Below are positions 1 through 64,000 of a DNA stretch of 64,000 bases, piece after piece. The position numbers and the translations under genes were made by a program. The notes below the pieces were generated by a model. It worked only from the letters and a program-made list of their open reading frames with translations. It made no database searches and was not told where the DNA came from. Where the stretch lies: contig MFPL01000007.1 in assembly GCA_001784155.1 (NCBI GenBank), positions 10,101 to 74,100 on the forward strand. The letters are read 5' to 3'. Each line of letters begins with the position of its first letter. The first letter of the stretch is position 1. The DNA comes from Candidatus Levybacteria bacterium RIFCSPLOWO2_12_FULL_41_12 (GTDB lineage Bacteria; Patescibacteriota; Microgenomatia; Levybacterales; UBA12049).

Positions 1-1
1 T

Positions 2-946
2 CCAGCACTAACTTTTGTAGCAACGGTGAATGTAGTTATCCAAAATGGACTTAAGCCAGTATTTGTGGATGTAGATCCTGATTTTTTCGAGATAGATCCT
101 GCGAAGATTGAAAAAGCCATAAGTAAGAAAACTAGAGCAATAATCCCTGTTCATATAGGAGGACAACCCTGTGATATGGATCCGATACTTCGAATTGCAA
201 AAAAACACAATCTTAAAATCCTAGAGGATTCATGCGAAACAATGTTTGCTAAATACAAAGGCTCACCAGCCGGTTCTTGGGGAGAGGTTTCGTGTTTTTC
301 CACTTATGTTGCTCATATTCTTATAACAGGAGTTGGAGGATTTGCTACTACCAACGATCCCGAACTTGCCATCCTTATTAAAAGTCTATTTAATCATGGG
401 CGTGACAGTATTTATTTATCAATTGATGATGATAAAGTATCAGACAGAAAAACTCTTTTTAATATCGTAAGCAAGCGTTTTCGATACGAACATATTGGCT
501 ATTCGTATCGAGCTACAGAATTGGAAGCTGCAATCGGATATGGACAACTCAAGCGTTATAAAAATATGATAAAGAAAAGACAAAAAAATGCAACCTATCT
601 CTCGAAGGGACTCAAGGATTTAGACGGATATTTACAGCTGCCCAAAGTGAGAAAAGACACAGAGCACGTATTCATGTTTTACCCGATAGTTGTTAAAAGG
701 GAAGTAGACAGAGATAATCTTGTAAATTTCTTAGAAGAAAATTTAATTGAAACAAGATATCTCTTGCCTCTTTTAAATCAACCAGTCTATAAAAAAATGT
801 TTGGAGACATAGAAAGTAAATACCCTATTTCAAAACACCTTAACCATAAAGCTTTCTATATAGGATGCCACATGAGTCTCGGGAAAAAAGAACTTGATTA
901 CGTAATAAAAAAATTCCATGAATATTTCGAAGCGGATAAAATATGA
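2..946 (+). CDS. DegT/DnrJ/EryC1/StrS-family PLP-dependent sugar aminotransferase (5' truncated by window edge)
   Basis: Frame continues to base 2 with no upstream start (ALTFVATVNVVIQNG...). Family motifs seen: PVFVDVD..F.IDP, GGQPCDMD, CFSTY..H.LITGVGGFATTNDPELA, YRATELEAAIGYGQL. Confidence 0.85.
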   Translation, partial: PALTFVATVNVVIQNGLKPVFVDVDPDFFEIDPAKIEKAISKKTRAIIPVHIGGQPCDMDPILRIAKKHNLKILEDSCETMFAKYKGSPAGSWGEVSCFSTYVAHILITGVGGFATTNDPELAILIKSLFNHGRDSIYLSIDDDKVSDRKTLFNIVSKRFRYEHIGYSYRATELEAAIGYGQLKRYKNMIKKRQKNATYLSKGLKDLDGYLQLPKVRKDTEHVFMFYPIVVKREVDRDNLVNFLEENLIETRYLLPLLNQPVYKKMFGDIESKYPISKHLNHKAFYIGCHMSLGKKELDYVIKKFHEYFEADKI

Positions 947-1824
947 AGAAGGTGCTCTTTACGGGTGCGACAGGACTTTTAGGAAAATATTTCTTAGCCA
1001 ATGTTCCTCCGGGATATGAAGTAATAGGAACCTACAACAGCAACTTGAGGGCAAGAAAAAAGTTCTTTCTTAGACTAGATATTACCAGCAAAAGAAAGAC
1101 GGGACTTTTAATAAAAGGAGTGAAACCGGATATAGTTGTTCATGCAGCGTCAATAGGCAGTGTTGACTATTGTGAACTTCACGAAAAAGAAGCAAATGAG
1201 GTGAACGTAAAGGGGACAATAAACGTTGTAGAAGCGTGCAGGTTGGCGGGGGCAAAGCTAATATTTATCTCATCAAATGCGGTATACGACGGAGAAAACC
1301 CTCCATATTCTGAGGATTCACCCAGAAAGCCTCTTGATGAGTATGGGAGAACTAAAGTTAAAGGGGAGAATATAGTGTCTACTAGTGGGTTGCCTTACAA
1401 TATCGTTCGGTTAATGACAATGTATGGCTGGCCACCCCCGGATGGTAGGGGAAATCCCGTAAGCTGGATGATCGATGAAATTCTCAACAAGAGAAAAATT
1501 AATGTTGTTGACGACATTTACAACAACCACCTTTACGCAGGAAGCGCGTCTGAGGCCTTATGGAGCATCATAGAGAGAGGAAAACCAAATGAGGTATACA
1601 ATGTTTCAGGAAAAGACTGTATAACCAGATTCGAGTTGGCAAAAAAGGTGGCCGATGTTTTCAGCCTTGACTCTTCCCTAATCAATCCGGTAAAAAGCGA
1701 CTTTTTTAAAAATATCGCTCCGCGTCCAAAGAATACGTGTTTTAATACGGAAAAAATAGAAAAAGAATTTAAAATAAGGCCTTTAGGAGTAATCGAGGGA
1801 CTGAGCCTGATGAAGAATGAATAA
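943..1824 (+). CDS. RmlD-like NAD(P)-dependent sugar reductase (dTDP-4-dehydrorhamnose reductase family)
   Basis: N-terminal Rossmann motif VLFTGATGLLG. Length (293 aa) and layout match the RmlD substrate-binding-domain family. ATGA start/stop overlap with the upstream gene. Confidence 0.6.
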   Translation: MKKVLFTGATGLLGKYFLANVPPGYEVIGTYNSNLRARKKFFLRLDITSKRKTGLLIKGVKPDIVVHAASIGSVDYCELHEKEANEVNVKGTINVVEACRLAGAKLIFISSNAVYDGENPPYSEDSPRKPLDEYGRTKVKGENIVSTSGLPYNIVRLMTMYGWPPPDGRGNPVSWMIDEILNKRKINVVDDIYNNHLYAGSASEALWSIIERGKPNEVYNVSGKDCITRFELAKKVADVFSLDSSLINPVKSDFFKNIAPRPKNTCFNTEKIEKEFKIRPLGVIEGLSLMKNE

Positions 1825-2965
1825 TTTTAAAAACCTATCCATTGCAATTGTTACTCACGTTTATGCAACCGGCCCTTCCTTTAAGCTCGAAGAATATCTT
1901 AGAAATAAAGTTGAAAACCTAGTATTTATAGGGCATCCATTTTCTTTTGCTAAAGATACAAGATCATTTATTAGAGTTTACAGAAAAGGAGACTTAGTAA
2001 TCGAAAAAAAATTTATAAAAATGAAGAGATCGGAATTTCTATTCTATGCAAAAGATTTTTTATTGACGATTTATTGGTGTCTTAAGTATTCAAAAAACAC
2101 TCAATATTTTTTCGGAGTTAATAATTTCAATTCTTTTTCAGGGTATATATTAAAAAAATTTGGTAAAGTACAAGACGTAATTTTTTATACAATTGATTAT
2201 GTTCCCAATAGGTTTGATAGCAAAATCATGAATTACATATACCACTGGTTAGACAGATTCGTCATTTCCAAAAGTCTGAAAGTTTGGAATCTGTCCTCTC
2301 AAATGGCAGATGAAAGAGAAAAAAGAGGAGTAAACACAAAATTTAGATCTAAACAGATCGTCGTGCCGATTGGCACAGAGATAAATGCCCCCCCTATGGA
2401 ATTTAACAAGATAGACAAAAATAAAATAGTATTTATGGGACATCTTAGGGAAGGTCAGGGTGTTGAAATGCTTGTTTCGTCAATGAAAGATGTCATCAGA
2501 AAAATTCCAGAAGCTCACCTATTGATTATAGGTGGGGGTCCGCTTGAAAATAAAATTAGATTGAAAATTAATAAGCTCAGGCTTGAAAAAAGCATTAAAC
2601 TATCCGGATTTGTTGAGAAGTTTTCCGAGGTAAGGTATCTTTTGAAAAACGCAGCAGTTGCAGTCGCACCCTATGTAGATGACGAAAAAACATACACTCG
2701 CTATACCGATCCGGGAAAACCTAAAGACTATCTTTCCTGTGGCCTGCCGGTAATAATAACTAAAGTGCCTCAGTTTGCTTTTGTAATTGATGAGAAGAGA
2801 TGCGGCATAGCAATAAGCTATGATCAGAATGAGCTCTCCGAAGCAATAATTAAACTGTCATCTAACAAAAATCTCCTGAAGGAATACAGAACAAACGCAT
2901 TTGAACTGGCAAAAAAGTATACATGGGAGAAAATTTTTAATAAAGCCTTTCAAAATACTTTATGA
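1817..2965 (+). CDS. GT4 (GT-B, group 1) glycosyltransferase
   Basis: C-terminal GT-B donor-binding region (GHLREGQGVEMLV...LIIIGGGP...APYVDDEKTYTRYTDPGKPKDYLSCGLPVII). Paralogous to the minus-strand GT4 at 27838..29031 (YTIDY.P.RF..KI.N.IYH.LDR shared). Confidence 0.75.
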   Translation: MNNFKNLSIAIVTHVYATGPSFKLEEYLRNKVENLVFIGHPFSFAKDTRSFIRVYRKGDLVIEKKFIKMKRSEFLFYAKDFLLTIYWCLKYSKNTQYFFGVNNFNSFSGYILKKFGKVQDVIFYTIDYVPNRFDSKIMNYIYHWLDRFVISKSLKVWNLSSQMADEREKRGVNTKFRSKQIVVPIGTEINAPPMEFNKIDKNKIVFMGHLREGQGVEMLVSSMKDVIRKIPEAHLLIIGGGPLENKIRLKINKLRLEKSIKLSGFVEKFSEVRYLLKNAAVAVAPYVDDEKTYTRYTDPGKPKDYLSCGLPVIITKVPQFAFVIDEKRCGIAISYDQNELSEAIIKLSSNKNLLKEYRTNAFELAKKYTWEKIFNKAFQNTL

Positions 2966-3993
2966 AAAGCCTAGTGTCAGTCCTTATTGTAAACTGGAAT
3001 TCCAAAGAAAATCTAAAGGATTGTTTACAGTCTCTATTTAAAATAGATTACCCAAATTATGAAGTAATTATAGTAGATAACGGCTCAACTGACGACTCTG
3101 TTAGCTGGGTAAAGAAAAATTATCCAGGAGTAATAATTGCAAAGGCAAATAGGAATTTGGGGTTTGCGGGAGGAAATGAGTTTGGTCTTAAGCACTGCCG
3201 GGGAAAATACATTTTATTTCTCAATAACGACACGTTAGTAACTAAAAGTTTTCTAACAGAGCTCGTAAGCTTTATTGAAAAAGACGAAAAACTCGCTGTC
3301 GTACAGCCTGCGATTCTTTTTCATCGTCCAGGAGAGTCACTTCATGGAAAGATAAATTCGGTAGGGAGTTTTATTTTAAATAGTGGATTTCTCTACCACC
3401 TTAACTATGGAAAAGAATTTATTGAAAAAGATTATGGAGAGTCATATGAGATTTATACTGCCTACGGAGCGTGTTTCCTGGCAAATAGAAAACTTGTTAA
3501 TAAGCTTGGACTTTTTGATCCAGAGTACTTTGCTTACTTTGAGGAGACTGATTTCAGTCACAGGGTCTGGCTTTCAGGCCATAAAGTGAAGATTTATACA
3601 AAAGCTGTAATCTACCATAAGGGTGCAAAGACAGCCCAAAAATTACCTAGCTCTTTTATACAGTACCACTCTTTCAAAAATAGACTCTTTACCTACCTAA
3701 AGAATTTCGGTCTGGTAAATATTTATAAAATATTTGTACCGCATCTATTTATTTGCGAGGTATCTTCAGTTCTGTATTTGGCTATGAGGCGACCTGGGTA
3801 TACGTTAGCAATTCAGAAGGCTATTCTCTGGAATATTATTAAGGTGGGGAAACTTCTTCGGGAAAGACGCAAAGTTCAGGAGGAAATCAGAAAAGTAAGA
3901 GATGCGGATTTCATTCCCAAATTGACTAGGAAAGTTAATATTAGGTACTATTATTACTTATCTAGCGGAGAGCTTGAAAAATACAGAGAATGA
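2962..3993 (+). CDS. GT2 (GT-A) glycosyltransferase
   Basis: VSVLIVNWNSKENL...VIIVDNGSTDDS...FLNNDT motif set. C-terminal hydrophobic helix. ATGA overlap with upstream gene. Confidence 0.8.
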   Translation: MKSLVSVLIVNWNSKENLKDCLQSLFKIDYPNYEVIIVDNGSTDDSVSWVKKNYPGVIIAKANRNLGFAGGNEFGLKHCRGKYILFLNNDTLVTKSFLTELVSFIEKDEKLAVVQPAILFHRPGESLHGKINSVGSFILNSGFLYHLNYGKEFIEKDYGESYEIYTAYGACFLANRKLVNKLGLFDPEYFAYFEETDFSHRVWLSGHKVKIYTKAVIYHKGAKTAQKLPSSFIQYHSFKNRLFTYLKNFGLVNIYKIFVPHLFICEVSSVLYLAMRRPGYTLAIQKAILWNIIKVGKLLRERRKVQEEIRKVRDADFIPKLTRKVNIRYYYYLSSGELEKYRE

Positions 3994-6476
3994 ACCTAAT
4001 TAAGAAACCCCTTGTCCTAATCTTCTTGGTTGGACTTTTAGCATGGCTTCCCACGTTATTTTTTTGGTTCTTTAAGGGCTATGAGGCGACGTGGTTATTA
4101 GGAGTTGGCGAGTATAATATCCCTAATTTATTAAAGGGCCATGCCTTCCTCTATTATATTGACTGGAAAATATTTGGATGGAATCCTTGGGGATGGTATC
4201 TCACTAGCATCGTTCTCCATCTTATAGCATCTTTCCTTTTGTTTAAATTTGTGTATTTAGTATCTAAGAATAAACTCCTTTCTCTTATAGCATCTATATT
4301 TTTTGTCGCTAATACCTCGTACAACGATGTCTTAACCTGGGGAAGTTTTAATTCATATTATCCACTCCTTTTAATATTGATGCTGGGATCTTTAATAGCA
4401 TTTGCTAAATATAGGGAAACTAAGAGGAAGATCTTTTTAACTATTTCAACAGTTTTTGCTTTCCTTGGATTCTACACTAGAGAAACGGGGTTAGTCATTG
4501 TGCCAATGCTTACAATATTTGATCTCATATTTTCTAATAATCTTAAAAGCAGACAAACAATAATTGATATTGTCAAAAGACAAACCCCTTTTTACATTGC
4601 TTTCTTAACCTTTTTCGTCATAAGGTCTATTTACGGTGGAACTCCGGGTGATAGCGCAGACAGTAATGTAAAATTACAAATGAGATTCGTTGAGGACGGA
4701 CTTTATTTAGAGTACGCGAAAGCTGTTATTCTAACAATGGGAAAGCTCATCCCTCCCCAAATCATACCTTATCCAGCGTTAAATTTAATTAGAGAGAGTT
4801 TTTCAAAGCTTGGACCCGAAAATACATACTTCTTCCCTGCTCTCGGATGGATAATTTTTGGCGGACTAGGGGCAGTAATGATAAAGTTGAGAAAGTCTAA
4901 CTACGCGAGAATTTTTCTATTTTTTCTATTATGGCTTGGATTATTTTCTGTATTCGTATCATTTGCAGTTCCTAATACTCCTGAAGTGTTAGCTAGAGCA
5001 TATGAGTACAATACGATGCGTTATCGATACTTTGCGTTTCTGGGAACCTCTATTCTCCTCGCGGTGATCTTAGCAGAGATATTCAAGAAGAGAGAAAGAG
5101 CGTTAGTTTTTGTAGCGTCAATTGTAGTAATTTTAAATCTGGTAATGTTATGGAGGATAGAGCAGAAAGTTTACGCGCTTTCCTATAAACCGGCAAAAGA
5201 ATTTAATATGAGATTGAGATCATTTTTTCCCACACTTCCCAAAGAAGCCGTTTTCTACTTATATCCACATTCCTCCGGTTTAGGCGACTATCTCCTGGAA
5301 TGGTACCTGATAAAGGGAGATTCCTATTTAAATCTGATTGGAGAACCATACAGGATAGAATCGCAGATAATTGCAGTGATTGATAAGGTAAAAAAAGGCA
5401 AAATAGAACTGTCTAACGTATTCTTTCTCGATTACAATAGCAGTGGTCTTTTAAATGAAACGGATAAGGTAAGAAGAGAACTTTTAAATCAGAAGAGCTA
5501 TCCGGTAAAACTTAATCGCGCAAGCGAAGCGCTTTATAAAAGCAATTCATTTGAAGGGCCAGTTGTCGACATTCCTTATAATATTGACCTTAGCCTGGGT
5601 ATTTCAGAAAACAGTCAATTTGTTGGAAAATCTTCCGATAGTCTAAAATTTAGAGCTTTGGTAGATTATTCCTCTGATAGGATTAATTACTTGAAAACTG
5701 TTTCCGTTTCTACCGCCTATACTATGTCACAGCGGGAGGGAGAACCGTTTTATCATGTTTTACCAGGGAATTTGATCGATGGCAATACGGGAAATAGATA
5801 CTCTTGGATTGCAGATGCATGGAACCCCTGGATACAGGTAGATCTGGGAGAACAGAGGGAGATTATTGCCGCTACGTGGGGATCAATAGATGGATCTACC
5901 AGAGTGCCAGCAACCTATTCGATATCTGTCTCAAAAGACGGAAGGGAATGGGTAAAAGCAAAAGATGTTAAAAATGCCAATTATGCTAAAAGCATTGATG
6001 TTTTTGATAAGCCGTATATAGCAAGGTTTGTTAGAATGGATATAAACACAACTTCCGGAGGAGACTTCGTAATGCTGGATGAGTTTGAAGTGATTTCCTA
6101 CTCAAGTAAAAATATTCTCTTATACTACAAAGATAGAGATAAACTATTGACTGACTACTACAACATGTTTGACTTTATGGGAGGTCAGGATGATTTATCT
6201 TATTTAAGAGACAAGGGACTAGATACTTATTGGGGCAAGTTGTCCTGGGAGACAAATAAGACAGCGCTGGGGGAAAATGGTCAAGTTTTATATTTTCAGT
6301 ATAATATTAATAATTCATTCCAACAAATAACCTTAGATCTCAATGAAGGAGAAATCTATTCCGGAAGCGGTAATTTTCTTAAAAAATATGTGAAATCAGT
6401 AGTAATAGATTTTGGACGAACCCCTTTTAATTTCTCATTGGATTCTTTACAATTTATACCTAGATTTAAGTTATGA
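3990..6476 (+). CDS. Polytopic GT-C-like membrane glycosyltransferase fused to a C-terminal F5/8 type C (discoidin/CBM32-like) domain
   Basis: About 400 aa of repeated hydrophobic helices (PMT/ArnT/AftD-like). Then an extracytoplasmic ~430 aa region containing NLIDGNTGNRYSWIADAWNPWIQVDLGEQREI..TWGSIDGSTRVPATYSISVSKDGREW, a discoidin signature. Confidence 0.6.
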   Translation: MNLIKKPLVLIFLVGLLAWLPTLFFWFFKGYEATWLLGVGEYNIPNLLKGHAFLYYIDWKIFGWNPWGWYLTSIVLHLIASFLLFKFVYLVSKNKLLSLIASIFFVANTSYNDVLTWGSFNSYYPLLLILMLGSLIAFAKYRETKRKIFLTISTVFAFLGFYTRETGLVIVPMLTIFDLIFSNNLKSRQTIIDIVKRQTPFYIAFLTFFVIRSIYGGTPGDSADSNVKLQMRFVEDGLYLEYAKAVILTMGKLIPPQIIPYPALNLIRESFSKLGPENTYFFPALGWIIFGGLGAVMIKLRKSNYARIFLFFLLWLGLFSVFVSFAVPNTPEVLARAYEYNTMRYRYFAFLGTSILLAVILAEIFKKRERALVFVASIVVILNLVMLWRIEQKVYALSYKPAKEFNMRLRSFFPTLPKEAVFYLYPHSSGLGDYLLEWYLIKGDSYLNLIGEPYRIESQIIAVIDKVKKGKIELSNVFFLDYNSSGLLNETDKVRRELLNQKSYPVKLNRASEALYKSNSFEGPVVDIPYNIDLSLGISENSQFVGKSSDSLKFRALVDYSSDRINYLKTVSVSTAYTMSQREGEPFYHVLPGNLIDGNTGNRYSWIADAWNPWIQVDLGEQREIIAATWGSIDGSTRVPATYSISVSKDGREWVKAKDVKNANYAKSIDVFDKPYIARFVRMDINTTSGGDFVMLDEFEVISYSSKNILLYYKDRDKLLTDYYNMFDFMGGQDDLSYLRDKGLDTYWGKLSWETNKTALGENGQVLYFQYNINNSFQQITLDLNEGEIYSGSGNFLKKYVKSVVIDFGRTPFNFSLDSLQFIPRFKL

Positions 6477-7447
6477 AATCAAAATTCTGGAAAAGTAAAA
6501 AAGTTCTAGTTACAGGTGGGGCAGGTTTTATAGGAAGTCACGTTGTTGAAAAGTTAGTTGCAAGAGAGGCAGTGGTTTCGGTTTTGGATAATTTGCAAAA
6601 CGGCTCGTTTGAGAATCTGGAAAATGTAAAAAGTAATTACAGTTTCATAGAGGGAGACTGTACCGATTCTGAGGTCGCAGGGAAAGCGTGTAGGGGACAG
6701 GATATTGTAATGAACTTGGCAGCTAAAGTTGGAGGAATTGAATACAACAGGACTCACCAGGCGACAATGTTAAGGGATAATTTACTCATCGGAACAGTAG
6801 TTTTGGAAGCTGCTCGTAAGAATAACGTTGAGAGGTTTCTCGTCATATCCTCTGCATGTGTATATCCAAGGGAATGTTCTTTTCCCACTCCTGAATCGGA
6901 AGGTTTTCTAGACGAACCTGAGCCCACCAATGGAGGTTACGGATGGGCCAAGAGAATGTCTGAGAAGTTGGGGATGTATTACGCTGAGGAATTTGGGATG
7001 AAGGTGGGAATTGTGAGGCCATACAACTGCTATGGTCCTAGAGATCATCTTGATCCTGAAATGTCTCATGTTATCCCGGCTTTGATAAAAAGAGTTTTTG
7101 ATGGGGAGGATCCTATAAAGGTATGGGGTTCAGGAAAACAAACAAGAGCATTTCTGTATGTAAATGATTTAGCAGAGGGAATGATCCAGGCAATAGAAAA
7201 ATATCCCGTGCCCGATCCAGTAAATCTCGGCACTGATGAGGAGATTTCAATAAAGGAGCTTATAAAAAAGATATTGGATATATCCGGAATTAATGCTAAA
7301 ATTGAGTTTGACTTATCAAAGCCGGACGGCAGTCCCAGAAGAAACAGTGACAATAGTAAGGCAGAAGAAAAGCTGGGATTTCAAGCTAAAACCAATATAG
7401 ACCAGGGTTTAAAAGAGACGATAGAGTGGTATAGAAATTATCAATAA
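6473..7447 (+). CDS. fcl: GDP-L-fucose synthase (GDP-4-keto-6-deoxy-D-mannose 3,5-epimerase/4-reductase)
   Basis: Block-by-block match to Fcl/WcaG as I recall it: AAKVGGI..N, SSACVYP, EPTNGGYGWAK, YNCYGPRDH..PE.SHVIPALIKR, VWGSGKQTRAFLYVNDLA, NLGTD.EISIKEL, FDLSKPDGSPRR. Confidence 0.75.
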   Translation: MKSKFWKSKKVLVTGGAGFIGSHVVEKLVAREAVVSVLDNLQNGSFENLENVKSNYSFIEGDCTDSEVAGKACRGQDIVMNLAAKVGGIEYNRTHQATMLRDNLLIGTVVLEAARKNNVERFLVISSACVYPRECSFPTPESEGFLDEPEPTNGGYGWAKRMSEKLGMYYAEEFGMKVGIVRPYNCYGPRDHLDPEMSHVIPALIKRVFDGEDPIKVWGSGKQTRAFLYVNDLAEGMIQAIEKYPVPDPVNLGTDEEISIKELIKKILDISGINAKIEFDLSKPDGSPRRNSDNSKAEEKLGFQAKTNIDQGLKETIEWYRNYQ

Positions 7448-8107
7448 ATGAATATCTTTATTCCGAAGAAAGAAAATCTAATTCCATTGGAGTTTGAGTA
7501 TATCGATAGCACGATTGATCAATATTACAGGCCGCTACAGGGGTATTTCATGAGGAAAAGACTGGGTCTTGTCGCCTCAATGTTTGGGAAGAAGAAAGTA
7601 GATAAGGTTTTAGACGTAGGATACGGAGGGGGCACCTTTATTCCTATGCTTAGTAAAGCTGCAAAGAAAGTATATGGCATAGATACGATGCCTTATCCTC
7701 AAAAGGTTAAGAAGATTTTAAAGAAAGAAGGGTTATCAGCTGATCTTACAGTTGGATCAATATTTAAACCACCATATAAAAAAGAATTTTTCGATTTGAT
7801 TGTTTGCGTAAGTGTTCTTGAGCACTTTGAGGGAAAGCAAATTAACAATGCTGTTAAGCAAATGTACAATCTTTTAAAGCCCGGGGGGATTATTGTTTTA
7901 GGATTTCCCGTGAAGAACCCCATGACGGATTATATCATTGATCACTTCCTAAGCTTTAACCCCGATGATATTCATCCCTCAGGACACAAGCAGATCCTTA
8001 AGGGAATAAGAGAGGAAGTTAGAGTAGACAAAATGATTCATTATTTTCCCTTCCTGCCTCTAGACCTCTCCCTATACTGTGTCGTAAGGGTAAAAAAATC
8101 AAAATAA
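7448..8107 (+). CDS. Class I SAM-dependent methyltransferase
   Basis: Motif I VLDVGYGGGTF. Post-I acidic residue. LLKPGGIIVL motif. Confidence 0.7.
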   Translation: MNIFIPKKENLIPLEFEYIDSTIDQYYRPLQGYFMRKRLGLVASMFGKKKVDKVLDVGYGGGTFIPMLSKAAKKVYGIDTMPYPQKVKKILKKEGLSADLTVGSIFKPPYKKEFFDLIVCVSVLEHFEGKQINNAVKQMYNLLKPGGIIVLGFPVKNPMTDYIIDHFLSFNPDDIHPSGHKQILKGIREEVRVDKMIHYFPFLPLDLSLYCVVRVKKSK

Positions 8108-8113
8108 TGTTCA

Positions 8114-8794
8114 ATGGATAAAACCAAGGTATCAATTATTATTGCCTGTAAGAATGAAGGCGAAGGAATAAAAAAAGTCCTCGAATCGGTAAGAAAATAT
8201 TCAAGCGATATAATTGTAGTAGATGGACATTCAGGGGATGGTACAGAAGAGATGGTTAGGGGGTTTGGTGCAAGATTCTTTTTAGACAATAAAAAAGGAC
8301 GTGGGGACGCATTGAAGATCGGTATAAAAAAAGCAAAGAAGGATGTAGTACTGTTTTTTGACGCTGATGGGTCGCACGATGAAAAAGATATACCAAATTT
8401 TGTTAGGCCAATTTTGGAAAAGAGGGCGGATCTTGTAATTGGTTCAAGGAGAACCGGAGGAAGCGCGGATATAATTGTAAATCTTACAGGAATTGTCCGA
8501 TCTGCAGGATGTGATTTTCTTGTAGCGATGGTGAATCATAAGTTTAAAACAAATTTAACAGACATTCTTTATAGCTTTAGGGCTATTAGAGCGTCTACAG
8601 TTAAGAAAATAGCTTTGCATTCAGATGATTTTGGAATTGAACAGGAGATGGTGGTTTCCTGTTTGAAACTCGGATATGTGGTTAAGGAAATTCCGAGCAG
8701 AGAAAAGGCGCGTGGATGGGGCAAGTCAAAACTTAGAACAATTACGGGGATTAAATTTATTTTTTCTCTAGTTAATCAGCTATATTTTTCCTGA
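8114..8794 (+). CDS. GT2 DPM1-like (polyprenyl-phosphate sugar synthase-like) glycosyltransferase, soluble catalytic domain
   Basis: VSIIIACKNEGEGI...IIVVDGHSGDGT...FFDADGSHD (DxD). No TM segments. Confidence 0.7.
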   Translation: MDKTKVSIIIACKNEGEGIKKVLESVRKYSSDIIVVDGHSGDGTEEMVRGFGARFFLDNKKGRGDALKIGIKKAKKDVVLFFDADGSHDEKDIPNFVRPILEKRADLVIGSRRTGGSADIIVNLTGIVRSAGCDFLVAMVNHKFKTNLTDILYSFRAIRASTVKKIALHSDDFGIEQEMVVSCLKLGYVVKEIPSREKARGWGKSKLRTITGIKFIFSLVNQLYFS

Positions 8795-8806
8795 GTGATT
8801 TCTAAA

Positions 8807-9457
8807 TTACCGATCTGAGTTAGATAAATTTTTTATTGGTCTAATAACAAAAATTTGCGTTGAATCGGGAAAATAGAAGACGCCAGGAATAACTTTGCTC
8901 GATAATCCCAAAGATAGAAATAACCTTTCCCATTCTTTTTTTGACCTTGCATAGATCATATCTTTTGGATAGAGAAATTTTTCTATAATATGTCCAAAAA
9001 GAAAAGGCACTCTGTTTGAGGAATCGACCTCCTTTATAATCAACAGTGAATTACCATCAAGCCTTTTTGATATAAAACGAATAATTTTATCCTGGTTTTT
9101 AAAAGAAATGTGATGTAACATATCGATCATAAGGTAACAATTTGCTTTTGGTAAATTTGTTTTGACTACGTCTCCAAATATAAACTTGATGTTCTTTCTT
9201 TTTCTAATACTTTTTACCGCTTGAGAAATCCTATCTTTTGAGAAATCAATGCCGGTCACTTTTCTTTCTTTTGACCCGAGCACTATGTAGTTAGTGAAGC
9301 CGCCATTTCCACAGCCTATATCCAAAACAATCCCTTTTTTGGGAATGATTTTGTCGAGCTTGTCATAAGGCAGAATAACTATTCTTAAAATCGTCCATAA
9401 AGCTTTTAGGATTCCTTGCGGCTTGTAAATGAGGAAAAGAGACCTAAGTTCTCTCAT
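8807..9457 (-). CDS. Class I SAM-dependent methyltransferase
   Basis: VLDIGCGNGGFTNYI motif I on the minus-strand translation. Confidence 0.7.
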   Translation of the reverse strand: MRELRSLFLIYKPQGILKALWTILRIVILPYDKLDKIIPKKGIVLDIGCGNGGFTNYIVLGSKERKVTGIDFSKDRISQAVKSIRKRKNIKFIFGDVVKTNLPKANCYLMIDMLHHISFKNQDKIIRFISKRLDGNSLLIIKEVDSSNRVPFLFGHIIEKFLYPKDMIYARSKKEWERLFLSLGLSSKVIPGVFYFPDSTQIFVIRPIKNLSNSDR

Positions 9458-9463
9458 AAATTA

Positions 9464-10486
9464 TTAATTGTTTCTTCTAATTTTATTTCCTGGGTCATTA
9501 AATATACTTTTTACTACGTATTTTGGTCTGCCTTTAACTTCCTCAAAAATCTTCCCCATATATTCTCCCAGAATGCTTATTCCCAAGAGTTGAAGCGCTC
9601 CGAAGAAGAGAATTGCTATAAGAATTGAAGTGACGCCGTGCGGAATGTCAGGGTTAATAAGCTTAAGAATTACAAGAACTATGATTGCAAGGGACGCGAA
9701 GACAAATATTACAGAAGAAAGAAGAGCTAGGAATTGAAGCGGAACGTAGGAGAAGGAAAAAATTCCCTTTGTAGCCCAGTTAAGATTTTTTAGTATACTG
9801 TTGGTTGTCTTGCCGAACATTCTTTCAGGTCTAGTGTAAGGAACACCAGTCTGCTTAAAGCCGACCCATGCGCGAAGTCCTCTAAGAAATCTGTCTCTTT
9901 CTGGAAACTCTTTTAGTGCGTCTACTACTCTTCTGTCTATTAGAGAAAAGTCCCCTGCATCTAAGGGAATCTTTATGTAAGAAAGCTTATGAAATACACG
10001 ATAAAACGACTTGTATAAGAAAACCATGTAAAGTGGCGCCTCACGTTTTACACGTACACCATACACGATGTCAAATCCTTTTAGCCATTTGGGATAGAAT
10101 TTCTCGATAATTTCCGGAGGGTCCTGAAGATCTCCATCGAGCAAAACTACTGCGTCTCCTGTCGCGATATCCATGCCGCTTGTGAAGGCCATTTGCGAGC
10201 TGAAGTTTCTTGAGTGATTTACCCCGATTACATGCTTATCCTGTCTACAAAGACTTGCTAATACACTTTCAGTATTATCCAGACTACCATCGTTGACGAA
10301 AATAATTTCATAATTCAGCCCGATTTTTTTGAAAATTTTAACAAGCCTTTTGTGCATTATGGGGATTGCACGTTCGTCGCCGTAGCATGCAATAATTGCA
10401 GAAATCTTTTTCCTTTTAAGTCTGTTTTTCATATACAATAAGATTTGTTCCACAGTAGATTCTATTGAGATATGGGATATTTTCAA
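9464..10486 (-). CDS. GT2 polyprenyl-phosphate glycosyltransferase (DPM1/ArnC/GtrB-like) with two C-terminal TM helices
   Basis: ISAIIACYGDE...FVNDGSLDNTESV...LLDGDLQDPPE motifs. C-terminal ILIAILFFGALQLLGISILGEY membrane anchor typical of GtrB/ArnC. True start may be the internal MKNRLKRKK (about 10429), which reduces the overlap with the upstream gene. Confidence 0.75.
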   Translation of the reverse strand: MKISHISIESTVEQILLYMKNRLKRKKISAIIACYGDERAIPIMHKRLVKIFKKIGLNYEIIFVNDGSLDNTESVLASLCRQDKHVIGVNHSRNFSSQMAFTSGMDIATGDAVVLLDGDLQDPPEIIEKFYPKWLKGFDIVYGVRVKREAPLYMVFLYKSFYRVFHKLSYIKIPLDAGDFSLIDRRVVDALKEFPERDRFLRGLRAWVGFKQTGVPYTRPERMFGKTTNSILKNLNWATKGIFSFSYVPLQFLALLSSVIFVFASLAIIVLVILKLINPDIPHGVTSILIAILFFGALQLLGISILGEYMGKIFEEVKGRPKYVVKSIFNDPGNKIRRNN

Positions 10487-11171
10487 GGATTGGCTCGACA
10501 GCTTTTATTAGCTTTGCCGGCCTTTCGGGGAAAAAGAAAGGAACTATTCCGAAGAAGCACTGTTTCCTTACCTGAAACCCGTTTCTTTCAAACCATCTAT
10601 TCAGAGTGGGCGGCCAGTATGATTTTTCCTCGTGTTCCCTGTGATAAGTTGAAACCTTTTCCATGATTTTCATAATCGGGCTGTATCCATTGGGTTCTGC
10701 TACGATAATTACATCAGCAAGCTTGCTAATCGCGTTTATTCCTTTTTGAGGTTGATAAAAATGGTGCAGAACTCCTCTTACTACAGCAACATCAAATTTT
10801 TCTTTAATTTTTTTATCAACTACATAAACACTTGAGACCAAAAAATTTATTCTTTTGGCGTCTTTTTTACGAATCTTTTTTTTTGCAATCCTCACCCCTT
10901 CTTCAGCATAGTCAAAACCTACAATTTTTTTTGGGCTTAACTTCTGATACAGCTCGAAGGTATAGGTTCCGTCTCCGGATCCTACATCAAGTATCTTCAG
11001 CGGTTTCTTAAATTTTTGTGATCTTATTGCTTTTAAAATACCATCCGATTGTTTTTTTGACGCTACAACAGCAGAATAAATATTTTGGTCTGTATAAGCG
11101 TAACCACCAAGCATCTTGACGTCTCTATTAAATTTTGAAATATTTTTTTCTCTATCTCTTCTTCTCTTCAT
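10416..11171 (-). CDS. Class I SAM-dependent methyltransferase
   Basis: ILDVGSGDGTYTFEL motif I. VVRGVLHHF. Confidence 0.7.
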   Translation of the reverse strand: MKRRRDREKNISKFNRDVKMLGGYAYTDQNIYSAVVASKKQSDGILKAIRSQKFKKPLKILDVGSGDGTYTFELYQKLSPKKIVGFDYAEEGVRIAKKKIRKKDAKRINFLVSSVYVVDKKIKEKFDVAVVRGVLHHFYQPQKGINAISKLADVIIVAEPNGYSPIMKIMEKVSTYHREHEEKSYWPPTLNRWFERNGFQVRKQCFFGIVPFFFPERPAKLIKAVEPILENIPYLNRIYCGTNLIVYEKQT

Positions 11172-11172
11172 A

Positions 11173-11700
11173 TTATCGTCTTAGGTTTACATACCAAGGC
11201 TTATTATTCTTTACCATCTCTCTTACGATGCTTGGAATTTCCTTAACGTCATCTGGCCATCTTGCTTCAATATTACCAAGAATTTTTAAAACTTGCTTGT
11301 CTTCTAAAGGCCAATGGGATATCCCATCATGCGAATAGTCTTTGTCTCTTCCGGAACCGACTAATCTCACGGGAATCTTTTCATAATTTATATAATTACG
11401 TATCGTTTCAAAAGGTCTGTATAGAAGAAACGTTGTAATCGAATAGGTGAATGGAATTTTCCCTTCAAGAGCCAGTCCTATTGCTATTCCCATCATAGCT
11501 TGTTCCGATGCGCCTACGTTAAGGTACCTATCCGGGAAGTCATCACGAATCCTATCCCACATACCGTAGCCAAGATCTCCCGTCACGACCCAAATGTTCT
11601 TATTTTTTAACATTTGAGAATGCAGGGAAGCTGCGAATGCTGCTCTTTGATTATCTTTAATAGTCATGTAATAATTCCATCGCGAGAGTGAAATCCTCAT
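11173..11700 (-). CDS. Transketolase C-terminal-section subunit, truncated (Pyr domain only, 175 aa)
   Basis: GASEQAMMGIAIGLALEGKIPFTYSITTFLLYRPFE (pyrimidine-binding domain). Ends about 130 aa short of the plus-strand paralog at 25143..26093. The next gene on the same strand starts immediately, leaving no room for the missing C-terminal domain. Confidence 0.65.
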   Translation of the reverse strand: MRISLSRWNYYMTIKDNQRAAFAASLHSQMLKNKNIWVVTGDLGYGMWDRIRDDFPDRYLNVGASEQAMMGIAIGLALEGKIPFTYSITTFLLYRPFETIRNYINYEKIPVRLVGSGRDKDYSHDGISHWPLEDKQVLKILGNIEARWPDDVKEIPSIVREMVKNNKPWYVNLRR

Positions 11701-12385
11701 TGCTCATTATGTAATAATGCGCCCCCTGATCTTTCAAGAAGGGGAATTGATTTACTTTCGTTTCAGCAAAAATTATATTTTCTTTTTTGCTTTTCAAAGC
11801 CTTAACTATTTGCTGAGTGTCATGCCCGTTAATTCTTTTTATATCGGGAGCAAATCCTTTTAGCCTTTTATATAAGGAGTCTTTGGGGATCGGAGCGTAT
11901 GCTCCCCAGCCGTTAACGTTAATCAAAATCTTCAAATTATTAATTTTCTGATCTCGAATAATTCTTAGTGATTCCCATATACTTCCTTCGGTTGATTCTC
12001 CGTCAGAGATCATGCAATATACATTTTTACCTCTATTTGAAAGCGCAATGCCCAAAGCTATTGGAAGCCCTTGTCCTAGACTTCCCGTTGATACATCAAC
12101 TCCAACTGCTGGATTCCGATCAGGATGCACATGCAGCTTTTCGGATTCGCCTGCTTTTAATAAGCCGTATTTTTCTAAAATAGTGTACAGCGCTATTCCG
12201 GCATGACCATTTGATAAAATAAATTTTTCGTTTTTTGATTTGATACTATAAACTGCATCTATCAGATCAACACTACTCAAACATGATCCCAAGTGAGATA
12301 AATTCAGTTTGTGAGAGATTATAAGAATTCTTCTTCTGATATCTCTTTGTCCTTTAGAAAGTTTTTTTAAGTCGTATTTATTCAT
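11657..12385 (-). CDS. Transketolase N-terminal-section subunit (TPP-binding)
   Basis: GHAGIALYTILEKYG, STGSLGQGLPIALGIA, ISDGESTEGSIWE motifs. Confidence 0.75.
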   Translation of the reverse strand: MNKYDLKKLSKGQRDIRRRILIISHKLNLSHLGSCLSSVDLIDAVYSIKSKNEKFILSNGHAGIALYTILEKYGLLKAGESEKLHVHPDRNPAVGVDVSTGSLGQGLPIALGIALSNRGKNVYCMISDGESTEGSIWESLRIIRDQKINNLKILINVNGWGAYAPIPKDSLYKRLKGFAPDIKRINGHDTQQIVKALKSKKENIIFAETKVNQFPFLKDQGAHYYIMSNEDFTLAMELLHDY

Positions 12386-13331
12386 CCGTCAATCTATTCT
12401 GAACGAGCCAATTATAAGTTTTGCTTAGTCCTTTTTCAATCGAGTATTTTGGTTTCCAATTCAACATTTTTTTAGCTTTCGTTATGTTTGCAATCCAATG
12501 GGGATTATCCCACATTCTTTTCTCAAATCCTCCCTTGATCACTTTGGTTTTTTGGCCTGTCATCTTAAAAAGAGTTTTTACAATCTCATCGTTTGTGTAT
12601 TCATGTCCGGTACCGGCATTAATTATTTCACCCGATAGCTTGCTTGATTTTTTTAACGCAGCAACATAAATATCTATGAGGTCGTCAATAAATATAAAGT
12701 CACGTCTTTGCTTGCCGGGGGTAAGCATTATCGGACGTTTCGCAATCAGTGCATGCATAATTGTCGGAATAAATCTGTCTTTTTGCTCATATGGTCCATA
12801 TACGGAGAAAGGTCTAATGGTAACGATGGGTTTTTTATATTGGTACGAAAAAGCCTGGCATAAAAGCGTCTGGGAGGCTTTGGCTGCTGCATAAAAACTT
12901 ATCGGTTCTAAAATATCAGCCTCTTTCATTGGCTTGGGCTTGAGTCCATATTCTGAGGAAGACCCCGTGTTAACAAAAATTTTATAATCTACGTCAATAG
13001 TTGCATAGAGTAATTCTAATGTCCCGTTTACGGATGTTGTGATAATTTGTTCTGCATCTTCTTGATTTCTGTACGAACCATAAGTAGCCAAATGAAATAT
13101 AGCCGTTGGGGATATTTTTTCCATTAACTTCTTCAAAGACTTTTTAGTAGGTGGAGCTGCGTGAAGCGTTATATTTTTTTTTATTTCTTTAAGTCTCCAG
13201 TTGTCTGAGGATTTTCTATGTATAACATGAACTTCATATCCCAGCTTTACAAGACGGCGTGTTAAATTAGCTCCAATAAAGCCTCCTCCTCCTGTGATGA
13301 CAATTCTTTTACTCGATGAGCCTGCCCTCAT
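12378..13331 (-). CDS. NAD-dependent sugar epimerase/dehydratase (SDR, extended family)
   Basis: RIVITGGGGFIGANL Rossmann motif. YAAAK catalytic YxxxK. Confidence 0.75.
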   Translation of the reverse strand: MRAGSSSKRIVITGGGGFIGANLTRRLVKLGYEVHVIHRKSSDNWRLKEIKKNITLHAAPPTKKSLKKLMEKISPTAIFHLATYGSYRNQEDAEQIITTSVNGTLELLYATIDVDYKIFVNTGSSSEYGLKPKPMKEADILEPISFYAAAKASQTLLCQAFSYQYKKPIVTIRPFSVYGPYEQKDRFIPTIMHALIAKRPIMLTPGKQRRDFIFIDDLIDIYVAALKKSSKLSGEIINAGTGHEYTNDEIVKTLFKMTGQKTKVIKGGFEKRMWDNPHWIANITKAKKMLNWKPKYSIEKGLSKTYNWLVQNRLTDE

Positions 13332-13381
13332 TTCGCTACATTATAGTTTATATGGTAAAATCAAAGCAAATCATCATCCCG

Positions 13382-15979
13382 ATGAAGAAAATTAATTTTT
13401 TATTCTTGCTCGTTATACTCGCAGTCGTTGTTTTATTTTCCTTGGGAAAAACCCTGGACTACTATTTCTTCACTGACGATTACGCATTTTTGTATTATCT
13501 CGGAAACAATCTTGAATTTGGATGGCCATACAACTCAGTCCTATCTATATTCAGCCCTATATATAAGCTTTTCGGAACCAATGCTCAGCCTTATTTTACC
13601 TTAGCTGTAGTAACTTATTTTTTTGCTTCAGTAAGCGTTTTCTTTTTTGCCAAAGCTTTAACAAAGAACTTACTGGTTTCCTCAGTAGCCTCGGTTATTT
13701 TTGCAACCGGCTATATTGGGCTAGATCAATTTAGCATGATCGCTGTTTCGATAATTAACAACTTGAATGTTATTAATGTCAGTATTACTTTGATACTTTT
13801 AATTTATTGGATCGAAACAAGGAAGCTCAGATACTATTTCTTAACTTTTTTTATGTTTTGGTTTAGTCTGCTTCTTTTTCCACACAGAGCATATCCTTTG
13901 GTTTTATTTCTGCCTTCTCTGGAATTAGTACTTAGTTTTAAACCGCGAAAACTCAAAAATATGCTCAAGCAAGTAGTAAGCTTATTTTTAAGATACATAC
14001 CCTTTCTCATTGTTGCAGTCCAGCGTGGAGTTTTTTCTTACGGTACACATGGCACCGAAAATGTTCATCTTTTGAATCTGGTTGAAACAGACAGCAAGAT
14101 CTACACGCTTTTTAATCCGTTATTTTTTAAAGAACTTTTTGCAGTGTTGGGTAAGTTCGTGTTATTGCCTTCATTTACGGATTTCTTTAAATACGTACCA
14201 AGTCAGGATTTTTACTCGTTTGTGGGAGTTGCCACATCTCTGCTGGCAACTGCCATGTCGATAGTTATTTACAGACGTGAAAAGCAAAAAAACGGCAGAG
14301 TGATTTTTGCTGTTTTTCTTTTGACAATACAAAGTTACGCTGGAAACATGTTTCTAAACGTAGATTTTGATGCTAACGGCCCGGTAAATAGATACTTAAC
14401 AATATCGTTTCTTTTTTATTCTATTTTGATTTCACTGTTTTTTTATTTGTTTCTTCAGATATTGTCTAAGATAAATGTTAATGCAAAAAAGAGAATTTAT
14501 GCGACCCTGGCATTTTTTCTTATTTTAGTTCTTGCATCACTCTCCAGAGATTATGAGGAACGGGTCCTTGAAGACCGAAGTCAGCCTGCGATAAAATTTT
14601 TTAAAGAATTAAAGACTTATGTCCCCGCGCTTTCAGACTCAAATTACAACATATTTTATTTTGATAGAGCGTCTTATTATCCCGTATCTTCTAGATTTGG
14701 AAATGTACTTCTCAGCGCAGCTATGGGCAACAGCGTCAACCTGGCGTTTCCTTACGGGATATCGGTTGATTCGGTTAAGATAACGGACACTTTCGAAGAT
14801 TTTCTACGTCTGGTTTTTTATACACCAGAGGGTAAAAAACCTGTTTACTATACGTTTTATAACGATGAGAGTGGTCTTAAAGACACAACAGACGATGTAT
14901 TCAGTCTTTTAGAAAGTGGTGGTTCTACCGTGATTTCAAGCGATAAGATAACATACAAAAACGAACAGGGAATTAATGCGGTAAGCATAAATACAGCGGG
15001 AGTATCAAGCCTTACCCCGCTTTCATTAAGGATGAGTCTTCAAGCAACCCCTCTTCCGCCGTCAGCGTTTGCGTTTCCTTACTCTTTTAACGCAAGCCTA
15101 ACGGAGTCTATTTCGGAGAGTGAAAAAGAGAAAATTTTTAAATATCTTCTTTCTCGAGAGAAATATTATGAAAGCGTGAGGGTTCAGGTTGAATCCATAC
15201 ACGTTGGTAAGAAGAACCCTGCGTCGTATTTAGTTGATGATAATCCTGACACCAACTGGATTTCCGATCAAAGCAGATGGGAAGTGGGTATAAAGCCTTG
15301 GATTAAAATAGATCTCTCAGAGGAGAGAAGCATAGGGACGGCTCTTTGGAGACAGTCTCCTTCCCGTGCTGTAGAAGATTTTACAATTAATGTTTCAAGT
15401 GACGGCGAGAACTGGACTGGTGTGAAGAATTTGAGCAAGCGAAACATTTACTCCGACAATAGTCTGGTGGCGGTCGATTTCAATCCCGTTAATGCCCGTT
15501 ACGTAATGCTTACGATTGTAAGTCTATCGACGGGCCCAGGTCCGAGTTTGGCGGAAATAGAACTATTAGAAGATGAATTTAATAGGATGGATATAGAAAA
15601 GGCATTCGGAATGAAAGATAACCCTTTTGCGAGTATCTCTGATGTTGAGGAAGTTGCGCAGGCGTATGCGTATTTAGAAAAAAACGCAAAGTTAAAGATA
15701 AAAACATTTACAAACAAAGACGATCCCGTGTCCAGTGCTGTGCTAGGTGAAATTCCTATCTTTCTGGATGGAGCCTATCATGATTACGAATTTCAGATAC
15801 CTCAAGGCGGGACTCATCTCAAAGAAATAAGACTTGAAGCCAATTTTCCCGCAAGTTTTAATGTTAGTCGGGTGCTCATAGAAAATCTGTCCAAGGAAAA
15901 AGTTCTTGAGGAAACCCGAAAAAAGTGTCTCGAGTTTACAGGGATAGATTCCTGGAGAAATCCTTTCGATTGTAGCTAG
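13382..15979 (+). CDS. Polytopic GT-C-like membrane glycosyltransferase with a C-terminal F5/8 type C (discoidin) domain. Paralog of 3990..6476
   Basis: Start moved to the internal ATG (MKKINFLFLL) so it does not overlap the divergent gene. TDDYAFLYY loop motif followed by many TM helices. C-terminal LVDDNPDTNWISDQSRWEVGIKPWIKIDLSEERSIGTALWRQS...FTINVSSDGENW discoidin signature. Confidence 0.6.
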   Translation: MKKINFLFLLVILAVVVLFSLGKTLDYYFFTDDYAFLYYLGNNLEFGWPYNSVLSIFSPIYKLFGTNAQPYFTLAVVTYFFASVSVFFFAKALTKNLLVSSVASVIFATGYIGLDQFSMIAVSIINNLNVINVSITLILLIYWIETRKLRYYFLTFFMFWFSLLLFPHRAYPLVLFLPSLELVLSFKPRKLKNMLKQVVSLFLRYIPFLIVAVQRGVFSYGTHGTENVHLLNLVETDSKIYTLFNPLFFKELFAVLGKFVLLPSFTDFFKYVPSQDFYSFVGVATSLLATAMSIVIYRREKQKNGRVIFAVFLLTIQSYAGNMFLNVDFDANGPVNRYLTISFLFYSILISLFFYLFLQILSKINVNAKKRIYATLAFFLILVLASLSRDYEERVLEDRSQPAIKFFKELKTYVPALSDSNYNIFYFDRASYYPVSSRFGNVLLSAAMGNSVNLAFPYGISVDSVKITDTFEDFLRLVFYTPEGKKPVYYTFYNDESGLKDTTDDVFSLLESGGSTVISSDKITYKNEQGINAVSINTAGVSSLTPLSLRMSLQATPLPPSAFAFPYSFNASLTESISESEKEKIFKYLLSREKYYESVRVQVESIHVGKKNPASYLVDDNPDTNWISDQSRWEVGIKPWIKIDLSEERSIGTALWRQSPSRAVEDFTINVSSDGENWTGVKNLSKRNIYSDNSLVAVDFNPVNARYVMLTIVSLSTGPGPSLAEIELLEDEFNRMDIEKAFGMKDNPFASISDVEEVAQAYAYLEKNAKLKIKTFTNKDDPVSSAVLGEIPIFLDGAYHDYEFQIPQGGTHLKEIRLEANFPASFNVSRVLIENLSKEKVLEETRKKCLEFTGIDSWRNPFDCS

Positions 15980-16009
15980 AACTGCTTAGTTGTATAATAA
16001 GCAAAATTT

Positions 16010-16789
16010 ATGAAGACTGTAATTCTTTGTGGAGGTATAGGATACAGACTGAAAGAGGAAACAGAGTTTAAGCCAAAACCCATGGTGCAGATAGGAGGAA
16101 AGCCTATACTCTGGCATATAATGAAAATGTATGCCCATCACGGATTTAACGATTTTATAATTGCTCTCGGATATAAAGGAGACCTCATAAGGCAATATTT
16201 TCTGAACGAACAAAACATGATTTATGATTTTACTTTGAATACGTCTACAGGAAAATCTAAGCCTCACAAAACAGGCATCAAGTCCGATAAGTTTGTCATT
16301 ACCTTTGTAAATACAGGAGAAGAATCTCTTCCCGGAGAGAGAATTTTAAGAATAAAAGACTATATTCCAAAAACTGACAAAAACTTCATGGTTACATATG
16401 GAGATGGGGTATCGGATATAAGCATAAAAGATGTTGTTAAATTTCACATAAAACAAAAAACAATTGGAACTATTACAGGTGTGCATCCGCGTACAAAATG
16501 GGGTCTTCTCAATATTGATAAAGTGGATAAGACCGCTACATCTTTTGTAGAAAAACCCGTGCTTAATCAGTGGGTGAACGGCGGGTTCATGGTTTTTAAA
16601 CGAGAGTTCTTTAATTTCCTAAAACCAGGGGAGATGGAGCATGAAAGTCTCAAAAGATTGATAAAGAAGAGACAGTTGTCGATTTATACTCATGATGGAT
16701 TCTGGCACTGCATGGATACCTATCCTGACGTAGATAATTTAAATAAGATGTGGAAAGAAGATCCGAAGTGGAAAATATGGCAGGATTAA
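16010..16789 (+). CDS. rfbF: Glucose-1-phosphate cytidylyltransferase
   Basis: Near-canonical RfbF: MKTVILCGGIGYRLKEETEFKPKPMVQIGGKPILWHIMKMY...GGFMVF...GFWHCMDTYPD...KMWKE..PKWKIW. Confidence 0.9.
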   Translation: MKTVILCGGIGYRLKEETEFKPKPMVQIGGKPILWHIMKMYAHHGFNDFIIALGYKGDLIRQYFLNEQNMIYDFTLNTSTGKSKPHKTGIKSDKFVITFVNTGEESLPGERILRIKDYIPKTDKNFMVTYGDGVSDISIKDVVKFHIKQKTIGTITGVHPRTKWGLLNIDKVDKTATSFVEKPVLNQWVNGGFMVFKREFFNFLKPGEMEHESLKRLIKKRQLSIYTHDGFWHCMDTYPDVDNLNKMWKEDPKWKIWQD

Positions 16790-17733
16790 ATGGTAAGAAA
16801 ATATTAGTTACTGGAGGAGCTGGCTTCATTGGGTCACACCTGGTATTAGAACTTCTAAAAAATCAAGCGAAAGTTTTTGTTATAGACCTAGAAGCTAGGC
16901 CTAAATCTTTTTTTTCCCTTAATAAACTATCAAATAAAGTAAATTTTAAGATTTTAGATGTAAGAGATAAAAGTAAAGTATTTAGTTATTTTAACAAATT
17001 TAATTTCGATTATATCTGTCATCTTGCAGCAGAGCCAATTGTGGGGGAAGGTTATGACAATCCACATGCAACGTTTGAAACAAATATTATGGGAACAGTA
17101 AATATTTTGGAAGCTGTCAGGAAATATAGAGTAAAAGGCATTGTTGCGGCTTCATCTGATAAGGCGTACGGAAAAACACAAAAAACTTACACCGAGAAAT
17201 CCCCGCTTCGAGGAGACCATCCTTACGATGTCTCAAAGTCTTCCGCTGACCTTATTTGTCAGGCATATTACAAAACTTACGGTATTTCTGTTGTAATAAC
17301 AAGGTTTGGAAATGTATATGGTGAGGGAGATCTACATTTTGACAGAATTATCCCCGGAATTTGCAAAGCCTTAATTAAAAATGATGATTTTAAGATTAGA
17401 AGTAATGGTAAATATGTTAGAGACTACATCTATGTAAAAGATGTCGTAGACGGTTATTTACTATTGCTCCAAAAAATAAACAGAGTACAGGGTGAAGCTT
17501 TTAACTTTTCATCCGCTGAAAACTTATCGGTAGTAGAAGTAATAAAAAAAATCGAAAAGAGGCTTGGGAAAAGGATAAGCTACAAAATATTAAATATTGC
17601 AAAAAATGAAATTCCTTATCAACATTTGGATGATTCTAAGGTGAGAAAGCTGGGATGGAGAACGAATTATAGTTTAGACTCCACTATAGAGCAGATTTTA
17701 GATTGGTATAAACATGATTTTTACAAAAACTAA
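16777..17733 (+). CDS. rfbG: CDP-glucose 4,6-dehydratase
   Basis: Immediately follows rfbF. GKKILVTGGAGFIGSHL, TNIMGTVNILEA, DPYDVSKSSADL motifs. Start taken at the internal ATG (MAGLNGKK); the track ORF begins 27 nt earlier inside rfbF. Confidence 0.65.
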   Translation: MAGLNGKKILVTGGAGFIGSHLVLELLKNQAKVFVIDLEARPKSFFSLNKLSNKVNFKILDVRDKSKVFSYFNKFNFDYICHLAAEPIVGEGYDNPHATFETNIMGTVNILEAVRKYRVKGIVAASSDKAYGKTQKTYTEKSPLRGDHPYDVSKSSADLICQAYYKTYGISVVITRFGNVYGEGDLHFDRIIPGICKALIKNDDFKIRSNGKYVRDYIYVKDVVDGYLLLLQKINRVQGEAFNFSSAENLSVVEVIKKIEKRLGKRISYKILNIAKNEIPYQHLDDSKVRKLGWRTNYSLDSTIEQILDWYKHDFYKN

Positions 17734-18265
17734 AATTAAAGGAGTATTTCTCATTGAGCCAGAACCTAAGAAAGACGAGAGGGGTTATTTTCAAAGAATT
17801 TATGATTACAATGAATTTAAAAAAAGAGATATGAATTTCAGAATGGTTCAGGAAAATCAGTCAATGTCTCTTACAAAAGGTGCTATAAGAGGCATTCATA
17901 TGCAAAAAGCTCCAAAATCAGAGGATAAACTGATTCAATGCATAAAAGGAGCAATATTTGATGTGATAGTGGATTTGCGTTTAGGCTCCAAGACTTATGG
18001 GAAGTTGATTGGAGAAATTTTGTATGAAAATAAAAAAATGATGTATGTCCCAAAGGGTTGTGCTCATGGATTTCAAGCACTTGAGGAGAATACAATTATT
18101 CAATATCCAGTTTCACAGTATTATACCCCTAATTATGAGATGGGAATAAGATGGAATGATCCATTCTTCAATATTAAATGGCCAGTAAAAAACGTAACCG
18201 TATCGGAAAAAGATTCTGCATGGCCTGATTTTATTCCCCATAAAAAAATGAAATCAAAAAATTAA
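17714..18265 (+). CDS. RmlC-like cupin sugar-nucleotide 3,5-epimerase
   Basis: IKGVFLIEPEPKKDERGYF..R.Y and downstream His/Tyr-containing cupin core. 183 aa, typical RfbC/RmlC size. Confidence 0.7.
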   Translation: MIFTKTKIKGVFLIEPEPKKDERGYFQRIYDYNEFKKRDMNFRMVQENQSMSLTKGAIRGIHMQKAPKSEDKLIQCIKGAIFDVIVDLRLGSKTYGKLIGEILYENKKMMYVPKGCAHGFQALEENTIIQYPVSQYYTPNYEMGIRWNDPFFNIKWPVKNVTVSEKDSAWPDFIPHKKMKSKN

Positions 18266-18332
18266 GCTAGGAAAATTTCCTGATAAGACGAGTTCAAAAA
18301 ACCAGAAGAAAGTCAAGATTTACAAATTACCG

Positions 18333-19274
18333 ATGAAAAATAAATATTTAGTAACAGGTGCAACAGGTTTCGTAGGTTCAAATATCGTAAGAGCTCTTAT
18401 AAAAAAAGGAGAGAAGGTGACTATTATTACAAGAGACAAAAAATTGAATTGGCGACTAAGGGACATAATAAAAGAATTTGATGTACACCAATTAGACTTG
18501 GTTATAGACGATCTGGTTCCGTCTTTGAAAAAGATAAGACCTGACTATATTTTTCATCTCGCCGCGTATGGTGTTTTACCAAACGAGAAAAATACAAAGA
18601 AAATGATAGACGTAAATCTAAAAGGAGCTGTAAATCTCATAAATGCTGCTTCGAAAAATCCGTTCAAACTATTTGTAAATACTGGGACTTCTGTAGAGTA
18701 TGGGGTAAAAAACAGAAAAATGAGAGAAACTGATGTTTTAACTCCTATCAATGACTATGGAGTTACAAAAGCTGCGGCGACACTTTATGGTCAGAGAATG
18801 GGCATTAAGGAAGGATTGCCGATTGTTAATTTTCGCTTATTCACCCCGTTTGGAAAATATGAAGACAAGACTCGGTTAGTCCCATCAGTGATTCTTTCCG
18901 CTTTGAGAAATGAACCAATACGGGTTTCAGTGCCAACAACTGTCAGGGATTTTGTATTCATAGAAGATGTTGTTAATGCTTACTTAAGGGTGACAAAGCT
19001 TTCTTTTGAACCTGGAGAAATAGTTAATATTGGATCAGGAAAACAACATTCTATAGAACAGATTGTTAGTTTGATTCTGAAGATTACGAAAAGCTATTCG
19101 GAAGTTGAATGGGGAAGTGTTAAAAAGCAAGATAGGTTTATAGAACCAGAGAAATGGGAGGCTGATATTTCAAGAGCTTGGCAAATTCTAAAATGGGAAC
19201 CAAAATACTCCATCGAGCAGGGTCTAGAAAAAACAATTAAATGGTATTCTAAAAATCAAAAATTATATGAATAA
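18333..19274 (+). CDS. NAD(P)-dependent sugar 4-reductase/epimerase (SDR)
   Basis: YLVTGATGFVGSNIV. YGVTKAAA catalytic YxxxK. Paralogous to 12378..13331. Confidence 0.7.
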   Translation: MKNKYLVTGATGFVGSNIVRALIKKGEKVTIITRDKKLNWRLRDIIKEFDVHQLDLVIDDLVPSLKKIRPDYIFHLAAYGVLPNEKNTKKMIDVNLKGAVNLINAASKNPFKLFVNTGTSVEYGVKNRKMRETDVLTPINDYGVTKAAATLYGQRMGIKEGLPIVNFRLFTPFGKYEDKTRLVPSVILSALRNEPIRVSVPTTVRDFVFIEDVVNAYLRVTKLSFEPGEIVNIGSGKQHSIEQIVSLILKITKSYSEVEWGSVKKQDRFIEPEKWEADISRAWQILKWEPKYSIEQGLEKTIKWYSKNQKLYE

Positions 19275-20292
19275 TCTTCCATCTATTTCTATTGTTACAT
19301 GTACATATAATGTGAATCTTAAGTTGTTTGAAAAAGTATTAAAAGCTTTAAGAGAACAAGTTTACCCCAAACGTTTGATCGAACATATTGTTATGGATGC
19401 TGGTTCATCTAATGGAACAGTGGAGCTTGCGAAAAAATTTGGGTGCAAAGTATATGTTCATCCGGAGCTTTTGGAAGAAGAACAAGTTCGTGCATCCTTA
19501 GGTTTCAAAAAAGCAAAAGGTAAAATTCTTTTAATAATCCAATCCGATAATTTAGTGCCTTCGAATGATTGGCTCAGAAGAATGGTTCAGCCGTTCGTAG
19601 AGAACAAAAAAGTTTTTTGCACATATACCGCTCGCTATAGCTACACAAAAGATATGTCCGCTATAACTCGCTATGGAGCGCTCATTGGAGCAAACGACCC
19701 TCTAATATCCCCCTATTTTTTGGATAAGATTGAAAAGATTGCAATGACCACTAGTAATTACAATAAAGGAACCATAATTTCCGAAAACAAGAACCATTAT
19801 ATTGTTAAATTTAATAAGGATAATTTTCCTCCGCTCGGTGATAATGGCCAGATGGTTTTAAGAAGCGTAATGGAAAAAGTAAATAAAGATCCAAAAGAAT
19901 ATCTTCACTTGGACACTTTTTCCAGAATGTTTGATTTAGGTTATGATACCTGTGGTGTAGTCAAAGCTTCGATAATTCATGTTATTACTTCAGACATTAA
20001 GCGCTTTGTGACAAGAAGAATTCAGTTAAAGGAAAAGTTTTTTGATGATAGACGCAATAATCGCAGATTTCTTATATTTGATATAAATTCAAAAAAAGAT
20101 AGAATTAATTTGATCAAATACGTCATTTTTTCTTTGACTTTTGTTCCCACCTTATTTCAAGGCGCCAGGGGATATTTGAAAATAAGAGATAGCGCATGGT
20201 TTCTCCATCCTGTAATCTGCTTTATAATGCTTATTGCATATGGATATTCAGAATTTAAGTGGATTTTGAAGAAATCTTTGAGACTAGCTTAG
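19267..20292 (+). CDS. GT2-like (GT-A) glycosyltransferase with C-terminal membrane helices
   Basis: SISIVTCTYNVNLKLFEKVLKAL...VMDAGSSNGT. Hydrophobic C-terminus (VIFSLTFVPTLF). Confidence 0.55.
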   Translation: MNNLPSISIVTCTYNVNLKLFEKVLKALREQVYPKRLIEHIVMDAGSSNGTVELAKKFGCKVYVHPELLEEEQVRASLGFKKAKGKILLIIQSDNLVPSNDWLRRMVQPFVENKKVFCTYTARYSYTKDMSAITRYGALIGANDPLISPYFLDKIEKIAMTTSNYNKGTIISENKNHYIVKFNKDNFPPLGDNGQMVLRSVMEKVNKDPKEYLHLDTFSRMFDLGYDTCGVVKASIIHVITSDIKRFVTRRIQLKEKFFDDRRNNRRFLIFDINSKKDRINLIKYVIFSLTFVPTLFQGARGYLKIRDSAWFLHPVICFIMLIAYGYSEFKWILKKSLRLA

Positions 20293-20810
20293 TAGTCTTT
20301 GTAAATTTTCCTGAGTTCCCCGAGATTAACGGTTGAAAAATAAACTACTGTTTCAAAAGTCTTCTTGTCTTTTTTTTCGACCTTTTTGGCTATATCGTTT
20401 AAAACCTCTTGGTGCTTAAAAGAAGCTTTTTCTACTCGGTTGAAAAGCTCTTTAGTTGGTTTTCTTCTCTCGTCTTTGAATAGAAATACTAAAAGGGTTA
20501 TCTCATTCTCACCTTTTAAAGCCGTTTCCTTGGCAAGTTCCACATTCCCTTTATCTGCCAATATCTTAGCCATTAGTATTCTTTTATCTGCCAGAAGAAG
20601 ATGTTGCTCAGCTTTTTTAATGGGGTCTTGTATTATGAATAACATCACTTTATCTCTTAAAACCTTAAGCTTGTAAAGTTTGTGATCGGGAAGCATTCCC
20701 GGATAAGGAAGATCGTATTTTACCGATGCTGATGTGGTAGAGTTGTCGCGTGCAAATCCAACTCCCGAAAAAACAAAAATCAAAATGAGGGCGATTGCAA
20801 TTTTCTTCAT
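20289..20810 (-). CDS. Secreted/exported hypothetical protein (signal peptide)
   Basis: MKKIAIALILIFVFSGVGFA signal peptide, then a Lys/Glu-rich helical body. Start placed at the internal Met (track ORF starts at 20843). Confidence 0.45.
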   Translation of the reverse strand: MKKIAIALILIFVFSGVGFARDNSTTSASVKYDLPYPGMLPDHKLYKLKVLRDKVMLFIIQDPIKKAEQHLLLADKRILMAKILADKGNVELAKETALKGENEITLLVFLFKDERRKPTKELFNRVEKASFKHQEVLNDIAKKVEKKDKKTFETVVYFSTVNLGELRKIYKDY

Positions 20811-20852
20811 ACAGCAATTATAGCATAGGTTTGTAAAACGCATCCACCTATA

Positions 20853-22277
20853 TTAGTTGAATTTTCTTAAAACATTTTTTCCTACTCTTCTGGCATTAGC
20901 CATTATTGTTAGGGTCGGAGATTTCGCGGGAAGTGCTTTCCATGTCGAGGAATCGCCACTGTATATTCTATTGGTTTGATGTAATTTCCCATTCTTATCC
21001 ACTGATAATAATGTAGGTACTTCTCTAAAGGGGACTCCTCCAGCGTAATGGACCGTAACGTAATCACTAACCGTTTTTAAAGGAAGTAATCCCAATGACC
21101 GCAATTGTCGCGAGATTTTATTAACCTCATTCCTATGTATTTCTAATTCCTTACGATTCTCCTTATATGATATCTCTAGAACATCTTCATCTCCTTTTTT
21201 CAGTAATCTACAAAATTTATTTTTTGATTCGAATACTGGAAATCTAATATCAGCTATCACTAGCGATGAAATAATAAATGACAATAGCATTGAGGCAATA
21301 ACCTTTGGTAGGGGAATATATTTGAGTGATTTATGTAGCACTTCGGTGTTGAACCTGTAAAGTTGGACAAAAAAAGCTACTAATCCATGATAGGTTTCGT
21401 CACTTAAAATGGCCAACTGGCCGAAATTACTTTTTTTAGAATTAGTTTTTTTTGTTAAAGTTCTAAAATTTAGGCATGCAGTCAAAAAATGGGCTTTTGT
21501 TAAGAATGTTGTTCTGTAGTCGAATAATCCTAAGCTTCTAAGTAAAATTCTCGTGGTATTAATTGAGCCAGCTGCTAGAATTAAATAATTTGCTCGATTG
21601 GTGGACATCACTGAGTTATCAATTGAAAAGCTTTGAATTTCTACATATTCAATTTTGTCCTTAACAGTATAGACTAGCTGATTTGGAATATAGGTAAAGT
21701 TTTTAAACCGTTTTAAGTCTTCTATGCTTGAGCTTGCACGATATGATATTGCGGTCGGTAGTTGATATACCGTATTTTTTAAGTTGGCCTTATTTTTAGC
21801 GGATTGCAAAATTAATCTTCCATGAGTATCAAGAGGGATTTTTAGCTTAAGATTTATAAGTTTTGCCACTTCTTGATATTCCTGCTGGATTATATCAGCT
21901 GGTAACCCAATTTTTTCAAGTTCTTCTTTTGAAAAAAAATCACAAATCCCATCCCAAATTTCGGATAGCCCACCCTTAGCTAGGCTTTGAATAATTTCAA
22001 TATCGCTTTTAATTTTTAAGAGTTGATAGGTTTTGTAAAAAACGTAACTGCTTTTTCTAAGTAAGTCATAGGCGTGACCCGCAGTAGAAGAATCAGTCTC
22101 CGAAAAATTAACCGGTTTTGAAGTCCGTTTCTTACTGTCTAATCCGCCGTCAATTATTGCGACCTGTAATCCTGCTTCGGTTAATGGGTATGCAGCATGT
22201 ACTCCTGCTGGTCCGGATCCGACTATCACAACATCAAATTGAGTATGCGAGCGATATTTATAAACTTTTTTCGTCAT
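20853..22277 (-). CDS. GMC-family FAD-dependent oxidoreductase (sugar oxidase/dehydrogenase-like)
   Basis: N-terminal DVVIVGSGPAGVHAAYPLTEAGLQVAIIDGG (FAD Rossmann). C-terminal GMC block HYAGGVPF...IYSGDSSTW....SPTLTIMANARRVGKNV. Confidence 0.65.
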   Translation of the reverse strand: MTKKVYKYRSHTQFDVVIVGSGPAGVHAAYPLTEAGLQVAIIDGGLDSKKRTSKPVNFSETDSSTAGHAYDLLRKSSYVFYKTYQLLKIKSDIEIIQSLAKGGLSEIWDGICDFFSKEELEKIGLPADIIQQEYQEVAKLINLKLKIPLDTHGRLILQSAKNKANLKNTVYQLPTAISYRASSSIEDLKRFKNFTYIPNQLVYTVKDKIEYVEIQSFSIDNSVMSTNRANYLILAAGSINTTRILLRSLGLFDYRTTFLTKAHFLTACLNFRTLTKKTNSKKSNFGQLAILSDETYHGLVAFFVQLYRFNTEVLHKSLKYIPLPKVIASMLLSFIISSLVIADIRFPVFESKNKFCRLLKKGDEDVLEISYKENRKELEIHRNEVNKISRQLRSLGLLPLKTVSDYVTVHYAGGVPFREVPTLLSVDKNGKLHQTNRIYSGDSSTWKALPAKSPTLTIMANARRVGKNVLRKFN

Positions 22278-22419
22278 AAGATATTTCCGAGACTATAATA
22301 TATATAAGTAAAGATGATTACAACTACAACTATCGGGTTGAAATAAAATTGAAACGGCACTCTCTTATTGTTCCTGTACTGAAAAATTGATATGATCTTC
22401 GCGAACGAAATTATATTAC
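22278..22419. promoter_or_regulatory. Divergent intergenic promoter region between the GMC oxidoreductase (-) and a GT2 gene (+)
   Basis: 142-bp AT-rich spacer. Candidate plus-strand TTGTTC(22368)-17 nt-TATGAT(22391). Not verified. Confidence 0.3.
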
Positions 22420-23247
22420 ATGAAATATAAGCCCCTAATATCTGTTGTCATGCCTGCCCATAACGCTGTTAAAGATATAAACACTGCGGTGGAAAGCGTA
22501 TTGAATCAAACTTTTAAAAAATTCGAACTAATTATAGTTAACGATGCCTCAACTGATAATACTTATTCAAAACTTAAAGCATTATCGAGAAAAGATCCTA
22601 GGATAAGAATCATAAGCAACAAAAAAAGACTCGACATCGCAGGCACTCTGAATAAAGGTATTGCAGCTGCGCGCGCAGACATAATAGCTCGAATGGATGC
22701 GGACGATATATCAATGCCCAATAGATTCGAGCTTCAATATAAGCTTATTAATTCCGCCAAAAATATAGCTGCGGTTGGGGCAAATATTATAATTATGGAT
22801 ACGAGAGAGAAGGATATCGCCACACGCATTTATCCGGAAACATCGAGAGAGTTAAAGAGATGCTTGTTTAAGTACAGTCCTTTCGCACATCCAGTTGTGA
22901 TGTTTCGCAAGAAAATGGTTGAAGAAGTGGGTGGGTATAATCCAAAATATTCACCAACCGAGGATCTTGATTTGTGGTTTCGCCTGGGAGTGAAATACGA
23001 ATTTAAAAGTGTTCCCAAATTGCTCTTGAGGTATAGATTGAATGAAAAGTCTAGCAGCCATAAGGAGATTAAGGAGCTAGAGATATTAGTATTTAAAATT
23101 CGCCTAGATGCTATAATCAAATACGGTTACAGGCCGAGCTTATTTGATGCAATTTATAACATCTTTCAATTTTTAACTTTATGGATTACGCCAGCTAGAT
23201 ACAGAATTAAGATCTACAATCTGCTCAGAAATAATAATATAATTTAG
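22420..23247 (+). CDS. GT2 (GT-A) glycosyltransferase
   Basis: LISVVMPAHNAVKDINTAVESVLNQTFKKFELIIVNDASTDNT...MDADD (DxD). Confidence 0.8.
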   Translation: MKYKPLISVVMPAHNAVKDINTAVESVLNQTFKKFELIIVNDASTDNTYSKLKALSRKDPRIRIISNKKRLDIAGTLNKGIAAARADIIARMDADDISMPNRFELQYKLINSAKNIAAVGANIIIMDTREKDIATRIYPETSRELKRCLFKYSPFAHPVVMFRKKMVEEVGGYNPKYSPTEDLDLWFRLGVKYEFKSVPKLLLRYRLNEKSSSHKEIKELEILVFKIRLDAIIKYGYRPSLFDAIYNIFQFLTLWITPARYRIKIYNLLRNNNII

Positions 23248-23266
23248 CTCCTGTTCATATAAAGCT

Positions 23267-24295
23267 ATGAAAAAATATGTAGGCATTTTCCCTTACAATG
23301 ATCACAGGTACTTATTGAATGCAGCGTTTAATAAAAATCTAAACGGTCTTGAGACTCCTATCTTCGTGACACTAAAAAAGTCTTTAAAACAGGTAAATAT
23401 AGAAGTAAATACATATGACATAGTGACAAAAGAAGAACTTTATACGTATGTATATTTTGATTTACCAAATCTTTGGAATATCAAAGCATGGGTAAAGATA
23501 ATCTCAAACAAAAACAAAAATATCCTGATCTGCAATGAGCCTCCTATTGTAATACCATTTAATTATTGGAAAATATTTCATACATTCTTTACAAAAGTTT
23601 ATACATGGAATGATAGCTTGGTAGACAACAAAAAATATTTTAAAATACTTTTGCCCAAAACAAGCTTAGGTCTTAACATCAAACCAAAAAAATTTAAAGA
23701 GAGGAAGTTTTTAGTTCTTATAAATAAAAACATACTGCCTTTTTACCCATTCAAAATTATCTTAAAGTTCGGAAAAGAGCTGTATACGGAGAGAATAAGA
23801 GCTATCGAATTTTTTGAGAAGACCATTCCAAAAAAGTTTTATCTTTACGGGCGAGATTGGAACAAACCCAAAAAGCATAATTTAACTGAGAGAATTATTG
23901 GTCCAAAGAAGTACTTGACCTACAAAGGTGAGGTCGACGATAAGATAGAATTATTATCAAGCTTTAAATACTCTATTTGCTTCGAGAACTTAACTGATAC
24001 CACAGGGTTTATTACCGAGAAAATATTTGATTGTCTAAAAGCTAGATGCGTCCCCGTCTATTGGGGTGCTACGGATATAGAAAATTATATTCCGAGGGAG
24101 TGCTTTATTGATTTTAGGCAATTCAAGGACTATGATGAGCTTCTAAAATTTTTAAATTCAATTAGCGAACAGAAGTATGCCAAGTATATAAAAAGCATTG
24201 AGAAATTGTTGTCTGATAAAAAATTTATAAACTTATGGTTTGAAGAAGCTTTTGCAGACTTTTTCATAAAGGATATTTTGGAAATAAAAAAATGA
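23267..24295 (+). CDS. GT10-family alpha-1,3/4-fucosyltransferase-like glycosyltransferase
   Basis: YKFSICFENLTDTGFITEKIFDCLKARCVPVYWG closely resembles the GT10 acceptor/GDP-Fuc motif block of Helicobacter FucT (YKFNLCFENS..GYVTEKI.D......P.YWG). Confidence 0.7.
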   Translation: MKKYVGIFPYNDHRYLLNAAFNKNLNGLETPIFVTLKKSLKQVNIEVNTYDIVTKEELYTYVYFDLPNLWNIKAWVKIISNKNKNILICNEPPIVIPFNYWKIFHTFFTKVYTWNDSLVDNKKYFKILLPKTSLGLNIKPKKFKERKFLVLINKNILPFYPFKIILKFGKELYTERIRAIEFFEKTIPKKFYLYGRDWNKPKKHNLTERIIGPKKYLTYKGEVDDKIELLSSFKYSICFENLTDTTGFITEKIFDCLKARCVPVYWGATDIENYIPRECFIDFRQFKDYDELLKFLNSISEQKYAKYIKSIEKLLSDKKFINLWFEEAFADFFIKDILEIKK

Positions 24296-25146
24296 TAAAA
24301 AATAATCTACCTTTAAGCCTGGAGTTAAAGGCAGCGGAAACAAGAGAAGAAATTTTAGAAATGATAGTAAGTGCCCGTGGAACCCACATTGCGAGTGCGT
24401 TTTCAATAGTAGATTTGGTGGTTTATTTATACAATCATGTTTTAAGAATAAATCCCAAAAAACCGAATGATCCTAAAAGAGATAAGTTTGTCTTAAGTAA
24501 AGGACATGGATGCGCAGCTTTGTATGTTGTTTTGGCAAATCTTGGCTTTTTTCCAAAGAGTGAGCTTGGGAAATACTGCACGAGAGAGGGTATTTTGGGT
24601 GGACACCCCGATAGCACAAGAATACCGGGGGTAGAAACCTCGACAGGTTCTTTGGGTCATGGTTTTCCTGTGGCCGTAGGATTTGCGTTGGCCAGTAAGA
24701 TTAACAAAAGTAATTCTAAGGTTTATTGTATAGTCGGTGATGGTGAATGCAATGAAGGGTCGGTTTGGGAAGCGGCACAGGTAGCTCCGCACCATAAGTT
24801 AGATAATCTAACTGTAATAGTTGATGACAACAAACTTATGATCTCAGGTTTCGCTAAGGATATTCTAAACCCTTTATCTTTAGCGGATAAATTCAGGATA
24901 TTTGGTTGGAATGTTATTGAAATCAATGGTCACAATTTTAAGGAAATAATAACTGCATTTAATGCCAAAACGAAAAATTCTAAGCCTACTGCCATAATCG
25001 CAAATACAATTAAAGGCAAAGGAGTGTCTTTTATGGAAAATGAAAAAGAATGGTACAGTAGACTTCCCAACGAAGAAGAGCTTAAGCTCGCGTTGGATGA
25101 GTTAGATACAAAAATCAAAAAGCTTAAGGGGAGGCTTAAGATATGA
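24292..25146 (+). CDS. Transketolase N-terminal-section subunit (TPP-binding)
   Basis: SKGHGCAALYVVLANLGFF, GHPD....GVETSTGSLGHGFPVAVGFA, VGDGECNEGSVWEA. Confidence 0.8.
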   Translation: MIKNNLPLSLELKAAETREEILEMIVSARGTHIASAFSIVDLVVYLYNHVLRINPKKPNDPKRDKFVLSKGHGCAALYVVLANLGFFPKSELGKYCTREGILGGHPDSTRIPGVETSTGSLGHGFPVAVGFALASKINKSNSKVYCIVGDGECNEGSVWEAAQVAPHHKLDNLTVIVDDNKLMISGFAKDILNPLSLADKFRIFGWNVIEINGHNFKEIITAFNAKTKNSKPTAIIANTIKGKGVSFMENEKEWYSRLPNEEELKLALDELDTKIKKLKGRLKI

Positions 25147-26093
25147 GAGATTCTTTCATAAGCTCGATATACAAAGTAACAAAAAAGGATAAAAATGTTT
25201 TATGTATTGTAGGAGATATTGGAGCATTTCTTCTAAGGAATTATATTAAAGATTTTCCAAACAATTATTTTAATTTGGGAGTCGCAGAGGCAAATATGGT
25301 CGGGGTTGCATCGGGACTTGCGATGTCTGGGAAAATTCCATTCGTTTACACCATTACCCCTTTTATTACGGCAAGGCCATACGAGCAAATTAAAGTAGAT
25401 GTATGCTATAACAACGCGAATGTAAAGCTTGTGGGTGTGGGGAGCGGTGCATCTTATGGGACGATGGGGTCAACCCACCATTCATTAGACGATTTAGCTC
25501 TAATGAGTACACTGCCCAATATGACGGTCATTTCTCCATCGGATCCTCTGGAGGTAGAAGAAGCAGTATTTGCCGCGGCAAAACACGTGGGACCCGTGTA
25601 TATAAGACTTACCTTAAAGTCTAAACCCTTAATTTATAAAAGGGAAGATTTTAAGATAGGAAAGGCAAGAGTAGTTAGAAACGGAAAAGATGTGGCAGTC
25701 ATTGCTACGGGGGATATGGTCGAAGTTGCCGTGGATGCTGCAAGCATCCTGGAAAAGGAAAATATAAGCTGTCAGATAATCAATATGCATACGATAAAGC
25801 CCATAGATGAACGACTTATTGGGGATTTGTCGAAAAAATATAAGGTAATAATTTCCATAGAAGAACATAGTGTTATGGGAGGGTTGGGCAGTGCAATATC
25901 TTCCGTTTTGGCACAAATTCCTGATAATAAAGCACTTTTTAAAGCAATGGGGTTTCGGGACGAGTTCGTGAAAATTTACGCTAGCGATAAACATGAGATA
26001 TTTAACGCTTATGGTTTATCGGAAAAACATTTAGCTAATGAAGTTCTCTCTTTGTACATGTATGCTAAGTCCAATAATACGAGAAGACATTAA
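25143..26093 (+). CDS. Transketolase C-terminal-section subunit (full length: Pyr and C-terminal domains)
   Basis: GVAEANMVGVASGLAMSGKIPFVYTITPFITARPYEQI. 316 aa with the C-terminal domain present. ATGA overlap with the N-subunit gene. Confidence 0.8.
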   Translation: MRDSFISSIYKVTKKDKNVLCIVGDIGAFLLRNYIKDFPNNYFNLGVAEANMVGVASGLAMSGKIPFVYTITPFITARPYEQIKVDVCYNNANVKLVGVGSGASYGTMGSTHHSLDDLALMSTLPNMTVISPSDPLEVEEAVFAAAKHVGPVYIRLTLKSKPLIYKREDFKIGKARVVRNGKDVAVIATGDMVEVAVDAASILEKENISCQIINMHTIKPIDERLIGDLSKKYKVIISIEEHSVMGGLGSAISSVLAQIPDNKALFKAMGFRDEFVKIYASDKHEIFNAYGLSEKHLANEVLSLYMYAKSNNTRRH

Positions 26094-27117
26094 AGACGTA
26101 GTTAATAGGCTGGGGAAAGATGCAGACCGCTTATCGGGTAAAACTGTTCTGATAACAGGAGCCTCAGGCTTAATTGGAGGATATTTAGTTGATACGCTAG
26201 TCTATCTTAATGAGAATAGATTGCTCAAGTCCTGTAAGGCAATAGCTCTTCAAAAAAGTAAAGTTAAAAAAAATAGTAGGTTGGGACATTTATTGAATAA
26301 CCGAAATGTTAAACTTGTTTCCCACGACGCGTCCGCTCCTTATAAAAGTAATCAGAAGATAGATTACGTTATTCACGCTGCAGGAGTGTCAGCACCTGCA
26401 GCTTTTCTAAAAGACCCCTTGGGCACTATAGATGTAAATGTGTCTGGCGTTCGATGGATTCTAGAATATGCGAGGAAAAATGAAGTAAAAAGCATTCTTT
26501 ATATGAGTAGTGGCGAAATCTATGGAAATCCAACCCTGGAGAATATACCCACCCCTGAAACCTATAAAGGGAATGTATCTACCCTTGATCCGCGTGGATG
26601 CTATACCTCTTCAAAAAGACTGGCAGAAACCCTCTGCAGTATTTATTTCGAAAAATATAATGTACCTGTAAAAATTGCTCGTCCATTTATTGTCTATGGA
26701 CCCGGCCTTCGGTTTGACGACAAAAGGGTTATGGCAGAATTTATTAAAAACGGGTTGGAAGGTAAGCCAATAGAAATGTTAAACGCAGGACGGGATACTC
26801 GCTCATACTGCTATGTATCCGATGCAACAGTCGCATTTTTTAAAATTCTCCTCTCGTCTAAGGACGGAGAACCATTTAATGTGGCATCTGATTTGGAAGA
26901 GGTGAGTATAAAAGAATTAGCGGAATTGGTTCATAAAATTTGCAATATAAAAAAGCCAGTTAGGGTAAAAAAGAAAGGAGCGAATTTCTTAAAAGACGCT
27001 CCGAACAGAGTCTTTCCGGACATTACCAAGCTCAAAAAAACATTCGGATATGTCCCTAAGGTAGGGATAGAGAAAGGCCTCCGAAGGACAATTGAATGGA
27101 ACAGGTCTGTAATTTGA
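26038..27117 (+). CDS. NAD-dependent sugar epimerase/dehydratase (SDR)
   Basis: GKTVLITGASGLIGGYLV. YTSSKRLAE catalytic YxxxK. The true start is probably an internal Met, because the annotated ORF overlaps the upstream gene by 56 nt. Confidence 0.7.
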   Translation: MKFSLCTCMLSPIIREDIKDVVNRLGKDADRLSGKTVLITGASGLIGGYLVDTLVYLNENRLLKSCKAIALQKSKVKKNSRLGHLLNNRNVKLVSHDASAPYKSNQKIDYVIHAAGVSAPAAFLKDPLGTIDVNVSGVRWILEYARKNEVKSILYMSSGEIYGNPTLENIPTPETYKGNVSTLDPRGCYTSSKRLAETLCSIYFEKYNVPVKIARPFIVYGPGLRFDDKRVMAEFIKNGLEGKPIEMLNAGRDTRSYCYVSDATVAFFKILLSSKDGEPFNVASDLEEVSIKELAELVHKICNIKKPVRVKKKGANFLKDAPNRVFPDITKLKKTFGYVPKVGIEKGLRRTIEWNRSVI

Positions 27118-27121
27118 AAAT

Positions 27122-27841
27122 ATGGATCTAAAACGCTTTGTACTCAAATATCTCGCTCCCCCTACAGAAACAGCGAGAAACGAATGGGTGGTTAAGAAGA
27201 TTGCTAAAATCCCCAAAGGTAAAAGCATTCTTGATGTTGGAGCTGGAGAAATGCCTTATAAGACATACTGCAGGCATCTCAAATATAAAAGTCAAGACTT
27301 TGGGAAGTACACAGGCGAAAATACAAAAAGTGGTATAAAAAGCGGAAAGTACGATACTAAAAGTGTGGATATTATTTCCGATATTACTTCTATACCAGTC
27401 AGAAATAAATCATTTGACTATGTGCTCTGCACAGAGGTTTTCGAGCACATACCCGATCCTCTTCAGGCATTAAAAGAAATAAGCAGGATAAATAAATCGA
27501 CACTTATACTGACTGCTCCGTTTGCCTCCTTAACACATTTTTATCCTTATTTTTTTTACACAGGGTTTTCAGAACAGTTCTATAGAACAAATCTTCCAAG
27601 ATACGGATATAAAATCAAGGAAATATATGCGTACGGAAATTACTTTGACTTATTGGGCATGGAGCTTTTGAGACTACCTCTCATCATCTTTGACTACAAC
27701 AAGATATTTTTGATTTGTATTCTTCCCTTTTTTACGTTGACATTACCAGTGCTTATGGCCTTGAGGATTCTGGGAAAACTTTATCCTCAGTCAAATAACA
27801 TTTTTTGCTTTGGGATATGTGTTTTAGCAAAAAAATACTAA
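27122..27841 (+). CDS. Class I SAM-dependent methyltransferase with hydrophobic C-terminus
   Basis: ILDVGAGEMPY motif I. VLCTEVFEHIPDP. C-terminal membrane-like helices. Confidence 0.65.
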   Translation: MDLKRFVLKYLAPPTETARNEWVVKKIAKIPKGKSILDVGAGEMPYKTYCRHLKYKSQDFGKYTGENTKSGIKSGKYDTKSVDIISDITSIPVRNKSFDYVLCTEVFEHIPDPLQALKEISRINKSTLILTAPFASLTHFYPYFFYTGFSEQFYRTNLPRYGYKIKEIYAYGNYFDLLGMELLRLPLIIFDYNKIFLICILPFFTLTLPVLMALRILGKLYPQSNNIFCFGICVLAKKY

Positions 27842-29031
27842 GTTTCCCTTAGCGCTTTGGTGATGAGAGTATTGGTATCATAATCTTTCGAAAGTATTAG
27901 TGCATTGCTTCTATACCTTTTGTATAAAGAATCATCCGAGAGGAGTTTAATTATTTTTTTTGCTAAATCCTCAGAATCGTACTTCGTTATGAATCCAGCC
28001 TTCTTCTGTTGGATTATTCGAGCGATTGCAGGTACGTCAGTTATAACTACGGGGAGTCCGGTGCCGAGATAGAGCTTAGGTTTACCTGGATCAGTGTACC
28101 TCGTGAAGTTATCAGGATCATCTACATATGGGGCAATACCAATTGCAGACTCGCAAAGCTCTTTTTCCAAATCTTCATGCTTCTTTATAAAACCCTTAAA
28201 CTTGACGTGTTTGCTAATCTTCAATCCCCTAGCAAGTTCTTTTAATTTTTTTTCATATTCTCCTTGCCCGATTATTACAAACATTACATTTGGGATTTTT
28301 GCAATAACTCTAGGCATAGCTTCTAAAACCAATTGAACTCCTTGTTTCTCCAAAAGATAACCGGCATAAACCATTTGATTTCTTTTGATTTTACTAACTG
28401 GTAGAATTTTAATTCTTTTAAGATTAGCACCCATGGGTAAGAGTATGCTCTTAGCCATCTTTTTAGAATTAACCCTATTTCCTATTCTGGCTGAGTCCAT
28501 CTTTTTTGATAAAACCCAAATTGCATCAGCCCAGTAACAAGCAATCCGATCCAAAAAGTGATAGATCTCATTAAGAATTTTATTTTCGAATCTTTTTGGG
28601 TTGTAATCGATCGTGTAGAAAACAATCTTTTTTATTAACCCAACTTTTTTAAATGGTAAAACCGAAACAGTATTTAGGTTATCAAGTGCAATACAAAGGT
28701 CAAGCCTGGTTTTGGAAAGCGCTAAGAAATATAAAGTAAACAGTGGATCCATAATATAAAAAAGGAGTTCGGGACCTTTCACATTGGGCGTGAAATACTG
28801 CTTTATATTCTTCCCATTCTCATATATGGTTAGAGAGGATCTGCGATCCGTGGCATAGGGGAAAGGATGCTCTACGTAATAGATATTTTTAACTTTTGGC
28901 AAAAAGAAGTCTCTAATTTCCTGTGGTGGTCCTCCGCCTGACTGCGTCCTTTTGTAGAAATGGGAGAGTATGAGTACGCTTGAGTCTTTTGATAATTCCA
29001 CTGCTAGATAATAGCTAAGATCTGCTTTCAT
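27838..29031 (-). CDS. GT4 (GT-B) glycosyltransferase. Inverted paralog of 1817..2965
   Basis: YTIDYNPKRFENKILNEIYHFLDRI and APYVDDPDNFTRYTDPGKPKLYLGTGLPVVITDVP mirror the motifs of the 1817..2965 protein. Confidence 0.75.
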   Translation of the reverse strand: MKADLSYYLAVELSKDSSVLILSHFYKRTQSGGGPPQEIRDFFLPKVKNIYYVEHPFPYATDRRSSLTIYENGKNIKQYFTPNVKGPELLFYIMDPLFTLYFLALSKTRLDLCIALDNLNTVSVLPFKKVGLIKKIVFYTIDYNPKRFENKILNEIYHFLDRIACYWADAIWVLSKKMDSARIGNRVNSKKMAKSILLPMGANLKRIKILPVSKIKRNQMVYAGYLLEKQGVQLVLEAMPRVIAKIPNVMFVIIGQGEYEKKLKELARGLKISKHVKFKGFIKKHEDLEKELCESAIGIAPYVDDPDNFTRYTDPGKPKLYLGTGLPVVITDVPAIARIIQQKKAGFITKYDSEDLAKKIIKLLSDDSLYKRYRSNALILSKDYDTNTLITKALRET

Positions 29032-29073
29032 GGCAAGCTTATGCGTGCTATAATTTTATTTTGATAGCAACTG

Positions 29074-30012
29074 ATGTTTAAAAAAGAATACGTTTCCTTT
29101 CTTTGCTGCCCCGACTGTAGAGCAAGTCTCTCTATCAAAGATAAGCAATTTACCTGCAGTATTTGTAAAAACGAATACCCCTTAATAGGAAGTATTCCGG
29201 TTTTGGTGTCAAGCTCTATGGCAAAAGACGTAAAGCTATCCCGGGAAAAATGGGACGCTGAATATAAAAAAACAGTAGATAAAGATAAGGCAAGAAGTCT
29301 TAAAAAAAACTTCAAAAACATATATCTTTCGTCAACCATGAGTTATATAGAAAAATTATTTGACTCTTATAAAAACAAGAAATACCTGGAGATAGGATGT
29401 GGCCCGTTCTTTATAGGTCAAGAAATTGCCACAAAAGGAGCTTTTGTAGTGGGAATAGACTATTCAATGAACGCATTGAAGCTCGCAAAATTTTATCTTG
29501 ATGAAGAGGGAATAGATAATTATTTGCTTGTGTGTGGAGATATTGCTAAGATGCCTTTTAAGGACAATGTCTTCGATATCCTTTATGGTGGAGGAGTAAT
29601 CGAACATTTTAAAGATACGGTGGGAGTAGTAAAAGAAAATCACAGAGTATTAAAGAAGGGTGGCGTTGCTTTTAATTCCGTTCCTAAGCTTAATCTGGGT
29701 TCACTAACTTATAGACAAATGTGGGGGAATATTCCCAGCGCACCCGTGCTTAAACAAATTGCCGAATTTGTTCACATCAAGATTCTTAAGGGAAAAAGGA
29801 TGATATATGGATATGAATACTCCTTCACCGATTCGCAACTTAGAAAGATTTTCGCTAAGGCAGGGTTTCGGAGGGAAAACATAGATGTGGGTCGCTACGA
29901 GGTTCCACTTCTTTTAGAATATATAAAGAACAAATCTGCGAGAAAGATTGCAATGGCGGTAGCACAAAGTAATTTATTTTGGCCTGCCACTTATATTCTG
30001 TCTCGAAAATAA
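29074..30012 (+). CDS. SAM-dependent methyltransferase with N-terminal Trm112-like zinc-ribbon
   Basis: CCPDC...C.IC four-Cys ribbon at the N-terminus, then YLEIGCGPFFIG motif I. Possible extended -10 (TGcTATAAT, about 29045..29053) upstream. Confidence 0.65.
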   Translation: MFKKEYVSFLCCPDCRASLSIKDKQFTCSICKNEYPLIGSIPVLVSSSMAKDVKLSREKWDAEYKKTVDKDKARSLKKNFKNIYLSSTMSYIEKLFDSYKNKKYLEIGCGPFFIGQEIATKGAFVVGIDYSMNALKLAKFYLDEEGIDNYLLVCGDIAKMPFKDNVFDILYGGGVIEHFKDTVGVVKENHRVLKKGGVAFNSVPKLNLGSLTYRQMWGNIPSAPVLKQIAEFVHIKILKGKRMIYGYEYSFTDSQLRKIFAKAGFRRENIDVGRYEVPLLLEYIKNKSARKIAMAVAQSNLFWPATYILSRK

Positions 30013-30034
30013 CGGAGACTCGTGGTTTACTTTT

Positions 30035-31606
30035 ATGGAAAAACAGCAAAATAAAAAGGTGGTAGTTATTTGTCTTGATGGTGCCAACTGGGATATTCTT
30101 AAACCTTGGGCAGAAAAAGGTTGGCTTCCTAATATTAATAGATTTTTAGAAAAAGGGACTTCAACTAACTTAATTACCACGCTTCCTCCCGTAACAGGGC
30201 CAGCATGGGTATCATTTGCGACAGGAAAAAATCCGGGCGCACATGGGTGTTACAACTTTGCAATTCCTACAGATAGCCTGCTAAACGTCGATCCTATAAG
30301 TACAGAAAAAATAAAAGGGAAAACGTTTTACGAAATACTGGAAAACGATGGAAAGAAGAGCATTCTTATAAACATGCCTTGTTCCTTCCCTCCAAGAATA
30401 AAAAAAGGAATTGTCCTTCCAAGTTTTCTTGCAGCTGACTCTTCGGATGTGTATCCCAGAAATATCGTTAACAAAGTACCAGAGATTAAAAATTATAGAG
30501 TGGTTACGGATTTTCTCAAACAAAGAATTGGGAAAGGGGAAGCTATGGCCAAAGATGCAAGGGAGCTTGAAGGAGACAAATTCCTAATTGCAAAAAAATT
30601 ATTTCTGAATTTTGAATGGGATTTTTTCTTTGTAATGTTTATGGCAACGGATTGGATCCAGCATAAGCGTTATAAATATTTGCTTTCCGGGAAGGATAAG
30701 AAGTCATCGGTATTTGTGCAGGCATATATTGATTTAGATAACTATATTGGATGGTTTTTAGACAATATTTCAAAAGACACAACTCTTATTCTAATTTCCG
30801 ACCATGGCTTTAAGTCTGTTTCCACATACTTTCATATAAATGTATGGTTGAGAGAAAATAGTTACCTTAAACAAAAACTTCCAAGGTTGCGTTTAAACTC
30901 ATCAATACCACTCACCCCGGACAGGATCATAAAGGGCGGGGGAAGAGTAAAGGGACTCTTTCCCAATATGGTACGCACTGGTTCTACGATTCTTATTAAT
31001 CATAATTCTTTATATCTCTTATCAGGGCATTTTGCACGGTTGATAACAAAATATATCCCGGTTGCCAAAAAAATTATACCATCTGAGTTTCTTAACGTAG
31101 GATATGAGATTGATCCACAAAATTCGGTAGCATACAGCATTTCGGGGGGAAACGTAACCGGAATTTATATAAATGACAAGGTAAGGTTTAAGGACGGACT
31201 GGTTTCAGAAGAAGAATACAATAATATTAGAAATGAAATAATTAAAAGTATGAAAAGCGCTCGTGATACAAATGGCAAAAAGATATTTAAGAATGTTTAT
31301 AAAAAAGAGAATATCTACTCCGGAGACCATCTTTTAATGGCGCCAGATATTCTTTATGAGGAAAGCGAGCACATTATCATAACAACCGTTTTATCAAGTA
31401 TAAAGTCAATCGAGAAAACTCCTGATGGCGGCTGGCACGATAGGAAAGGCATATTTGCTGCATATGGAGATAAAATTATTAGAGGTAAAACAATAAAGGA
31501 TATTTCAGTTTTAGATTTCGCGCCGACTATTCTGCATCTGTTTGGGAAAAACATTCCTCTCGATATGGAGGGAAGAATTCTCTTTGAGATATTTAAAAAT
31601 AAATGA
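30035..31606 (+). CDS. Alkaline-phosphatase-superfamily enzyme (type I phosphodiesterase/nucleotide pyrophosphatase-like), soluble
   Basis: VVVICLDGANWD.....G.LPN. TTLPPVTGPAWVSFATGKNPGAHG metal-site block. ISDHGF. No TM. Confidence 0.6.
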   Translation: MEKQQNKKVVVICLDGANWDILKPWAEKGWLPNINRFLEKGTSTNLITTLPPVTGPAWVSFATGKNPGAHGCYNFAIPTDSLLNVDPISTEKIKGKTFYEILENDGKKSILINMPCSFPPRIKKGIVLPSFLAADSSDVYPRNIVNKVPEIKNYRVVTDFLKQRIGKGEAMAKDARELEGDKFLIAKKLFLNFEWDFFFVMFMATDWIQHKRYKYLLSGKDKKSSVFVQAYIDLDNYIGWFLDNISKDTTLILISDHGFKSVSTYFHINVWLRENSYLKQKLPRLRLNSSIPLTPDRIIKGGGRVKGLFPNMVRTGSTILINHNSLYLLSGHFARLITKYIPVAKKIIPSEFLNVGYEIDPQNSVAYSISGGNVTGIYINDKVRFKDGLVSEEEYNNIRNEIIKSMKSARDTNGKKIFKNVYKKENIYSGDHLLMAPDILYEESEHIIITTVLSSIKSIEKTPDGGWHDRKGIFAAYGDKIIRGKTIKDISVLDFAPTILHLFGKNIPLDMEGRILFEIFKNK

Positions 31607-32481
31607 GAGACAACAGAAGGATTTTTTTATTTGACGTAAATCATACTCTTATAAATACAGCCTTATATCATACGCAAGCACTTGAAGTTCTCGAGAAAGG
31701 TTTAAAAAAACATACCGATGCTAAATCTGCTAGTTATATCACTGAAAGGTATGATGAGATATTCCTTCTAATGGTTGCTGGTTTCCTGCTCAAAACCGAT
31801 AAAGAATGGAAGGAAATTAGAGGTGGTAGGACTTCGTATCTTGAGCTTATGAAATTAATTACCAAGCATCAGGAAGAAGTGAAAAATAAGTGGGGATTTA
31901 TTAAAAAGTGGAGTAGGGAGGTTTTTCTTAAGATCGCGGCAGAAGAAATTGATGTAGACATTACCCCCCAAGCATTGTTTGAGCTAGGAACAGTTTACTG
32001 GGATACCATAACCCGATTAACAGAGCCCCTTGAGGAAGGCAAAAAACTTCTATCGCATCTGTATTCAAAAGGTTACCCTGTATATTTGTTAACAAGTAGC
32101 GATGGCAGGCTTACGTCAAACAACGGTTTTTTCGAGTATGATCCTAAGCTGTCCGGAAGTTATAAGAAAAATAGAATGAAGGCGCTTTCACTTAAGGGGC
32201 TAAAATTCCGGGATGTTATAGTAGGTGATCCCGAAGATAAGCCATTGCCTGGATACTATGAGCGTGCTATAAAAACCATAGAGAAGGATATGAAAAAAAA
32301 GATACATATTTCCTCATTTGTTATGATCGGTAACTCTTTTGAGGATGATCTCGAAACCCTTATGGAGATGAATGTTGGCACAGGTGTACTTTTCAAGAAG
32401 GGGTCAAGTCCTATGAAAAAAAAGAACGATATTTACAGAGTTGGGAACTTAATGGAAGTTGTAGACTTATTGAGTCTATAG
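31603..32481 (+). CDS. HAD-superfamily-like hydrolase (variant motif I DVN)
   Basis: FLFDVNHTL (motif I with Asn at the second Asp position). LLTSSDG (motif II). IGNSFEDD (motif IV-like). Confidence 0.4.
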   Translation: MRDNRRIFLFDVNHTLINTALYHTQALEVLEKGLKKHTDAKSASYITERYDEIFLLMVAGFLLKTDKEWKEIRGGRTSYLELMKLITKHQEEVKNKWGFIKKWSREVFLKIAAEEIDVDITPQALFELGTVYWDTITRLTEPLEEGKKLLSHLYSKGYPVYLLTSSDGRLTSNNGFFEYDPKLSGSYKKNRMKALSLKGLKFRDVIVGDPEDKPLPGYYERAIKTIEKDMKKKIHISSFVMIGNSFEDDLETLMEMNVGTGVLFKKGSSPMKKKNDIYRVGNLMEVVDLLSL

Positions 32482-32530
32482 CTTTGATGTTGAAATTTTT
32501 TCATAAAGTATATATAGTTTCGAGTATAAA

Positions 32531-33220
32531 TTGAAAATAATAAAACACACCGATCTTGCAGAAAAAATAAATGAAAGCGAGAATGTGCTTAGAAAAGCAT
32601 ATGAGAAGTACGGAGATAGGATAGCAATTTTCTGGACGGGTGGAAAAGACTCTACTGTATTACTACATATGATAAGGAATATCTTTGGAAATAAAAATAA
32701 GCTAAAAGTTCTCTTTTTGGACACACAACTTGATTTTGATGAAGTTTACGAGTTTATAGAAAGGATCAAAAAAGAGTGGAGAATAAATTTAATTACGGAA
32801 AAAACTACAGATAAGATGATGAAAAAATATAACTCTTTGAAAACGAAAAAGGAGAGGGTAGAGCTGGCAAGTATTTTTAAAATAATTCTTCTTAAGGAAG
32901 CCGTAAAAAAGCAGAAACTACCAGCTCTAGCAATAGGGATAAGGTGGGATGAGCATCCCGAACGCGCTTCGGAGAAATACTTCTCTCCCAGAGAAGGCCA
33001 TGTGAGGGTTCATCCGCTCCTTCATTTTACAGAAGAAGATATCTGGAAATACATAAAAAAGTTCCGTCTTCCTTATATTTCTTTATATGATAAAGGATAC
33101 AGGTCTTTGGGAGAGAGAGAATTCACGAAGCCCTCAACTAGAAGTGGAGGAGAAAGGTCTGGAAGGCAAAAAGAAAGAGAAGTAATAATGAAGAGATTAA
33201 GAGACCTTGGTTATTTCTAA
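32531..33220 (+). CDS. PAPS-reductase-family PP-loop protein (adenine-nucleotide alpha-hydrolase fold)
   Basis: IAIFWTGGKDSTVLLHMI PP-loop. C-terminal ERSGRQKEREVIMKRLRDLGYF. Apparent TTG start. Confidence 0.55.
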   Translation: MKIIKHTDLAEKINESENVLRKAYEKYGDRIAIFWTGGKDSTVLLHMIRNIFGNKNKLKVLFLDTQLDFDEVYEFIERIKKEWRINLITEKTTDKMMKKYNSLKTKKERVELASIFKIILLKEAVKKQKLPALAIGIRWDEHPERASEKYFSPREGHVRVHPLLHFTEEDIWKYIKKFRLPYISLYDKGYRSLGEREFTKPSTRSGGERSGRQKEREVIMKRLRDLGYF

Positions 33221-34900
33221 GTGAGATATTTTATTTTCAGAAATTGGATTTATCTTCTGGTAATTTTTTTTACTACTTTATCCGTTTTTATCGATCTTCC
33301 CAAAACATTTTATCAGCAGGATGAATGGCAAACATTAGGCCATAATCTTGCTGGACCGTCAGGCTCAGCTCTTGGAGACATTAACCTGGTTCGGATCTTT
33401 TTTGGCGAAGGACGTCCCTTAAGTACGGTAATGTATTCCCTATTCTTAGGATATTTCAAATTTACCGTTTTTCCCTCGGCAATATTTGCGATTACCTTTC
33501 AAGCCCTAAACTCAATGCTTGTCTTTGTCCTGGTGAGCAAAATAACTAAGAATAAGCTCATTGCACTTCTTTCCGCATCATTTCTTATAGTAAATAGCGT
33601 CTCACATCAAGCAGTGACATGGGTTTCGGCGAATAGCACTTTACCCGCCGCGACGCTAATTCTAATTTCTCTTATAACTTATTTTAATTACTTAGATAAA
33701 AAAGAGAGGAAGTATTTCTATGTTAGCATTATCTCAGCCATTCTTTCGCTTTACTTCAAGGGTATTGGGCTATTCCTTTTTGTTCTCCTCCCACTATTAC
33801 CCTTCATTTATCAAAATAAATCCTTCACTAAGAAAAACTTATTGTTTATTTTGAAGGACAATCTGATGTTCCTCGTGTTTGGTTTTTTAATGTTTGCTGT
33901 TAGATTTATTTCAACCTTTTTTCGCACAGAAGAGGTTGCAGGTTATGCAAGCGGGGGGGGAAGTGGTTCTTTCATTTACGCAGTTTTCTTGCGAACAATT
34001 CTATATCCGCTAACTTCACTTTTTCAAATTTTTGTTCCGCCTCTGGATTTATATTCGATAACCCCTGCCATAACAAAGATGCAATATAAGTTCTTAGTAG
34101 GTTCTCCATTGGTTGATTTGGTAGCGCAAAGTATAGTAGCAGACATGATAGCTATCATGGGTTCAATATTGATTCTATTCTTTTCAATCTTAATGGTGCA
34201 TAGGTCTAAGGATAAAATTATTAGTAGGAATGTCCGGTTTGCAATTGTTTTTTTCTTCTTAAGCTTTCTGCCTTATGTTGCGCTCGATCGAGATAGTTCA
34301 TATCTTTCATCGCGGTATTTCTATGTAGGACTGATTCCTGCAGGTATTCTTTTTGGATATGCAGTTTATTTCTTTACCACATTTAATAAATATATTAAGT
34401 GGGTCACACTATTTTTGGTAACTGTTTATTTATTTCATCATGCGGCTATCGTAAGATCGGACATTAATCATCAAGTCAAGCTGGGAAATGAGCGCGTATC
34501 CGTCTTGAATGGGATCAAAACTCTTTATCCTAATCCTTCAGAGAATACAATCTTTTACGTGACAAGCGATAAAGCTTACTATGGTGAAGTGACAAATCCT
34601 TTTCAAAACGGGTTGGGATATGTTCTAGAAGCTTGGTATTACGATACAGGGAAAATTCCGAAAGAGTTCTTATCTGAAAATTTCCTGTGGGATTTGGGTG
34701 ATGAGGGGTATAAGAGAAGTAGGAATAAGGGATTTGGGTATTATCAGGATATTGATAAAATGATAAAGGATATGGAGAAGAATAATATAAAATCCGAAGA
34801 TGTTTGGGCGTACTTTATTAAAAGTAAAGAGTCAGAAATAGTTGATATAACTTTGGAAACAAGAGAAAGAATCTCTACGGTAAGCGCTATTCCTAAATGA
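33221..34900 (+). CDS. GT-C (PMT/GT39-like) polytopic membrane glycosyltransferase
   Basis: At least 10 hydrophobic helices. First-loop acidic motif QQDEWQTLGH (DE-type). GTG start. Contains a G8 homopolymer at 33953..33960. Confidence 0.55.
   Translation: MRYFIFRNWIYLLVIFFTTLSVFIDLPKTFYQQDEWQTLGHNLAGPSGSALGDINLVRIFFGEGRPLSTVMYSLFLGYFKFTVFPSAIFAITFQALNSMLVFVLVSKITKNKLIALLSASFLIVNSVSHQAVTWVSANSTLPAATLILISLITYFNYLDKKERKYFYVSIISAILSLYFKGIGLFLFVLLPLLPFIYQNKSFTKKNLLFILKDNLMFLVFGFLMFAVRFISTFFRTEEVAGYASGGGSGSFIYAVFLRTILYPLTSLFQIFVPPLDLYSITPAITKMQYKFLVGSPLVDLVAQSIVADMIAIMGSILILFFSILMVHRSKDKIISRNVRFAIVFFFLSFLPYVALDRDSSYLSSRYFYVGLIPAGILFGYAVYFFTTFNKYIKWVTLFLVTVYLFHHAAIVRSDINHQVKLGNERVSVLNGIKTLYPNPSENTIFYVTSDKAYYGEVTNPFQNGLGYVLEAWYYDTGKIPKEFLSENFLWDLGDEGYKRSRNKGFGYYQDIDKMIKDMEKNNIKSEDVWAYFIKSKESEIVDITLETRERISTVSAIPK
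33953..33960 (+). repeat. G8 homopolymeric tract inside the GT-C coding sequence (candidate slipped-strand phase-variation site)
   Basis: gcaagcGGGGGGGGaagtgg encodes ASGGGSGS. It is the longest G/C run in this ~33 % GC window. Confidence 0.5.
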
Positions 34901-37900
34901 ATTTTTTAAGAAAACACTGGGAAATATTGATCATCCTTTTTCTGGGTTTGACACCTCTTCTTTGGTATAAGGATCCAAATTCTCTTGCCTTAGGTCACGA
35001 TATGGGATTTCCAATCGATCCAATATCTTTCTTCAAAGACAGGACATTTTTGTGGACTGACCGCGTAGGACTTGGATGGGATCAGACTTTAGGTTCTGCA
35101 GCGATTCTAATACATGGATTTGAGGCAGCCGTAGCGAGCCTTGGTGTACCCATTTTCCTCGTTCAAAAGGTAGTGTTTATTTTCTGGTTCGTTCTGCCCG
35201 GTCTTGCGATGTATTATTTTGTTTCCACCATTCATAGGGAAAAAGATCAATGGTTTATAAGGTTAGCCGGAAGCCTATTTTACATGTTTAATCATTTTTT
35301 ACTTCAAGCCTGGTTCATAGCAGAAAGAACAAAAATATCTCTATTCATTGCTCTTCCAATTCTTCTAGCTTTAACCATTAGCATGATAGAGGGGAGAATC
35401 TCAAAAATTAAAGGTCTGGCGTTAATGTCTTTAGTTTTTTTCTTCTTCAACGGAGGGGGAGGATTACCCCTATATGGGGGACTACTTTTAACTCTCTTTA
35501 CTGCCTTTGCATTTTTTGGCCTTATACATTTAAGAAGAAACCCCAAAACAGGAGTAAAAAGACTAACAGGAATTGCTTTGGGAATTTTAGCAAGCTTTAT
35601 TCTTGCAAATTTCTATTGGGTTTTGCCATTGTTAGTAAGCGTTTTGTCATCTTATGGTCAAAGCTTGTCATCAATAGGTGGGATATCAGGAGTTATCGCT
35701 TGGTCATTTGAAATTAGCAAGTTCGCAAGCATATTGAATGTAATGAGGCTTCAGGGAATCCCTGATTGGTATGATAATCCCAGCCATCCATTTTCTGGCC
35801 TTTTCTTAAATAACCCATTTCTGATTTTGGTAAGCTTTCTTATACCGGTTGTTGTTTTCTCTTCGTTATTCCTGATTAAGAAAATCCCAGAGTACCGAAG
35901 ACATATAATCTTTTTTAACATACTGGCAGTTTTAGGAATAATCTTTACTGCAGGATCACATCCTCCTTTTGGAGCAATCTATAATTTATTCTTAACCTTT
36001 ATTCCCGGATTCGCTATATTTAGAACCCCTTTTTATAAATTTGCTCCGGCTGTTTGGTTTGCATACGCGTATCTTTTTGCTTTTTCTTTTTATTATTTAA
36101 CTCAAAACTTCAAAAGAATAAGGTCAGCTTTACGATTCTTGGTATTGCCGTTAATCCTTATTTACAGTTTTCCCTTTTTTACCGGAAGTTTTTTTAACTG
36201 GAAAGAACCGTTTTCCACAATGACAAATTTACCATCGTATGTGTTAGATTTTTCCGAATATGCTAATTCAAATTTCTCTTTTAACGATAGAGTTTTAACC
36301 TTTCCTAACCAGAATCTGGGATGGAATAGCGCAATTTATAAATGGGGATATTGGAGTACTGCACCAATCGAGAGCCTCTTGACGAACAAATCGATAGTCT
36401 CAAACGATAGGGTTATGACAGATCCAGAAAAAAAACTCACAGAATTGATATATGACTCGATTTTGAACCGAACAGACGAGTGGAAAAAATCAGTAAACAT
36501 TTTGGGCATAAACTATTTTCTCTTACATAACGATTTTTATTATGATGCACCAAAATTCGAAACAGAAGACCCTAGGGTGTATAGAGAAAGATTTTTAGAA
36601 CTGGGCTTTGAAAAAAAAGAAGTTTTTGGAGAGTGGGAGCTTTATAAAATTCCGGGCCTTAGTCTCAAAAGTAAATTATATATTGATAACGATGCAATTG
36701 GCATATATAACAATGAAAATGTTTTAGAAAATCAATATTTTGGCATAGAAAATGTTCTTGATTTGCCCTTAGACGATGACCCGTTTGTTATAAATTCTCC
36801 AGATACATCAGATAATTTAAAAACTACAATTTTTTTAGAAAATTGTTTGTTCTGCGATAAGGAACAAAAAGAAACACCCATTTTTCTACCAAGAACAAGA
36901 ATTCTTCCAGGCTCTATTCTTTACCCTTTAGTTAAACGTAAAGAAAATAGTCAAAGAAATAAATTAACGAAAAATATTAACTCTAAATTAGATTTTCACC
37001 TTGGGACAACTCTCAAGAGACTGGCTGAAATTAAACATTTGATTGATCTGGGTGCGGATGAGAATAAAACAAACGGTGCTGTTAATGAGCTAAAAAAGGA
37101 ATTGATACTCCTGCAAGATTCAGTTAACAAAATGGATAAGAGCAGAGGAGACATGAGGCTTCTAGTACTAAGAATAGATAATTTCTTAAGAGAGGAGAAT
37201 AGAATCCTAGCTGATATTTCCAACGACGCAAATGCCTCTACGGGAGATAAATTAATAGACGTTAGATCGTTTATATCCCTAGCAACCCAAGAAAACAGGA
37301 AATATGAATCTTTATATCCGGAAAATACTGAAAAACGTTATCACTTCACAATAGATAAAAAAGGAGGTTATGAAATTCTTGTCAGAAAAGATGAATTTAA
37401 GCCGGATTTAGTAGTTGAAAAGGCAGTAGTTGATAATAAAGGACTTCCGTTAAAAACTTTTAATAAAAACAGCCACTATTATTCATTCGGAGTGAACGTT
37501 TTTAGTAAGGGCTTTCATGAAATAAGTCTATTCTTAAAAAATCCGGATAACTTACTTAGTAAAGGAAATGATGATGATTTAAACTTCGATGTTAATCCTC
37601 TACAGCCGGATTGCAGAGTGTTTAGAATAGAACCCCTTTCCAGTAGAATTTACATTCTTAACTTTGATTACTTAACGGAAAGATCCGTAGGAGCTGATAA
37701 TGGACCATTTGTTAAAATAGAACAAGTACTTCAAGACGATGTAAGGGATGAGGATTTTCAACTTAAGGCAAATAGCATCTTTCAAACATTTGATTATAAA
37801 ATAGCAACTGAGAAAAACGTTCAGTTGGTTAAGGTTTCTATATGTGCTTCTTCAGGTTATGAAAATTCTTCAAATATTCATATTGAAAATTTATCCCTCA

Positions 37901-38271
37901 GACCATTCCAGACGCCTGCGCTAGCTCTTATATCTTCAGACAACAAACCGACAATAAATGATAACAAAATCTCGGTAACGCAAATAAACCCAACAAAATA
38001 TGAAGTAAGAGTAAATGCAAATAGTCCTTATATTCTTGTACTTAATAACAAATTTAACTCTAATTGGAAAACTTCGGATAAAGATGTGAATACCAAGCAT
38101 TTTATGGTAAATGGTTTTGCTAATGCTTGGAATATTTCCAAAACGGGCGAATACACGTTAATTGTCGAATATAGCTCGCAGAAGTATTTTTATTTCGGTT
38201 GGTTCATAACGATAGCATTTATGATAACAATGTTTACTTATCTAATCTATGCAATTTATAAACATAAATAG
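34897..38271 (+). CDS. Very large (1124 aa) polytopic membrane protein, GT-C/AftD-like, with a ~650 aa extracytoplasmic domain and a C-terminal TM anchor
   Basis: About 450 aa of TM helices at the N-terminus (GHDMGFP loop). Long hydrophilic region. Final helix FGWFITIAFMITMFTYLIYAIY. Paralogous N-terminal region to 38586..40505. Confidence 0.5.
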   Translation: MNFLRKHWEILIILFLGLTPLLWYKDPNSLALGHDMGFPIDPISFFKDRTFLWTDRVGLGWDQTLGSAAILIHGFEAAVASLGVPIFLVQKVVFIFWFVLPGLAMYYFVSTIHREKDQWFIRLAGSLFYMFNHFLLQAWFIAERTKISLFIALPILLALTISMIEGRISKIKGLALMSLVFFFFNGGGGLPLYGGLLLTLFTAFAFFGLIHLRRNPKTGVKRLTGIALGILASFILANFYWVLPLLVSVLSSYGQSLSSIGGISGVIAWSFEISKFASILNVMRLQGIPDWYDNPSHPFSGLFLNNPFLILVSFLIPVVVFSSLFLIKKIPEYRRHIIFFNILAVLGIIFTAGSHPPFGAIYNLFLTFIPGFAIFRTPFYKFAPAVWFAYAYLFAFSFYYLTQNFKRIRSALRFLVLPLILIYSFPFFTGSFFNWKEPFSTMTNLPSYVLDFSEYANSNFSFNDRVLTFPNQNLGWNSAIYKWGYWSTAPIESLLTNKSIVSNDRVMTDPEKKLTELIYDSILNRTDEWKKSVNILGINYFLLHNDFYYDAPKFETEDPRVYRERFLELGFEKKEVFGEWELYKIPGLSLKSKLYIDNDAIGIYNNENVLENQYFGIENVLDLPLDDDPFVINSPDTSDNLKTTIFLENCLFCDKEQKETPIFLPRTRILPGSILYPLVKRKENSQRNKLTKNINSKLDFHLGTTLKRLAEIKHLIDLGADENKTNGAVNELKKELILLQDSVNKMDKSRGDMRLLVLRIDNFLREENRILADISNDANASTGDKLIDVRSFISLATQENRKYESLYPENTEKRYHFTIDKKGGYEILVRKDEFKPDLVVEKAVVDNKGLPLKTFNKNSHYYSFGVNVFSKGFHEISLFLKNPDNLLSKGNDDDLNFDVNPLQPDCRVFRIEPLSSRIYILNFDYLTERSVGADNGPFVKIEQVLQDDVRDEDFQLKANSIFQTFDYKIATEKNVQLVKVSICASSGYENSSNIHIENLSLRPFQTPALALISSDNKPTINDNKISVTQINPTKYEVRVNANSPYILVLNNKFNSNWKTSDKDVNTKHFMVNGFANAWNISKTGEYTLIVEYSSQKYFYFGWFITIAFMITMFTYLIYAIYKHK

Positions 38272-38599
38272 GATAAAAGAATACTTTTATAAAAGACAAA
38301 ATAGAATTTTGGTAATTCTATCATTAAGCGTGCTATTTTTAGTAGTTAAGGAAATACCATTCTTAAATATTTTTTTTCCCGATAACGCTGCTTTTGGAGT
38401 TGCGCTCATTTCCATTTTAATTTTATTTAAACTTTATAAAAATACAATCTTCATCATTTTTTTAGCATTTTTCAGCTTTATTCTATATATAACAGAAGTA
38501 GTTAACCATGCAGATCAGCTAGCAGTTCTAATATTAGTATGTTTAACGGTGTATATGCTAGAAGAGGCTACAGTTTTTTTAAGAAATGAAATTTCCTAG
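38249..38599 (+). CDS. Small hydrophobic membrane protein (3-4 TM)
   Basis: 116 aa, mostly hydrophobic helices. Overlaps its neighbours by about 20 nt on each side. Could be a real small subunit or a spurious ORF. Confidence 0.35.
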   Translation: MQFININRIKEYFYKRQNRILVILSLSVLFLVVKEIPFLNIFFPDNAAFGVALISILILFKLYKNTIFIIFLAFFSFILYITEVVNHADQLAVLILVCLTVYMLEEATVFLRNEIS

Positions 38600-40505
38600 A
38601 AAATTAGAATATATACTTTTATTCTTTTTTGCTTTTCTCATTTACAGATTTTTCCTATCAACAGATCCTTTAGTTGCAAACGACTGGCCGCTTCTTTTTA
38701 GAGAGTCTAGAACCTTTTCGCCGTTCTGGGCGATGGCGTGGGACTATATGGGGAACGGCGGTATCGGCGGGCCGGCATTTAAAACAATCTGGATCGATCT
38801 TTACGCCAATTTTGTCTATTCGATAACAAACTTTACAAACATGCCCTGGTGGTTATCTCAAAGAGTTTTCTGGATAGTGCCTTTTATCTCTCTATCTCTT
38901 GCCTCTTCTTATGTGTTTGCCTCCTATCTCTTAAGAGACCGATTGCTTAAAATTGCTTCAGTTTTAATTTATAGCTTCAACACCTATATCCTCATGATTT
39001 TGGGTGGGGGACAATTTGGCGTAGCCTTTTCTTACGCATTGGCTCCTTTGGCTTTGTTTGCTTTTTTTAAACTTTTAGATAGACCAACGGTACTGAATGT
39101 TCTCGTTTCAGGACTGGCTTCAGGAATACTTATAGCTTTGGATCCAAGAGTTGCGTCTCTTATCTTTCTTGTCGGATTTTTCTGGTTCGTCTTTTTTGGC
39201 AGAAAATTTACCAAGGTAAAAATAAAAGCCGTTGTTTCGAGCCTTATAATAGTTGGCGCTTTAAACCTTTACTGGATTTTGCCAATCTTAATGTCGAAGG
39301 GGTCTTTATCGGGATTCTCAAATTACGCGTCATTAGCAGGGGTGAAGTTTCTTAGCTTTGCTACGCTTTCGGATAGCATTTCACTTCTTCACCCTAACTG
39401 GCCTGAAAACATTTTTGGTAAAATATATTTTTTTAAGCCTGAATTTCTGATTCTACCGATTCTTGCCTTTGCCACCCTTCTTTTAAAACCTAAGAAGGAA
39501 ATACTTTTTTTTCTCGGACTATCCATCTTCTCCGTTTTTTTAGCAAAAGGAGCAAGTGATCCCTTTGGCCAAGCTTACCTATTCCTTTTCGATAACGTTC
39601 CCGGCTTTAGTCTATTTAGAGACTCGACTAAATTCTATGTTTTAACTGCGCTTTCCTTCAGCATTTTAATTCCTTATTTCATTGAGAACTTACCTTCCAG
39701 GTTTAAGCATTTGACTGCAGGAGTCTTTATAGTTCTTTTTTTGTTCATTCTAAGGCCTGCATGGAGTGGAGAGCTTACCGGTATTTTTAGGCCTCAACCA
39801 ATACCCACGGATTATCTTCTTTTAAAAACCGAGCTAAGTCAGGATAAAGATTTTTACAGAATTATGTGGCTTCCCCAAAGACAGAAGTATGGATACTTCG
39901 ATCCCAATCATCCTACAATATCCGCGCAGGATTTTTTCAAAACAACCAATCATTCTCAAATTCTTAAGAATTTGAGAATGAAGGATGTACAAAAATTACT
40001 TGAAGAATCTTCGGTCAAATACATTATTGTTCCTACGGATTCAAACGGAGAGATTTTTCTTAAGGATAGAAAATACGATCCGCTGCAATATAAGAAAACC
40101 GTTGATTTTTTAGATAAAATGGTCTGGTTTAAGAGGGCTCAGGGATTTGGTAATTTAGCAGTTTATCAAACGAGAGGCTACAGAGGTCACTTCTTTATTC
40201 CATCCGGCGGAGAAGTACAGGGGAAATTCATAAATCCTACGGAATATAGCATCAGAACCGATACCTTACAGCCGGGAGATTTAGTTGTTTTCTCGGAAGC
40301 CTATGACCAGGGGTGGAAAATGGGCGGGGTTACTGCCACGCCTTACAAATCAAGACTTAACAGTTTTTTTGTGCAAGATATTGAAGATATTAAAGTATTC
40401 TATAGCCCGCAGTTATGGGTGGGGAGGGGGCTTCTTTTAAGCTTTGCTACGGCAGTTGGTGTTGTTAGCCTCATGGTATTTGGTAGATTACGCCGAAAAT
40501 GGTAA
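38586..40505 (+). CDS. Polytopic membrane protein, GT-C-like. Paralog of the N-terminal half of 34897..38271
   Basis: Aligned motifs with the neighbouring giant protein (ILANFYWVLPLL vs ALNLYWILPIL; GIPDWYDNPSHPF vs LLHPNWPENIF). C-terminal TM anchor. Confidence 0.5.
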   Translation: MKFPRKLEYILLFFFAFLIYRFFLSTDPLVANDWPLLFRESRTFSPFWAMAWDYMGNGGIGGPAFKTIWIDLYANFVYSITNFTNMPWWLSQRVFWIVPFISLSLASSYVFASYLLRDRLLKIASVLIYSFNTYILMILGGGQFGVAFSYALAPLALFAFFKLLDRPTVLNVLVSGLASGILIALDPRVASLIFLVGFFWFVFFGRKFTKVKIKAVVSSLIIVGALNLYWILPILMSKGSLSGFSNYASLAGVKFLSFATLSDSISLLHPNWPENIFGKIYFFKPEFLILPILAFATLLLKPKKEILFFLGLSIFSVFLAKGASDPFGQAYLFLFDNVPGFSLFRDSTKFYVLTALSFSILIPYFIENLPSRFKHLTAGVFIVLFLFILRPAWSGELTGIFRPQPIPTDYLLLKTELSQDKDFYRIMWLPQRQKYGYFDPNHPTISAQDFFKTTNHSQILKNLRMKDVQKLLEESSVKYIIVPTDSNGEIFLKDRKYDPLQYKKTVDFLDKMVWFKRAQGFGNLAVYQTRGYRGHFFIPSGGEVQGKFINPTEYSIRTDTLQPGDLVVFSEAYDQGWKMGGVTATPYKSRLNSFFVQDIEDIKVFYSPQLWVGRGLLLSFATAVGVVSLMVFGRLRRKW

Positions 40506-40514
40506 AATTGCCCT

Positions 40515-41432
40515 ATGCTAAGCGTAGTTGTTCCCGTATATAACGAGGAAGAAGGAATAAAGGCATTTTTTAAGGAATTAAAAAAGTTCTTACCTCAGGA
40601 TTATGAAGTGATTTTTGTGGACGATGGATCCACAGACAAAACCCTCTCTCTTGTTAAAGAAATCGGCAGTAAAAATAAAAATATTCGATACTTTTCCCTC
40701 AGAAGGCACCAGGGTAAGGCCGAGGCATTAACAATTGGTTTTCAAAAATCCAAAGGCGACTTTGTATTAACGATTGATGCGGATCTTCAGGATAGGCCCG
40801 ATCAGATAGGGAAGCTTCAGAAGAAGATTAATGAGGAGTGGGATATGGTATCGGGCTGGAGGAATGAAAGAAAAGATTCCCCGTACAAAAAGCTCACCTC
40901 AAAACTCTTTAATCTTATGGCGAGTGCATTCTGGGGACTTAAGCTAAATGACCTTAACTGTGGTTTGAAGTTATATCGAAAGGGTGCTGCGAAGTCTTTA
41001 AATCTTTACGGGGGACTTCACAGATTTATTCCAATACTTCTTCACCAGGAGGGATTTAGAGTCACTGAAGTTCCGGTAGTTCATGATGTGCGTAAATTTG
41101 GGAAATCGAAGTACACATTCATGAAGGTTTTTACGGACATTCCCGATATGTTTACGATGTTATTCCTCTCAAAATATAGCAATAGACCCCTTCACTTCTT
41201 TTGGCTTATAGGTCTTATATTTGGACTCTTAGGGTTTTTAATTCTATTCTATCTCTCGATCATTTGGCTTCAAGGCGAATCCATTGGTCGAAGACCGCTT
41301 CTTATCTTCGGCGTTCTTTTTACTTTGGCAGGTATTCAGGTTTTTTTCACGGGGTTTCTGGCTGACCTTTTTATATCCGGCACAAAAAGCAATAAAAGCG
41401 AAGAAGTCATGGTTAAAGAGCAAAGCGACTAA
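40515..41432 (+). CDS. GT2 polyprenyl-phosphate glycosyltransferase (DPM1/GtrB/ArnC-like) with C-terminal TM helices
   Basis: LSVVVPVYNEEEGI....VDDGSTDKT...IDADLQDRPDQ. Two C-terminal helices (FWLIGLIFGLLGFLILFYLSII... FGVLFTLAGIQVFFTGFLADLF). Confidence 0.8.
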   Translation: MLSVVVPVYNEEEGIKAFFKELKKFLPQDYEVIFVDDGSTDKTLSLVKEIGSKNKNIRYFSLRRHQGKAEALTIGFQKSKGDFVLTIDADLQDRPDQIGKLQKKINEEWDMVSGWRNERKDSPYKKLTSKLFNLMASAFWGLKLNDLNCGLKLYRKGAAKSLNLYGGLHRFIPILLHQEGFRVTEVPVVHDVRKFGKSKYTFMKVFTDIPDMFTMLFLSKYSNRPLHFFWLIGLIFGLLGFLILFYLSIIWLQGESIGRRPLLIFGVLFTLAGIQVFFTGFLADLFISGTKSNKSEEVMVKEQSD

Positions 41433-41438
41433 TTTTAA

Positions 41439-41660
41439 ATGAAGCCTCAAGACATATTATTTTTACTGGTTTTGCTACCCTTATTATATAAAAGAGATCC
41501 AATGTGGTTTGCTCTGGCGGGAATTTTTTGTCTGGTACTCTCAGCCCCCTTATTCTCTCAGTGGATTTTCTTCACCGCCCAGCGCCTCGTCATCTACGCT
41601 TTTTTGTTCTTCTTGCTGTCCCTTCTATTACATATCAAAAACCTGCATAATAAACAGTAG
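41439..41660 (+). CDS. Small 2-TM membrane protein (possibly GtrA-like companion of the upstream GtrB-like GT2)
   Basis: 73 aa, two hydrophobic helices. Sits right after the polyprenyl-P GT, as gtrA does in gtrAB(C) cassettes, but is shorter than GtrA. Confidence 0.3.
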   Translation: MKPQDILFLLVLLPLLYKRDPMWFALAGIFCLVLSAPLFSQWIFFTAQRLVIYAFLFFLLSLLLHIKNLHNKQ

Positions 41661-41662
41661 GT

Positions 41663-42187
41663 ATGAAAATCGGGATTGATATAAGCCAGCTGGCTTTTGA
41701 AAGAACTGGTGTTGCAAACTATCTGAAGAAGTTAGTAGAAAGTCTGGCTTTGGTTGATAAGAAAAATGACTACATTCTCTTTTACTCTTCCCTGAGAAGG
41801 CCTGTGCCTGTGCTAGATATAAAAAACCCCAACTTTAAAATAAAAGCTTTTAAATTCCCTCCGACTTTTCTTGAGAGACTCTGGAATAAGTTCCACCTTT
41901 TTCCGATCGAAAACTTCATAGGAGACGTGGATGTTTTTATCACTTCAGATTGGGTAGAACCGCCTGCCAAGAATGCTAAAAAAGTAACAATACTCTATGA
42001 CTTAATTGCGTATAAATATCCCGCAGAGACTCATCCAAGAATTGTCGAGGTTCAAAAAAGAAAAATAAGCTGGGCAAAAAACGAAACCGATAAATTTTTT
42101 GCAATATCGCAGTCAGCAAAAAGTGATGCCATCGATATTTTGGGAATAGATAAATCAAAAATCGAAGTAATATACCCTGGAATTTAA
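41663..42187 (+). pseudogene. GT4 glycosyltransferase N-terminal-domain fragment (174 aa, ends at the inter-domain YPGI)
   Basis: MKIGIDISQLAFERTGVANYLKKL resembles the N-termini of the full GT4s at 53231 and 42621. The ORF stops exactly at the YPG hinge where the C-terminal Rossmann domain should begin. The next gene is a four-helix-bundle protein. Confidence 0.5.
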
Positions 42188-42220
42188 TTAGTATTCAGTA
42201 CCAGGTATTAAGTAGTAAGT

Positions 42221-42595
42221 ATGGAGGACAGTAAAATTAGAACATTTAAGGATTTGATTACCTGGCAGGAGGCACACAAACTCGCTTTACTTGTTTATTC
42301 AATGACAAATAACTTTCCAAGAAGCGAAGCCTACTCTCTTGTTGACCAGATGAGAAGGTGCGTAATTTCTATTTCAAGTAATATTGCAGAAGGATTTTCT
42401 AGAAATTCCCAAAAAGAGAAAAGACAGTTTTATTATATGGCACTTGGCTCATTGACTGAGCTTCAAAACCAATTACTTCTCTCAAAAGACTTAAAATATC
42501 TTAACAAAGAAAAGTTCTCAGAGATTGATGAACAAACAACTACAGTTCATAAATTAATTAATGGACTTATAAAAAGTTCGAAAAATTATACTTAA
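42221..42595 (+). CDS. Four-helix-bundle protein ('23S rRNA intervening-sequence protein' family)
   Basis: TWQEAHKLALLVY..T..FP..E.YSLVDQMRR...SI.SNIAEGFSR.S.KE...FY..ALGS..EL..QL. Confidence 0.8.
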   Translation: MEDSKIRTFKDLITWQEAHKLALLVYSMTNNFPRSEAYSLVDQMRRCVISISSNIAEGFSRNSQKEKRQFYYMALGSLTELQNQLLLSKDLKYLNKEKFSEIDEQTTTVHKLINGLIKSSKNYT

Positions 42596-42620
42596 TACAT
42601 AATTCTTTATACATAATACT

Positions 42621-43745
42621 ATGGTAATTGGAATAAATGGATACGAAGCAGTAGTTCCGCGTTTCGGCTACGATAAAGAGGGATTACCCAGTAGGGTGGG
42701 AAGCGGCGAGTTTTCATTCAGGCTGATTTCGGAATTTTCAAAAGATACAAATAACAAATATATAATTTATCTTCCCAAGGCTCCAACCTCAGATATGCCT
42801 CAAGAGACCGAAAATTTCAGATATTCTGTTTTTACGACAAAGAAATTGTGGACAATGACAGGTCTTTCCAAAAGGCTTTATGCTGATAAAGAAAAGATTG
42901 ATGTTTTTCTCTCTCCTACACATTATCTTCCACTATTCGTTCCCTGCCCTTCCGTCGTTTCAATTCTTGACGTATCTTATCTTCATTTTCCAAAACTTTT
43001 TAAAAAGAAAGATCTCTACCAGCTGAAAATTTGGGGAGGGTACTCCATAAGAAAATCAAGCGCTGTTATTACCATAAGTGAGTCATCGAGGAGTGATATA
43101 ATCAGAGCATATGGTCTAAGTCCGAACAAGGTAACAGTGGCTTACCCCGGTTTAGTTGAGAGAGAAAAAGAAGATAAACCTATGGATGAATTAGATAAAA
43201 AATACGGAGTTAAGGGAAAATATATTCTTTTTGTTGGGACTCTTCAGCCCAGGAAGAATATAAAAAGGCTAATCGAGGCATTCTCAAAGCTTAAAGATAA
43301 AGACGTTGACTTAGTTGTCGTAGGTAAAAAGGGATGGATGTATGATGAAATAATAAATTCCCCCTCTGAGTTTGGAGTTGGGAATAGAGTGAAATTCTTA
43401 GACTCGGTAGAAGATGAAGACTTGTCCACATTCTACAAAAACGCAATCTTCTTCATTTTGCCCAGTCTTTATGAAGGATTTGGCTTGCCTGTTCTTGAAG
43501 CTATGGAATATGGGTGTCCTGTTATCACTAGTAATGTTTCAAGCCTGCCCGAGGCAGGGGGAGACGCAGTTTTATATGTGAATCCCGAAGACGTCAAGGA
43601 TATTACGGAAAAAATGCAAAAGCTCCTGCAAGATGATAGTCTTAGGAAGGAGCTTGTGGCCAAAGGGCGTGAACAGGTGAAAAAGTTTTCCTGGAAGAAA
43701 ACGGCAGAGCAGACTATTAAGGTGCTTGAAGGATTAAATAAATGA
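42621..43745 (+). CDS. GT4 (GT-B) glycosyltransferase
   Basis: C-terminal EGFGLPVLEAMEYGCPVITSNVSSLPE. KVTVAYPG hinge. 374 aa. Confidence 0.8.
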   Translation: MVIGINGYEAVVPRFGYDKEGLPSRVGSGEFSFRLISEFSKDTNNKYIIYLPKAPTSDMPQETENFRYSVFTTKKLWTMTGLSKRLYADKEKIDVFLSPTHYLPLFVPCPSVVSILDVSYLHFPKLFKKKDLYQLKIWGGYSIRKSSAVITISESSRSDIIRAYGLSPNKVTVAYPGLVEREKEDKPMDELDKKYGVKGKYILFVGTLQPRKNIKRLIEAFSKLKDKDVDLVVVGKKGWMYDEIINSPSEFGVGNRVKFLDSVEDEDLSTFYKNAIFFILPSLYEGFGLPVLEAMEYGCPVITSNVSSLPEAGGDAVLYVNPEDVKDITEKMQKLLQDDSLRKELVAKGREQVKKFSWKKTAEQTIKVLEGLNK

Positions 43746-44332
43746 AAGACAGAACCGGAAAAGAACTATCGGGCAGTGAAGTAGCGAGAAAAACAGGAAG
43801 TAGGATTAAAAGCATTTTCTTGGAGTTTGATATTTTTTTGCTTCACCTCTTAGGCTATTTTCCAAGCCACCACGTCAGGAGATTCTTCTACAGAATTGGA
43901 GGGGTAAAAATCGGCAAAGGGTCCTCTCTTCATATGGGAATTAGATTTTATAATCCAAAGAACATAACAATAGGAGAAGATACCATAATTGGTGAAAATT
44001 CCGTGCTTGATGGTCGGGATGTTTTGAAAATAGGAAATCACGTAGATGTTGCAACAGATGTAATGATTTTCAATGCAGAGCATGATGTATTGGATCCTAA
44101 CTTTAGTGCGGTGAGAGCGCCTGTGAGAATAGGTGATTACGCTTTTATCGGTCCTAGGGCAATTATCCTACCGGGTGTTAATATAGGAAAAGGAGCGGTG
44201 GTTGGAGCCGGAGCAGTGGTAACAAAAAACGTAGAAGAATTCATGATAGTTGGTGGTGTTCCTGCGAAACCCATTAAAGAAAGACCAAAAAATCAAGCTT
44301 ATAAATTAGGCCGCGCAGCGTGGTTTCGCTAA
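43742..44332 (+). CDS. Left-handed beta-helix (hexapeptide-repeat) sugar O-acetyltransferase
   Basis: Repeated [LIV]G..... hexapeptides: IGENSVLDGRDVLKIGNHVDVATDVMIF...IGDYAFIGPRAIILPGVNIGKGAVVGAGAVV. Confidence 0.75.
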   Translation: MKDRTGKELSGSEVARKTGSRIKSIFLEFDIFLLHLLGYFPSHHVRRFFYRIGGVKIGKGSSLHMGIRFYNPKNITIGEDTIIGENSVLDGRDVLKIGNHVDVATDVMIFNAEHDVLDPNFSAVRAPVRIGDYAFIGPRAIILPGVNIGKGAVVGAGAVVTKNVEEFMIVGGVPAKPIKERPKNQAYKLGRAAWFR

Positions 44333-44338
44333 TCTTCT

Positions 44339-45208
44339 ATGACTTTGTCCATAGTAATACTAAGCTACAATACTCACGACCTTACCATCGCATGTATTAG
44401 ATCTCTCCTATCTGTATTTGAGGATGAACTTAAGCGGGAAGAAATAGAAATAATAGTGGTCGATAACGCTTCATCAGATGGTTCATTGGAAGCCATATCG
44501 AAATATATTTCAGATAAAAAAGGACTGCGTCTTATAGGAAGCAGAGAGAATCTAGGGTTTGGAAAAGGAAATAATTTGGGAGCAAGTCAAGCACGGGGCG
44601 AAACCCTAATCTTCCTCAACTCAGACACGGAAGTTCTGGATAAGGGGTTTCTTGAGATGGCTGATTTCCTGACAAAAAATCAAAATATTGGAATCTTGGG
44701 GCCAAAGCTTATCAATTTTGACGGTACAATCCAACCATCGGCCGCTAATTTTTATGGGCTCCCAAACCTTTTAATTATGCTTTTAGGTCTAGAAAAAAGA
44801 AAGTCTCCCGAAGGAATAGAGAAGGTTGATTGGATAACGGGAGCTGCTACGATGGTTCGGAAAGAAGTGTTCGAAGAGATTGGCATGTTTGATAAAAACA
44901 TTTTTATGTATATGGAAGATCATGAGCTTTGCTTTAGAGCCAAGAAGAAGGGATTTGCAACATACTTTTTTCCGGGAGCAATTGTCAGACACAAAAGCGT
45001 CGGAAGCAGCAACAAAGCCTTCGCAATAGTAAGTATCTATAAAAATATTTTGTATTTCTATAAAAAGCATATGCCGCACTGGCAATATAGGGTTGCCAGA
45101 TTTTTGTTACTGACTAAGGCGTTGCTCATTGTCTATCTAGGCAAAATCATTAGAAACAGATATTATGTTAATACCTACAGAGAAGCTATGAGAGCCTTGA
45201 GTAGCTAA
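44339..45208 (+). CDS. GT2 (GT-A) glycosyltransferase (rhamnosyltransferase-like)
   Basis: LSIVILSYNTHDLT..CI.SL......IVVDNASSDGS...FLNSDT. Paralog of 51037..51948. Confidence 0.8.
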   Translation: MTLSIVILSYNTHDLTIACIRSLLSVFEDELKREEIEIIVVDNASSDGSLEAISKYISDKKGLRLIGSRENLGFGKGNNLGASQARGETLIFLNSDTEVLDKGFLEMADFLTKNQNIGILGPKLINFDGTIQPSAANFYGLPNLLIMLLGLEKRKSPEGIEKVDWITGAATMVRKEVFEEIGMFDKNIFMYMEDHELCFRAKKKGFATYFFPGAIVRHKSVGSSNKAFAIVSIYKNILYFYKKHMPHWQYRVARFLLLTKALLIVYLGKIIRNRYYVNTYREAMRALSS

Positions 45209-45213
45209 AATTT

Positions 45214-48200
45214 ATGAAGAAAATAGTTTCCTGGATTTCAGACAATGTACTTTTTGTAGAAACAATATTTCTTCTGGCATTTATTCCCCTTTACCCAAAG
45301 CTTCCCTTACTGGATATTAAGAATACCTGGGTGTATATACGAGCGGAAGACTTTGTGGTTCTTTTTGTCTTACTTTCAATGCTAATCCTTCTTTTCAAAA
45401 GAAGGATTAGCCTCCGTACCCCATTAACGATCCCCATACTTGTTTTTTGGATTATTGGTGCAATTGCCACAATTCATGGTGTACTTCTTATTTTCCCCAA
45501 AATTGCAAATGTATTTCCCAATGTAGCTTTCCTAAGTTTAATGCGCCATATAGAGTACATGAGCCTTTTCTTTATTGCTTATCTTGGAATGAAGGATCCG
45601 AGAAGGCTGACTATTGTTATAGGGACTTTGGTTACGACACTTTCTGGAGTCGTTCTTTATGGGTTTGGCCAAAAGTATTTAGGTTTTCCTGCCTACCTGA
45701 CAATGAACGAAGAGTTTGCAAAAGGAGCCCCTATCACTCTCTCCGGACTCTCAAGGGTTCCGTCCACTTTTGCAGGACATTATGATCTGGCAGCATACCT
45801 AGTTCTTATAATCCCAATTCTTATTAGTTTAATTTTCGGATTTAAAAGTTGGTTAATAAGAGCAGCGTTAGCAACAGTTTCTCTATTAGGAATAGTTCTT
45901 CTTTTTATGACAGTTTCAAGAGTTTCTTTTTTTGTACTTTTTGTTTCGCTTCTTGTGGTTATATTTTTTCAAAAGAAAAAAGTAATACTTTTCTCAATCC
46001 CTGCAGCTATCTTATTAGGTTTTCTTTTTATAACATTTCAACCAACCCTACTTGATCGATTCAAAGGGACAGTGTCTGAAGTTGATGTTTTGGTTGACGC
46101 AAATACCGGAGAATCTGTGGGTCATGTAAGGTTTGTTTCTCAAGATTATTTTAAAGACAAAATAGTTTTGAGAAGAATAGTCAGGGATAAAGCAGATTTA
46201 GCGTATGCAATAATGGGTAAGGAGACAAGCGTTAAGGATCCTACAGAATCTGCGATTTATCCTTCCAGTCTTATTCCGGACAATTCGCCGCTTGTAACTG
46301 CAGTGAATGTTTCTAACGGTGAAAATCTTCCCCAGGGTACGGGATATATCAATTTGCCTCTTTCCCCTGTTGTGCAAAGACTCCCCAGCTTTTTCTATGA
46401 ACTTCCTCCTAATGTTAATGTGGAGTCCACTATTTCTGCTCAAATTCTCGTGATACAGGGAGACTTTATAGTTAAAAAAGCGTCTGCATACGATCTTTCC
46501 TTTACAACTAGATTTCAGGGAGAATGGCCTAGGGCGATAGAGGCATTCGAGCGAAACATTTTAGTGGGAAGCGGTTATGGATCTGTAAGTCTGGCTGTAG
46601 ATAATAATTATTTGCGTATATTAGGAGAAATTGGAATTCTGGGATTTACTTCATTTTTGGTTATATTTCTCTCTTTGGGAATTTATATAAAAAGATTTTA
46701 CCGTGATCTGGAGTCAAGCGTCTCAAAGAGTTTTGTATTGGGCTTCTCTGCAGGTTTAATCGGGCTTTCTCTCAACGCCCTGCTTATCGATGTTTTCGAG
46801 GCATCGAAGATCGCGTTTCTCCTATGGACTCTTGTAGGAATTACTTTGGCTATTTTGGTTTCGGGAGCAAAAAAAGAGCTTAATCTTTTTAGCGAGTTAA
46901 AAAAGGCAGCGACTTCAACATATGCCGTTTTCGTTTATCTATTCCTGCTTTCTATCGTGCTTTTCTCACCAATTATGGAAAATTATTTCGTAGGGGACGA
47001 CTTTACTTGGCTTAGATGGGCGGCAGACTGTAGGGATAAGTGTTCTTCATTTTCCTCAGTAATAAAATACTTTACAGAGTCTGATGGTTTTTTCTATAGG
47101 CCTGGAACTAAAATCTTCTTTGACTTTATGTATTCCACCTTCTGGCTAAATCAGAACGTGTATCACTTGGTATCAATACTGCTTCATTTTGCTGTAGCCT
47201 CGCTTTTCTATTTATTGGCTTTGAGAGTTTTAAGAAGAAAGATTTTGGCAGCATCTTCGGCTTTTCTTTTTCTCGTAATGGCGGGTCCTGCAGAGGCGGT
47301 TTTTTGGATTTCATCAGTCGGACATCTTTTTAATGCATTACTGGGACTATTAGGACTTATGTTATTTATATTGTGGGAAGAGAAGAGGAAGGCTTATTAC
47401 TATATCGGCGCGTTTGTTTCTTTTGCCCTAGCTCTTTTATTTCATGAACTTGGTATTGTATTTCCGCTTTTAGTTCTGGCGTATAAAATGAAGGATGGCT
47501 TTTTATCGGGAATTAGGCAAATGCTTGCAAGGCTCGACTTTTTGACTCTTTTCATACCTGGTATCGCTTATCTTTTCCTTCGCTATGCTTCCCACAGCCA
47601 TTGGTTTAGCGGGGACTATAGTTACGATATCCTAAAGCTTCCGTTTAATTTTTTCGGAAATATTCTGGGATACTTATCTCTTATAATCTTGGGACCAATT
47701 TCTCTCCCTTTTTACGAAACTTTAAGAAGCCTAGCAAGGGGACACATGATCCTGGGTATTGTTGCTATTTCTTTTTCTGCAATACTTCTTTACCTTGTCT
47801 ACCGTTTTGTTTATAAGAAGTTAAGTTCAGACGATAAAAGGGTTGTTTTATTTGGTATCGCGTTTTTCACCATAGCTTTACTACCGTTCCTAGGGCTTGG
47901 AAATATTACCTCAAGATACAGCTACCTTGCTTCCGTAGGTCCGATTTTAATACTGGTTATGCTTGCCCGGAAGTCATATGAGTATCTAAAGGCAAGCGGC
48001 AGGGAGATAGCTATTGGAGCATCCACTCTCATATTTTTGGTTTTTGCATTGTTTCATATAATTCAGGTCCAGCAAGCTTACTTTGATTGGCACGAAGCGG
48101 GAAAATACAGCAAGAACTTTTTCGTGTCCATTGATGCCTTGTATGATGATGAATGGTCAAAAGACGTAAGGTTCCACTTCGTAAATGTTCCCATAAGGCA

Positions 48201-48402
48201 TGGACAAGCATGGATTTTTCCGGTTGGGCTTTCGGACGCAGTTTGGTTTGCGTTCAAAAATGACGATACTAGAGTGTTCATTCACAATAGCCTGGAGGAG
48301 CTTGATTTGCCAAGTTATACAATAAACGATATAGTTCTGAGGTTTAATCCGGACGGAAGCGTTGAGCAGATTCACTTTATAAAGCCTCTCGTCGAGAATT
48401 GA
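45214..48402 (+). CDS. 1062-aa polytopic membrane fusion: O-antigen-ligase/polymerase-like N-terminal half plus GT-C (PMT/ArnT-like, DD-motif) C-terminal half
   Basis: N-half: 10+ helices with a ~200 aa external loop, as in Wzy_C/O-antigen-ligase proteins. C-half begins FVGDDFTWLRW (cf. TDDYAFLYY in 13382..15979) followed by more helices. Confidence 0.45.
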   Translation: MKKIVSWISDNVLFVETIFLLAFIPLYPKLPLLDIKNTWVYIRAEDFVVLFVLLSMLILLFKRRISLRTPLTIPILVFWIIGAIATIHGVLLIFPKIANVFPNVAFLSLMRHIEYMSLFFIAYLGMKDPRRLTIVIGTLVTTLSGVVLYGFGQKYLGFPAYLTMNEEFAKGAPITLSGLSRVPSTFAGHYDLAAYLVLIIPILISLIFGFKSWLIRAALATVSLLGIVLLFMTVSRVSFFVLFVSLLVVIFFQKKKVILFSIPAAILLGFLFITFQPTLLDRFKGTVSEVDVLVDANTGESVGHVRFVSQDYFKDKIVLRRIVRDKADLAYAIMGKETSVKDPTESAIYPSSLIPDNSPLVTAVNVSNGENLPQGTGYINLPLSPVVQRLPSFFYELPPNVNVESTISAQILVIQGDFIVKKASAYDLSFTTRFQGEWPRAIEAFERNILVGSGYGSVSLAVDNNYLRILGEIGILGFTSFLVIFLSLGIYIKRFYRDLESSVSKSFVLGFSAGLIGLSLNALLIDVFEASKIAFLLWTLVGITLAILVSGAKKELNLFSELKKAATSTYAVFVYLFLLSIVLFSPIMENYFVGDDFTWLRWAADCRDKCSSFSSVIKYFTESDGFFYRPGTKIFFDFMYSTFWLNQNVYHLVSILLHFAVASLFYLLALRVLRRKILAASSAFLFLVMAGPAEAVFWISSVGHLFNALLGLLGLMLFILWEEKRKAYYYIGAFVSFALALLFHELGIVFPLLVLAYKMKDGFLSGIRQMLARLDFLTLFIPGIAYLFLRYASHSHWFSGDYSYDILKLPFNFFGNILGYLSLIILGPISLPFYETLRSLARGHMILGIVAISFSAILLYLVYRFVYKKLSSDDKRVVLFGIAFFTIALLPFLGLGNITSRYSYLASVGPILILVMLARKSYEYLKASGREIAIGASTLIFLVFALFHIIQVQQAYFDWHEAGKYSKNFFVSIDALYDDEWSKDVRFHFVNVPIRHGQAWIFPVGLSDAVWFAFKNDDTRVFIHNSLEELDLPSYTINDIVLRFNPDGSVEQIHFIKPLVEN

Positions 48403-48434
48403 TAATAGCTTCCCAATAAATTAGAATAATCTTA

Positions 48435-49874
48435 ATGGCTAAACTAAAAATAGTCCTATTGGTTTTAGTTCTTCTGCTCGGATTTATTCTCCGCCTTTAC
48501 AAATTCAACGGGCCAATAGCAGATTGGCATTCATGGCGTCAGTCAGATACCTCATCTGTTTCTCGAAGTTTTGTTAAGGATGGGTTTGACATTCTTCATC
48601 CGCGTTTCCATGATTTATCCAGTACTCCAACGGGCCGGGACAATCCTCAAGGCTATCGTTTTGTAGAGTTTCCCATCTACAACATTTTACAGGCCGCGTC
48701 TTTTGAAGCGTTTGGTATCTTCTCCTTGGAAGAATGGGGAAGACTGGTAACGATTTTCTCCTCAACCCTATCTTCCCTTTTCATCTATTTGATAGTGAAA
48801 AAAAGAGCCGGGTTTACTGCAGGTATTTTTTCTGCTGCCTTTTTTTCTTTACTTCCATACAGCATTTATTACGGAAGAGTTATACTGCCTGATCCTTCGA
48901 TGTCTGCCTCTATTCTGGGAGGAATTTACTTTTTTGACAAGTGGATAGAAAATCCCTCTCTCAGGAGGGTCAGTTTAATTTTCTTCGCAGGTTCTCTTAT
49001 TCTTACCGCAGTGGCCTTGCTACTTAAACCTTTTGCAATATTTTTCACTATTCCTATGATTTATCTGGCTGTTAAAAAGTTTGGCAGGAAGAGCTTCAAA
49101 AGTCCTTATCTCTGGGTTTTTGTCGTGTTAACTCTTTTGCCTTTGGTTTTGTGGAGAGTATGGATGACTCAATTTCCTGAAGGAATACCGCACAATACAT
49201 GGCTTTTTAACGAGGGTAACATAAGATTTAAGGGATCGTTTTTCTACTGGATATTTGCTGATAGAGTAGGAAGATTAATCTTAGGTTACTGGGGAATAGC
49301 AATATTTATTTTTGGTTTTTTTGCAAAGTTTAAAAAAGAGGATTTCTTATTTTTCTTGTCCTTTATCTTATCATCTCTTTTATATCTTTTTGTTGTAGCG
49401 CGCGGAAACGTCCAGCATGATTATTATCAGATTTTAATTCTTCCTACGGTTGCGATTTTTATGGGTCTGGGTACAAATTTTCTATTGAGAAGCGCGCGTG
49501 ATTTTTCTTCAAAATACGTAGGTCCCGGTGTTTTTATTGTATCTTTTGTGTTCTGTCTAATGTTTTCCTGGTATTTTATTAGAGACTATTACAACATAAA
49601 TAATCCTGCAATTATAAAGGTAGGACAGGAAGCTAACAGAGTAATTCCGGAAGGTTCTAAGGTTATCGCGCCGTACGGCGGAGATACTTCGTTTTTATAC
49701 CAAACAAAAAGATCCGGGTGGCCGGTTTTTGATAGATCACTTCCAGAGCTTATAGACGCGGGTGCCGGATATCTAATACTTCTTAATCCCACTATTGGTG
49801 AGCTAAAAGATTTTGGTATATACGAGACAATAAGTGAAGGTTCAGATTTCGTGATATTTAAGCTTGTACAATGA
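48435..49874 (+). CDS. GT-C (ArnT/PMT-like) polytopic membrane glycosyltransferase
   Basis: WHSWRQSDTSSVSRSFVKDGFDILHPRF first-loop motif after a TM helix. About 11 helices. Confidence 0.55.
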   Translation: MAKLKIVLLVLVLLLGFILRLYKFNGPIADWHSWRQSDTSSVSRSFVKDGFDILHPRFHDLSSTPTGRDNPQGYRFVEFPIYNILQAASFEAFGIFSLEEWGRLVTIFSSTLSSLFIYLIVKKRAGFTAGIFSAAFFSLLPYSIYYGRVILPDPSMSASILGGIYFFDKWIENPSLRRVSLIFFAGSLILTAVALLLKPFAIFFTIPMIYLAVKKFGRKSFKSPYLWVFVVLTLLPLVLWRVWMTQFPEGIPHNTWLFNEGNIRFKGSFFYWIFADRVGRLILGYWGIAIFIFGFFAKFKKEDFLFFLSFILSSLLYLFVVARGNVQHDYYQILILPTVAIFMGLGTNFLLRSARDFSSKYVGPGVFIVSFVFCLMFSWYFIRDYYNINNPAIIKVGQEANRVIPEGSKVIAPYGGDTSFLYQTKRSGWPVFDRSLPELIDAGAGYLILLNPTIGELKDFGIYETISEGSDFVIFKLVQ

Positions 49875-51040
49875 AAATACTTTTGATTTCATCTTTTCTT
49901 CCCTACCCTCTCCTATCGGGAGGAAATATCAGGCTTTACAACATACTAAAATATCTTCAAAAAAATCATGAGGTAGTCCTGGTGTGTGAGAAGAGGTCAT
50001 ATCAGAAAGAAGCAGACATAAAAAGGGTGGAAGAAGTATGCAGTAGAGTAATAACCGTTCCGCGTAAGAAACAGTGGTCTGTATCAAATATTCTTAAGAC
50101 CGCTTTTTCAAAGAGCCCGTTTCTCCTAGTGGGTCATGAAAGTAGCGAAATTAAAAAAATAGTCTCAAAGCTTTTGGAAGAAGAAAAGTTTGATCTTATA
50201 CACGTTGAGACTTTCTACGTGATGCACAATTTGCCTAAAACTAATCTGCCCGTTGTTCTAGTTGAGCATAACATTGAATATTTGATTTACGAAAGGTTTG
50301 CCCGGAATGCATTTCCCATACTTCGCCCGTTTTTAATGATAGATGTAGCAAAGCTTAAAAGGGAAGAAGAAAAGGCTTGGGATAGAGCATCGGCCTTGGT
50401 AGCAGTTTCTAAAAAAGAGAAAGAACTTATGGGAAGAGATAATGTCGAAGTAGTTCCTAACGGTGCAGATGTAGATAAATTCAAGCTTAAAAATTATAAA
50501 AAAGGGTTAAATAAAAAGATTCTTTTTATTGGGGATTTTAAGTATATCCAAAATCAGGATTCAGCAAGGTGGATAATAAGAAATATATGGCCACTCATCT
50601 CTGCCAATAATAAAAACGTTACTCTTTGGATCGTAGGAAAAAACGCAGTAGACAGAGTAGGCAGCTACAAAAGAGAAGGTATTGTTTTGGAAGATAACCC
50701 TACCTCTAAAACTGAAGACATCTTTCAGCAAGCAGACATTCTACTCGCTCCTATAAGAGTTGGTGGAGGTACGAGTCTTAAGATACTTGAGGCAATGGCA
50801 TCAGGCCTCCCCGTGGTTACAACATTACTTGGTAATGAAGGAATAGGGGCAAAAGACAGCGAAGAAATTATAGTTGCAGAAGAGCCTTGGGAATTCTCAA
50901 ATAAAATTACTGATATTCTTTGGAATGAGGGAAGAATAAAGGAGATTGGTAAAAATGCGCGAGTCTTTATTGAAAAAAATTATAAATGGGAGAAGATAAC
51001 GGAAAAGCTGAATGATGTGTATGAAAGAGTGGTTAAATGA
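49871..51040 (+). CDS. GT4 (GT-B) glycosyltransferase
   Basis: MKILLISSFLPYPLLSGGNIRLYNILKYL N-terminus. C-terminal GGGTSLKILEAMASGLPVVTT. Confidence 0.8.
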   Translation: MKILLISSFLPYPLLSGGNIRLYNILKYLQKNHEVVLVCEKRSYQKEADIKRVEEVCSRVITVPRKKQWSVSNILKTAFSKSPFLLVGHESSEIKKIVSKLLEEEKFDLIHVETFYVMHNLPKTNLPVVLVEHNIEYLIYERFARNAFPILRPFLMIDVAKLKREEEKAWDRASALVAVSKKEKELMGRDNVEVVPNGADVDKFKLKNYKKGLNKKILFIGDFKYIQNQDSARWIIRNIWPLISANNKNVTLWIVGKNAVDRVGSYKREGIVLEDNPTSKTEDIFQQADILLAPIRVGGGTSLKILEAMASGLPVVTTLLGNEGIGAKDSEEIIVAEEPWEFSNKITDILWNEGRIKEIGKNARVFIEKNYKWEKITEKLNDVYERVVK

Positions 51041-51948
51041 CAGAACTATCTATAATTATAGTTAACTATAATTCTTTGGACTTTATATCTCGGTGTATAG
51101 AATCGATTAAGGAGAATTCACTTAAGGAGTTAAAGAATGGAGAATACGAGATAATTGTTATCGATAATGCCTCAAGAGACGGAAGCCAAGAATTTTTAAA
51201 AAATCTGGATGGAATAATTTTTGTTCCAAACGAAAACAACTTAGGCTTTTCAAAGGCAAACAATATTGGAGTAAAAAAATCCAAAGGCCGATATGTTCTT
51301 TTTTTAAACCCGGACACCATAATTCATAGGAATACCCTTTCTAAGATGGTTGAGTTTATGAATCAAAATAAAGATGTGGGGGCAGCCACGTGTAAGGTTT
51401 TTATTTCTGAAAGCGAAATAGATGACGCATCTCATAGAGGGTTTCCTACGCCTTGGAATTCTTTGATGTATTTTTCAGGGATGTCTAAGCTTTTTCCCAA
51501 GTCTCGGATATTTAACGGTTACAATATGGGATGGATCGATTTAAACAAAACGCACGAAATAGATGCGCTTGCAGGAGCATTTATGATGGTAAGACGTGTT
51601 GCGGGTGAGGACGTAGGCTGGTGGGATGAGGACTATTTTTTCTATGGGGAAGATCTCGATTTCTGCTATATGCTTAAAAAAAAGAGATGGAAGGTTTATT
51701 TTGTCGCAGAGGTATCAGCCTTTCATTATAAAGGAGTTTCCGGAGGAATAAAAAAGACATCCGAGGGAATTACTACCGCAGATCTTGAGACAAAGATTCT
51801 TGCCACCAATTCTCGTTTCCAAGCAATGAAAATTTTCTATGATAAACATTATTCATCAAAATACCCCTTCTTCGTAACAGAACTCGTTAAACTGGCAATT
51901 ACACTAAAGCTATGGAGAAGTCTTCGAAAACTCAAAAAATCCTCTTAA
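51037..51948 (+). CDS. GT2 (GT-A) glycosyltransferase
   Basis: LSIIIVNYNSLDFISRCIESI...IVIDNASRDGS...FLNPDT. Confidence 0.8.
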   Translation: MTELSIIIVNYNSLDFISRCIESIKENSLKELKNGEYEIIVIDNASRDGSQEFLKNLDGIIFVPNENNLGFSKANNIGVKKSKGRYVLFLNPDTIIHRNTLSKMVEFMNQNKDVGAATCKVFISESEIDDASHRGFPTPWNSLMYFSGMSKLFPKSRIFNGYNMGWIDLNKTHEIDALAGAFMMVRRVAGEDVGWWDEDYFFYGEDLDFCYMLKKKRWKVYFVAEVSAFHYKGVSGGIKKTSEGITTADLETKILATNSRFQAMKIFYDKHYSSKYPFFVTELVKLAITLKLWRSLRKLKKSS

Positions 51949-51969
51949 GACAGAAGAATTAAATTCGGA

Positions 51970-51997
51970 TTGACAATCCAAGAAAAAGTGATATTAT
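51970..51997 (+). promoter_or_regulatory. Sigma70-like promoter (TTGACA-16 nt-TATTAT) ending 10 nt before the ATG of the anomalous ORF (leaderless-type)
   Basis: ttgacaatccaagaaaaagtgatattat. No SD between the -10 element and ATG 52008. Confidence 0.45.
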
Positions 51998-52007
51998 TAC
52001 GTTTATT

Positions 52008-53054
52008 ATGGCAGGAGAACGACTAGCAGGAGGTTCCGCAGGAGTAGATGCAAGAGCAGCACAAGGCCCAATTCCTCCAGATTTTGAACAAGCAATAGTA
52101 AAAGTAGATACAGTTCTTGACTTAGTTCAAACACATGTTGTAGGTAAATTTCCAAACGCTACAGTTGACGGTATTGGTTTCGTAGATCCAGATGGGAGTC
52201 TCTGGCATTTATCTCTTCTTCAAAGAAATGCGGCAGGAAGAGTAAGTCTTTTTAACCTGCAAAACCCTAACGAAAGCGATCTGTATGAATCATTTACAAT
52301 AGGGGGTAGGATGTCAGCAAGACCTAGCGCAGTTTCTATGATTACGACAGACCATATTAATCCGCGAAGAGAAAGATGGGACAAGGAAACAGAGTTAGAA
52401 GTTGCTACATTGGCAGAGGCTAGGCTTAGAAGCTTACTAGGTATTCCTCAACCAAAAACAGAAAGACAACTTATTGAGGAAACACTTGAGCATGTCGCAA
52501 TTCATAATATTATAGATCAAGTTGAGCAGCCTCAAACATTCGAACAAGTGTATGCTGACTTAGAAAGTTATTTTTGGCAACAATTGCAACCCCCTACAAA
52601 CAAGTTAGTTGATTATACGCTGGACGAGGGTGCTGAGCTTGACTTGATTTATGATTCTTTTGATTCTGATATATTGAAGCTATTAGAAGGAGAAGATATC
52701 CATATGCCTAGTCCTGAATCTGGAGTTTCGATTCCGGTTCCGGAGCCGGATACTGCATTTATTAGGCTTTCAGATGATGCTCAAGGAAGGGTAATTAGAC
52801 TTGGTTTTACTTTTAAAGGTGAGTCAGAAGGCCAACCTTCTGAAAACTTTGGAATTGAAATAAATTTAGCAGAAGCACATGGAACTGTTGACATTTACGA
52901 ATCGCGTACGTCTCCCGATGGGACGCCTCAAGGAGCAGAAGAAAGAGTGAAGACAGAAAAAGCACAGCCAACCCCAGATCAAATGCGAAATATAGCACGA
53001 ATTCTTGATAAATATTCACACTCTGGCGCGATAACTTATCGGGCTACAAGGTGA
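52008..53054 (+). CDS. Hypothetical acidic, Lys-poor soluble protein of atypical composition (no recognisable domain)
   Basis: 348-aa ORF of higher GC and G/C-rich codon choice. About 3 % Lys versus about 10 % in its neighbours. Asp/Glu-rich. No TM or signal peptide. Has its own promoter and is followed by a 176-bp spacer. Confidence 0.55.
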   Translation: MAGERLAGGSAGVDARAAQGPIPPDFEQAIVKVDTVLDLVQTHVVGKFPNATVDGIGFVDPDGSLWHLSLLQRNAAGRVSLFNLQNPNESDLYESFTIGGRMSARPSAVSMITTDHINPRRERWDKETELEVATLAEARLRSLLGIPQPKTERQLIEETLEHVAIHNIIDQVEQPQTFEQVYADLESYFWQQLQPPTNKLVDYTLDEGAELDLIYDSFDSDILKLLEGEDIHMPSPESGVSIPVPEPDTAFIRLSDDAQGRVIRLGFTFKGESEGQPSENFGIEINLAEAHGTVDIYESRTSPDGTPQGAEERVKTEKAQPTPDQMRNIARILDKYSHSGAITYRATR

Positions 53055-53132
53055 GCTCCCGTTGCTGCATAACGACATCTAGAATTCACTTCAGTAATTA
53101 ATCCCATATTCACCTCAAGAGTAAACTACTCT

Positions 53133-53161
53133 TTGACTACATTCTATAAAAAGTCTATATT
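53133..53161 (+). promoter_or_regulatory. Sigma70-like promoter (TTGACT-17 nt-TATATT) upstream of the GT4 gene at 53231
   Basis: ttgactacattctataaaaagtctatatt. A second TATAAT sits about 9 nt before the ATG (gatataattagcctATG). Confidence 0.4.
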
Positions 53162-53230
53162 TTCCCGTTTGGGTCCTTTGACAAACTAAGAACTATAGCA
53201 CCCCCCGCATCTATCGGATATAATTAGCCT

Positions 53231-54340
53231 ATGTTAATAGGTATTGATGTAAGGCTTTGGTCACAGACCGGAGTAGGAAGATACATAAGAAATCTTGTTT
53301 TAAATTTAGAGACTCTTGATCAGAGGAATAAATACATTCTGTTTGCGATAGAAGAAGATGTAGAAGGTATCAGGAAGGCTCTAGGAAATGACAACTTTAA
53401 AATCGTACCGACTGACGTAAGATGGCATACGCTTTCGGAACAAACTAAATTTAGGAGAATTATTAATAGAGAAAACTTAGATTTAGTGCACTTTCCCTAT
53501 TTTTCCCTTCCTGTTTTTTACCAAGGGTCGTATGTCCTGACTGTCCATGATTTAATCTTAAACCATTTTCCTACAGGTAAGGCTTCCACCAAAAATTTAC
53601 TTTACTATAATTTGAAAAGACGTGCATATCTTTTTGTTATAAAAAGGGCCGCCAGAAATGCGAAGAAGATTATTGCAGTTTCAGCTGCAACCAAGCATGA
53701 GATCGTAGATCATCTCGGCGTAGATGGAAATAAGGTTTCAGTAATTTATGAAGGAGTAGAAGGCTTTGTTATTTCGAAAGAAAATGCGTCAAAGCCTAAA
53801 GATCCCTACGTTTTATATGTGGGAAATGTTTATCCTCACAAAAATAGCGAGAGAATGATTCTAGCGTTTTTAAAAGCAGATAAGCCTCGGGATGCCAAGT
53901 TAATTTTCGTTGGAAAGGAGGATTTTTTCTACGATAATCTAAAACGTAAGGTAGGAAAGCTAGATACAAAAGGTTCTATTAAATTTTACGGCTACGTTGA
54001 TGACGTAAGGCTTGCCTCGCTTTATAAAAACGCAAGCGCTTTGATAACACCATCCCTAATGGAAGGATTTGGGCTGCCTGTTCTTGAGGCAATGGTTAAC
54101 GGCTGTTTGGTGCTCTGCTCAAGCATTCCGTCTTTGCGTGAAATCGCAGGAGCCTCGGCAATCTATTTTGATCCAATGGACATACATGATATGTCTCGGA
54201 AAATTGAATTTGCACTTTCTGGTTCAAATAAAGAAGCGTACGTAAATAAAGGATTAGTAAGATCAAAGAATTTCTCATGGAAAAAAATGGCGAAAGAAAC
54301 ACTTAAAGTTTATGACTCTTCGACAAGCCCAGAGTCATAG
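53231..54340 (+). CDS. GT4 (GT-B) glycosyltransferase
   Basis: MLIGIDVRLWSQTGVGRYIRNL. EGFGLPVLEAMVNGCLVLCSSIPSLREIAG. Confidence 0.8.
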   Translation: MLIGIDVRLWSQTGVGRYIRNLVLNLETLDQRNKYILFAIEEDVEGIRKALGNDNFKIVPTDVRWHTLSEQTKFRRIINRENLDLVHFPYFSLPVFYQGSYVLTVHDLILNHFPTGKASTKNLLYYNLKRRAYLFVIKRAARNAKKIIAVSAATKHEIVDHLGVDGNKVSVIYEGVEGFVISKENASKPKDPYVLYVGNVYPHKNSERMILAFLKADKPRDAKLIFVGKEDFFYDNLKRKVGKLDTKGSIKFYGYVDDVRLASLYKNASALITPSLMEGFGLPVLEAMVNGCLVLCSSIPSLREIAGASAIYFDPMDIHDMSRKIEFALSGSNKEAYVNKGLVRSKNFSWKKMAKETLKVYDSSTSPES

Positions 54341-54356
54341 TGAGTTTATCGAATCT

Positions 54357-55445
54357 ATGAAGGTGGCTTTAGTTTATGATCGTGTTAACAAATGGGGAGG
54401 CGCAGAAAGAGTTCTCTTGGCGCTTCATAAAATGTTCCCCAGGGCTCCGCTTTTTACCTCTGTTTATAACGAGGAAACCGCAGGGTGGGCCGGGATTTTT
54501 GATATAAAAACCTCTTTTCTTCAGTCCTTTCCCCTAGCGCGCAGAAAGCATGAATTATACGCTACTTTTATGCCCCTGGCTTTTGAGTCTTTAAGCTTTG
54601 ATGGATACGATTTGGTAATTTCGCTTTCAAGCGAAGCATCCAAGGGAATAATTACAAAGCCTGGGACTTGCCATATATGCTACTGTCTCACCCCGACTAG
54701 ATATCTTTGGAGCGGATACGGAGACTATTTTAAAAACCCGCTCCTTAGGTTTCTCTCCAAGCCAGCAGTTTCTTACTTAAAGAGCTGGGATTTAGTGGCC
54801 TCTCAAAGGCCTGACTACTACGCCTCAATTTCAAAAGAAGTTGCAGGTAGGGTTAGGAAATATTATGGCAGAGACTCCATTATTATTTATCCGCCTGTTG
54901 CAGGTATTGGAAGAAATGTAAATTCAAAAAAGGAAGATTTCTATCTCCTAGTAAGCAGACCCGTTCCCTATAAGAGAATAGATATTGCTATTGAGGTATT
55001 TAAGAATAATGGGAAAAAATTAAAAATAGTTGGAGCAGGTTTGGGCGAGCGGTTTTTAAAAGGGTCGTTACCAAACAATATAGAAGTTTTAGGAGATGTT
55101 TCAGATGAAGCGCTTTTTGATCTGTATCAACGGGCAAATGCTTTAATTTTTCCCGGAAGGGAAGATTTTGGATTAGTTATGGCAGAGGCCCAGTCTTTTG
55201 GCACTCCGGTAGTGGCTTTTGGAGGAGGGGGTGCGCTTGAGATCATTGAGGAGGGAAGAACTGGAGAGTTTTTTAACAAACACGACAGCTCATCGCTTCA
55301 GGCTACGTTGGAAATGTTTGACAAGAAAAGCTATAATTCAGAATATATAAAGGAAAGAGCTTTAAGGTTTGGTCCCCAAAGGTTTGAGAAAGAGTTCTTA
55401 AATTTTGTGGAAAATAGTTTGAGTGCGTATTCAGAAAAAATATGA
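54357..55445 (+). CDS. GT4 (GT-B) glycosyltransferase
   Basis: MKVALVYDRVNKWGGAERVLLAL N-terminus. Start taken at the internal ATG; the track ORF extends 45 nt further, into the upstream gene. C-terminal GREDFGLVMAEAQSFGTPVVAFGGGGALEII. Confidence 0.75.
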   Translation: MKVALVYDRVNKWGGAERVLLALHKMFPRAPLFTSVYNEETAGWAGIFDIKTSFLQSFPLARRKHELYATFMPLAFESLSFDGYDLVISLSSEASKGIITKPGTCHICYCLTPTRYLWSGYGDYFKNPLLRFLSKPAVSYLKSWDLVASQRPDYYASISKEVAGRVRKYYGRDSIIIYPPVAGIGRNVNSKKEDFYLLVSRPVPYKRIDIAIEVFKNNGKKLKIVGAGLGERFLKGSLPNNIEVLGDVSDEALFDLYQRANALIFPGREDFGLVMAEAQSFGTPVVAFGGGGALEIIEEGRTGEFFNKHDSSSLQATLEMFDKKSYNSEYIKERALRFGPQRFEKEFLNFVENSLSAYSEKI

Positions 55446-56524
55446 AGATCGTAATTTTTGCAGGAGGAGTAGGAACAAGGCTTTGGCCGCTTTCAAGGAA
55501 AAGTACCCCCAAGCAGTTTGAGAAAATAGTAGGAGATAAGTCTACCCTTCAGTTAGCGGTTGACAGACTCAAGCCCAGCATTAAGCCTCGGGACATATAC
55601 ATAGCTACAGGGAAAAAGTACGAAAAAATAGTTCGCGCTCATCTTCCCCAGATTCCTGCGAAAAACTTTATTTTCGAGCCAGAAATGAGAGACGTTGGTC
55701 CTGCGGTAGGAGTTGCTATGGGAATTGTCGGAAAAGACAATCCCAACTCTCCTGTTGCGATTATTTGGAGCGACCATTTTGTCAAGAAGGAAAGAAGATT
55801 TCGGGAGGTTCTGAGCTTTGCAGAAGAACTGGTAATAAAAGACAAAAATTCGCTAGTTTTTATGGGACAGCGCGCCCGTTTTGCAAATCAGAATTTAGGG
55901 TGGATAGAGTTTGCAGAAGAAATTGACGATATTCACGGTACAAAAGTTTTCAGATTCAAGAAGCTTATATACAGGCCAAGTCTGGAGGATGCTGAAAGAT
56001 TTTTAGAAAGTCAGACATATGCCTGGAACCCTGGGTATTTCGTTACAACTCCGCAGTTTCTCCTGTCACAATACGAAAAATTCACTCCCGTACTTTGGAA
56101 AGGAATAATGCAAATCCAAGAAGCAGTAGGGCAGGGAAACTACGAAAAGGTTTTAAAAGAAGTTTATCCGAAATTCGAAAAAATAAGTTTTGACAATGCG
56201 ATTCTTGAGAAAATGGATCCTAGTCAAGTGTCGGTTATTGCTGCGGATTTGGGGTGGAGCGATGTAGGGGCATGGGAAGCTTTGAAGGAAGCTCTTCAGG
56301 TTTCTGAAAAAGAAAACGTTACGAGGGGGAAAGTTCTTCTTGAAGACTCATCTGACAATTTGGTTTTCAATTACACAGACCAGCTGGTGGTAGGCCTAGA
56401 CCTTGAGGAGACAATCGTTATAAATACAGATGACGTTATACTGGTTTGTCCTAAAAAGTCTGTACCAAAGATTAAAAAGTTGGTAGAGAGCCTAACTGGT
56501 ACTCCCCTCGAACATTTAACCTGA
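55442..56524 (+). CDS. manC: Mannose-1-phosphate guanylyltransferase (nucleotidyltransferase domain only)
   Basis: MKIVIFAGGVGTRLWPLSRKSTPKQF typical ManC/CpsB N-terminus. 360 aa, no isomerase domain. Confidence 0.7.
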   Translation: MKIVIFAGGVGTRLWPLSRKSTPKQFEKIVGDKSTLQLAVDRLKPSIKPRDIYIATGKKYEKIVRAHLPQIPAKNFIFEPEMRDVGPAVGVAMGIVGKDNPNSPVAIIWSDHFVKKERRFREVLSFAEELVIKDKNSLVFMGQRARFANQNLGWIEFAEEIDDIHGTKVFRFKKLIYRPSLEDAERFLESQTYAWNPGYFVTTPQFLLSQYEKFTPVLWKGIMQIQEAVGQGNYEKVLKEVYPKFEKISFDNAILEKMDPSQVSVIAADLGWSDVGAWEALKEALQVSEKENVTRGKVLLEDSSDNLVFNYTDQLVVGLDLEETIVINTDDVILVCPKKSVPKIKKLVESLTGTPLEHLT

Positions 56525-56528
56525 AGCT

Positions 56529-57194
56529 ATGCCGTACGTTGAGATAAAAAAAAGCAGGGCTTACGAGTGGATCAAGCGAATTTTGGATATTTCTCTTTCC
56601 GCTTTTCTTTTGCTGCTTTTTCTTCCAATTGTCTTGTGCGTTGCCATAGCTATAAAAATTGATTCAAAGGGCCCGATTCTCGCTGATACTCCCGAGAGAG
56701 TTGGAAAAAACGGAAGTCTTTTTAAAATGTATAAATTCCGCTCGATGGTAGAGAATGCTCATGAGATTCTTCGTGAAAACCCGAAATTTGCGACACTTTA
56801 CAGCGAATATAAAAGGGGAAGTTATAAGCTTAAAGATGATCCAAGGATAACCTGGATGGGGCATTTCATTAGAAAGCACTCGCTTGACGAGGTCCCGCAG
56901 CTCCTGAATATCCTAAAAGGTGAAATGAGTCTCGTTGGACCCAGAGCCTATTATCCTGATGAACTGCGAGAACAGCAAAAGAAATATCCTAACACTAGGG
57001 ACGCTGTAAAAATAGTTTTATCAGTAAGGCCTGGTCTTACAGGGTATTGGCAGGTTTCAGGAAGATCTGAGATCAATTTTGATAAAAGGATTGAAATGGA
57101 CGCTACATATGTAAGGAAGAGATCAATTCTGTACGATCTTCTTATAATCCTTAAAACCCCTTGGGCCATGATCTCAGGTAAAGGCGCCCTCTAG
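56529..57194 (+). CDS. Polyprenyl-phosphate sugar-1-phosphate transferase (PglC/WbaP C-terminal-domain type 'bacterial sugar transferase')
   Basis: One N-terminal TM helix. KGPILADTPERVGKNGSLFKMYKFRSM....DEVPQLLNILKGEMSLVGPRA. Small monotopic PglC-like form. Confidence 0.85.
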   Translation: MPYVEIKKSRAYEWIKRILDISLSAFLLLLFLPIVLCVAIAIKIDSKGPILADTPERVGKNGSLFKMYKFRSMVENAHEILRENPKFATLYSEYKRGSYKLKDDPRITWMGHFIRKHSLDEVPQLLNILKGEMSLVGPRAYYPDELREQQKKYPNTRDAVKIVLSVRPGLTGYWQVSGRSEINFDKRIEMDATYVRKRSILYDLLIILKTPWAMISGKGAL

Positions 57195-57217
57195 GTTTGA
57201 TTTAGCCTAAGTTCCAT

Positions 57218-57247
57218 TTGACACAGCTTTGATTTACCTAGTATCAT
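57218..57247 (+). promoter_or_regulatory. Sigma70-like promoter (TTGACA-18 nt-TATCAT) directly abutting the start codon of the next gene
   Basis: ttgacacagctttgatttacctagtatcat, then atattgATGGATGG. ATG at 57254 is 7 nt after the -10 element, so the transcript is leaderless or near-leaderless. Confidence 0.4.
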
Positions 57248-57250
57248 ATA

Positions 57251-59227
57251 TTGATGGATGGATTTCAAAAAATTGAACTCACTTCGCCTAAGAAGGAAGA
57301 CTCGTTGTCCCCTGAAGATTCAAGCGTAGTTACAAACCCAAACAAGAAAAGCAGGCTTCACTTTTTGAGAGGCAAAAGGTTTAGGATTGGGCTCGTGGTC
57401 TTCATTCTCATATTTTTGATAGGAATTATCCTTCCAGGATTTTTGGCCTACGCCTCTGCTAAAAAGACCTATGCTCAGCTCAACGCTACACTCTATGCTC
57501 TAAAACAGCAAAACATTGAATTGGCATCTACGGAAATGGATAAGACCAGGGAAAGCCTTAAAGACACGCAAAGAAAAGTAAATTTTTTAGTTGTTTTGCG
57601 AGTTATCCCATTTGTTAGCAATTATTATGGTGATGCTCGTCATGCGCTCGTTGCGGGAGAGCATTTTGTAGAAGCCGGAGATATTTTAATTGAATCTATT
57701 AAGCCTTACGCCGATGTCCTGGGTCTTAAAGGTCAGGGAAGTTTTGTAGGAGGGTCTGCCGAACTTCGAATAGAAACAGCTGTAAAAACTATGGATAAGG
57801 TAACACCTAAAATCGATGAGATTGCGGAAGAATTGACTCTTGCAAAAGCGGAAATGGATTACATAGACCCTGATGACTACCCCTCATTTTTGGCTGGGGG
57901 AAAAGTTAAAAAGCAGCTTGCTCAAATGATAAAGCTGACAGATAACGGAGTAACTTTAGTCAATGACGCAAAGCCCCTGATTAAGGTTTTGCCAAGTCTT
58001 CTGGGAGAGCCTGATGAGAAAAAATACCTTATTATTTTCCAAAACGACAAAGAGCTTCGACCTACAGGAGGATTTCTTACGGCATATTCAATTTTTACAC
58101 TTGAGCACGGCCTAATTCATGTTAGCGGCTCAAACAATATTTACACACTTGATGCAACGGTAAGAGAAAAAAAACCTGCTCCTGAGCCTCTGAAGAGCCT
58201 ACTCAAGCAACCCGTTTTAAACATAAGAGACAGTAATCTTTCTCCAGATTTTGTCAAGTCTATGGAAGTTTTTTCAGAAATGTATGAGAATTCCTCAAGC
58301 TTTCAAGAAGTTGACGGAATAATAGCAGTCGATACGCACGCTTTAATAGCAGCAATAAATATTCTAGGAGACATTGAGGTCGATGGAACCCGTTTTACTG
58401 CTAAAACCGATCCAAGATGCGATTGTCCTCAGGCGATTTACCAATTAGAAGCTATCTCAAGCACTCCTATTCAGGCAGATTTTAGGTACGTTGATGTTAA
58501 TGCTGTTAACGCAGCAAGAAAAAATATAATAGGAGACTTGATGTATGCTATTTTAAACAAGGCTTTCTCCTCGTCCCCTAAGATTTACTGGGGTCCTCTT
58601 TTTCAGGAAATGCTGTCCCAGGTAAATGAAAAACACATAATGTTTTATCTTTACAATAAAGAGGCTCAGAAGGGAATCGATACGGTCAACGCCTCTGGTA
58701 GAATTAAGAATTTTGATGGAGACTACCTCCACATAAATGAGGCAAATTTCGGAGGGGCCAAATCAAATCTTTTCGTAACGCAAAAAGTTGAGCAGGAATA
58801 TGCTATCAAAAAAGACAAAACCATAGAAAAAACTCTGACCATAACTTATAAAAATCCTTTCCCTCAATCAGACTGTAATTTGGAAAGAGGAGGGCTTTGT
58901 CTCAACGCACCCCTTAAGGATTGGTACCGCATCTATGTGCCGGAAGGCTCAAGACTCGTTTCGGTTACCGGTTCACAATCCAAAGAAGATCCTTATAAAG
59001 AATTGGGCAAAACCGTTTTTGAAGGATTTTTGGAGATAAGGCCTCAGGGGGCTCGAGTTCTTAAGGTTAAATACGCTCTTCCGTTCAAGGCAGATAAAAA
59101 AAATCCAATCAGGCTTATGATCCAAAAGCAGCCGGGAACCGATGGGGATGAGCACACGATACTACTCAACGGTAGGGAAGTCGAAAAGTTTATTTTGAAA
59201 AGCGACAAAACAATAAGCGTTGAATAG
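57251..59227 (+). CDS. N-terminally membrane-anchored extracytoplasmic hypothetical protein (possibly DUF4012-like, polysaccharide-associated)
   Basis: Single TM (IGLVVFILIFLIGIILPGFLAYA) then about 590 hydrophilic aa. Likely real start is ATG 57254 (MDGFQK). Family assignment is from memory only. Confidence 0.4.
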   Translation: MMDGFQKIELTSPKKEDSLSPEDSSVVTNPNKKSRLHFLRGKRFRIGLVVFILIFLIGIILPGFLAYASAKKTYAQLNATLYALKQQNIELASTEMDKTRESLKDTQRKVNFLVVLRVIPFVSNYYGDARHALVAGEHFVEAGDILIESIKPYADVLGLKGQGSFVGGSAELRIETAVKTMDKVTPKIDEIAEELTLAKAEMDYIDPDDYPSFLAGGKVKKQLAQMIKLTDNGVTLVNDAKPLIKVLPSLLGEPDEKKYLIIFQNDKELRPTGGFLTAYSIFTLEHGLIHVSGSNNIYTLDATVREKKPAPEPLKSLLKQPVLNIRDSNLSPDFVKSMEVFSEMYENSSSFQEVDGIIAVDTHALIAAINILGDIEVDGTRFTAKTDPRCDCPQAIYQLEAISSTPIQADFRYVDVNAVNAARKNIIGDLMYAILNKAFSSSPKIYWGPLFQEMLSQVNEKHIMFYLYNKEAQKGIDTVNASGRIKNFDGDYLHINEANFGGAKSNLFVTQKVEQEYAIKKDKTIEKTLTITYKNPFPQSDCNLERGGLCLNAPLKDWYRIYVPEGSRLVSVTGSQSKEDPYKELGKTVFEGFLEIRPQGARVLKVKYALPFKADKKNPIRLMIQKQPGTDGDEHTILLNGREVEKFILKSDKTISVE

Positions 59228-59236
59228 TTTCTCAAT

Positions 59237-59779
59237 ATGCGGTCTACAAAAATTGAAGGAATAGTTATAAAAAGGATAAGCCTTTTTGATTCGGATAGAA
59301 TTATTACGGTTTTTACGAAGCACAGGGGTAAGTTAAGCATCAAGGCGCCCGGAGTCAGAAAGATAACTAGCAGAAGAGGTGCGCACATCGAGCTTCTCAA
59401 TAAATCCTCCCTATCGCTTTATGAAGGAAGAAAAATGCTTATCCTCACGGAAGCCGCGACTATTCATTCTTTCCCTTCTATAAAAAAAGATCTCAAGAAG
59501 ACAGGGCTTGCTTTTTATATATGCGAGCTCGTAAATGAACTATGCCCTGAGCACCAGGAAAATAGGAGCATATATTATCTTTTGGAAAAGACGCTTAGGA
59601 GGCTTGAGGATGGAGACTTACACGATGACATTATTTATGAGTTTGAGCTGAATCTTCTGACTCTTTTGGGTTTTTGGCCCCCCCAGAAGAACCTTCCCGC
59701 AAAAAGCACACAATTCGTCATAGAGGGGATTTTGGAAAAAAAACTTAAAACTACAAGAATCCTTCCTCTTTTAGCATAA
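59237..59779 (+). CDS. recO: DNA repair protein RecO (short form)
   Basis: IEGIVIKRISLFDSDRIITVFTKHRGKLSIKAPGVRK OB-fold N-terminus typical of RecO. 180 aa is short but compatible with reduced genomes. Contains a C7 run at 59678..59684. Confidence 0.55.
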   Translation: MRSTKIEGIVIKRISLFDSDRIITVFTKHRGKLSIKAPGVRKITSRRGAHIELLNKSSLSLYEGRKMLILTEAATIHSFPSIKKDLKKTGLAFYICELVNELCPEHQENRSIYYLLEKTLRRLEDGDLHDDIIYEFELNLLTLLGFWPPQKNLPAKSTQFVIEGILEKKLKTTRILPLLA

Positions 59780-59806
59780 TCATTTAAATTTTGTTATCAT
59801 AAAGCT

Positions 59807-61114
59807 ATGAATAACGACGCTCTGATGGAGAAACTTGTCGCACTTTGCAAAAGGCGGGGTTTTATTTTTCCCGGATCAGAAATTTACGGAGGCCTTACGG
59901 GCACATGGGACTACGGACCTTTGGGAGCCCTACTCAAACAAAACATAAAACAAGAGTGGTGGAAATCGATGGTTCAGCTCAGATCAGACGTTGTAGGAGT
60001 TGACGCGGCGATCATGATGAACCCGGAAGTTTGGAAAGCGTCAGGGCATTTGGAAGCGTTTACAGACCCATTAGTTGAGTGTATGGCTTGCCATTCCAGA
60101 TTTCGGGCAGACAAAAAAGAAGAGATCGAGATTCACGAAAAAACTCATAACGAAAAAGTTGAATGGACAAACCCTAAAAAGTTTAATCTTTTGGTTGAGG
60201 CAAAGCTGGGAGTCATTGAGGGTGAAAAGCAAACTGTTTACCTGCGTGGTGAAATAACTCAAGGTGTTTTTGTAAATTTTGAAAATGTAGTTTCATCTAC
60301 CAGGGTTAAAATCCCCTTTGGAATAGCACAGATCGGGAAAGCCTTTAGAAATGAAATAACGCCTGGCAATTTTACTTATAGAAGCCGTGAGTTTGAACAG
60401 ATGGAGCTTGAATTTTTTGTTCGCCCGGAAGACAAAGAGGGGAATAAGTGGTTTGATTATTGGAAAAAAGAGAGAATGAGTTGGTATGTTTCCTTGGGTT
60501 TCAATAAGGAGAAGCTTAGATTTCGAAAGCATGAGGATGACGAGCGCGCCCATTATGCCAAGTTTGCAGAAGATATAGAGTATGATGCCCCCTTCGGATG
60601 GTCCGAGTTTGAGGGAATACACCACAGGGGAGATTGGGATCTTTCTCGCCATAAACTTTCATATACAGACGAAAATGGCGAAAAGCTTGTACCGTGGGTG
60701 ATTGAAACATCAGGAGGTGTAGACAGATCGCTTCTTTTCTTTTTGCTTGATAGCTATAAAGACGATCCTTCGACGAGCTCAGGACAAGCTAGAACTGTTT
60801 TAAAACTCCATCCAAGGCTTGCTCCCTACAAAGTGGCGGTGTTTCCTCTGCTGGCAAACAAAGAAGAACTCGTCAAAAAGGCACAAGGAATTTATAACGA
60901 TTTGAAGCCTCAGTTTATGACAGCGTGGGACGCGCGGGGAAATATAGGAAAACGCTATCTTTCGCAGGATGAGGCAGGAACTCCGTGGTGTGTGACGGTA
61001 GACTTCCAAACCCTGGAAGATGACACTGTTACTGTCCGCGACCGCGATACGGCCAAACAGGAAAGAGTAAAAATAGAACGCCTCGCAGGTTATATCTCCA
61101 ATAAGCTATCTTGA
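59807..61114 (+). CDS. glyS: Glycine--tRNA ligase (alpha2 dimeric, archaeal/eukaryal-type class II)
   Basis: FIFPGSEIYGGLTGTWDYGPLGALLKQNI..EWW N-terminus. Class II motifs. Anticodon-binding C-terminus. Confidence 0.85.
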   Translation: MNNDALMEKLVALCKRRGFIFPGSEIYGGLTGTWDYGPLGALLKQNIKQEWWKSMVQLRSDVVGVDAAIMMNPEVWKASGHLEAFTDPLVECMACHSRFRADKKEEIEIHEKTHNEKVEWTNPKKFNLLVEAKLGVIEGEKQTVYLRGEITQGVFVNFENVVSSTRVKIPFGIAQIGKAFRNEITPGNFTYRSREFEQMELEFFVRPEDKEGNKWFDYWKKERMSWYVSLGFNKEKLRFRKHEDDERAHYAKFAEDIEYDAPFGWSEFEGIHHRGDWDLSRHKLSYTDENGEKLVPWVIETSGGVDRSLLFFLLDSYKDDPSTSSGQARTVLKLHPRLAPYKVAVFPLLANKEELVKKAQGIYNDLKPQFMTAWDARGNIGKRYLSQDEAGTPWCVTVDFQTLEDDTVTVRDRDTAKQERVKIERLAGYISNKLS

Positions 61115-61160
61115 CAAGCAGTGAGCAATCTGACTATATTTATAAGGGAAGCTAGATTTG
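61111..61160 (+). promoter_or_regulatory. Sigma70-like promoter (TTGACA-18 nt-TATATT) plus AAGGGA Shine-Dalgarno and TTG start of the IMPDH-family gene
   Basis: ttgacaagcagtgagcaatctgactatatt. Then tataagggaagctagaTTG. The -35 element overlaps the glyS stop codon. Confidence 0.4.
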
Positions 61161-62276
61161 AAGCAAATAAAGGTCGGTCTTTCTTATAACGACGTTTTAC
61201 TAATTCCACAATATTCAAGCATAAAATCTCGATCAGAGGTCGATCTCTCCACAAAAATTACTCCAGACATTTCCCTAAAATTCCCACTTATTGCAGCTAA
61301 CATGGACACGGTAACTGGAGTTGAAATGGCTGTCGCCATATATAAGCTTGGAGGCATGAGCTATATTGGCCGATTTGATGAGCCCGAAATTCAGGCAAAT
61401 AAAATTGCAGAAATTAGAAAAAAAGGCGGAGAATCAATAGGAGTAATAGGGGTAAAAGGAGATTATCTAGATAGGGCCGAGAAACTTCTTAAAGCAGGTT
61501 CTTTGGCACTCCACTTGGACATTGCCCATGCCCATTCAGCACACGCTTTGGAGGTAATAAAAAACTGCAAGAAGCGCTTTCCCAAGGCTTCAATGATTGC
61601 CGGAACTGTGGCTACCTATGGAGGAGCATATGATCTATTTAAAGCTGGAGCGGATTCGGTGAAAGTCGGAATTGGCGCCGGTTCAATTTGTATTACAAGA
61701 ATAAATGCAGGCTCGGGGGTTCCTCAAATTACCGCAATTATGGAGGCGGCGCGAGCAAAGAAAAAGTTCAAAAATAAGTTTATTATTGCAGATGGTGGGG
61801 CTTCAAATCCTGGAGATGTTGTTAAGGCGCTTGCTGCAGGAGCGGATGCTTACGAAGGGGGTTCTTGGTGCGCAGGAGCAGATGAAGCACCTGGAGATAT
61901 TGTTGAGGTTAATGGAGAGCGTTTTAAGGAATACAACGGATCCACTTCTTTGTCCGAAAAAAAAAGACAGCTTCAGAAAGACGGGAACCATAAAAAAAAT
62001 GACTACGTTCTTCATGTTGAAGGAGTGGAGGGCATGATGAAATCTAGGGGACCGTTAAAAAGCATAGTAGATCAATATTCAGCGGGGGTTAGATCGGGGT
62101 TAAGCTACTCCGGAGCAAGAAATATAAAAGAGCTCTGGAGAAAAGCACAGTTTATACAAATTACAGCAGCAGGATTTAGAGAAAGCCAGGCTCATACAGT
62201 GGTGCTTCGAGAGACTACCCAGGAAAGAGTTAAAAGACCTCATCTTGACAAGGATCTATTTTATAACCTATCCTAA
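61158..62276 (+). CDS. guaB: IMP dehydrogenase/GMP reductase-family protein lacking CBS domains
   Basis: [21 protein letters not shown]. Catalytic loop [11 protein letters not shown]. 372 aa with no CBS pair insert. TTG start. Confidence 0.75.
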
Positions 62277-62282
62277 TTTAAG

Positions 62283-62762
62283 ATGGAGATTTTGAAAGAC
62301 AAGAAGGTAATAGGTTTTCTCACTATAGCAGTAGTTCTCATCATAGGAGGAGCTGTTTTTGCTTTTATGAGGGGAGCGGGTAGATCTTCAACTCCTTCAG
62401 ACAACTTTGTGCAGGAAGAATTACCAATACTTACGCCTGAAGACATAGGACTTGAAGTTACGGTTAGACAAGACGGAAAAGCATTAATGTTTGAGGTTAC
62501 AAAAGCCGATGATATAGAGCGTATTGAATACGAGATTACTTATGAAAAGGAAATTGACGGGGAAGCAGTCTCGGAAGGATTATACGGGGAAATGAACATC
62601 GCAGTGGACGGAATTACTAAGACAGATTTTCGAGAGTTCGGAACGTGTTCTTCGGGAGTTTGTAGATACGATAAGGTAGTTTCAGATGTGAAAATCACTA
62701 TGAAGGTTACCAAAAAAGACGGAAAAGTATACCAGGTGGAAAAATCTGTCTCCTTGGAATAA
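62283..62762 (+). CDS. Small N-terminally anchored hypothetical protein
   Basis: One TM (VIGFLTIAVVLIIGGAVFAF) then a 120-aa hydrophilic domain. No recognisable motif. Confidence 0.4.
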   Translation: MEILKDKKVIGFLTIAVVLIIGGAVFAFMRGAGRSSTPSDNFVQEELPILTPEDIGLEVTVRQDGKALMFEVTKADDIERIEYEITYEKEIDGEAVSEGLYGEMNIAVDGITKTDFREFGTCSSGVCRYDKVVSDVKITMKVTKKDGKVYQVEKSVSLE

Positions 62763-62790
62763 AACCGCGAAAATCCTCTATAATAACTTT

Positions 62791-63336
62791 ATGCCGGAAT
62801 TTCAGGAAGCTACATTCGGTGGGGGATGCTTTTGGTGTACCGAGGCTGTTTTTAGACGGCTTATGGGTGTTTTGTCGGTAAAATCAGGCTACAGCGGTGG
62901 GGATATAGATGAACCCTCCTATGAGGCTGTCTCAGAGGGTTCTACGGGTCACGCAGAGGCAGTGTATATAACGTTTGATCCTACGGTAATTAGCTATGAT
63001 ACTTTACTTCAGGTTTTTTGGGCTACACATGATCCCACAACGCTAAATAGACAGGGAAACGACGTAGGAACACAGTATAGATCGGTAATTTTTTATCATA
63101 CGCCCAAACAAAAAGAAGAGGCTGAAAAGTCTAAAACCGAACACCAAAAAGAATTCAAAGATAAAATAGTCACAGATATCTTACCGTTTGAAAAGTTCTA
63201 TACCGCTGAGGAACACCACCAGAACTATTATGATAGAAATCAAAGCTACCCTTACTGCTCAGCTATAATAGCCCCAAAAGTTCAAAAACTGCTCGATAAA
63301 TTCGGAGATAAAGTAAAAGAAGAATACAAAAAATAG
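62791..63336 (+). CDS. msrA: Peptide methionine sulfoxide reductase MsrA
   Basis: ATFGGGCFWCTEAVF active-site motif. 181 aa. TATAAT at 62779..62784, only 6 nt before the ATG. Confidence 0.9.
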   Translation: MPEFQEATFGGGCFWCTEAVFRRLMGVLSVKSGYSGGDIDEPSYEAVSEGSTGHAEAVYITFDPTVISYDTLLQVFWATHDPTTLNRQGNDVGTQYRSVIFYHTPKQKEEAEKSKTEHQKEFKDKIVTDILPFEKFYTAEEHHQNYYDRNQSYPYCSAIIAPKVQKLLDKFGDKVKEEYKK

Positions 63337-63339
63337 AAC

Positions 63340-63368
63340 TTGACTTCTAGGACTTATAGTGCTATAAA
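63340..63368 (+). promoter_or_regulatory. Sigma70-like promoter (TTGACT-17 nt-TATAAA) preceding the terminal partial ORF
   Basis: ttgacttctaggacttatagtgctataaa. GTG at 63375 lies 6 nt after the -10 element. Confidence 0.4.
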
Positions 63369-63374
63369 CTCGTC

Positions 63375-64000
63375 GTGGTAAAAGACGCACCCTCACAAAC
63401 ACCAGATATTGTAGCATTAAATGCCTCGATTGCTGATATTCAAGCAAAATCTTCGGCCTATATAGAAAGTGCAAGCAAATACACTGTAGCAAGAGATGAG
63501 GTTAGTGGGTTAATGTTGGCACTCCACGACGAACACTCTCGACTTTGGCTTGCCCAACATGATTTGATAAACGAGAGAGAAAGACAGTTAAGAGCTCAGC
63601 TTGATTCGCAAGGCCTTGCTATCTGTTTGGTAGAAGGTGCCTCGGGCTGGGTAAACCCTCATACCAGATCTGACTCAATCTGGACTGCCTCATGGGATGA
63701 ACTAAACAAGCTAGGAGTTTTCCCCAAAGATCAGATGACCATGGTGTATAAAGAAGGCACCAGCCAGCGTAAGGTAGGCGGTGCATATGGCGGATTTGAG
63801 ACTTATAGGTACCACGACTTTCAAAGCTTTTGTCCGGAGCATGCGCCGGAACCAGAGAGGAAAAATTATAAAGATAGTGAGGATCAATCCATGTGGACCA
63901 GAGCTCAGCTAAAGGATGGTAAATATGTTAGAGAGGTTGATGGTGAAATAGTATATGATTCTCCCGATCAGGGAAAAGTCCAGCAAGCACTTTACGAACA
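63375..64000 (+). CDS. Hypothetical protein, 3'-truncated by window edge, GC-richer and Lys-poor relative to the window
   Basis: Open frame from stop TAG 63357..63359 to the window end (at least 208 codons). Candidate starts are GTG 63375 or ATG 63513 (preceded by GAGGTTAGTGGG). No recognisable domain. Confidence 0.45.
   Translation, partial: MVKDAPSQTPDIVALNASIADIQAKSSAYIESASKYTVARDEVSGLMLALHDEHSRLWLAQHDLINERERQLRAQLDSQGLAICLVEGASGWVNPHTRSDSIWTASWDELNKLGVFPKDQMTMVYKEGTSQRKVGGAYGGFETYRYHDFQSFCPEHAPEPERKNYKDSEDQSMWTRAQLKDGKYVREVDGEIVYDSPDQGKVQQALYE

Follow-up and report, generated by a model that had tools for sequence, protein, structure and literature searches.

A very large, contiguous, GT-C-rich glycan-assembly locus in the chromosome of a Candidatus Levybacteria bacterium

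We analysed a window of 64,000 nucleotides from Candidatus Levybacteria (Microgenomates, CPR), an uncultivated, tiny-genome groundwater bacterium from the Rifle aquifer. Domain scans support the claim of an earlier note on this DNA that glycan-assembly genes, with GT-C enzymes prominent among their products, fill one very large, unbroken locus. With its left extension, the locus occupies at least 70 kb of the chromosome. On balance, we lean towards reading it as a native chromosomal super-locus that would use a hybrid route to build at least one cell-envelope glycan. It is laid out in three parts, a left block, a variable middle (~8.8-34.9 kb) and a right core (34.9-59.2 kb), and its ORFs show operon-like packing with many 4-bp start/stop overlaps.

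Extent and origin of the locus

The window is a genuine part of the chromosome that has been assembled repeatedly; it is not a mobile island. Independent assemblies, which span -9 kb to +64 kb except for ~34.3-49.8 kb of the window, agree at 0-7 mismatches per 10-21 kb; the window is not a chimeric assembly. A search of the window for an integrase, transposase, tRNA, Rfam match or long repeat found none, bearing out the reported absence of mobile-element signatures. The tetranucleotide correlation among segments was 0.955-0.98. The left block and variable middle have a GC content of 0.36-0.37, the core and flank one of 0.39-0.40. The description "glycan island" holds for a dense, contiguous glycan locus, but the word "island" is misleading because the right 24 kb has been conserved by vertical descent as a Microgenomates core and the composition is near-native.

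At the right edge, the expected switch to housekeeping genes was recovered: RecO, GlyRS (577 bits, cut-off 312), an IMPDH-like protein and MsrA. The left edge is not reached, as previously stated, and glycan genes run at least 10.8 kb further left of base 1. This extension holds a Wzx-type gene at about -6274 to -4991 (PF01943, 42 bits, cut-off 28; ~14 TM helices) and, directly upstream of the window, an MptA/B-family GT-C gene (precomputed Pfam only). The claim that Wzx, Wzz and ABC exporters are lacking is true inside the window, where our search found none, the Wzx-type gene lying outside it. A WaaL/Wzy_C-like domain in 45214-48402 had been missed.

Gene content

To survey the gene content, 54 ORFs were defined in 1-59227, 51 with 150 aa or more and three small ones from gaps, and scanned against Pfam and NCBIfam. 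Glycan-related domains were found in 45 of the 54, and nine ORFs have no demonstrable glycan link. The view that essentially every gene is glycan-related was broadly upheld, but several of the accompanying gene counts were inflated. Instead of about 17 Leloir glycosyltransferases, we counted 12 and one half-size GT4. There are eight GT2 genes, three of them assigned as polyprenyl-phosphate glycosyltransferases (two firm and one probable, matching the reported three), six full GT4 genes with a 174-aa protein equivalent to the N-terminal half only, and one GT10 gene. Polytopic GT-C-type proteins number seven rather than at least eight (starting at 3990, 13316, 33221, 34897, 38586, 45214 and 48435); the 348-aa ORF at 52008 lacks TM helices. 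Pfam domains confirmed the five SAM methyltransferases, the acetyltransferase (hexapeptide type, PF00132), the DegT-family enzyme cut at base 1 and the PglC-like initiator (Bac_transf).

The earlier figure of four sugar-nucleotide pathways does not stand as a count. The set comprises two nucleotidyltransferases, six SDR enzymes, one RmlC and two split transketolase-like pairs. RmlC is the only one of these enzymes above its curated NCBIfam equivalog cut-off, so the sugar assignments are tentative.

Left block and variable middle

The left block contains the following genes, together with one GT-C gene and one short GT2 gene described below (strand in brackets).

1-946 (+), DegT/RfbH-type PLP sugar aminotransferase or dehydrase; PF01041 E 2e-78; 5' end cut by the window edge
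943-1824 (+), RmlD-like NDP-4-keto-6-deoxyhexose reductase; PF04321 E 4e-52; TIGR01214 164 bits, cut-off 224
1817-2965 (+), GT4 glycosyltransferase; PF13692, PF00534
2962-3993 (+), GT2 glycosyltransferase; a single hydrophobic helix at the C terminus (TM scan); PF00535 E 2e-29
6473-7447 (+), SDR epimerase/reductase, nearest GDP-fucose synthase; PF01370 E 2e-60; Fcl 217 bits, cut-off 500
7448-8107 (+), SAM methyltransferase; PF08241 E 1e-17

The first gene has RfbH as its best NCBIfam match (231 bits, below cut-off) and is complete, at 395 aa, in another sequence (L006). The GT4 genes 1817-2965 and 27838-29031 are paralogs with 38% identity.

The variable middle carries these genes, besides the GT-C and polyprenyl-phosphate glycosyltransferase genes treated below.

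8807-9457 (-), SAM methyltransferase; PF13847, PF13649
10416-11171 (-), SAM methyltransferase; PF13847 E 2e-19
11173-11700 (-), transketolase-like subunit, pyrimidine-binding part; PF02779 E 1e-18; NCBIfam below cut-off
11657-12385 (-), transketolase-like subunit, thiamine-diphosphate-binding part; PF00456 E 6e-12
12378-13331 (-), SDR NDP-sugar epimerase/dehydratase; PF01370 E 8e-48
16010-16789 (+), sugar-1-phosphate nucleotidyltransferase, nearest glucose-1-phosphate cytidylyltransferase; TIGR02623 260 bits, cut-off 300; PF00483
16750-17733 (+), NDP-hexose 4,6-dehydratase (CDP- or dTDP-glucose type); TIGR02622 209 and TIGR01181 194 bits, both below cut-off
17714-18265 (+), RmlC-type NDP-4-keto-6-deoxyhexose 3,5-epimerase; TIGR01221 183 bits, cut-off 155.75; PF00908 E 3e-62
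18333-19274 (+), SDR NDP-sugar epimerase/reductase; PF01370 E 3e-45
19267-20292 (+), GT2 glycosyltransferase; PF00535 E 1.5e-15
20289-20843 (-), membrane-anchored DUF5667 protein, one N-terminal TM helix; PF18915 E 1e-11
20853-22277 (-), FAD/NAD(P) Rossmann-motif oxidoreductase; FAD-binding families match residues 9-48 only
22420-23247 (+), GT2 glycosyltransferase; PF00535 E 2e-34
23267-24295 (+), GT10 (fucosyltransferase-family) glycosyltransferase; PF00852 55 bits, cut-off 23.9
24292-25146 (+), transketolase-like N-terminal subunit, second pair; PF00456 E 1e-44; NCBIfam transketolase 280 bits, below cut-off
25143-26093 (+), transketolase-like C-terminal subunit, second pair; PF02779, PF02780
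26038-27117 (+), SDR NDP-sugar epimerase/dehydratase; PF01370 E 1e-44
27122-27841 (+), SAM methyltransferase; PF08241 E 3e-10
27838-29031 (-), GT4 glycosyltransferase; PF00534 E 4e-25
29074-30012 (+), SAM methyltransferase; PF08241 E 7e-19
30035-31606 (+), alkaline-phosphatase-superfamily phosphodiesterase; PF01663 E 6e-37; no NCBIfam equivalog
31603-32481 (+), HAD-type hydrolase; PF00702 E 5e-5; TIGR02253 E 8e-10, below cut-off
32531-33220 (+), PAPS-reductase/CysD-like PP-loop enzyme; PF01507 E 4e-39; CysD subfamily 125 bits, below cut-off

The SDR genes 12378-13331 and 18333-19274 are paralogs (37% identity), and the PP-loop enzyme may help to provide a substituent of the sulfate or phosphate type. 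The oxidoreductase at 20853-22277 had been called a GMC enzyme; it has an N-terminal FAD Rossmann motif and matched no GMC family, so that this assignment is unconfirmed and unfounded.

Conserved right core

Synteny of the right core extends to 34-36 of the 36 Microgenomates species, and its core genes (among them those starting at 42621, 43742, 44339, 48435, 49871, 51037, 53231, 54312, 55442 and 56529) are found in 34-36 of the 36 species-level loci at 41-75% identity. Its genes other than the membrane enzymes treated below are as follows.

38249-38599 (+), hydrophobic ORF, 116 aa; no Pfam match; GC 0.26
41439-41660 (+), conserved protein of 73 aa, two TM helices; 31/36 related loci, 53% identity
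41663-42187 (+), stand-alone GT4 N-terminal half, 174 aa; PF13439 E 2e-9
42221-42595 (+), 23S-rRNA-intervening-sequence/four-helix-bundle protein; PF05635 E 2e-38
42621-43745 (+), GT4 glycosyltransferase; PF00534 E 9e-40; 36/36 loci, 54% identity
43742-44332 (+), WcaF-like hexapeptide O-acetyltransferase; PF00132; 36/36 loci, 64% identity
44339-45208 (+), GT2 glycosyltransferase; PF00535 E 4e-24; 34/36 loci
49871-51040 (+), GT4 glycosyltransferase; PF13692, PF13439; 36/36 loci
51037-51948 (+), GT2 glycosyltransferase; PF00535 E 1e-30; 34/36 loci
52008-53054 (+), strain-specific acidic soluble protein, 348 aa; variable spot inside the core
53231-54340 (+), GT4 glycosyltransferase; PF00534 E 3e-29; 36/36 loci
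54312-55445 (+), GT4 glycosyltransferase; PF00534 E 7e-22; 35/36 loci
55442-56524 (+), mannose-1-phosphate guanylyltransferase-like, ManC; TIGR01479 221 bits, below cut-off; PF00483, PF22640; 35/36 loci, 61% identity
56529-57194 (+), small PglC-like polyprenyl-phosphate phosphoglycosyl transferase, initiator; PF02397 204 bits; 34/36 loci, 75% identity
57251-59227 (+), DUF4012 membrane protein, initiator partner gene; PF13196 87 bits; 29/36 loci

Against WbaP and EPS sugar transferases, the initiator aligns with their catalytic domain (~250 bits). In the Bifidobacterium longum EPS locus, a DUF4012 gene likewise adjoins the priming glycosyltransferase gene (PMC5412050), and the DUF4012 family is enriched in CPR/Gram-positive bacteria (PMC6744442). 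The acetyltransferase scored 107 bits against the NCBIfam WcaF family, below cut-off.

The half-size GT4 is present in 36/36 loci, where its ORF has a median length of 188 aa, and this retention as a small protein led us to reject a pseudogene. The four-helix-bundle gene, found in 8 of 80 loci and missing from this junction in the sequences L012 and L013, is an insertion rather than part of the glycan gene set. It is doubtful that 38249-38599 is a real gene, and no homolog was found in 80 related loci. For 52008-53054, there was no Pfam or NCBIfam match and no homolog in the 80 related loci. A promoter-like site (11/12 match) lies before this ORF, at 51970-51997.

GT-C membrane proteins

The seven GT-C-type proteins fall into two AftD-like proteins, three of the 3990 type, two of which carry glycan-binding CBM32 domains, one PMT_2 protein and one fusion half.

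3990-6476 (+), GT-C membrane glycosyltransferase with extracytoplasmic CBM32 (F5/8 type C); F5_F8_type_C E 2e-15; weak PMT_2 E 0.013
13316-15979 (+), second GT-C and CBM32 protein; F5_F8_type_C E 1e-15
33221-34900 (+), GT-C membrane protein of 3990 type without CBM, at least 7 TM helices; no Pfam match
34897-38271 (+), AftD-like GT-C, 1124 aa, with inserted DUF5667 helical domain and C-terminal TM anchor
38586-40505 (+), shorter AftD-like GT-C, 639 aa; hhalign to the 34897 family 99.0%, E 5e-18
45214-48402 (+), fusion protein, 1062 aa, predicted N-terminal WaaL/Wzy_C-like ligase or polymerase and GT-C from residue ~560
48435-49874 (+), PMT_2-family GT-C; PF13231 43 bits, cut-off 26.1; 36/36 loci, 50% identity

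The AF2 model of 3990-6476 (pLDDT 88) gave AftD 6w98 (E 1.6e-7) and STT3 (E 3.4e-6) as top PDB matches, and PF13231 was found on 10 of 68 homologs. By hhalign, the 3990 family is related to 13316 (99.7% probability, E 6e-27) and to 33221 (98.5%, E 1.6e-15). The true start of 13316-15979 is probably 13352 or 13382; gene calls in the sequences L014 and L015 give 865 and 875 aa.

For 34897-38271, PF11847 GT-C_AftD was found on ~45 of 120 full-length homologs. The best PDB matches of the family profile were AftD 6w98 and 6wbx (E 0.004, three colinear pieces), and G33-H34-D35, located after TM1, is invariant. Homologs of 38586-40505 occur in 28 of 36 related loci, and 30/36 loci have at least one AftD-type ORF upstream.

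We predict that 45214-48402 is an unusual two-in-one membrane enzyme with a WaaL-like half and a GT-C half. Wzy_C matched in 25 of its 34 orthologs; the protein itself reached no Pfam threshold. Its C-terminal half shares homology with the TM domain of the 3990-type proteins (hhalign), and both halves are also found elsewhere as separate proteins. The predicted structure and the orthologs suggest a ligase in the WaaL-like half, for which profile searches of PDB sequences gave no match. A WaaL-motif-like region, recognised by eye only, reads ...GSGYGSVSLAVDNNYLRILGEIGILG and contains no histidine.

Polyprenyl-phosphate glycosyltransferases

8114-8794 (+), short GT2 with DPM-synthase-like catalytic domain; PF00535; PDB 5mlz DPMS E 1.6e-10, residues 4-215
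9464-10486 (-), GtrB-type polyprenyl-phosphate glycosyltransferase, 2 C-terminal TM helices; PDB 5ekp GtrB E 4e-77, full length
40515-41432 (+), ArnC-type polyprenyl-phosphate glycosyltransferase, 2 C-terminal TM helices; PDB 9hwj ArnC E 3e-44, full length

In the PDB, 9464-10486 also matched ArnC (E 4e-43), and 40515-41432 also aligned with GtrB over its full length (E 1e-27); in NCBIfam, the latter scored 169 bits for ArnC and 140 bits for PgfS, both below cut-off. With 5mlz as its best PDB match, 8114-8794 is a probable third member, with no TM helix and a likeness to DPM-synthase limited to the catalytic domain.

Proposed route of glycan assembly

From the family assignments, activated sugars would be made in the cytoplasm, with GDP-mannose and an NDP-6-deoxyhexose (rhamnose or CDP-hexose type) as candidates, and keto, amino, methyl and acetyl variants may widen the set. 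The PglC-like transferase would prime polyprenyl phosphate, and about a dozen GT2, GT4 and GT10 enzymes would be available for extending the lipid-linked glycan. This glycan would then be flipped, and the WaaL-like half of the fusion may transfer it en bloc or polymerise it; the gene for a Wzx-type flippase lies 5-6 kb beyond the left end of the window. The three GtrB/ArnC/DPM-synthase-like enzymes could make polyprenyl-phosphate monosaccharides, and the seven GT-C-type proteins would be natural users of these donors on the outer face, where they may branch or extend the glycan. Membrane lipid, peptidoglycan and protein are candidate acceptors. The search for genes of an LCP ligase, Wzz/PCP, GtrA-type protein or ABC exporter found none, so the export and attachment steps are incomplete.

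A relative has the left block and core in common with this locus, and its middle differs and is shorter. The right 24 kb may specify a conserved glycan common to Microgenomates, and the middle 26 kb species- or strain-specific sugars and decorations. Alternatively, the three parts might be devoted to different glycans and not to a single one. The proposed similarity to mycobacterial arabinogalactan/LAM assembly has real content, since 34897 and 38586 belong to an AftD-like GT-C family; besides this pair, the best PDB match of 3990 is AftD, and lipid-phosphate sugar synthases are present. The MptA/B-family gene directly upstream is a further likeness.

Gene content of the locus

We defined 54 ORFs in positions 1-59227 and scanned them against Pfam and NCBIfam, the check that the earlier note had proposed for its claim of a surface-glycan region. 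The scan found that 45 of the 54 ORFs are glycan-related, so the qualitative description of an essentially glycan-dedicated region holds.

Gene classes in positions 1-59227
Leloir GT2: 5 genes
GT4: 6 genes and one 174-aa GT4 N-half
GT10: 1 gene
Polyprenyl-phosphate glycosyltransferases, GT2 fold: 3
Polytopic GT-C-type proteins: 7
Sugar-nucleotide enzymes: 10 (DegT, 6 SDRs, RmlC, 2 nucleotidyltransferases)
Transketolase-like subunits: 4 (two split pairs)
SAM methyltransferases: 5
Hexapeptide acetyltransferase: 1
PglC-like initiator: 1
DUF4012 protein: 1

The other 9 of 54 ORFs have no demonstrable glycan link. They comprise a DUF5667 protein, an FAD Rossmann protein, a phosphodiesterase together with a HAD hydrolase and a PAPS-reductase-like enzyme as a trio, a 23S-rRNA-IVS protein, a 348-aa protein, and two small membrane ORFs.

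The observation made in the earlier note is confirmed in substance and was over-counted. About 17 Leloir glycosyltransferases had been claimed, and 12 plus one half-size GT4 were counted; at least 8 GT-C proteins had been claimed, and 7 were counted. The three polyprenyl-phosphate glycosyltransferases were recovered as three proteins of GT2 fold, one of which (8114-8794) matches in the catalytic domain only, and the domain scan also recovered the five SAM methyltransferases, the acetyltransferase and the PglC-like initiator. Four sugar-nucleotide pathways could not be counted, because among these enzymes only RmlC exceeds a curated cut-off (183 bits versus 155.75). The proposed GMC oxidoreductase (20853-22277) was unsupported and was rejected, as the protein carries an FAD Rossmann motif only.

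Extent and authenticity of the locus

The window is AT-rich (GC 0.33-0.43), and its genes are tightly packed and predominantly on the + strand. The tRNA and Rfam scans returned 0 tRNAs and 0 Rfam families, and the promoter and terminator scans returned no more sites than in shuffled sequence. On the right, the switch to housekeeping genes given in the earlier note was confirmed: the locus is bounded by RecO, GlyRS (577 bits versus a cut-off of 312), an IMPDH-like protein and MsrA, with the dcw cell-division cluster further right. The RecO ORF, 59237-59779 (+), encodes just 180 aa; its RecO_C match ends at profile position 66 of 157, yet it passes the TIGR00613 cut-off.

On the left, the glycan genes run on for approximately 10 kb beyond the window in L006, a public contig that is identical to the window in the overlap. 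Thus, the locus spans at least 70 kb.

Genes of L006 from the furthest left to window base 1 (negative positions lie left of base 1)
Gene 1: MptA/B-family GT-C, from precomputed Pfam only; our own Pfam scan gave no match
Gene 2: PTPS_related membrane protein
Gene 3: GT4
Gene 4: Polysacc_synt (Wzx-type) flippase, about -6274 to -4991, 42 bits versus a cut-off of 28, about 14 TM helices
Gene 5: RmlC-like protein
Gene 6: GT2
Gene 7: GT4
Gene 8: PMT_2 GT-C
Gene 9: GT2
Gene 10: DegT, cut at window base 1

The earlier statement that no Wzx flippase is present is therefore right for the window and wrong for the locus. A metagenome scan with the PTPS_related protein, which returned short contigs, extended the left end by a further ~1.7 kb on a strain-variant contig carrying MptA/B, a DUF5667 protein and the 3' end of galE. 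Near-identical strains differ in this region: the 551-aa PTPS_related gene (~7.3-9 kb left of base 1) is present in L006 and absent from contigs L008 and L010. In L009, a methyltransferase is altered, and no gene is called where the transketolase-like pyrimidine-binding subunit would lie.

Exact copies of window proteins were found on many Rifle aquifer contigs from NCBI (GCA_001782595.1, contig MFPF01000011.1; GCA_001782735.1), and further copies in JGI 3300025121 and 3300009031 and in several ENA 'ANAN16-1' assemblies. Homologs of the most conserved window protein are labelled Candidatus Levybacteria, Levyibacteriota, Roizmanbacteria or Gottesmanbacteria, which identifies the source organism as a Levybacterium (Microgenomates, Candidate Phyla Radiation). 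Independent assemblies span the window from about -9 kb to +64 kb, with a gap at ~34.3-49.8 kb, and show 0-7 mismatches per 10-21 kb. This agreement excludes a chimeric assembly, which the earlier note had named as a possible refutation, for the covered stretches on either side of ~34.3-49.8 kb.

We considered horizontal acquisition of the region as a genomic island, or a chimera of the assembly. GC in the left block and the variable middle (0.36-0.37) falls slightly below that of the core and flank (0.39-0.40, with 0.40 in the flank), assemblies L007 and L008 break inside the variable part, and gene differences exist between strains, such as the missing PTPS_related gene in L008 and L010 and a small IVS-protein insertion. 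However, the domain, tRNA, Rfam and repeat scans of the window found no integrase, transposase, tRNA or bounding repeats, in line with the claim of no mobile-element signature. Tetranucleotide profiles of the parts of the locus correlate at r = 0.955-0.98 with one another and with that of the recO-dcw flank, 34-36 of 36 related species show synteny over the core, and NCBI, JGI and ENA assemblies from many samples agree with the window at 0-7 mismatches. This alternative is largely refuted, and we consider it very improbable. The term 'island' is misleading, given the vertically conserved right 24 kb and the near-native composition (r at least 0.955). The locus is real, native, unusually large and GT-C-rich.

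Conservation across related species

We collected 80 species-level loci around the gene 45214-48402 (+), whose product appears to fuse a WaaL-like half to a GT-C half (the fusion protein), and searched them with every window protein; 36 of these loci have complete 10-kb flanks. Genes in the stretch from 41663 to 56529 are found in 34-36 of the 36 loci at 41-75% median identity. The DUF4012 gene is found in 29/36 and the ArnC-like gene in 23/36. At least one AftD-type ORF lies upstream in 30/36 loci, and a recO homolog adjoins the glycan core in 17/36.

The related-locus flanks reach the window equivalent of ~35 kb, so the variability of the middle rests on one relative, GCA_964491185.1 (~58-60% identity), and on strain differences among Rifle contigs. 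In GCA_964491185.1, the left block is shared with unchanged gene order between the GT4/Wzx genes and the GT2 that follows the gene resembling ORF 3990. Its middle is different and shorter, with ~24 kb from the 3990-like gene to the fusion gene versus 38.7 kb here. Based on these sequence comparisons, we divide the locus into a conserved left block (to ~8.8 kb), a variable middle (~8.8-34.9 kb) and a deeply conserved right core (34.9-59.2 kb).

Four genes within the core are described individually.

41439-41660 (+): 73-aa protein, two TM helices, immediately following the ArnC-like gene
41663-42187 (+): 174-aa GT4 N-terminal Rossmann half, beside a complete GT4
42221-42595 (+): 124-aa 23S-rRNA-IVS/four-helix-bundle protein
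52008-53054 (+): acidic soluble 348-aa protein

The 73-aa protein is found in 31/36 loci at 53% identity and received no family assignment in the domain scans; it could work as a partner to the lipid-sugar synthase, or belong to a flippase as a subunit. The GT4 half is found in 36/36 loci with a median length of 188 aa. We rejected the idea that it is a GT4 pseudogene broken by the IVS-protein insertion, since the stand-alone form is conserved in all 36 loci; its product may be a regulatory or scaffolding subunit. The IVS-protein gene (PF05635 E 2e-38, bAvd-like E 5e-9, GC 0.32) separates two core genes that adjoin each other in the related loci L012 and L013, and it is the sole insertion-like feature. 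It has homologs in 8/80 related loci, at the same junction in L071 and L091, which suggests a recurrent insertion or an old polymorphism.

The 348-aa protein has no family match, and an 11/12 promoter-like site precedes its gene at 51970-51997. This spot is variable within the core: L012 carries a SET-domain gene there, and L013 carries PF06983 (3-dmu-9_3-mt) and DUF1801 genes. The same protein was rejected as an eighth GT-C, having 0 TM helices, 0 family matches and 0 homologs in the 80 related loci. Among L020-L099, many records with the fusion gene and the syntenic core are titled 'uncultured Gammaproteobacteria bacterium', evidently a placeholder or mislabel.

GT-C membrane proteins

Direct Pfam scans of the large membrane proteins were nearly empty at E up to 10, and these proteins were assigned through homologs, profiles and predicted structures. 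The seven GT-C-type proteins, named by start coordinate, are as follows.

3990, 13316, 33221: 3990-type family
34897, 38586: AftD-like family
45214 (45214-48402, +): fusion protein
48435: PMT_2 protein

Only 48435 was recognised by Pfam (PMT_2, 43 bits versus a cut-off of 26.1); BLAST and hhalign placed the other large membrane proteins in the 3990-type and AftD-like families. PMT_2 is carried by 10 of 68 homologs of the 3990 type. For the AF2 model of 3990 (pLDDT 88.2), the best PDB match is mycobacterial AftD (E 1.6e-7), STT3 also matches (E 3.4e-6), and the C-terminal part resembles CBM32 modules. The proteins 3990, 13316 and 33221 and the C-terminal half of 45214 have 7-12 predicted TM helices and are all linked by hhalign (95.6-99.7%). 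Models and profiles thus point to a polytopic GT-C fold for all four. As candidate conserved acidic residues of the first extracytoplasmic loop, a near-invariant E32 follows the predicted TM1 in the 3990 family, and an invariant D595-D596 appears just past the first predicted helix of the 45214 C-terminal half.

In the AftD-like family, PF11847 (GT-C_AftD) is found on ~45 of 120 full-length homologs (E down to 1e-150), and one homolog is named by NCBI as an alpha-(1->3)-arabinofuranosyltransferase family protein; 34897 and 38586 themselves have no PF11847 match at a meaningful E-value. The two best PDB matches of the family profile are AftD (E 0.004), in three colinear pieces covering the first loop, the middle and the C-terminus, and 38586 aligns to the family with an hhalign probability of 99%. 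The domain scans found no genes for DprE1, DprE2 or UbiA-type DPPR synthase, which provide the decaprenyl-phospho-arabinose donor, among the window ORFs. The proteins 34897 and 38586 are better described as putative AftD-fold enzymes with no sugar specificity assigned. A 116-aa, very hydrophobic ORF, 38249-38599 (+), overlaps the ends of both AftD-like genes; with a GC of 0.26 and 0 homologs in related loci, it is unlikely to be a real gene.

The WaaL-like/GT-C fusion protein

Among the membrane proteins of the locus, the fusion protein (1062 aa, ~24 hydrophobic segments) is the best conserved. More than 120 clusters at 90% identity align with it over the full length at 56-65% identity; relatives occur in 574 species-level genomes, and representatives at 50% identity number 313 (E up to 1e-30). 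The protein itself has no Pfam match at E up to 10, including Wzy_C (PF04932); among its orthologs, 25/34 match Wzy_C at E up to 1, with a best E of 1.6e-6, and two are named by NCBI as 'O-antigen ligase family protein'. Homology to the 3990-family TM domain covers residues ~578-926 (hhalign 98.4%, E 5e-15), and each half is found elsewhere as a stand-alone protein of 450-620 aa.

Structure comparison of the fusion protein
WaaL O-antigen ligase: 23.6 (343/403 residues aligned)
ALG12: 12.4
STT3B: 11.4
ArnT: 11.1
PglB: 10.7
Pmt2: 10.4
AftD: 9.7
AftA: 9.6

The modelled N-terminal half is predicted to adopt a WaaL-type fold. The structure comparison, the Wzy_C matches of orthologs and the separate occurrence of the halves together indicate that a WaaL/Wzy_C-fold ligase or polymerase is fused to a GT-C glycosyltransferase. 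PDB sequence profile searches with the whole fusion family, and with the WaaL-like region alone, gave no ligase match. The N-terminal half contains invariant R236, R433, D463, N464 and N465; what we take to be the catalytic histidine of WaaL and PglL seems to be absent from it. Our literature search found no published description of a WaaL-GT-C fusion or of this locus. The conserved fusion within a Microgenomates-wide core is the most original element of the locus.

Lipid-sugar synthases, initiator and enzymes of the variable middle

Three candidate lipid-sugar synthases in the same locus provide a donor context for the GT-C enzymes; the initiator, 56529-57194, is listed after them.

8114-8794: GT2-fold protein with an archaeal DPM synthase match (E 1.6e-10) confined to the catalytic domain
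9464-10486 (-): full-length match to the solved GtrB 5ekp (E 4e-77), two C-terminal helices included
40515-41432: full-length match to the solved ArnC 9hwj (E 3e-44), two C-terminal helices included
56529-57194: 221-aa Bac_transf protein, PF02397 at 204 bits over residues 16-215, one hydrophobic segment at 24-42

Profile matches indicate that 9464-10486 and 40515-41432 have the GtrB/ArnC architecture of a GT2 domain followed by two predicted C-terminal TM helices. By the same kind of evidence, 56529-57194 is a predicted PglC-like monotopic phosphoglycosyl transferase. The adjacency of the initiator and a DUF4012 gene is also seen in a Bifidobacterium EPS locus (PMC5412050), and DUF4012 was earlier noted as a family enriched in CPR and Gram-positive bacteria (PMC6744442).

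The variable middle also holds the following enzymes.

30035-33220 (+): alkaline-phosphatase-superfamily phosphodiesterase (523 aa), HAD hydrolase and PAPS-reductase/CysD-like PP-loop enzyme, side by side
11173-12385 (-): split transketolase-like pair lacking the C-terminal domain
24292-26093 (+): second, separate split transketolase-like pair

The trio at 30035-33220 had no equivalog match in NCBIfam and might install a sulfate- or phosphate-containing substituent. The transketolase-like pairs may, we infer, make branched or two-carbon-extended sugars.

Proposed pathway

Family assignments show that the locus codes for enzymes that activate and modify sugars, one lipid-phosphate initiator, a dozen cytoplasmic glycosyltransferases and a MOP flippase. 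On the membrane side, it encodes a WaaL-fold domain, three lipid-phosphate-sugar synthases and seven GT-C enzymes. In the proposed pathway, a polyprenyl-diphosphate-linked glycan would be built inside the cell and flipped, and the WaaL-like domain would next polymerise it or transfer it en bloc. The GT-C enzymes would branch or extend the glycan outside from lipid-phosphate sugars, while CBM32 domains might grip the nascent chain, as proposed for AftD. The conserved core would make a common glycan, and the variable middle would supply strain-specific decorations.

Alternatively, the locus could serve mainly the O-glycosylation of S-layer, pilin or other surface proteins. The WaaL-like half would then be an O-oligosaccharyltransferase like PglL/WsaB, with the PMT_2-type GT-Cs glycosylating proteins from lipid-phosphate sugars. 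Wzy_C, which is present in the locus, is the domain family of the PglL/WsaB O-oligosaccharyltransferases, and PMT_2 is that of the protein mannosyltransferases. The ArnC-like enzyme gives scores with AglJ and with PgfS of the streptococcal Pgf protein-glycosylation machinery as well, and the 50-65% identity of the fusion across orders fits an enzyme whose acceptor is conserved. In the CPR literature, S-layers or pilins are expected to be glycosylated, as an expectation only (PMC5220378; PMC11623550). However, we found 0 S-layer, pilin or other candidate acceptor genes in or next to the locus, and no LCP ligase gene near it. AftD-like and MptA/B-like GT-Cs and CBM32 modules typify polysaccharide elongation more than the modification of proteins, and the family matches fit ligase, polymerase and oligosaccharyltransferase activity alike. 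We regard protein O-glycosylation as a serious rival, although rather unlikely.

An equally serious rival is that the three parts serve different glycans, as two or three adjacent, independent clusters with their own products: a Wzx-dependent left block, a variable supply or decoration set, and the conserved core. The three blocks differ in their conservation pattern, and the stretch contains at least seven strand switches or transcription units. The Wzx gene lies more than 50 kb from the WaaL-like gene, and a Wzx homolog lies within 10 kb of the fusion gene in only 1/80 loci (L049). The sole phosphoglycosyl transferase seen belongs to the core, and another initiator may lie further left. On the other hand, only one initiator and one WaaL/Wzy_C-like gene were found in ~70 kb, the core has no flippase of its own in the window, and in the nearest examined relative a single contig carries both the left block and the core, at a distance of 24 kb. 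Independent clusters seem rather unlikely.

As a tentative reading, we propose a hitherto undescribed, Microgenomates-wide envelope-glycan pathway with the WaaL-like/GT-C fusion as its signature, possibly making a conserved core glycan with a 25-40 kb hypervariable decoration set. If this envelope-glycan pathway exists, its bifunctional fusion would cooperate with a pair of AftD-fold enzymes, one PMT_2 enzyme and a lipid-sugar synthase of ArnC type. It would be the CPR counterpart of actinobacterial lipoglycan or arabinogalactan assembly, and would resemble core plus O-antigen, yet in a monoderm, ultra-small bacterium.

Comparison with known glycan systems

The locus resembles actinobacterial LM/LAM/arabinogalactan assembly (AftD, AftA/B, Emb, MptA/MptB, Ppm1-type synthases) in its serial outer-face GT-Cs and polyprenyl-phosphate donors. 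It shares putative AftD-family proteins with carbohydrate-binding modules, a predicted MptA/B-family gene just upstream, and DPM-synthase/GtrB/ArnC-type donor synthases encoded alongside. In contrast, the phylum here is CPR, neither DprE1/DprE2, UbiA-type DPPR synthase nor Emb was detected in the window, and mannose and 6-deoxyhexoses, instead of arabinofuranose, appear to be its sugars. A PglC-type initiator, Wzx and a WaaL-like domain are present in addition, none of which is used by the actinobacterial pathway.

With the Wzx/Wzy/WaaL O-antigen or capsule systems and PglL/WsaB systems, the locus shares a phosphoglycosyl-transferase initiator, Leloir glycosyltransferases, a MOP flippase (outside the window), a Wzy_C/WaaL-fold membrane protein, rml-type sugar genes, and methyl- and acetyltransferases. 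The WaaL-like domain here is however fused to a GT-C, at 50-65% identity across orders, and domain scans found no Wzz/PCP family match. To our knowledge, a lipid A-core does not exist in this monoderm lineage. Its seven GT-Cs and three lipid-sugar synthases far exceed the usual single Gtr-type decoration set. The earlier description of the locus as not a classical Wzx/Wzy cluster was half right: no Wzz/PCP protein was found, but the initiator and the Wzy_C-fold protein lie in the window and a Wzx flippase lies outside it.

The three-component systems (GtrA/GtrB/GtrC, GacI-L, PgfS/PgfM, CsbB/YfhO) likewise combine a GtrB/ArnC-type GT2 with GT-Cs that add sugars outside the membrane. Domain scans recognised no GtrA-type flippase here, the GT-Cs are AftD-like or CBM32-bearing, and the scale is much larger. 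In the EPS/CPS locus of Bifidobacterium longum 105-A, the priming transferase also adjoins a DUF4012 gene; unlike the present locus, it has Wzz and no GT-C array. Since the arabinose donor pathway, Wzz and GtrA were not found and the putative ligase is fused to a GT-C, the locus belongs to none of these systems. Judged by its gene families, it joins actinobacterial (AftD fold, MptA/B, lipid-phosphate donors), Wzx/WaaL-type and Gtr-type logic.

The structure and assembly of the CPR envelope have been described as unclear (PMC5220378), and glycosylation in cultivated Saccharibacteria has been termed unexplored (PMC11623550). CPR genome papers report ~20 glycosyltransferases per genome, an envelope that is not understood, and 'elaborate cell surfaces' in general terms (PMC5220378, PMC8080830). 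The set conserved in hundreds of Microgenomates species (WaaL-GT-C fusion, AftD-fold pair, PMT_2, ArnC-like synthase, PGT-DUF4012 pair) is a concrete target for heterologous expression, proteomes and cryo-ET, and putative AftD-fold and MptA/B-type enzymes now extend well beyond Actinobacteria. In episymbionts, this conserved set could account for strain variation, attachment to hosts or escape from phages. Related Levybacteria have near-complete contigs of 0.86-0.94 Mb and the locus measures at least 70 kb, so ~7-8% of the chromosome may serve surface glycans.

Follow-up and report, generated by a model that had tools for sequence, protein, structure and literature searches.

The stretch of DNA analysed here (the window, 64,000 nucleotides) belongs to Candidatus Levybacteria, an uncultured bacterium of groundwater, and most of it, to about 59 kb, is covered by a glycan locus. 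The locus has genes for nucleotide-sugar enzymes, for more than 15 GT2/GT4/GT10 enzymes and for an initiating phosphoglycosyltransferase, along with genes for large proteins of unknown function that are secreted or membrane-bound, some of which carry DUF5667. One gene of this locus encodes a membrane glycosyltransferase, named GT-C1 here, whose C-terminal region is extracytoplasmic and contains a discoidin domain (Table 1). Its ORF has an ATG start that overlaps the stop codon of the GT2 gene upstream, to which it is translationally coupled, and its stop codon in turn overlaps the following gene's start. A second gene of the same architecture, GT-C2, follows downstream.

Table 1. Features of the GT-C1 region; nucleotide positions are those of the window and residue numbers those of GT-C1.
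Feature	Residues or length	Position	Strand	Basis
GT2 glycosyltransferase	343 aa	2962..3993	+	Pfam PF00535, E 1.9e-29
GT-C1, membrane glycosyltransferase with extracytoplasmic discoidin-containing C-terminal region	828 aa	3990..6476	+	ORF list, Pfam, AlphaFold2
GT-C membrane domain of GT-C1, 11 TM helices	1-412	3990..5225	+	AlphaFold2, Foldseek, hhalign
TM helices 1-6 of GT-C1	about 5-24, 66-92, 95-117, 123-144, 147-163, 165-181
TM helices 7-11 of GT-C1	about 188-215, 277-302, 306-326, 346-364, 369-392+
Extracytoplasmic alpha/beta linker domain of GT-C1	420-575	5247..5714	+	Secondary structure from AlphaFold2
F5/8 type C (discoidin, CBM32-like) domain of GT-C1	591-699	5760..6086	+	Pfam, Foldseek
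C-terminal domain of GT-C1, helices followed by five beta strands	705-828	6102..6473	+	AlphaFold2
SDR resembling GDP-fucose synthase	324 aa	6473..7447	+	NCBIfam NF047922, E 3.6e-64, below cut-off
Class I SAM-dependent methyltransferase	219 aa	7448..8107	+	Pfam, synteny
Small soluble GT2 resembling polyprenyl-phosphate hexose synthases	226 aa	8114..8794	+	NCBIfam, PDB match
GT2 of GtrB/ArnC/PgfS type, C-terminal TM helices	340 aa	9464..10486	-	NCBIfam, TM segments
GT-C2, architecture as GT-C1	865 aa	13382..15979	+	Pfam, hhalign

The first-pass annotation had described the N-terminal half of GT-C1 as a polytopic GT-C module, and the structural models bear this out. The AlphaFold2 model of the full-length protein (mean pLDDT 90, pTM 0.83) and that of residues 1-418 (pLDDT 86.8) both contain 11 long helices between residue 5 and about residue 392, and in Foldseek the 20 best PDB matches for the membrane half are GT-C enzymes only. 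The classes retrieved with the N-terminal model are STT3, Pmt4, PglB, ArnT, Pmt1/2, DPY19 and EmbB; STT3 (8age, E 2.8e-4, TMq 0.46) is the best match, and CtPmt4 (9i5k, TMq 0.51), PglB (3rce, TMq 0.52), ArnT (5f15) and Pmt1/2 (6p25) are among the others, with TM-scores that are moderate throughout (TMq 0.35-0.52), large rmsd values and E-values too close to tell the GT-C classes apart. Searched against the PDB by sequence, GT-C1 matched no solved GT-C, and the Pfam PMT_2 model stayed below its threshold (E 0.013, 16.2 bits against 26.1). The topology follows from three observations taken together: the 11 helices, a charge bias between the two sets of loops (17 K+R in 48 "inside" residues against 13 in 138 "outside" ones), and a relative, P0269, in which a DPMS/GtrB-like GT2, necessarily cytoplasmic, directly precedes a GT-C-discoidin protein of the GT-C2 type as an N-terminal fusion. 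The N-terminus of GT-C1 is therefore inside and its C-terminus outside, and the C-terminal region is extracytoplasmic as had been supposed.

A phmmer search with residues 1-420 against 1.84 billion representatives returned 1556 relatives; of 40 sampled in the distant tail, 28 have TPR repeats and 20 have PMT_2. The GT-C1 family aligns by hhalign with a bacterial PMT_2+TPR (TMTC-like) set over 388 columns (probability 100%, E 3e-40). As far as sequence comparison can tell, these PMT_2+TPR proteins are the closest relatives of GT-C1, which is a TMTC/PMT_2-type GT-C with a discoidin-containing module standing where the TPR array would be. The homologous membrane domain is shared with the bacterial PMT_2+TPR proteins and eukaryotic TMTC1-4 (GT-C, PMT clan), and so are the 11 TM helices, the long outward loop between TM7 and TM8, and a C-terminal substrate-recognition module on the non-cytoplasmic side. 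The TPR array itself is replaced in GT-C1 by alpha/beta, discoidin and beta-rich domains; neither the window proteins nor 21 of 23 distant representatives have a TPR match. GT-C1 further differs from TMTCs in that the "SHKSYRP"/YRP motif is not evident, and Pfam PMT_2 misses most members of the GT-C-discoidin family.

The conserved residues of GT-C1 are E32 in loop 1, D113, R164-E165, D221/D224 in the long TM7-TM8 loop, and R344. E32, D113, R164-E165 and R344 are invariant or at least 90% conserved in the family alignment. The hhalign comparison with the PMT_2+TPR set pairs E32 with the first D in the "FVxDD" motif of loop 1, D113 with the E in "HPxHxE", R164-E165 with "KE", and R344 with the R in "DRYxY". 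R164-E165 and R344-x-x-Y347, which are invariant or nearly so, match the K/R-E motif in EL3 and the RxxY motif in EL5 of TMTCs, and a loop-1 acid is likewise common to both. The counterparts of "DD", "KE" and "RxxY" in 11-TM TMTCs are M1, M4 and M7, to which catalysis, metal binding and phosphate binding have been assigned (PMC7801869). Please note that the placement of E32 depends on the pair of profiles: when the GT-C1 family is aligned with the GT-C2 family, E32 is left in a gap. A conserved DD/DE motif in loop 1, suggested earlier as a point to check, is found in GT-C2 as an invariant D32-D33; in GT-C1 the DD of TMTCs is reduced to E32-A33, with a single conserved acid, at an equal distance from the N-terminus. 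Together with the TM7-TM8 loop, residues E32, D113, R164-E165 and R344 are assumed, by homology, to cluster as one site.

The C-terminal region holds a genuine discoidin domain. The peptide NLIDGNTGNRYSWIADAWNPWIQVDLGEQREI, quoted in the first-pass annotation as its signature, is present at residues 594-625, and PF00754 (F5_F8_type_C) matches with an E-value of 1.9e-15 (score 57.5 bits, cut-off 28.2), with PF22633 as a second Pfam match (E 3.8e-11). The match was expected somewhere in residues 430-828 and is confined to the 109 residues given in Table 1 rather than spanning that region. In Foldseek the discoidin domain superimposes on the CBM32 modules 4a42, 4zxe and 4a41 (target TM-score 0.77-0.81, rmsd 1.9-3.0 Å), and its PDB sequence matches include neuropilin b1, lactadherin C2 and the CpGH89 CBM32. 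Discoidin domains are able to bind lipids or proteins as well, and CBM32 members differ in their binding-site residues. The linker domain in front of it is conserved across the family, matches nothing in Pfam or, by sequence, in the PDB, and has no detectable similarity to the discoidin domain or to the C-terminal domain. The latter is also conserved in the family and aligns by hhalign with the same region of the GT-C2 family, without an assigned family of its own.

The fusion is not a matter of chance, since PF00754 recurs in homologs of both paralogs and in distant representatives: it is present in 67 full-length GT-C1 homologs, in 35 of the 37 GT-C2 homologs beyond GT-C2's own cluster, and in 21 of 23 distant 50%-identity representatives. 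This GT-C-discoidin family appears to be confined to Patescibacteria, which makes the earlier remark that such an architecture is rarely annotated outside Actinobacteria beside the point. The database records seen for the family carry the names "discoidin domain-containing", "hypothetical" or "TPR" protein. The name "TPR repeat protein" in some records is wrong.

GT-C2 was described in the first-pass annotation as a paralog of the same layout, and it is a true full-length one. The two families align end to end (hhalign probability 100%, E 7e-100, 806 columns), with about 21% identity between the two window proteins, and GT-C2 carries PF00754 (E 1.3e-15), its discoidin domain covering residues 609-721 (nt 15206..15544). 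If translation began at 13316 instead, the ORF would be longer, 887 aa. The GT-C1 gene is often linked to the gene for its GT-C2 paralog, for example in loci L017 and L018.

The gene neighbourhood points to the donor. The methyltransferase is located 3' of GT-C1 in all 11 loci with downstream DNA (53-76% identity), and its PDB matches are methyltransferases of the UbiG and NodS class. The small GT2 is present in all nine loci with enough downstream DNA and in L017 and L018, both of which keep the order GT-C1, methyltransferase, small GT2. Its NCBIfam matches, every one under the curated cut-off, are AglJ (E 3.7e-36), dolichyl-phosphate hexose transferase (E 3.2e-17) and PpgS (E 2.6e-16), and its best PDB match is the Pyrococcus furiosus Dol-P-Man synthase 5mlz (E 1.6e-10). 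From this conserved adjacency to a Dol-P-hexose-synthase-like GT2, and from the GT2 fusion seen in one relative, we infer that GT-C1 uses a polyprenyl-phosphate-linked donor, and we propose the small GT2 as candidate donor synthase. A second candidate for a polyprenyl-phosphate sugar synthase is the GtrB/ArnC/PgfS-type GT2 between GT-C1 and GT-C2, a position kept in L017; it matches PgfS (E 6.4e-71) and ArnC (E 1.9e-45) over the full length, both below the cut-offs. Other neighbours are less constant: the GT2 upstream of GT-C1 is directly upstream in 6 of 15 comparison loci, and the SDR, here between GT-C1 and the methyltransferase, has an ortholog (70-75% identity) upstream in other loci. No GtrA-family flippase was matched by Pfam among the scanned ORFs. 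Two small multi-TM ORFs without family were also seen, of 116 aa at 38249..38599 and of 73 aa at 41439..41660.

Combining these data, we consider it fairly probable (roughly 70%) that GT-C1 is an inverting-type, lipid-donor-dependent GT-C(A) glycosyltransferase of a PMT_2/TMTC-like lineage that works as follows. On the cytoplasmic face, the small GT2 would put a hexose on polyprenyl phosphate, and the always-adjacent methyltransferase may modify this hexose or the product. The lipid-linked sugar would be flipped across the membrane, and the GT-C1 active site, presumably formed by the outward loops with E32, D113, R164-E165, the TM7-TM8 loop and R344, would pass it to an extracytoplasmic acceptor. 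The C-terminal module, discoidin domain included, is attached rigidly and would most likely serve to select or hold an acceptor that bears carbohydrate. Candidates are products of the glycan locus around it, either a polysaccharide of the cell surface or a surface protein that is glycosylated beforehand. GT-C2 may perform the same reaction with another donor or acceptor.

This arrangement resembles the three-component systems GtrA/GtrB/GtrX, CsbB/GtcA/YfhO, GacI/GacL and PpgS/Rv3779, where a polyprenyl-phosphate-sugar-synthase-like GT2 is likewise coupled to a GT-C, and the expected logic is also alike, with sugars attached outside the membrane to a surface glycan that is already complete (PMC11127046, PMC5836110). 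It differs from them in that a methyltransferase is the fixed third member of the cassette and one cassette comes with two divergent GT-C paralogs; a GtrA flippase was not detected among the scanned ORFs. GT-C1 carries a large lectin-type ectodomain. The GT-C fold combined with a lectin-like domain on the non-cytoplasmic side is also found in PMT1, PMT2 and PMT4 (GT39), although their luminal MIR domain is a beta-trefoil inserted in a loop, in contrast to the C-terminal discoidin beta-sandwich of GT-C1. PMTs work as homo- or heterodimers; a dimer of GT-C1 with GT-C2 would be speculation.

Kinship to TMTC-type PMT_2+TPR proteins could also be read more literally, with GT-C1 as a protein O-glycosyltransferase like PMT, TMTC or PgfM that transfers a polyprenyl-phosphate hexose to Ser/Thr residues in proteins at the surface or secreted from the cell, such as pili, S-layer or DUF5667 proteins, with the discoidin domain docking a glycosylated or folded protein rather than a polysaccharide. 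Eukaryotic TMTCs are protein O-mannosyltransferases (PMC7801869), GtrB/PgfS-type GT2s supply GT-C protein O-glycosyltransferases in streptococci (PMC11092751), and both a PgfS-like GT2 and large secreted or membrane proteins, some with DUF5667, are at hand in this locus. We nevertheless hold this reading to be unlikely: the protein-binding TPR array of the relatives has given way to a carbohydrate-binding-type domain, the gene sits amid nucleotide-sugar and polymer-assembly genes, the initiating phosphoglycosyltransferase among them, and an acceptor protein was not found.

The first-pass annotation had likened GT-C1 to AftD and suggested processive, substrate-tethered elongation, i.e., a polymerase that extends a glycan at the membrane's outer face, with the lengthening product tethered by the lectin domain. 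The layout is indeed comparable, as AftD and the EmbA/B/C enzymes also join a GT-C core to extracytoplasmic carbohydrate-binding module(s); the discoidin domain is weakly similar to the third CBM of AftD (PF24607), and Pfam CBM_AftD matches weakly in GT-C2 (E 0.092) and in relatives (P0273, E 1e-4). AftD 6w98 is also among the Foldseek matches of the full-length model (E 4.7e-7), but with a TM-score of 0.25 and in a list mostly of CBM32 modules, so that the likeness is an analogy of layout and not kinship. With the membrane domain alone, AftD is absent from the Foldseek top 50 and AftA ranks 33rd (E 0.5), and neither a Pfam arabinosyltransferase membrane-domain model nor any AftD-family Pfam model matches there. 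The 11 helices and one discoidin domain of GT-C1 contrast with 16 helices and three CBMs in AftD, which also binds an acyl carrier protein; among the scanned ORFs we noticed no acyl-carrier-protein gene and no arabinose donor pathway, with UbiA-/DprE-type decaprenyl-phospho-arabinose genes not seen, and the phylum and cell envelope differ. The conserved neighbour, a monosaccharide-phospho-polyprenol-synthase-like GT2, suggests single-sugar transfers. We give an AftD-like polymerase very little credence, and the processive elongation proposed earlier went unsupported.

Equally improbable is an oligosaccharyltransferase or ligase like PglB or STT3, moving a preassembled oligosaccharide en bloc from polyprenyl diphosphate to protein or cell wall: STT3 and PglB are the best Foldseek matches and the initiating phosphoglycosyltransferase of the locus makes polyprenyl-PP-linked glycans, but the sequence kinship is to PMT_2/TMTC/ArnT-type enzymes with monophosphate donors, the GT2 strictly conserved next to it resembles Dol-P-hexose synthases, and GT-C1 has no STT3 Pfam match and no WWDYG-type periplasmic domain was seen in it.

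We therefore return to GT-C1 as a lipid-donor-dependent enzyme of the TMTC/PMT_2 type. It is an uncharacterised yet recognisable variant of a known enzyme class, whose reaction is most likely the extracytoplasmic movement of a sugar from a polyprenyl-phosphate donor, and in Candidatus Levybacteria it probably adds sugars from a lipid carrier to a cell-surface glycan or glycoprotein.

By homology at the level of sequence profiles, GT-C1, the 828-residue membrane protein followed up here, belongs to the GT-C fold class and to the PMT_2/TMTC-like lineage. The PMT_2 match to its membrane half falls below threshold (Pfam, E 0.013), an NCBIfam search of both paralogs, GT-C1 and GT-C2, gave no family, a membrane-domain profile of 19 sequences found nothing among PDB sequences at E <= 10, and the full-length family profile found only discoidin domains among the best 60 of its 88 PDB matches. 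Three independent lines, i.e., Foldseek, phmmer, and hhalign, establish the membrane half as a GT-C domain. Residues 1-418 were modelled separately (pLDDT 86.8), and the top 20 PDB matches of this model in Foldseek are GT-C enzymes only (query TM-score 0.35-0.52); the GT-C matches include yeast and human STT3, Chaetomium Pmt4, PglB, ArnT, Pmt1-Pmt2, DPY19, and EmbB, and matches to unrelated transporters do not exceed probability 0.25. Used as query in an exhaustive phmmer search of 1.84 billion representatives, residues 1-420 recovered the GT-C1 family itself (full-length members 780-903 aa), followed by a tail of ~1500 proteins of 500-650 aa aligning to GT-C1 residues about 55-215; among 40 sampled from this tail, 28 have TPR repeats and 20 a PMT_2 match. 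The membrane domain of the GT-C1 family aligns with this tail set at an hhalign probability of 100% (E 3e-40, 388 columns).

When hhalign aligns the family with the PMT_2+TPR set, E32 of GT-C1 pairs with the first Asp in the 'FVxDD' motif of loop 1, D113 with the Glu in 'HPxHxE', R164-E165 with 'KE', and R344..Y347 with the R..Y in 'DRYxY'. The 'DD', 'KE', and 'RxxY' motifs match those described for the 11-TM TMTC O-mannosyltransferases, which have DD in EL1, a KET that binds phosphate and metal in EL3, and ERxxY in EL5, and in which the TM7-TM8 loop is functionally critical (Eisenhaber et al., PMC7801869). The GT-C1 family has 11 helices and a conserved 60-residue TM7-TM8 loop (YGGTxGDxADSNVK...), and its motif residues are invariant or >= 90% conserved. 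Please note that the putative equivalence of E32 to the catalytic Asp is drawn from one profile alignment and from position. The possibility that GT-C1 is a pseudo-enzyme, the DD motif being gone, is judged unlikely because strict or near-strict conservation persists at E32, D113, R164, E165, and R344.

The discoidin domain proposed in the first-pass annotation is confirmed: PF00754 matches residues 591-699 well over threshold (Pfam, E 1.9e-15), PF22633 matches as well (E 3.8e-11), and the peptide quoted in support of the proposal lies at residues 594-625. Matches in PDB sequence searches include neuropilin b1, lactadherin C2, and CBM32 modules from bacteria. In the full-length AlphaFold2 model (44-sequence alignment, mean pLDDT 90, pTM 0.83), the discoidin region resembles solved CBM32 modules (Foldseek, target TM-score 0.77-0.81, rmsd 1.9-3.0 A), with fucose- and galactose-binding lectin modules among the structural matches, and the pTM suggests a fixed arrangement of the whole modelled chain. 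The domain makes up about 110 of the ~410 extracytoplasmic residues; the flanking parts have no family match in Pfam or PDB sequence searches. We dropped the idea of several CBM32 copies because hhalign of the middle, discoidin, and C-terminal segments found no mutual similarity, i.e., no internal repeats. GT-C1 overlaps its neighbours at both ends, its start with the stop of the GT2 gene upstream and its stop with the start of the gene that follows, so it is an operon member. The identical sequence is present in many groundwater metagenome contigs; GenBank assigns it to Candidatus Levybacteria (Microgenomates, Patescibacteria) and names it 'hypothetical protein' or, in error, 'tetratricopeptide repeat protein'.

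Coordinates of GT-C1, its ectodomain parts, and associated genes (window positions unless residues are stated)
Feature	Position	Strand	Description
GT-C1	3990..6476	+	ATG start, 828 aa
Alpha/beta domain of GT-C1 ectodomain	residues about 420-575		before discoidin domain
Helix-plus-beta domain of GT-C1 ectodomain	residues about 705-828		after discoidin domain
GDP-fucose-synthase-like SDR	6473..7447	+
Methyltransferase	7448..8107	+	219 aa, SAM-dependent
Small GT2	8114..8794	+	226 aa
GT-C2	13382..15979	+	865 aa
GT-C without discoidin	33221..34900	+	559 aa, no Pfam match, TMTC-like profile E 1.9e-35
Double-module membrane protein	45214..48402	+	1062 aa, > 20 hydrophobic segments, no Pfam match
GT-C without discoidin	48435..49874	+	479 aa, PMT_2 (Pfam E 7e-11)

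Helix number, charge bias, and a GT2 fusion in a relative all place the C-terminal region of GT-C1 outside the membrane, as first proposed, and not in the cytoplasm. Since there are 11 helices, the two termini are on opposite sides. Lys and Arg account for 17 of 48 residues in the 'inside' loops and 13 of 138 in the 'outside' loops, and this bias is also seen across 43 homologs. In P0269, a relative's protein (1071 aa; locus L016, 8001..11216), a paralog-2-type GT-C-discoidin protein has a DPMS/GtrB-like GT2 fused straight onto its N-terminus; GT2 domains depend on cytoplasmic nucleotide sugars, so the fusion fixes the N-terminus on the cytoplasmic side. To our knowledge, loop 1 is outside in every solved GT-C enzyme, and in the TMTC model. 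The contig carrying P0269 has a separate paralog-2 gene as well, and therefore some genomes have three GT-C-discoidin genes.

GT-C2, whose start we took from most gene calls (a longer ORF begins at 13316), does share the layout of GT-C1, as had been read from the sequence: PF00754 matches it at E 1.3e-15, and the GT-C2 family (37 homologous clusters) aligns end to end with the GT-C1 family (hhalign E 7e-100, 806 columns). Because the alignment spans the whole length, the four-part architecture is ancestral. In loop 1, D32-D33 is invariant in paralog 2 and E32-A33 stands equally far from the N-terminus in paralog 1; conversely, R164-E165 of paralog 1 is R169-A170 in paralog 2. The paralogs thus differ where contacts to metal and donor are expected.

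Gene context was compared in 15 loci, of which a genome collection supplied 13 and metagenome contigs two. An ortholog of the methyltransferase follows GT-C1 in all 11 loci with downstream DNA, and an ortholog of the small GT2 comes next in all nine with enough DNA; across the loci, these two proteins are 53-77% identical and GT-C1 34-62%. Other genomes link the two paralogs as well: L017 keeps the window's order from the upstream GT2 through the nucleotidyltransferase after GT-C2, and in L018 GT-C1, methyltransferase, small GT2, and GT-C2 follow one another compactly. Seven contigs (L003, L005, L008, L012, L014, L004, and L011) are titled 'uncultured Gammaproteobacteria' or 'Woesearchaeota archaeon'; as their GT-C-discoidin genes are 34-62% identical and gene order is identical to that of Patescibacteria contigs, we hold the titles unreliable and the contigs to be, probably, Patescibacteria MAGs under a wrong label.

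The small GT2 lacks TM helices. Its NCBIfam matches are AglJ (E 3.7e-36), archaeal dolichyl-phosphate hexose transferase (E 3.2e-17), and mycobacterial PpgS (E 2.6e-16), all three under the curated cut-offs and so indicating the class, not the exact activity; its best solved relative is the Pyrococcus Dol-P-mannose synthase 5mlz (E 1.6e-10). A second GT2, GtrB/ArnC/PgfS-like with C-terminal TM helices, sits between the paralogs (NCBIfam PgfS, E 6.4e-71). No GtrA-family flippase was matched among the window ORFs scanned. In the mechanism we propose, the small GT2 would load a hexose onto polyprenyl phosphate at the cytoplasmic face, the lipid-linked sugar would be flipped across the membrane, the predicted GT-C active site would hand it to an acceptor outside, and the rigid ectodomain, which occupies the place of the TPRs in relatives, would pick a carbohydrate-bearing acceptor; the methyltransferase is a candidate for O-methylation of the sugar before or after transfer. 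A polyprenyl-phosphate sugar synthase paired with a GT-C enzyme is the hallmark of 'three-component' extracytoplasmic glycosylation (PMC11127046, PMC5836110), and equally of the streptococcal Pgf/GtrB route of protein O-glycosylation (PMC11092751). Protein O-glycosylation is the main rival. En-bloc transfer as by OST is a further rival, with STT3 and PglB among the structural matches of the membrane domain. Least supported is the AftD-like processive polymerisation favored by the first-pass annotation, whose AftD kinship we reject since the full-length Foldseek match is weak and AftD is missing from the top 50 for the membrane domain alone.

Beyond transfer of a lipid-linked sugar by GT-C1, one may picture the co-inherited paralogs (~21% identical) as a heterodimeric extracytoplasmic machine, akin to the Pmt1-Pmt2 and EmbA-EmbB pairs, fed by the small GT2 and the methyltransferase and adding, in these ultrasmall Patescibacteria, a possibly methylated sugar to surface glycan or glycoproteins, with the CBM32 modules reading the acceptor glycan. 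We consider this improbable, at perhaps one chance in seven; if true, it would amount to an envelope-decoration system specific to the lineage, which might bear on attachment to a host. As to sugar identity, the GDP-fucose-synthase-like SDR, a frequent neighbour of GT-C1, and the fucose/galactose-lectin structural matches give only a hint. A GT10 gene (fucosyltransferase-type; 23267..24295, +; PF00852 E 8.2e-15) is present, as in L001, and together with the SDR hints at fucose-type sugars in the product.

The window (G+C about 36-40%) is devoted almost entirely to glycan biosynthesis from its start to about 59 kb, mainly on the + strand. The double-module protein, which may be a double membrane enzyme, has another polytopic module as its N-terminal half, and its C-terminal half (residues about 568-970) gives a match to the PMT_2+TPR GT-C profile (E 9.4e-57). 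With this protein and two further GT-Cs besides the paralogs, the window has at least five GT-C enzymes. Split transketolase-like subunit pairs (11173..12385, -; 24292..26093, +) each adjoin an SDR epimerase/dehydratase, which suggests that a two-carbon-branched or chain-extended sugar is made here; the first pair (242 + 175 aa, lacking Transketolase_C, vs 278 + 307 aa in syntenic L017) may be degenerate. At 41663..43745 (+), a 174-aa fragment confined to the N-terminal GT4 domain precedes a four-helix-bundle protein of 124 aa (TIGR02436, E 1.8e-36; weakly Avd-like) and then a complete GT4 gene, which may reflect a gene remnant or an insertion within the glycosyltransferase array. DUF5667 occurs in an 1124-aa protein with about 10-12 N-terminal TM segments (34897..38271, +) and in a 184-aa protein (20289..20843, -) of a small type recurring in L001, L016, and L017. 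Products of 30035..33220 (+), i.e., a type I phosphodiesterase/nucleotide pyrophosphatase family protein (523 aa), a HAD-like hydrolase, and a PAPS-reductase-domain protein (229 aa), may serve phospho- or sulfo-modification of the glycan. The locus ends (56529..59227, +) with a small initiating phosphoglycosyltransferase (Bac_transf, E 1.3e-60) and a 658-aa DUF4012 membrane protein, followed by the housekeeping genes for RecO, a class II tRNA synthetase, IMPDH, and MsrA. Wzx, Wzy, and ABC exporter families were not recognised in the window.

GT-C cores with lectin-like domains are known, i.e., PMT-MIR and Emb or AftD with CBMs. GT-C1 differs from the PMT_2/TMTC lineage in its lack of TPRs, and it differs from AftD too. 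Literature searches on GT-C with discoidin, discoidin in Patescibacteria, and CPR O-mannosyltransferase returned nothing relevant; in that literature, a C-terminal discoidin module on a TMTC-type core is not described, nor is the linked paralog pair with a DPMS-like GT2 and a methyltransferase, seemingly restricted to Patescibacteria. The family is a natural case of swapping the acceptor-recognition module on a GT-C core, a protein-binding TPR array being exchanged for a lectin-type module. Annotation is corrected as well, the catalytic half having been missed by Pfam (sub-threshold) and the NCBIfam naming models, and some records reading TPR protein. General understanding of GT-C enzymes is unchanged. 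Patescibacteria (candidate phyla radiation) are uncultured, ultrasmall, and mostly dependent on other cells, with a surface chemistry that is hardly described; GT-C1 and GT-C2 are a concrete candidate for envelope decoration outside the membrane, of value mainly for candidate phyla radiation cell-surface biology and for annotation.

Follow-up and report, generated by a model that had tools for sequence, protein, structure and literature searches.

Three predicted polyprenyl-phosphate glycosyltransferases and seven GT-C-type membrane proteins in a surface-glycan locus of Candidatus Levybacteria

Introduction

A model of three-component glycosylation has been described (PMC11127046), and systems of this kind are represented by GtrA/GtrB/Gtr* in Shigella and Salmonella, by CsbB/YfhO, GtlA/GtlB and PgfS/PgfM in Firmicutes, and by ORF15/ORF14/ORF12 (GT136) in Citrobacter youngae. 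The ArnC/ArnT lipid A aminoarabinose pathway is a second point of reference. A third is the mycobacterial GT-C set (AftA-D, Emb, Mpt and PimE) with its Ppm1/DPA donors, in which several lipid-linked monosaccharides serve many GT-Cs.

Much of bacterial diversity belongs to the CPR (Patescibacteria), and next to nothing is known of the chemistry of their envelopes. Uncharacterised membrane families enriched in Microgenomates have been noted before (PMC6744442), and our literature search found nothing specific on GT-C enzymes or polyprenyl-P glycosylation in CPR bacteria; the "ArnT" matches in PMC8172020 turned out to be author names and not the enzyme. Here we describe a window of 64 kb, i.e. 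the whole stretch of DNA analysed, from a groundwater bacterium of Candidatus Levybacteria, a member of the CPR. Its G+C content is 34-42%, and small genomes are typical of this lineage. The function of almost the whole window is surface glycan assembly, the locus occupying ~59 kb of it. The enzyme families of the locus are mostly annotated as "hypothetical".

Three GT2 enzymes of the lipid-phosphate-acceptor type

The original prediction placed three GT2 enzymes of the DPM1/ArnC/GtrB type in this locus, and three such ORFs are indeed present where it had put them: GT2-A (8114..8794, forward strand), GT2-B (9464..10432, reverse strand) and GT2-C (40515..41432, forward strand). One start had to be corrected. 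The 340-aa ORF of GT2-B that begins with TTG and extends to 10486 is absent from the protein collection, and homology begins at residue 26; therefore, GT2-B probably starts at M19 (10432). All three proteins match Pfam Glycos_transf_2 and group with the lipid-phosphate-acceptor GT2s GtrB, ArnC and DPMS, and in a distance tree they stand apart from the remaining five GT2s in the window, which, used as controls, reached at most 37 bits against PgfS and ArnC (NCBIfam) and only over their N-terminal ~100 residues. The catalytic DxD is present in each of them, as D83-A-D85 in GT2-A, DGD in GT2-B and D88-A-D90 in GT2-C. With this grouping and the motif retained, neither a placement among GT2s of other acceptor types nor a loss of the DxD was found. 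Judged by sequence, all three are thus members of the polyprenyl-phosphate glycosyltransferase clade (DPM1/DPMS, GtrB, ArnC). Their NCBIfam scores lie far under the equivalog cut-offs (239 versus 500, 169 versus 529, and 125 versus 325), so that the sugar specificity of the named enzymes is not transferable to them. The membrane topology was as anticipated: GT2-B and GT2-C each have two C-terminal TM segments, which align with their counterparts in GtrB and ArnC, and GT2-A has no TM helix or other hydrophobic segment, ending instead in a conserved hydrophobic C-terminal tail, GIKFIFSLVNQLYFS.

GT2-A (226 aa) consists of the catalytic domain only (Glycos_transf_2, 1e-23) and resembles DPMS, AglJ and PpgS. 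Its sole PDB sequence match at E<=1e-5 is DPMS of Pyrococcus furiosus (5mlz; 1.6e-10, residues 23-239); the alignment covers 4-215 at 28-29% identity and scores 57 bits in BLAST. NCBIfam ranks AglJ (125 bits), Dol-P hexose transferase and PpgS highest, all matched over the full length, and the DxD and other DPMS-invariant residues are retained in GT2-A and its orthologues. PpgS and human DPM1 likewise have no TM helix. GT2-A is the last gene of a module that starts with a cytoplasmic GT2 (2962..3993, forward strand), continues with a discoidin-bearing GT-C (3990..6476) and has a SAM methyltransferase (7448..8107, forward strand) directly upstream of GT2-A. The module is conserved in two other species (L031 and L032), where the GT2-A orthologues are 77% and 62% identical, the gene order is unchanged, and the methyltransferase is 71-74% identical at the same place.

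GT2-B is of the GtrB type with a C-terminal TM hairpin. It matches Synechocystis GtrB sll0501 (5ekp) at 4e-77 with 42% identity over the full length (aligned 26-329, including the hairpin) and ArnC at 4e-43, and its top NCBIfam match is streptococcal PgfS. Homologues 60-84% identical occur in more than 547 metagenome stretches. Upstream of GT2-B lie an SDR 4,6-dehydratase-like gene and a short split transketolase-like pair (11173..13331, reverse strand), the latter being 242 aa and 175 aa, truncated and lacking the C-terminal domain. Together with GT2-B they form a conserved four-gene cassette, found in 26-31 of 33 metagenome loci surveyed for the GT2-B neighbourhood, each locus being at least 9 kb. 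The cassette may supply GT2-B and make an unusual sugar. A large polytopic ORF lies within 8 kb of the GT2-B orthologue in 31 of the 33 loci (a raw count, uncorrected for a CPR background rate); in 13 loci it matches the GT-C profiles derived from the window or a cluster, A5, for which hhalign shows homology with the AftD-like family (98.2%). Most of the polytopic ORFs near GT2-B orthologues (73/82) escaped classification. Another group, A4, comprises four polytopic ORFs of 686-694 aa that neighbour certain GtrB orthologues, in three cases directly downstream; hhalign gave only 39-41% between A4 and either the family of the GT-C at 38586 (A1) or that of the GT-C at 3990 (A3).

GT2-C is ArnC-like, with PDB matches to ArnC (9hwj, 3e-44; aligned over 2-284), GtrB (1e-27) and DPMS (1e-18). 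L004, L005, L007 and L008, all of them long loci of Levyibacteriota, share a conserved block with GT2-C as its first gene; the block includes a Wzy_C::GT-C fusion and a PMT_2 GT-C, and its start is also visible on the short contig L006. Directly after GT2-C lies an ORF for a 73-aa membrane protein (41439..41660, forward strand) with 2-3 hydrophobic stretches, which had been described as being in a gtrA-like position. It is real, since an ORF with 49-53% identity directly follows the GT2-C orthologue in two of five related loci (L004 and L005 only), by which we rejected the idea that it is spurious; its likeness to gtrA is one of position, as it has no GtrA family match. GtrA is a protein of ~120 aa with 4 TM segments. 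The unclassified 116-aa protein at 38249..38599 (forward strand), whose gene overlaps both AftD-like GT-C genes at its ends, has ~3-4 hydrophobic segments. Neither small ORF matches GtrA (PF04138) or any other Pfam family even at E<=10. The 73-aa protein is possibly an accessory or anchor subunit, and the 116-aa protein is a candidate flippase or accessory subunit. Among all window ORFs of at least 80 aa, no Wzx, MATE, SMR, ABC or GtrA protein was recognised, and the ORF at 52008-53054 had no informative Pfam match at E<=10. Hence, of the three-component set, the synthases and GT-Cs are present and linked, and the window has no recognisable flippase. A 174-aa GT4 fragment follows at 41663-42187; we considered and rejected a pseudogene, because five relatives have likewise retained it as an ORF of its own.

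GT-C proteins of the locus

At least eight GT-C membrane proteins had been predicted. We found seven, at 3990, 13316, 33221, 34897, 38586, 45214 and 48435, and since one of them is a two-domain fusion, the domains number eight. Three belong to a discoidin/PMT_2-like class, two have an AftD-like fold, one is a plain PMT_2 protein, and one is the Wzy_C/WaaL and PMT_2-like fusion. GT-C enzymes are characterised by a membrane domain of about 7-13 TM segments and by a conserved acidic residue in the first external loop. The proteins of the locus have 7-22 hydrophobic segments each. Large extracytoplasmic regions are present in four of the seven: 3990 and 13316 have discoidin/CBM32, 34897 a region containing DUF5667, and 38586 a C-terminal region of mixed helix and strand. 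Homologues of the queried families (3990, 38586 and 45214) came from Patescibacteria. That polyprenyl-P-monosaccharides would be the donors of these proteins is suggested by synteny with the GT2s only.

The GT-C at 3990..6476 (forward strand) has a PMT_2-like TM domain and, outside the cytoplasm, a discoidin/CBM32 domain. In its family 11 of 28 members match PMT_2 and E32 is at least 90% conserved; the window protein itself has no Pfam PMT_2 match at E<=0.01. Its position in the GT2-A module makes it the probable user of the GT2-A product. A paralogue with discoidin (13316..15979, forward strand), divergent from the GT2-B operon in an arrangement repeated in L033, is tied to A3 by hhalign at 99.8%, and a third member without discoidin (33221..34900, forward strand) at 98.4%. 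The protein at 38586..40505 (forward strand) has an AftD/STT3-like fold: its AF2 model (pLDDT 88) matched AftD, STT3, PglB, ArnT and AftA in Foldseek, the top 19 matches being all GT-C and the best AftD (6w98; E 4.6e-8, 12-13% identity), and the family shows no variation at D33, which lies in the first external loop. The large protein at 34897..38271 (forward strand), with an AftD-like TM domain, DUF5667 and a further extracytoplasmic region, aligns with A1 (hhalign 98.9%, E 1e-17). At 48435..49874 (forward strand), in the conserved GT2-C block, lies a direct Pfam PMT_2 match (7e-11, above the cut-off; GT39/GT83-like); as its hhalign comparison with A3 was negative, its GT-C status depends on Pfam. 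Single-sequence PDB searches with 3990, 34897 and 45214 returned discoidin-domain matches or nothing, and PDB profile searches with A3, A4 and A5 returned no membrane-domain match.

The fusion (45214..48402, forward strand) has an N half of the Wzy_C/WaaL-like type (O-antigen ligase/polymerase) and a PMT_2-like GT-C as its C half (residues 556-1062), in which D595-D596 is invariant and which hhalign ties to A3, within 98.4-99.8%. With ~1060 aa, it is conserved at 56-65% identity across Levybacteria and Roizmanbacteria. PF04932 is found in the N half of 23 of 32 orthologues (best E 1.6e-6), and the window protein itself gave no match. Foldseek placed WaaL (7tpg) on it with a probability of 1.00 and a TM-score of 0.60 normalised to WaaL, on a moderate model (pLDDT 77) and with an E value of only ~1e-2.

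Proposed pathway and alternatives

From the observed family and fold memberships, catalytic motifs and conserved neighbourhoods, we infer a two-branch lipid-carrier locus in which the three GT2s would load monosaccharides, these would be flipped, and GT-Cs would transfer them outside the membrane; we put the probability of this reading at about 0.7, with lipid acceptor, donor sugars, flipping, final acceptors and enzyme pairings all predicted. In the first branch, assigned by family membership, the Bac_transf phosphoglycosyltransferase at 56529..57194 (forward strand; WbaP/EpsB type) would initiate a polyprenyl-PP-linked glycan, cytoplasmic GT2, GT4 and GT10 enzymes would extend it, and the Wzy_C/WaaL-like half of the fusion would polymerise or ligate it outside the membrane. 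In the second, working at the cytoplasmic face, each GT2 of the DPMS/GtrB/ArnC clade would take one sugar from its nucleotide-activated form and attach it to polyprenyl monophosphate, a component not recognised in the window would flip the resulting lipid-linked monosaccharides, and the seven GT-C-type enzymes would decorate the glycan or surface proteins outside. The original prediction of a load, flip and transfer route remains the best reading, even with no recognisable flippase, because the GT2s are of the lipid-phosphate type and recur with GT-C genes in related Levybacteria and metagenome contigs. Gene neighbourhood suggests that GT2-A is paired with the discoidin GT-C 3990 and the methyltransferase, GT2-B with AftD-like or discoidin GT-Cs, and GT2-C with the conserved block whose last members are the fusion and the PMT_2 GT-C 48435.

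The assignment of the GT-Cs is where another explanation enters. Since the GT-C fold also occurs in polyprenyl-PP-oligosaccharide enzymes, and 38586 has STT3 and PglB as strong structural matches right behind AftD, some of the seven may not use GT2 products. Some or all of them might be en-bloc oligosaccharyltransferases, polymerases or ligases using polyprenyl-PP-oligosaccharides, like STT3, PglB, WaaL and Wzy, with the GT2 products serving to glycosylate another target, e.g. a teichoic-acid-like polymer or a glycolipid whose genes lie elsewhere. The WaaL-like N half of the fusion and the phosphoglycosyltransferase with many cytoplasmic GTs in the window agree with this, as does the conservation of GT2-B, which is far above that of any surrounding GT-C and fits a housekeeping donor synthase with changing partners. 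We nevertheless consider it unlikely, as each GT2 adjoins GT-C genes tightly and repeatedly across species and five of the seven GT-Cs are of the PMT_2 type, the class that uses polyprenyl-P-monosaccharides (ArnT, PMT). GT2-A presents a separate question, since a soluble GT2 with a soluble or lipid-PP-linked acceptor, such as a glucosyl-3-phosphoglycerate-synthase-like enzyme or a side-chain transferase, would leave only two lipid-linked monosaccharide donors from the locus. Conserved GT-C adjacency in three species, the alignment to DPMS across the whole protein as its only PDB match at E<=1e-5, three full-length top NCBIfam matches that are all polyprenyl-P transferases, and a conserved tail that could sit at the membrane interface make such a role rather improbable; on its side are the missing TM segment, the low DPMS identity (28%, 57 bits), NCBIfam scores well under every cut-off with GpgS also listed (43 bits), and a basal, unsupported placement in the distance tree.

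Several lipid-linked donors serving many GT-Cs had been called characteristic of the mycobacterial cell-wall core. This is too narrow: the logic is widespread, including in low-GC Firmicutes (Mann & Whitfield 2016), and the best NCBIfam match of GT2-B is streptococcal. If the locus built an arabinogalactan or lipoglycan core of the mycobacterial kind from decaprenyl-P-arabinose or -mannose by means of Emb/Aft/Mpt-type GT-Cs, and were either a homologue of an actinobacterial locus or acquired from Actinobacteria, this could account for AftD being the best structural match of 38586, for PF11847 (GT-C_AftD) in a few of its orthologues, for a weak NCBIfam match to the MmpA family, and for the PpgS match of GT2-A. 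We regard it as very improbable: identity to AftD is only 12-13%, 38586 orthologues also match the Firmicute-type GT-C families YfhO and PF10131, homologues of the queried GT-Cs are Patescibacterial, and no UbiA-type DPPR synthase, DprE1/DprE2, GlfT or Emb was found among the window ORFs scanned with Pfam and NCBIfam.

Under the two-branch lipid-carrier reading, the route is textbook three-component glycosylation and no new principle; what stands out is an unusually dense packing of known logic with uncharacterised enzyme families. The assignment yields testable pairs, namely GT2-A with 3990, GT2-B with its cassette, and GT2-C with 48435 or 45214, and makes the enzymes of the locus candidates for new glyco-engineering parts. 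The two most interesting by-products are the SDR/split-transketolase/GtrB cassette and the conserved Wzy_C::GT-C fusion. It is a tentative idea, and one we hold with considerable doubt, that both represent new CPR envelope biochemistry, the cassette loading a two-carbon-branched or chain-extended deoxysugar onto polyprenyl phosphate and the fusion coupling polymerisation or ligation with decoration. If so, the cassette product would be a kind of lipid-linked donor not described before, and the fusion would unite polyprenyl-PP-glycan polymerisation or ligation and polyprenyl-P-sugar decoration in one enzyme.

Comparison with known systems

With the mycobacterial set the locus shares the provision of several predicted lipid-linked monosaccharides for many GT-Cs, and among solved folds AftD comes nearest to 38586, a likeness at fold level only; in contrast to that set, the DPA pathway is absent here, the genes are clustered rather than dispersed, and the host belongs to the CPR and is low in GC. 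GT2-A has its catalytic domain, the DAD motif and further invariant residues in common with DPMS of P. furiosus, human DPM1, AglJ and PpgS, whereas it is only distantly similar to DPMS and no membrane-tethering partner was identified. GT2-C aligns with ArnC over 283 residues (E 3e-44), and ArnT falls in the same Pfam family as the PMT_2-type GT-Cs of the locus; unlike the aminoarabinose pathway, the locus has no ArnA, ArnB, ArnD, ArnE or ArnF genes, and GT2-C scores 169 bits against a cut-off of 529. CPR bacteria appear to have no Gram-negative-type envelope (PMC6744442), and we therefore take lipid A to be an unlikely acceptor.

Like the locus, the three-component systems have a polyprenyl-P-sugar synthase of the GT2 family that carries a TM hairpin at its C terminus, as illustrated by the similarity of GT2-B to GtrB sll0501 and PgfS, and GT-C genes in its vicinity; the carbohydrate-binding modules of the GT136 enzyme ORF12 (PMC11127046) are a further likeness to some of the GT-Cs here. 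The locus departs from these systems in its lack of a recognisable flippase and in having one synthase without a TM helix. Its GT-C families (discoidin-fused PMT_2-like, AftD-like and Wzy_C fusion) are specific to the lineage. Whereas each three-component system has one synthase and one GT-C, here three predicted lipid-carrier-loading GT2s and seven large membrane proteins of the GT-C type, the predicted users of such donors, are assembled in one locus.

Gene content of the glycan locus

The Pfam and NCBIfam scans, covering all ORFs of at least 80 aa in the window, show that positions 1-59227 constitute a single very large glycan locus, and that housekeeping genes (RecO, an aminoacyl-tRNA synthetase, IMPDH and MsrA) follow after 59237. 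The G+C content ranges from 34 to 42%, and the DNA is coding nearly throughout, mainly on the plus strand. Exact matches to its proteins lie on contig MFPF01000011.1 of GCA_001782595.1, with Candidatus Levybacteria (Levyibacteriota, Microgenomates group, Patescibacteria) as the source name. The nucleotide-sugar enzymes of the locus are DegT, RmlC, RmlD, two nucleotidyltransferases and several SDR dehydratases/epimerases. Also encoded are six SAM methyltransferases, seven large polytopic membrane proteins, two split transketolase-like pairs, one initiating phosphoglycosyltransferase of the Bac_transf type and one DUF4012 protein. Its glycosyltransferases comprise eight GT2, six full-length GT4 and one GT10-like enzyme, plus an ORF that consists of a GT4 N-domain alone. 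The DUF4012 gene (57251-59227) adjoins the initiating phosphoglycosyltransferase gene; this family was reported to be CPR-enriched and tied to capsule/EPS clusters (PMC6744442).

The second split transketolase (24292-26093) is complete, made up of a 284-aa N part and a 316-aa part with the pyrimidine-binding and C regions; within the glycan locus, its start overlaps the end of the GT10 fucosyltransferase-like gene and an SDR gene comes after it. It could be either a pentose-phosphate enzyme or a sugar-modifying enzyme. The SAM methyltransferase at 27122-27841 has a hydrophobic C-terminal segment (residues ~182-213) and may be membrane-anchored, acting on lipid-linked sugars. Directly upstream of the GT-C gene starting at 33221, the region 30035-33220 encodes a type I phosphodiesterase/alkaline-phosphatase-superfamily protein, a HAD-like hydrolase and a PAPS-reductase-domain protein, a hint that the glycan may be phospho- or sulfo-modified. 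On the minus strand, 20289-22277 encodes an FAD/GMC-like oxidoreductase (474 aa) and then a membrane-anchored DUF5667 protein; DUF5667 is found again within the GT-C protein 34897-38271, at residues 669-773.

Three predicted lipid-phosphate GT2 enzymes

The original prediction of three GT2 enzymes that load sugars onto polyprenyl phosphate, here GT2-A (8114-8794, plus strand), GT2-B (9464-10486, minus strand) and GT2-C (40515-41432, plus strand), is supported by the retained DxD motif in all of them, by matches to GtrB, ArnC and dolichol-phosphate mannose synthase (DPMS), and by their separation from the window's five remaining GT2s. The match of GT2-B to Synechocystis GtrB (5ekp; 4e-77) extends over residues 26-329 and takes in the C-terminal TM hairpin; ArnC is matched at 4e-43, and the top NCBIfam match is streptococcal PgfS (239 bits). 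The gene is real, and the start predicted for it at 10486 is less likely than M19 at position 10432: the 340-aa TTG-start ORF was not found in the protein collection and homology begins at residue 26, so M19 is probably the true start. GT2-C, with two C-terminal TM segments, matches three ArnC structures at 3e-44, followed by GtrB (1e-27) and DPMS (1e-18). GT2-A has no hydrophobic segment, and the Pyrococcus furiosus DPMS is its sole PDB sequence match at E<=1e-5 (residues 4-215 aligned); AglJ, a haloarchaeal Dol-P hexose transferase and mycobacterial PpgS lead its NCBIfam matches. Alignment of GT2-A with two orthologues and DPMS reveals invariant D37, D83-A-D85, GSR110-112, R159, R200 and SKL205-207, together with a conserved hydrophobic C-terminal tail.

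As a negative control, the other five GT2s score at most 37 bits against PgfS and at most 21 bits against ArnC, over the first ~100 residues only. In a small neighbour-joining tree, illustrative and without support values, GT2-B pairs with GtrB and GT2-C with ArnC, GT2-A is basal in the GtrB/ArnC clade beside DPMS, and the five other GT2s form a group of their own. These sequence comparisons support placing GT2-A, GT2-B and GT2-C in a predicted polyprenyl-phosphate glycosyltransferase clade; the NCBIfam scores of all three are far below the equivalog cut-offs, so that it is clade membership that is supported, and donor sugars can not be inferred.

The GT-C membrane proteins

The GT-C proteins, named here by their start positions, number seven and hold seven GT-C_A-type domains and one Wzy_C/WaaL-type domain, so the earlier estimate of at least eight proteins was slightly too high. 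Only 48435-49874 has a direct GT-C match in Pfam (PMT_2, 7e-11), and single-sequence PDB searches with the other candidates gave no match in the membrane domains. Family alignments A1, A2 and A3, containing the homologues of 38586, 45214 and 3990, respectively, were built from three database searches. The AlphaFold model of 38586-40505 (pLDDT 88) was compared with PDB by Foldseek, and the best 19 matches are all GT-C enzymes: mycobacterial AftD comes first (E 4.6e-8, TM 0.54-0.56; a likeness at the fold level, with 12-13% identity), followed by STT3, DPY19, PglB, ArnT, ALG12 and AftA. A1 has an invariant D33 in the first external loop, and orthologues of 38586 additionally show contact with the YfhO and PF10131 families. 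A1 and the TM domain of 34897-38271 are homologues by hhalign (98.9%, E 1e-17). In A3, the family of 3990-6476, a discoidin/CBM32 domain is present in each of the 28 members, 11 of which match PMT_2; 13316-15979 and 33221-34900 are related to this family by hhalign (99.8% and 98.4%).

The 1062-aa protein 45214-48402 (A2) keeps 56-65% identity in Levybacteria and Roizmanbacteria. Its N half matches Wzy_C in 23/32 orthologues, and the model (pLDDT 77) resembles both the STT3/PglB/Pmt4/ArnT class and WaaL, the latter with TM 0.60 when normalised to WaaL. Residues 556-1062 make up the C half, in which a DD at 595-596 is invariant and for which hhalign (98.5%, E 2e-15) indicates homology to the PMT_2-like A3. 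This Wzy_C/WaaL::PMT_2-like GT-C fusion is conserved far better than the adjacent glycosyltransferases. The GT-C families of the window are lineage-specific and mostly annotated as hypothetical; Microgenomates-enriched membrane families were noted as uncharacterised in a previous study (PMC6744442).

Linkage of the synthases to GT-C genes

Orthologues of the discoidin GT-C 3990 occur in two other species (58% and 47% identity), where the gene order is GT2 (2962-like), GT-C, methyltransferase and a GT2-A-like gene, the last being 77% and 62% identical to GT2-A. In the related locus L031, a small GT2 forms a further such pair with a PMT_2 GT-C. Four Levyibacteriota loci share a conserved block that starts with GT2-C and continues with a 174-aa GT4 N-domain ORF, a GT4, a hexapeptide acyltransferase, a GT2, the Wzy_C::GT-C fusion, a PMT_2 GT-C, a GT4 and a GT2. 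Within 41663-43745, the 174-aa N-domain-only ORF precedes the full GT4, and five related loci likewise keep it as a gene of its own immediately before that GT4; only here are the two separated by a four-helix-bundle gene of the 23S rRNA intervening-sequence protein family (42221-42595). Two loci titled 'uncultured Gammaproteobacteria', L004 (CAYZEE010000001.1) and L006 (CAZAIV010000043.1), yet have a Levybacteria-type gene block with 50-65% protein identity, and their taxonomic label is probably wrong.

GT2-B is the last gene of a minus-strand cassette (9464-13331), preceded by an SDR gene at 12378 (317 aa, 4,6-dehydratase-like), a transketolase N part at 11657 (242 aa) and a transketolase pyrimidine-binding part at 11173 (175 aa, without a TK_C domain). 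A metagenome scan yielded more than 547 relatives of GT2-B (60-84% identity). Of the 33 loci with a length of at least 9 kb, 26-31 contain this four-gene SDR/split-transketolase/GtrB-type cassette, L033, L035, L037, L040 and L045 among them; the two methyltransferases flanking GT2-B in the window are outside the conserved cassette. By raw count, 31 of these 33 loci have one or more large polytopic ORFs no farther than 8 kb from the GT2-B relative, and in 13 of the 33 such an ORF is matched by the GT-C profiles built from the window or falls in A5, a 10-member cluster with homology to the AftD-like family (hhalign 98.2%); the remaining polytopic ORFs in the 33 loci could be assigned to no class with these profiles and A5. 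Near GtrB orthologues, L061:2226-4778 and L079:2237-4837 are ORFs of 850-866 aa in which an N-terminal GT2 domain, GT2-A/GT2-C-like, is fused to a membrane domain of 13-18 segments; these may be synthase-transferase fusions.

The SDR/split-transketolase cassette may supply an unusual sugar for the lipid-linked donor. In avilamycin biosynthesis the eurekanate genes are AviB1/AviB2. Addition of two-carbon branches to NDP-4-keto sugars is a known activity of ThDP-dependent enzymes, for example of YerE, and another example is provided by the avilamycin eurekanate genes of Treede et al. 2005 (cited in PMC4753412). Such branching might be a parallel for the GT2-B cassette and is only a lead.

Proposed route and comparison with known systems

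The synthases and GT-C proteins would fit a route in which sugars are loaded onto polyprenyl phosphate, flipped, and transferred outside the membrane by GT-C enzymes. No gene could be assigned to flipping, since the scanned ORFs of the window include no Wzx, MATE, SMR or ABC protein and its small ORFs do not match GtrA. The 73-aa ORF after GT2-C (41439-41660), which had been placed in a gtrA-like position and is kept in two of five relatives, matches neither GtrA nor any other family, and the same is true of the 116-aa ORF (38249-38599) between both AftD-like GT-C genes.

The original prediction coupled this route to the mycobacterial cell-wall core, and the two parts fare differently. A 'three-component' mechanism that combines a polyprenyl-P-sugar synthase with a flippase and a GT-C, the last sometimes bearing carbohydrate-binding modules, has already been described (PMC11127046 and its ref. 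5). Therefore, the load, flip and transfer-outside route is the best-supported explanation, to which we give a probability of roughly 0.7 as a prediction, but it is no mycobacterial hallmark; the resemblance to AftD is one of fold, and neither UbiA-type phosphoribosyltransferase nor DprE1/DprE2-type genes are present among the scanned ORFs of the window. Compared with the described three-component systems, this locus differs in uniting three synthases with seven GT-C proteins, in the lineage-specific GT-C families, in having one synthase without TM segments (GT2-A), in the Wzy_C::GT-C fusion (45214), and in the coupling of a GtrB-type enzyme to a ThDP-enzyme cassette.
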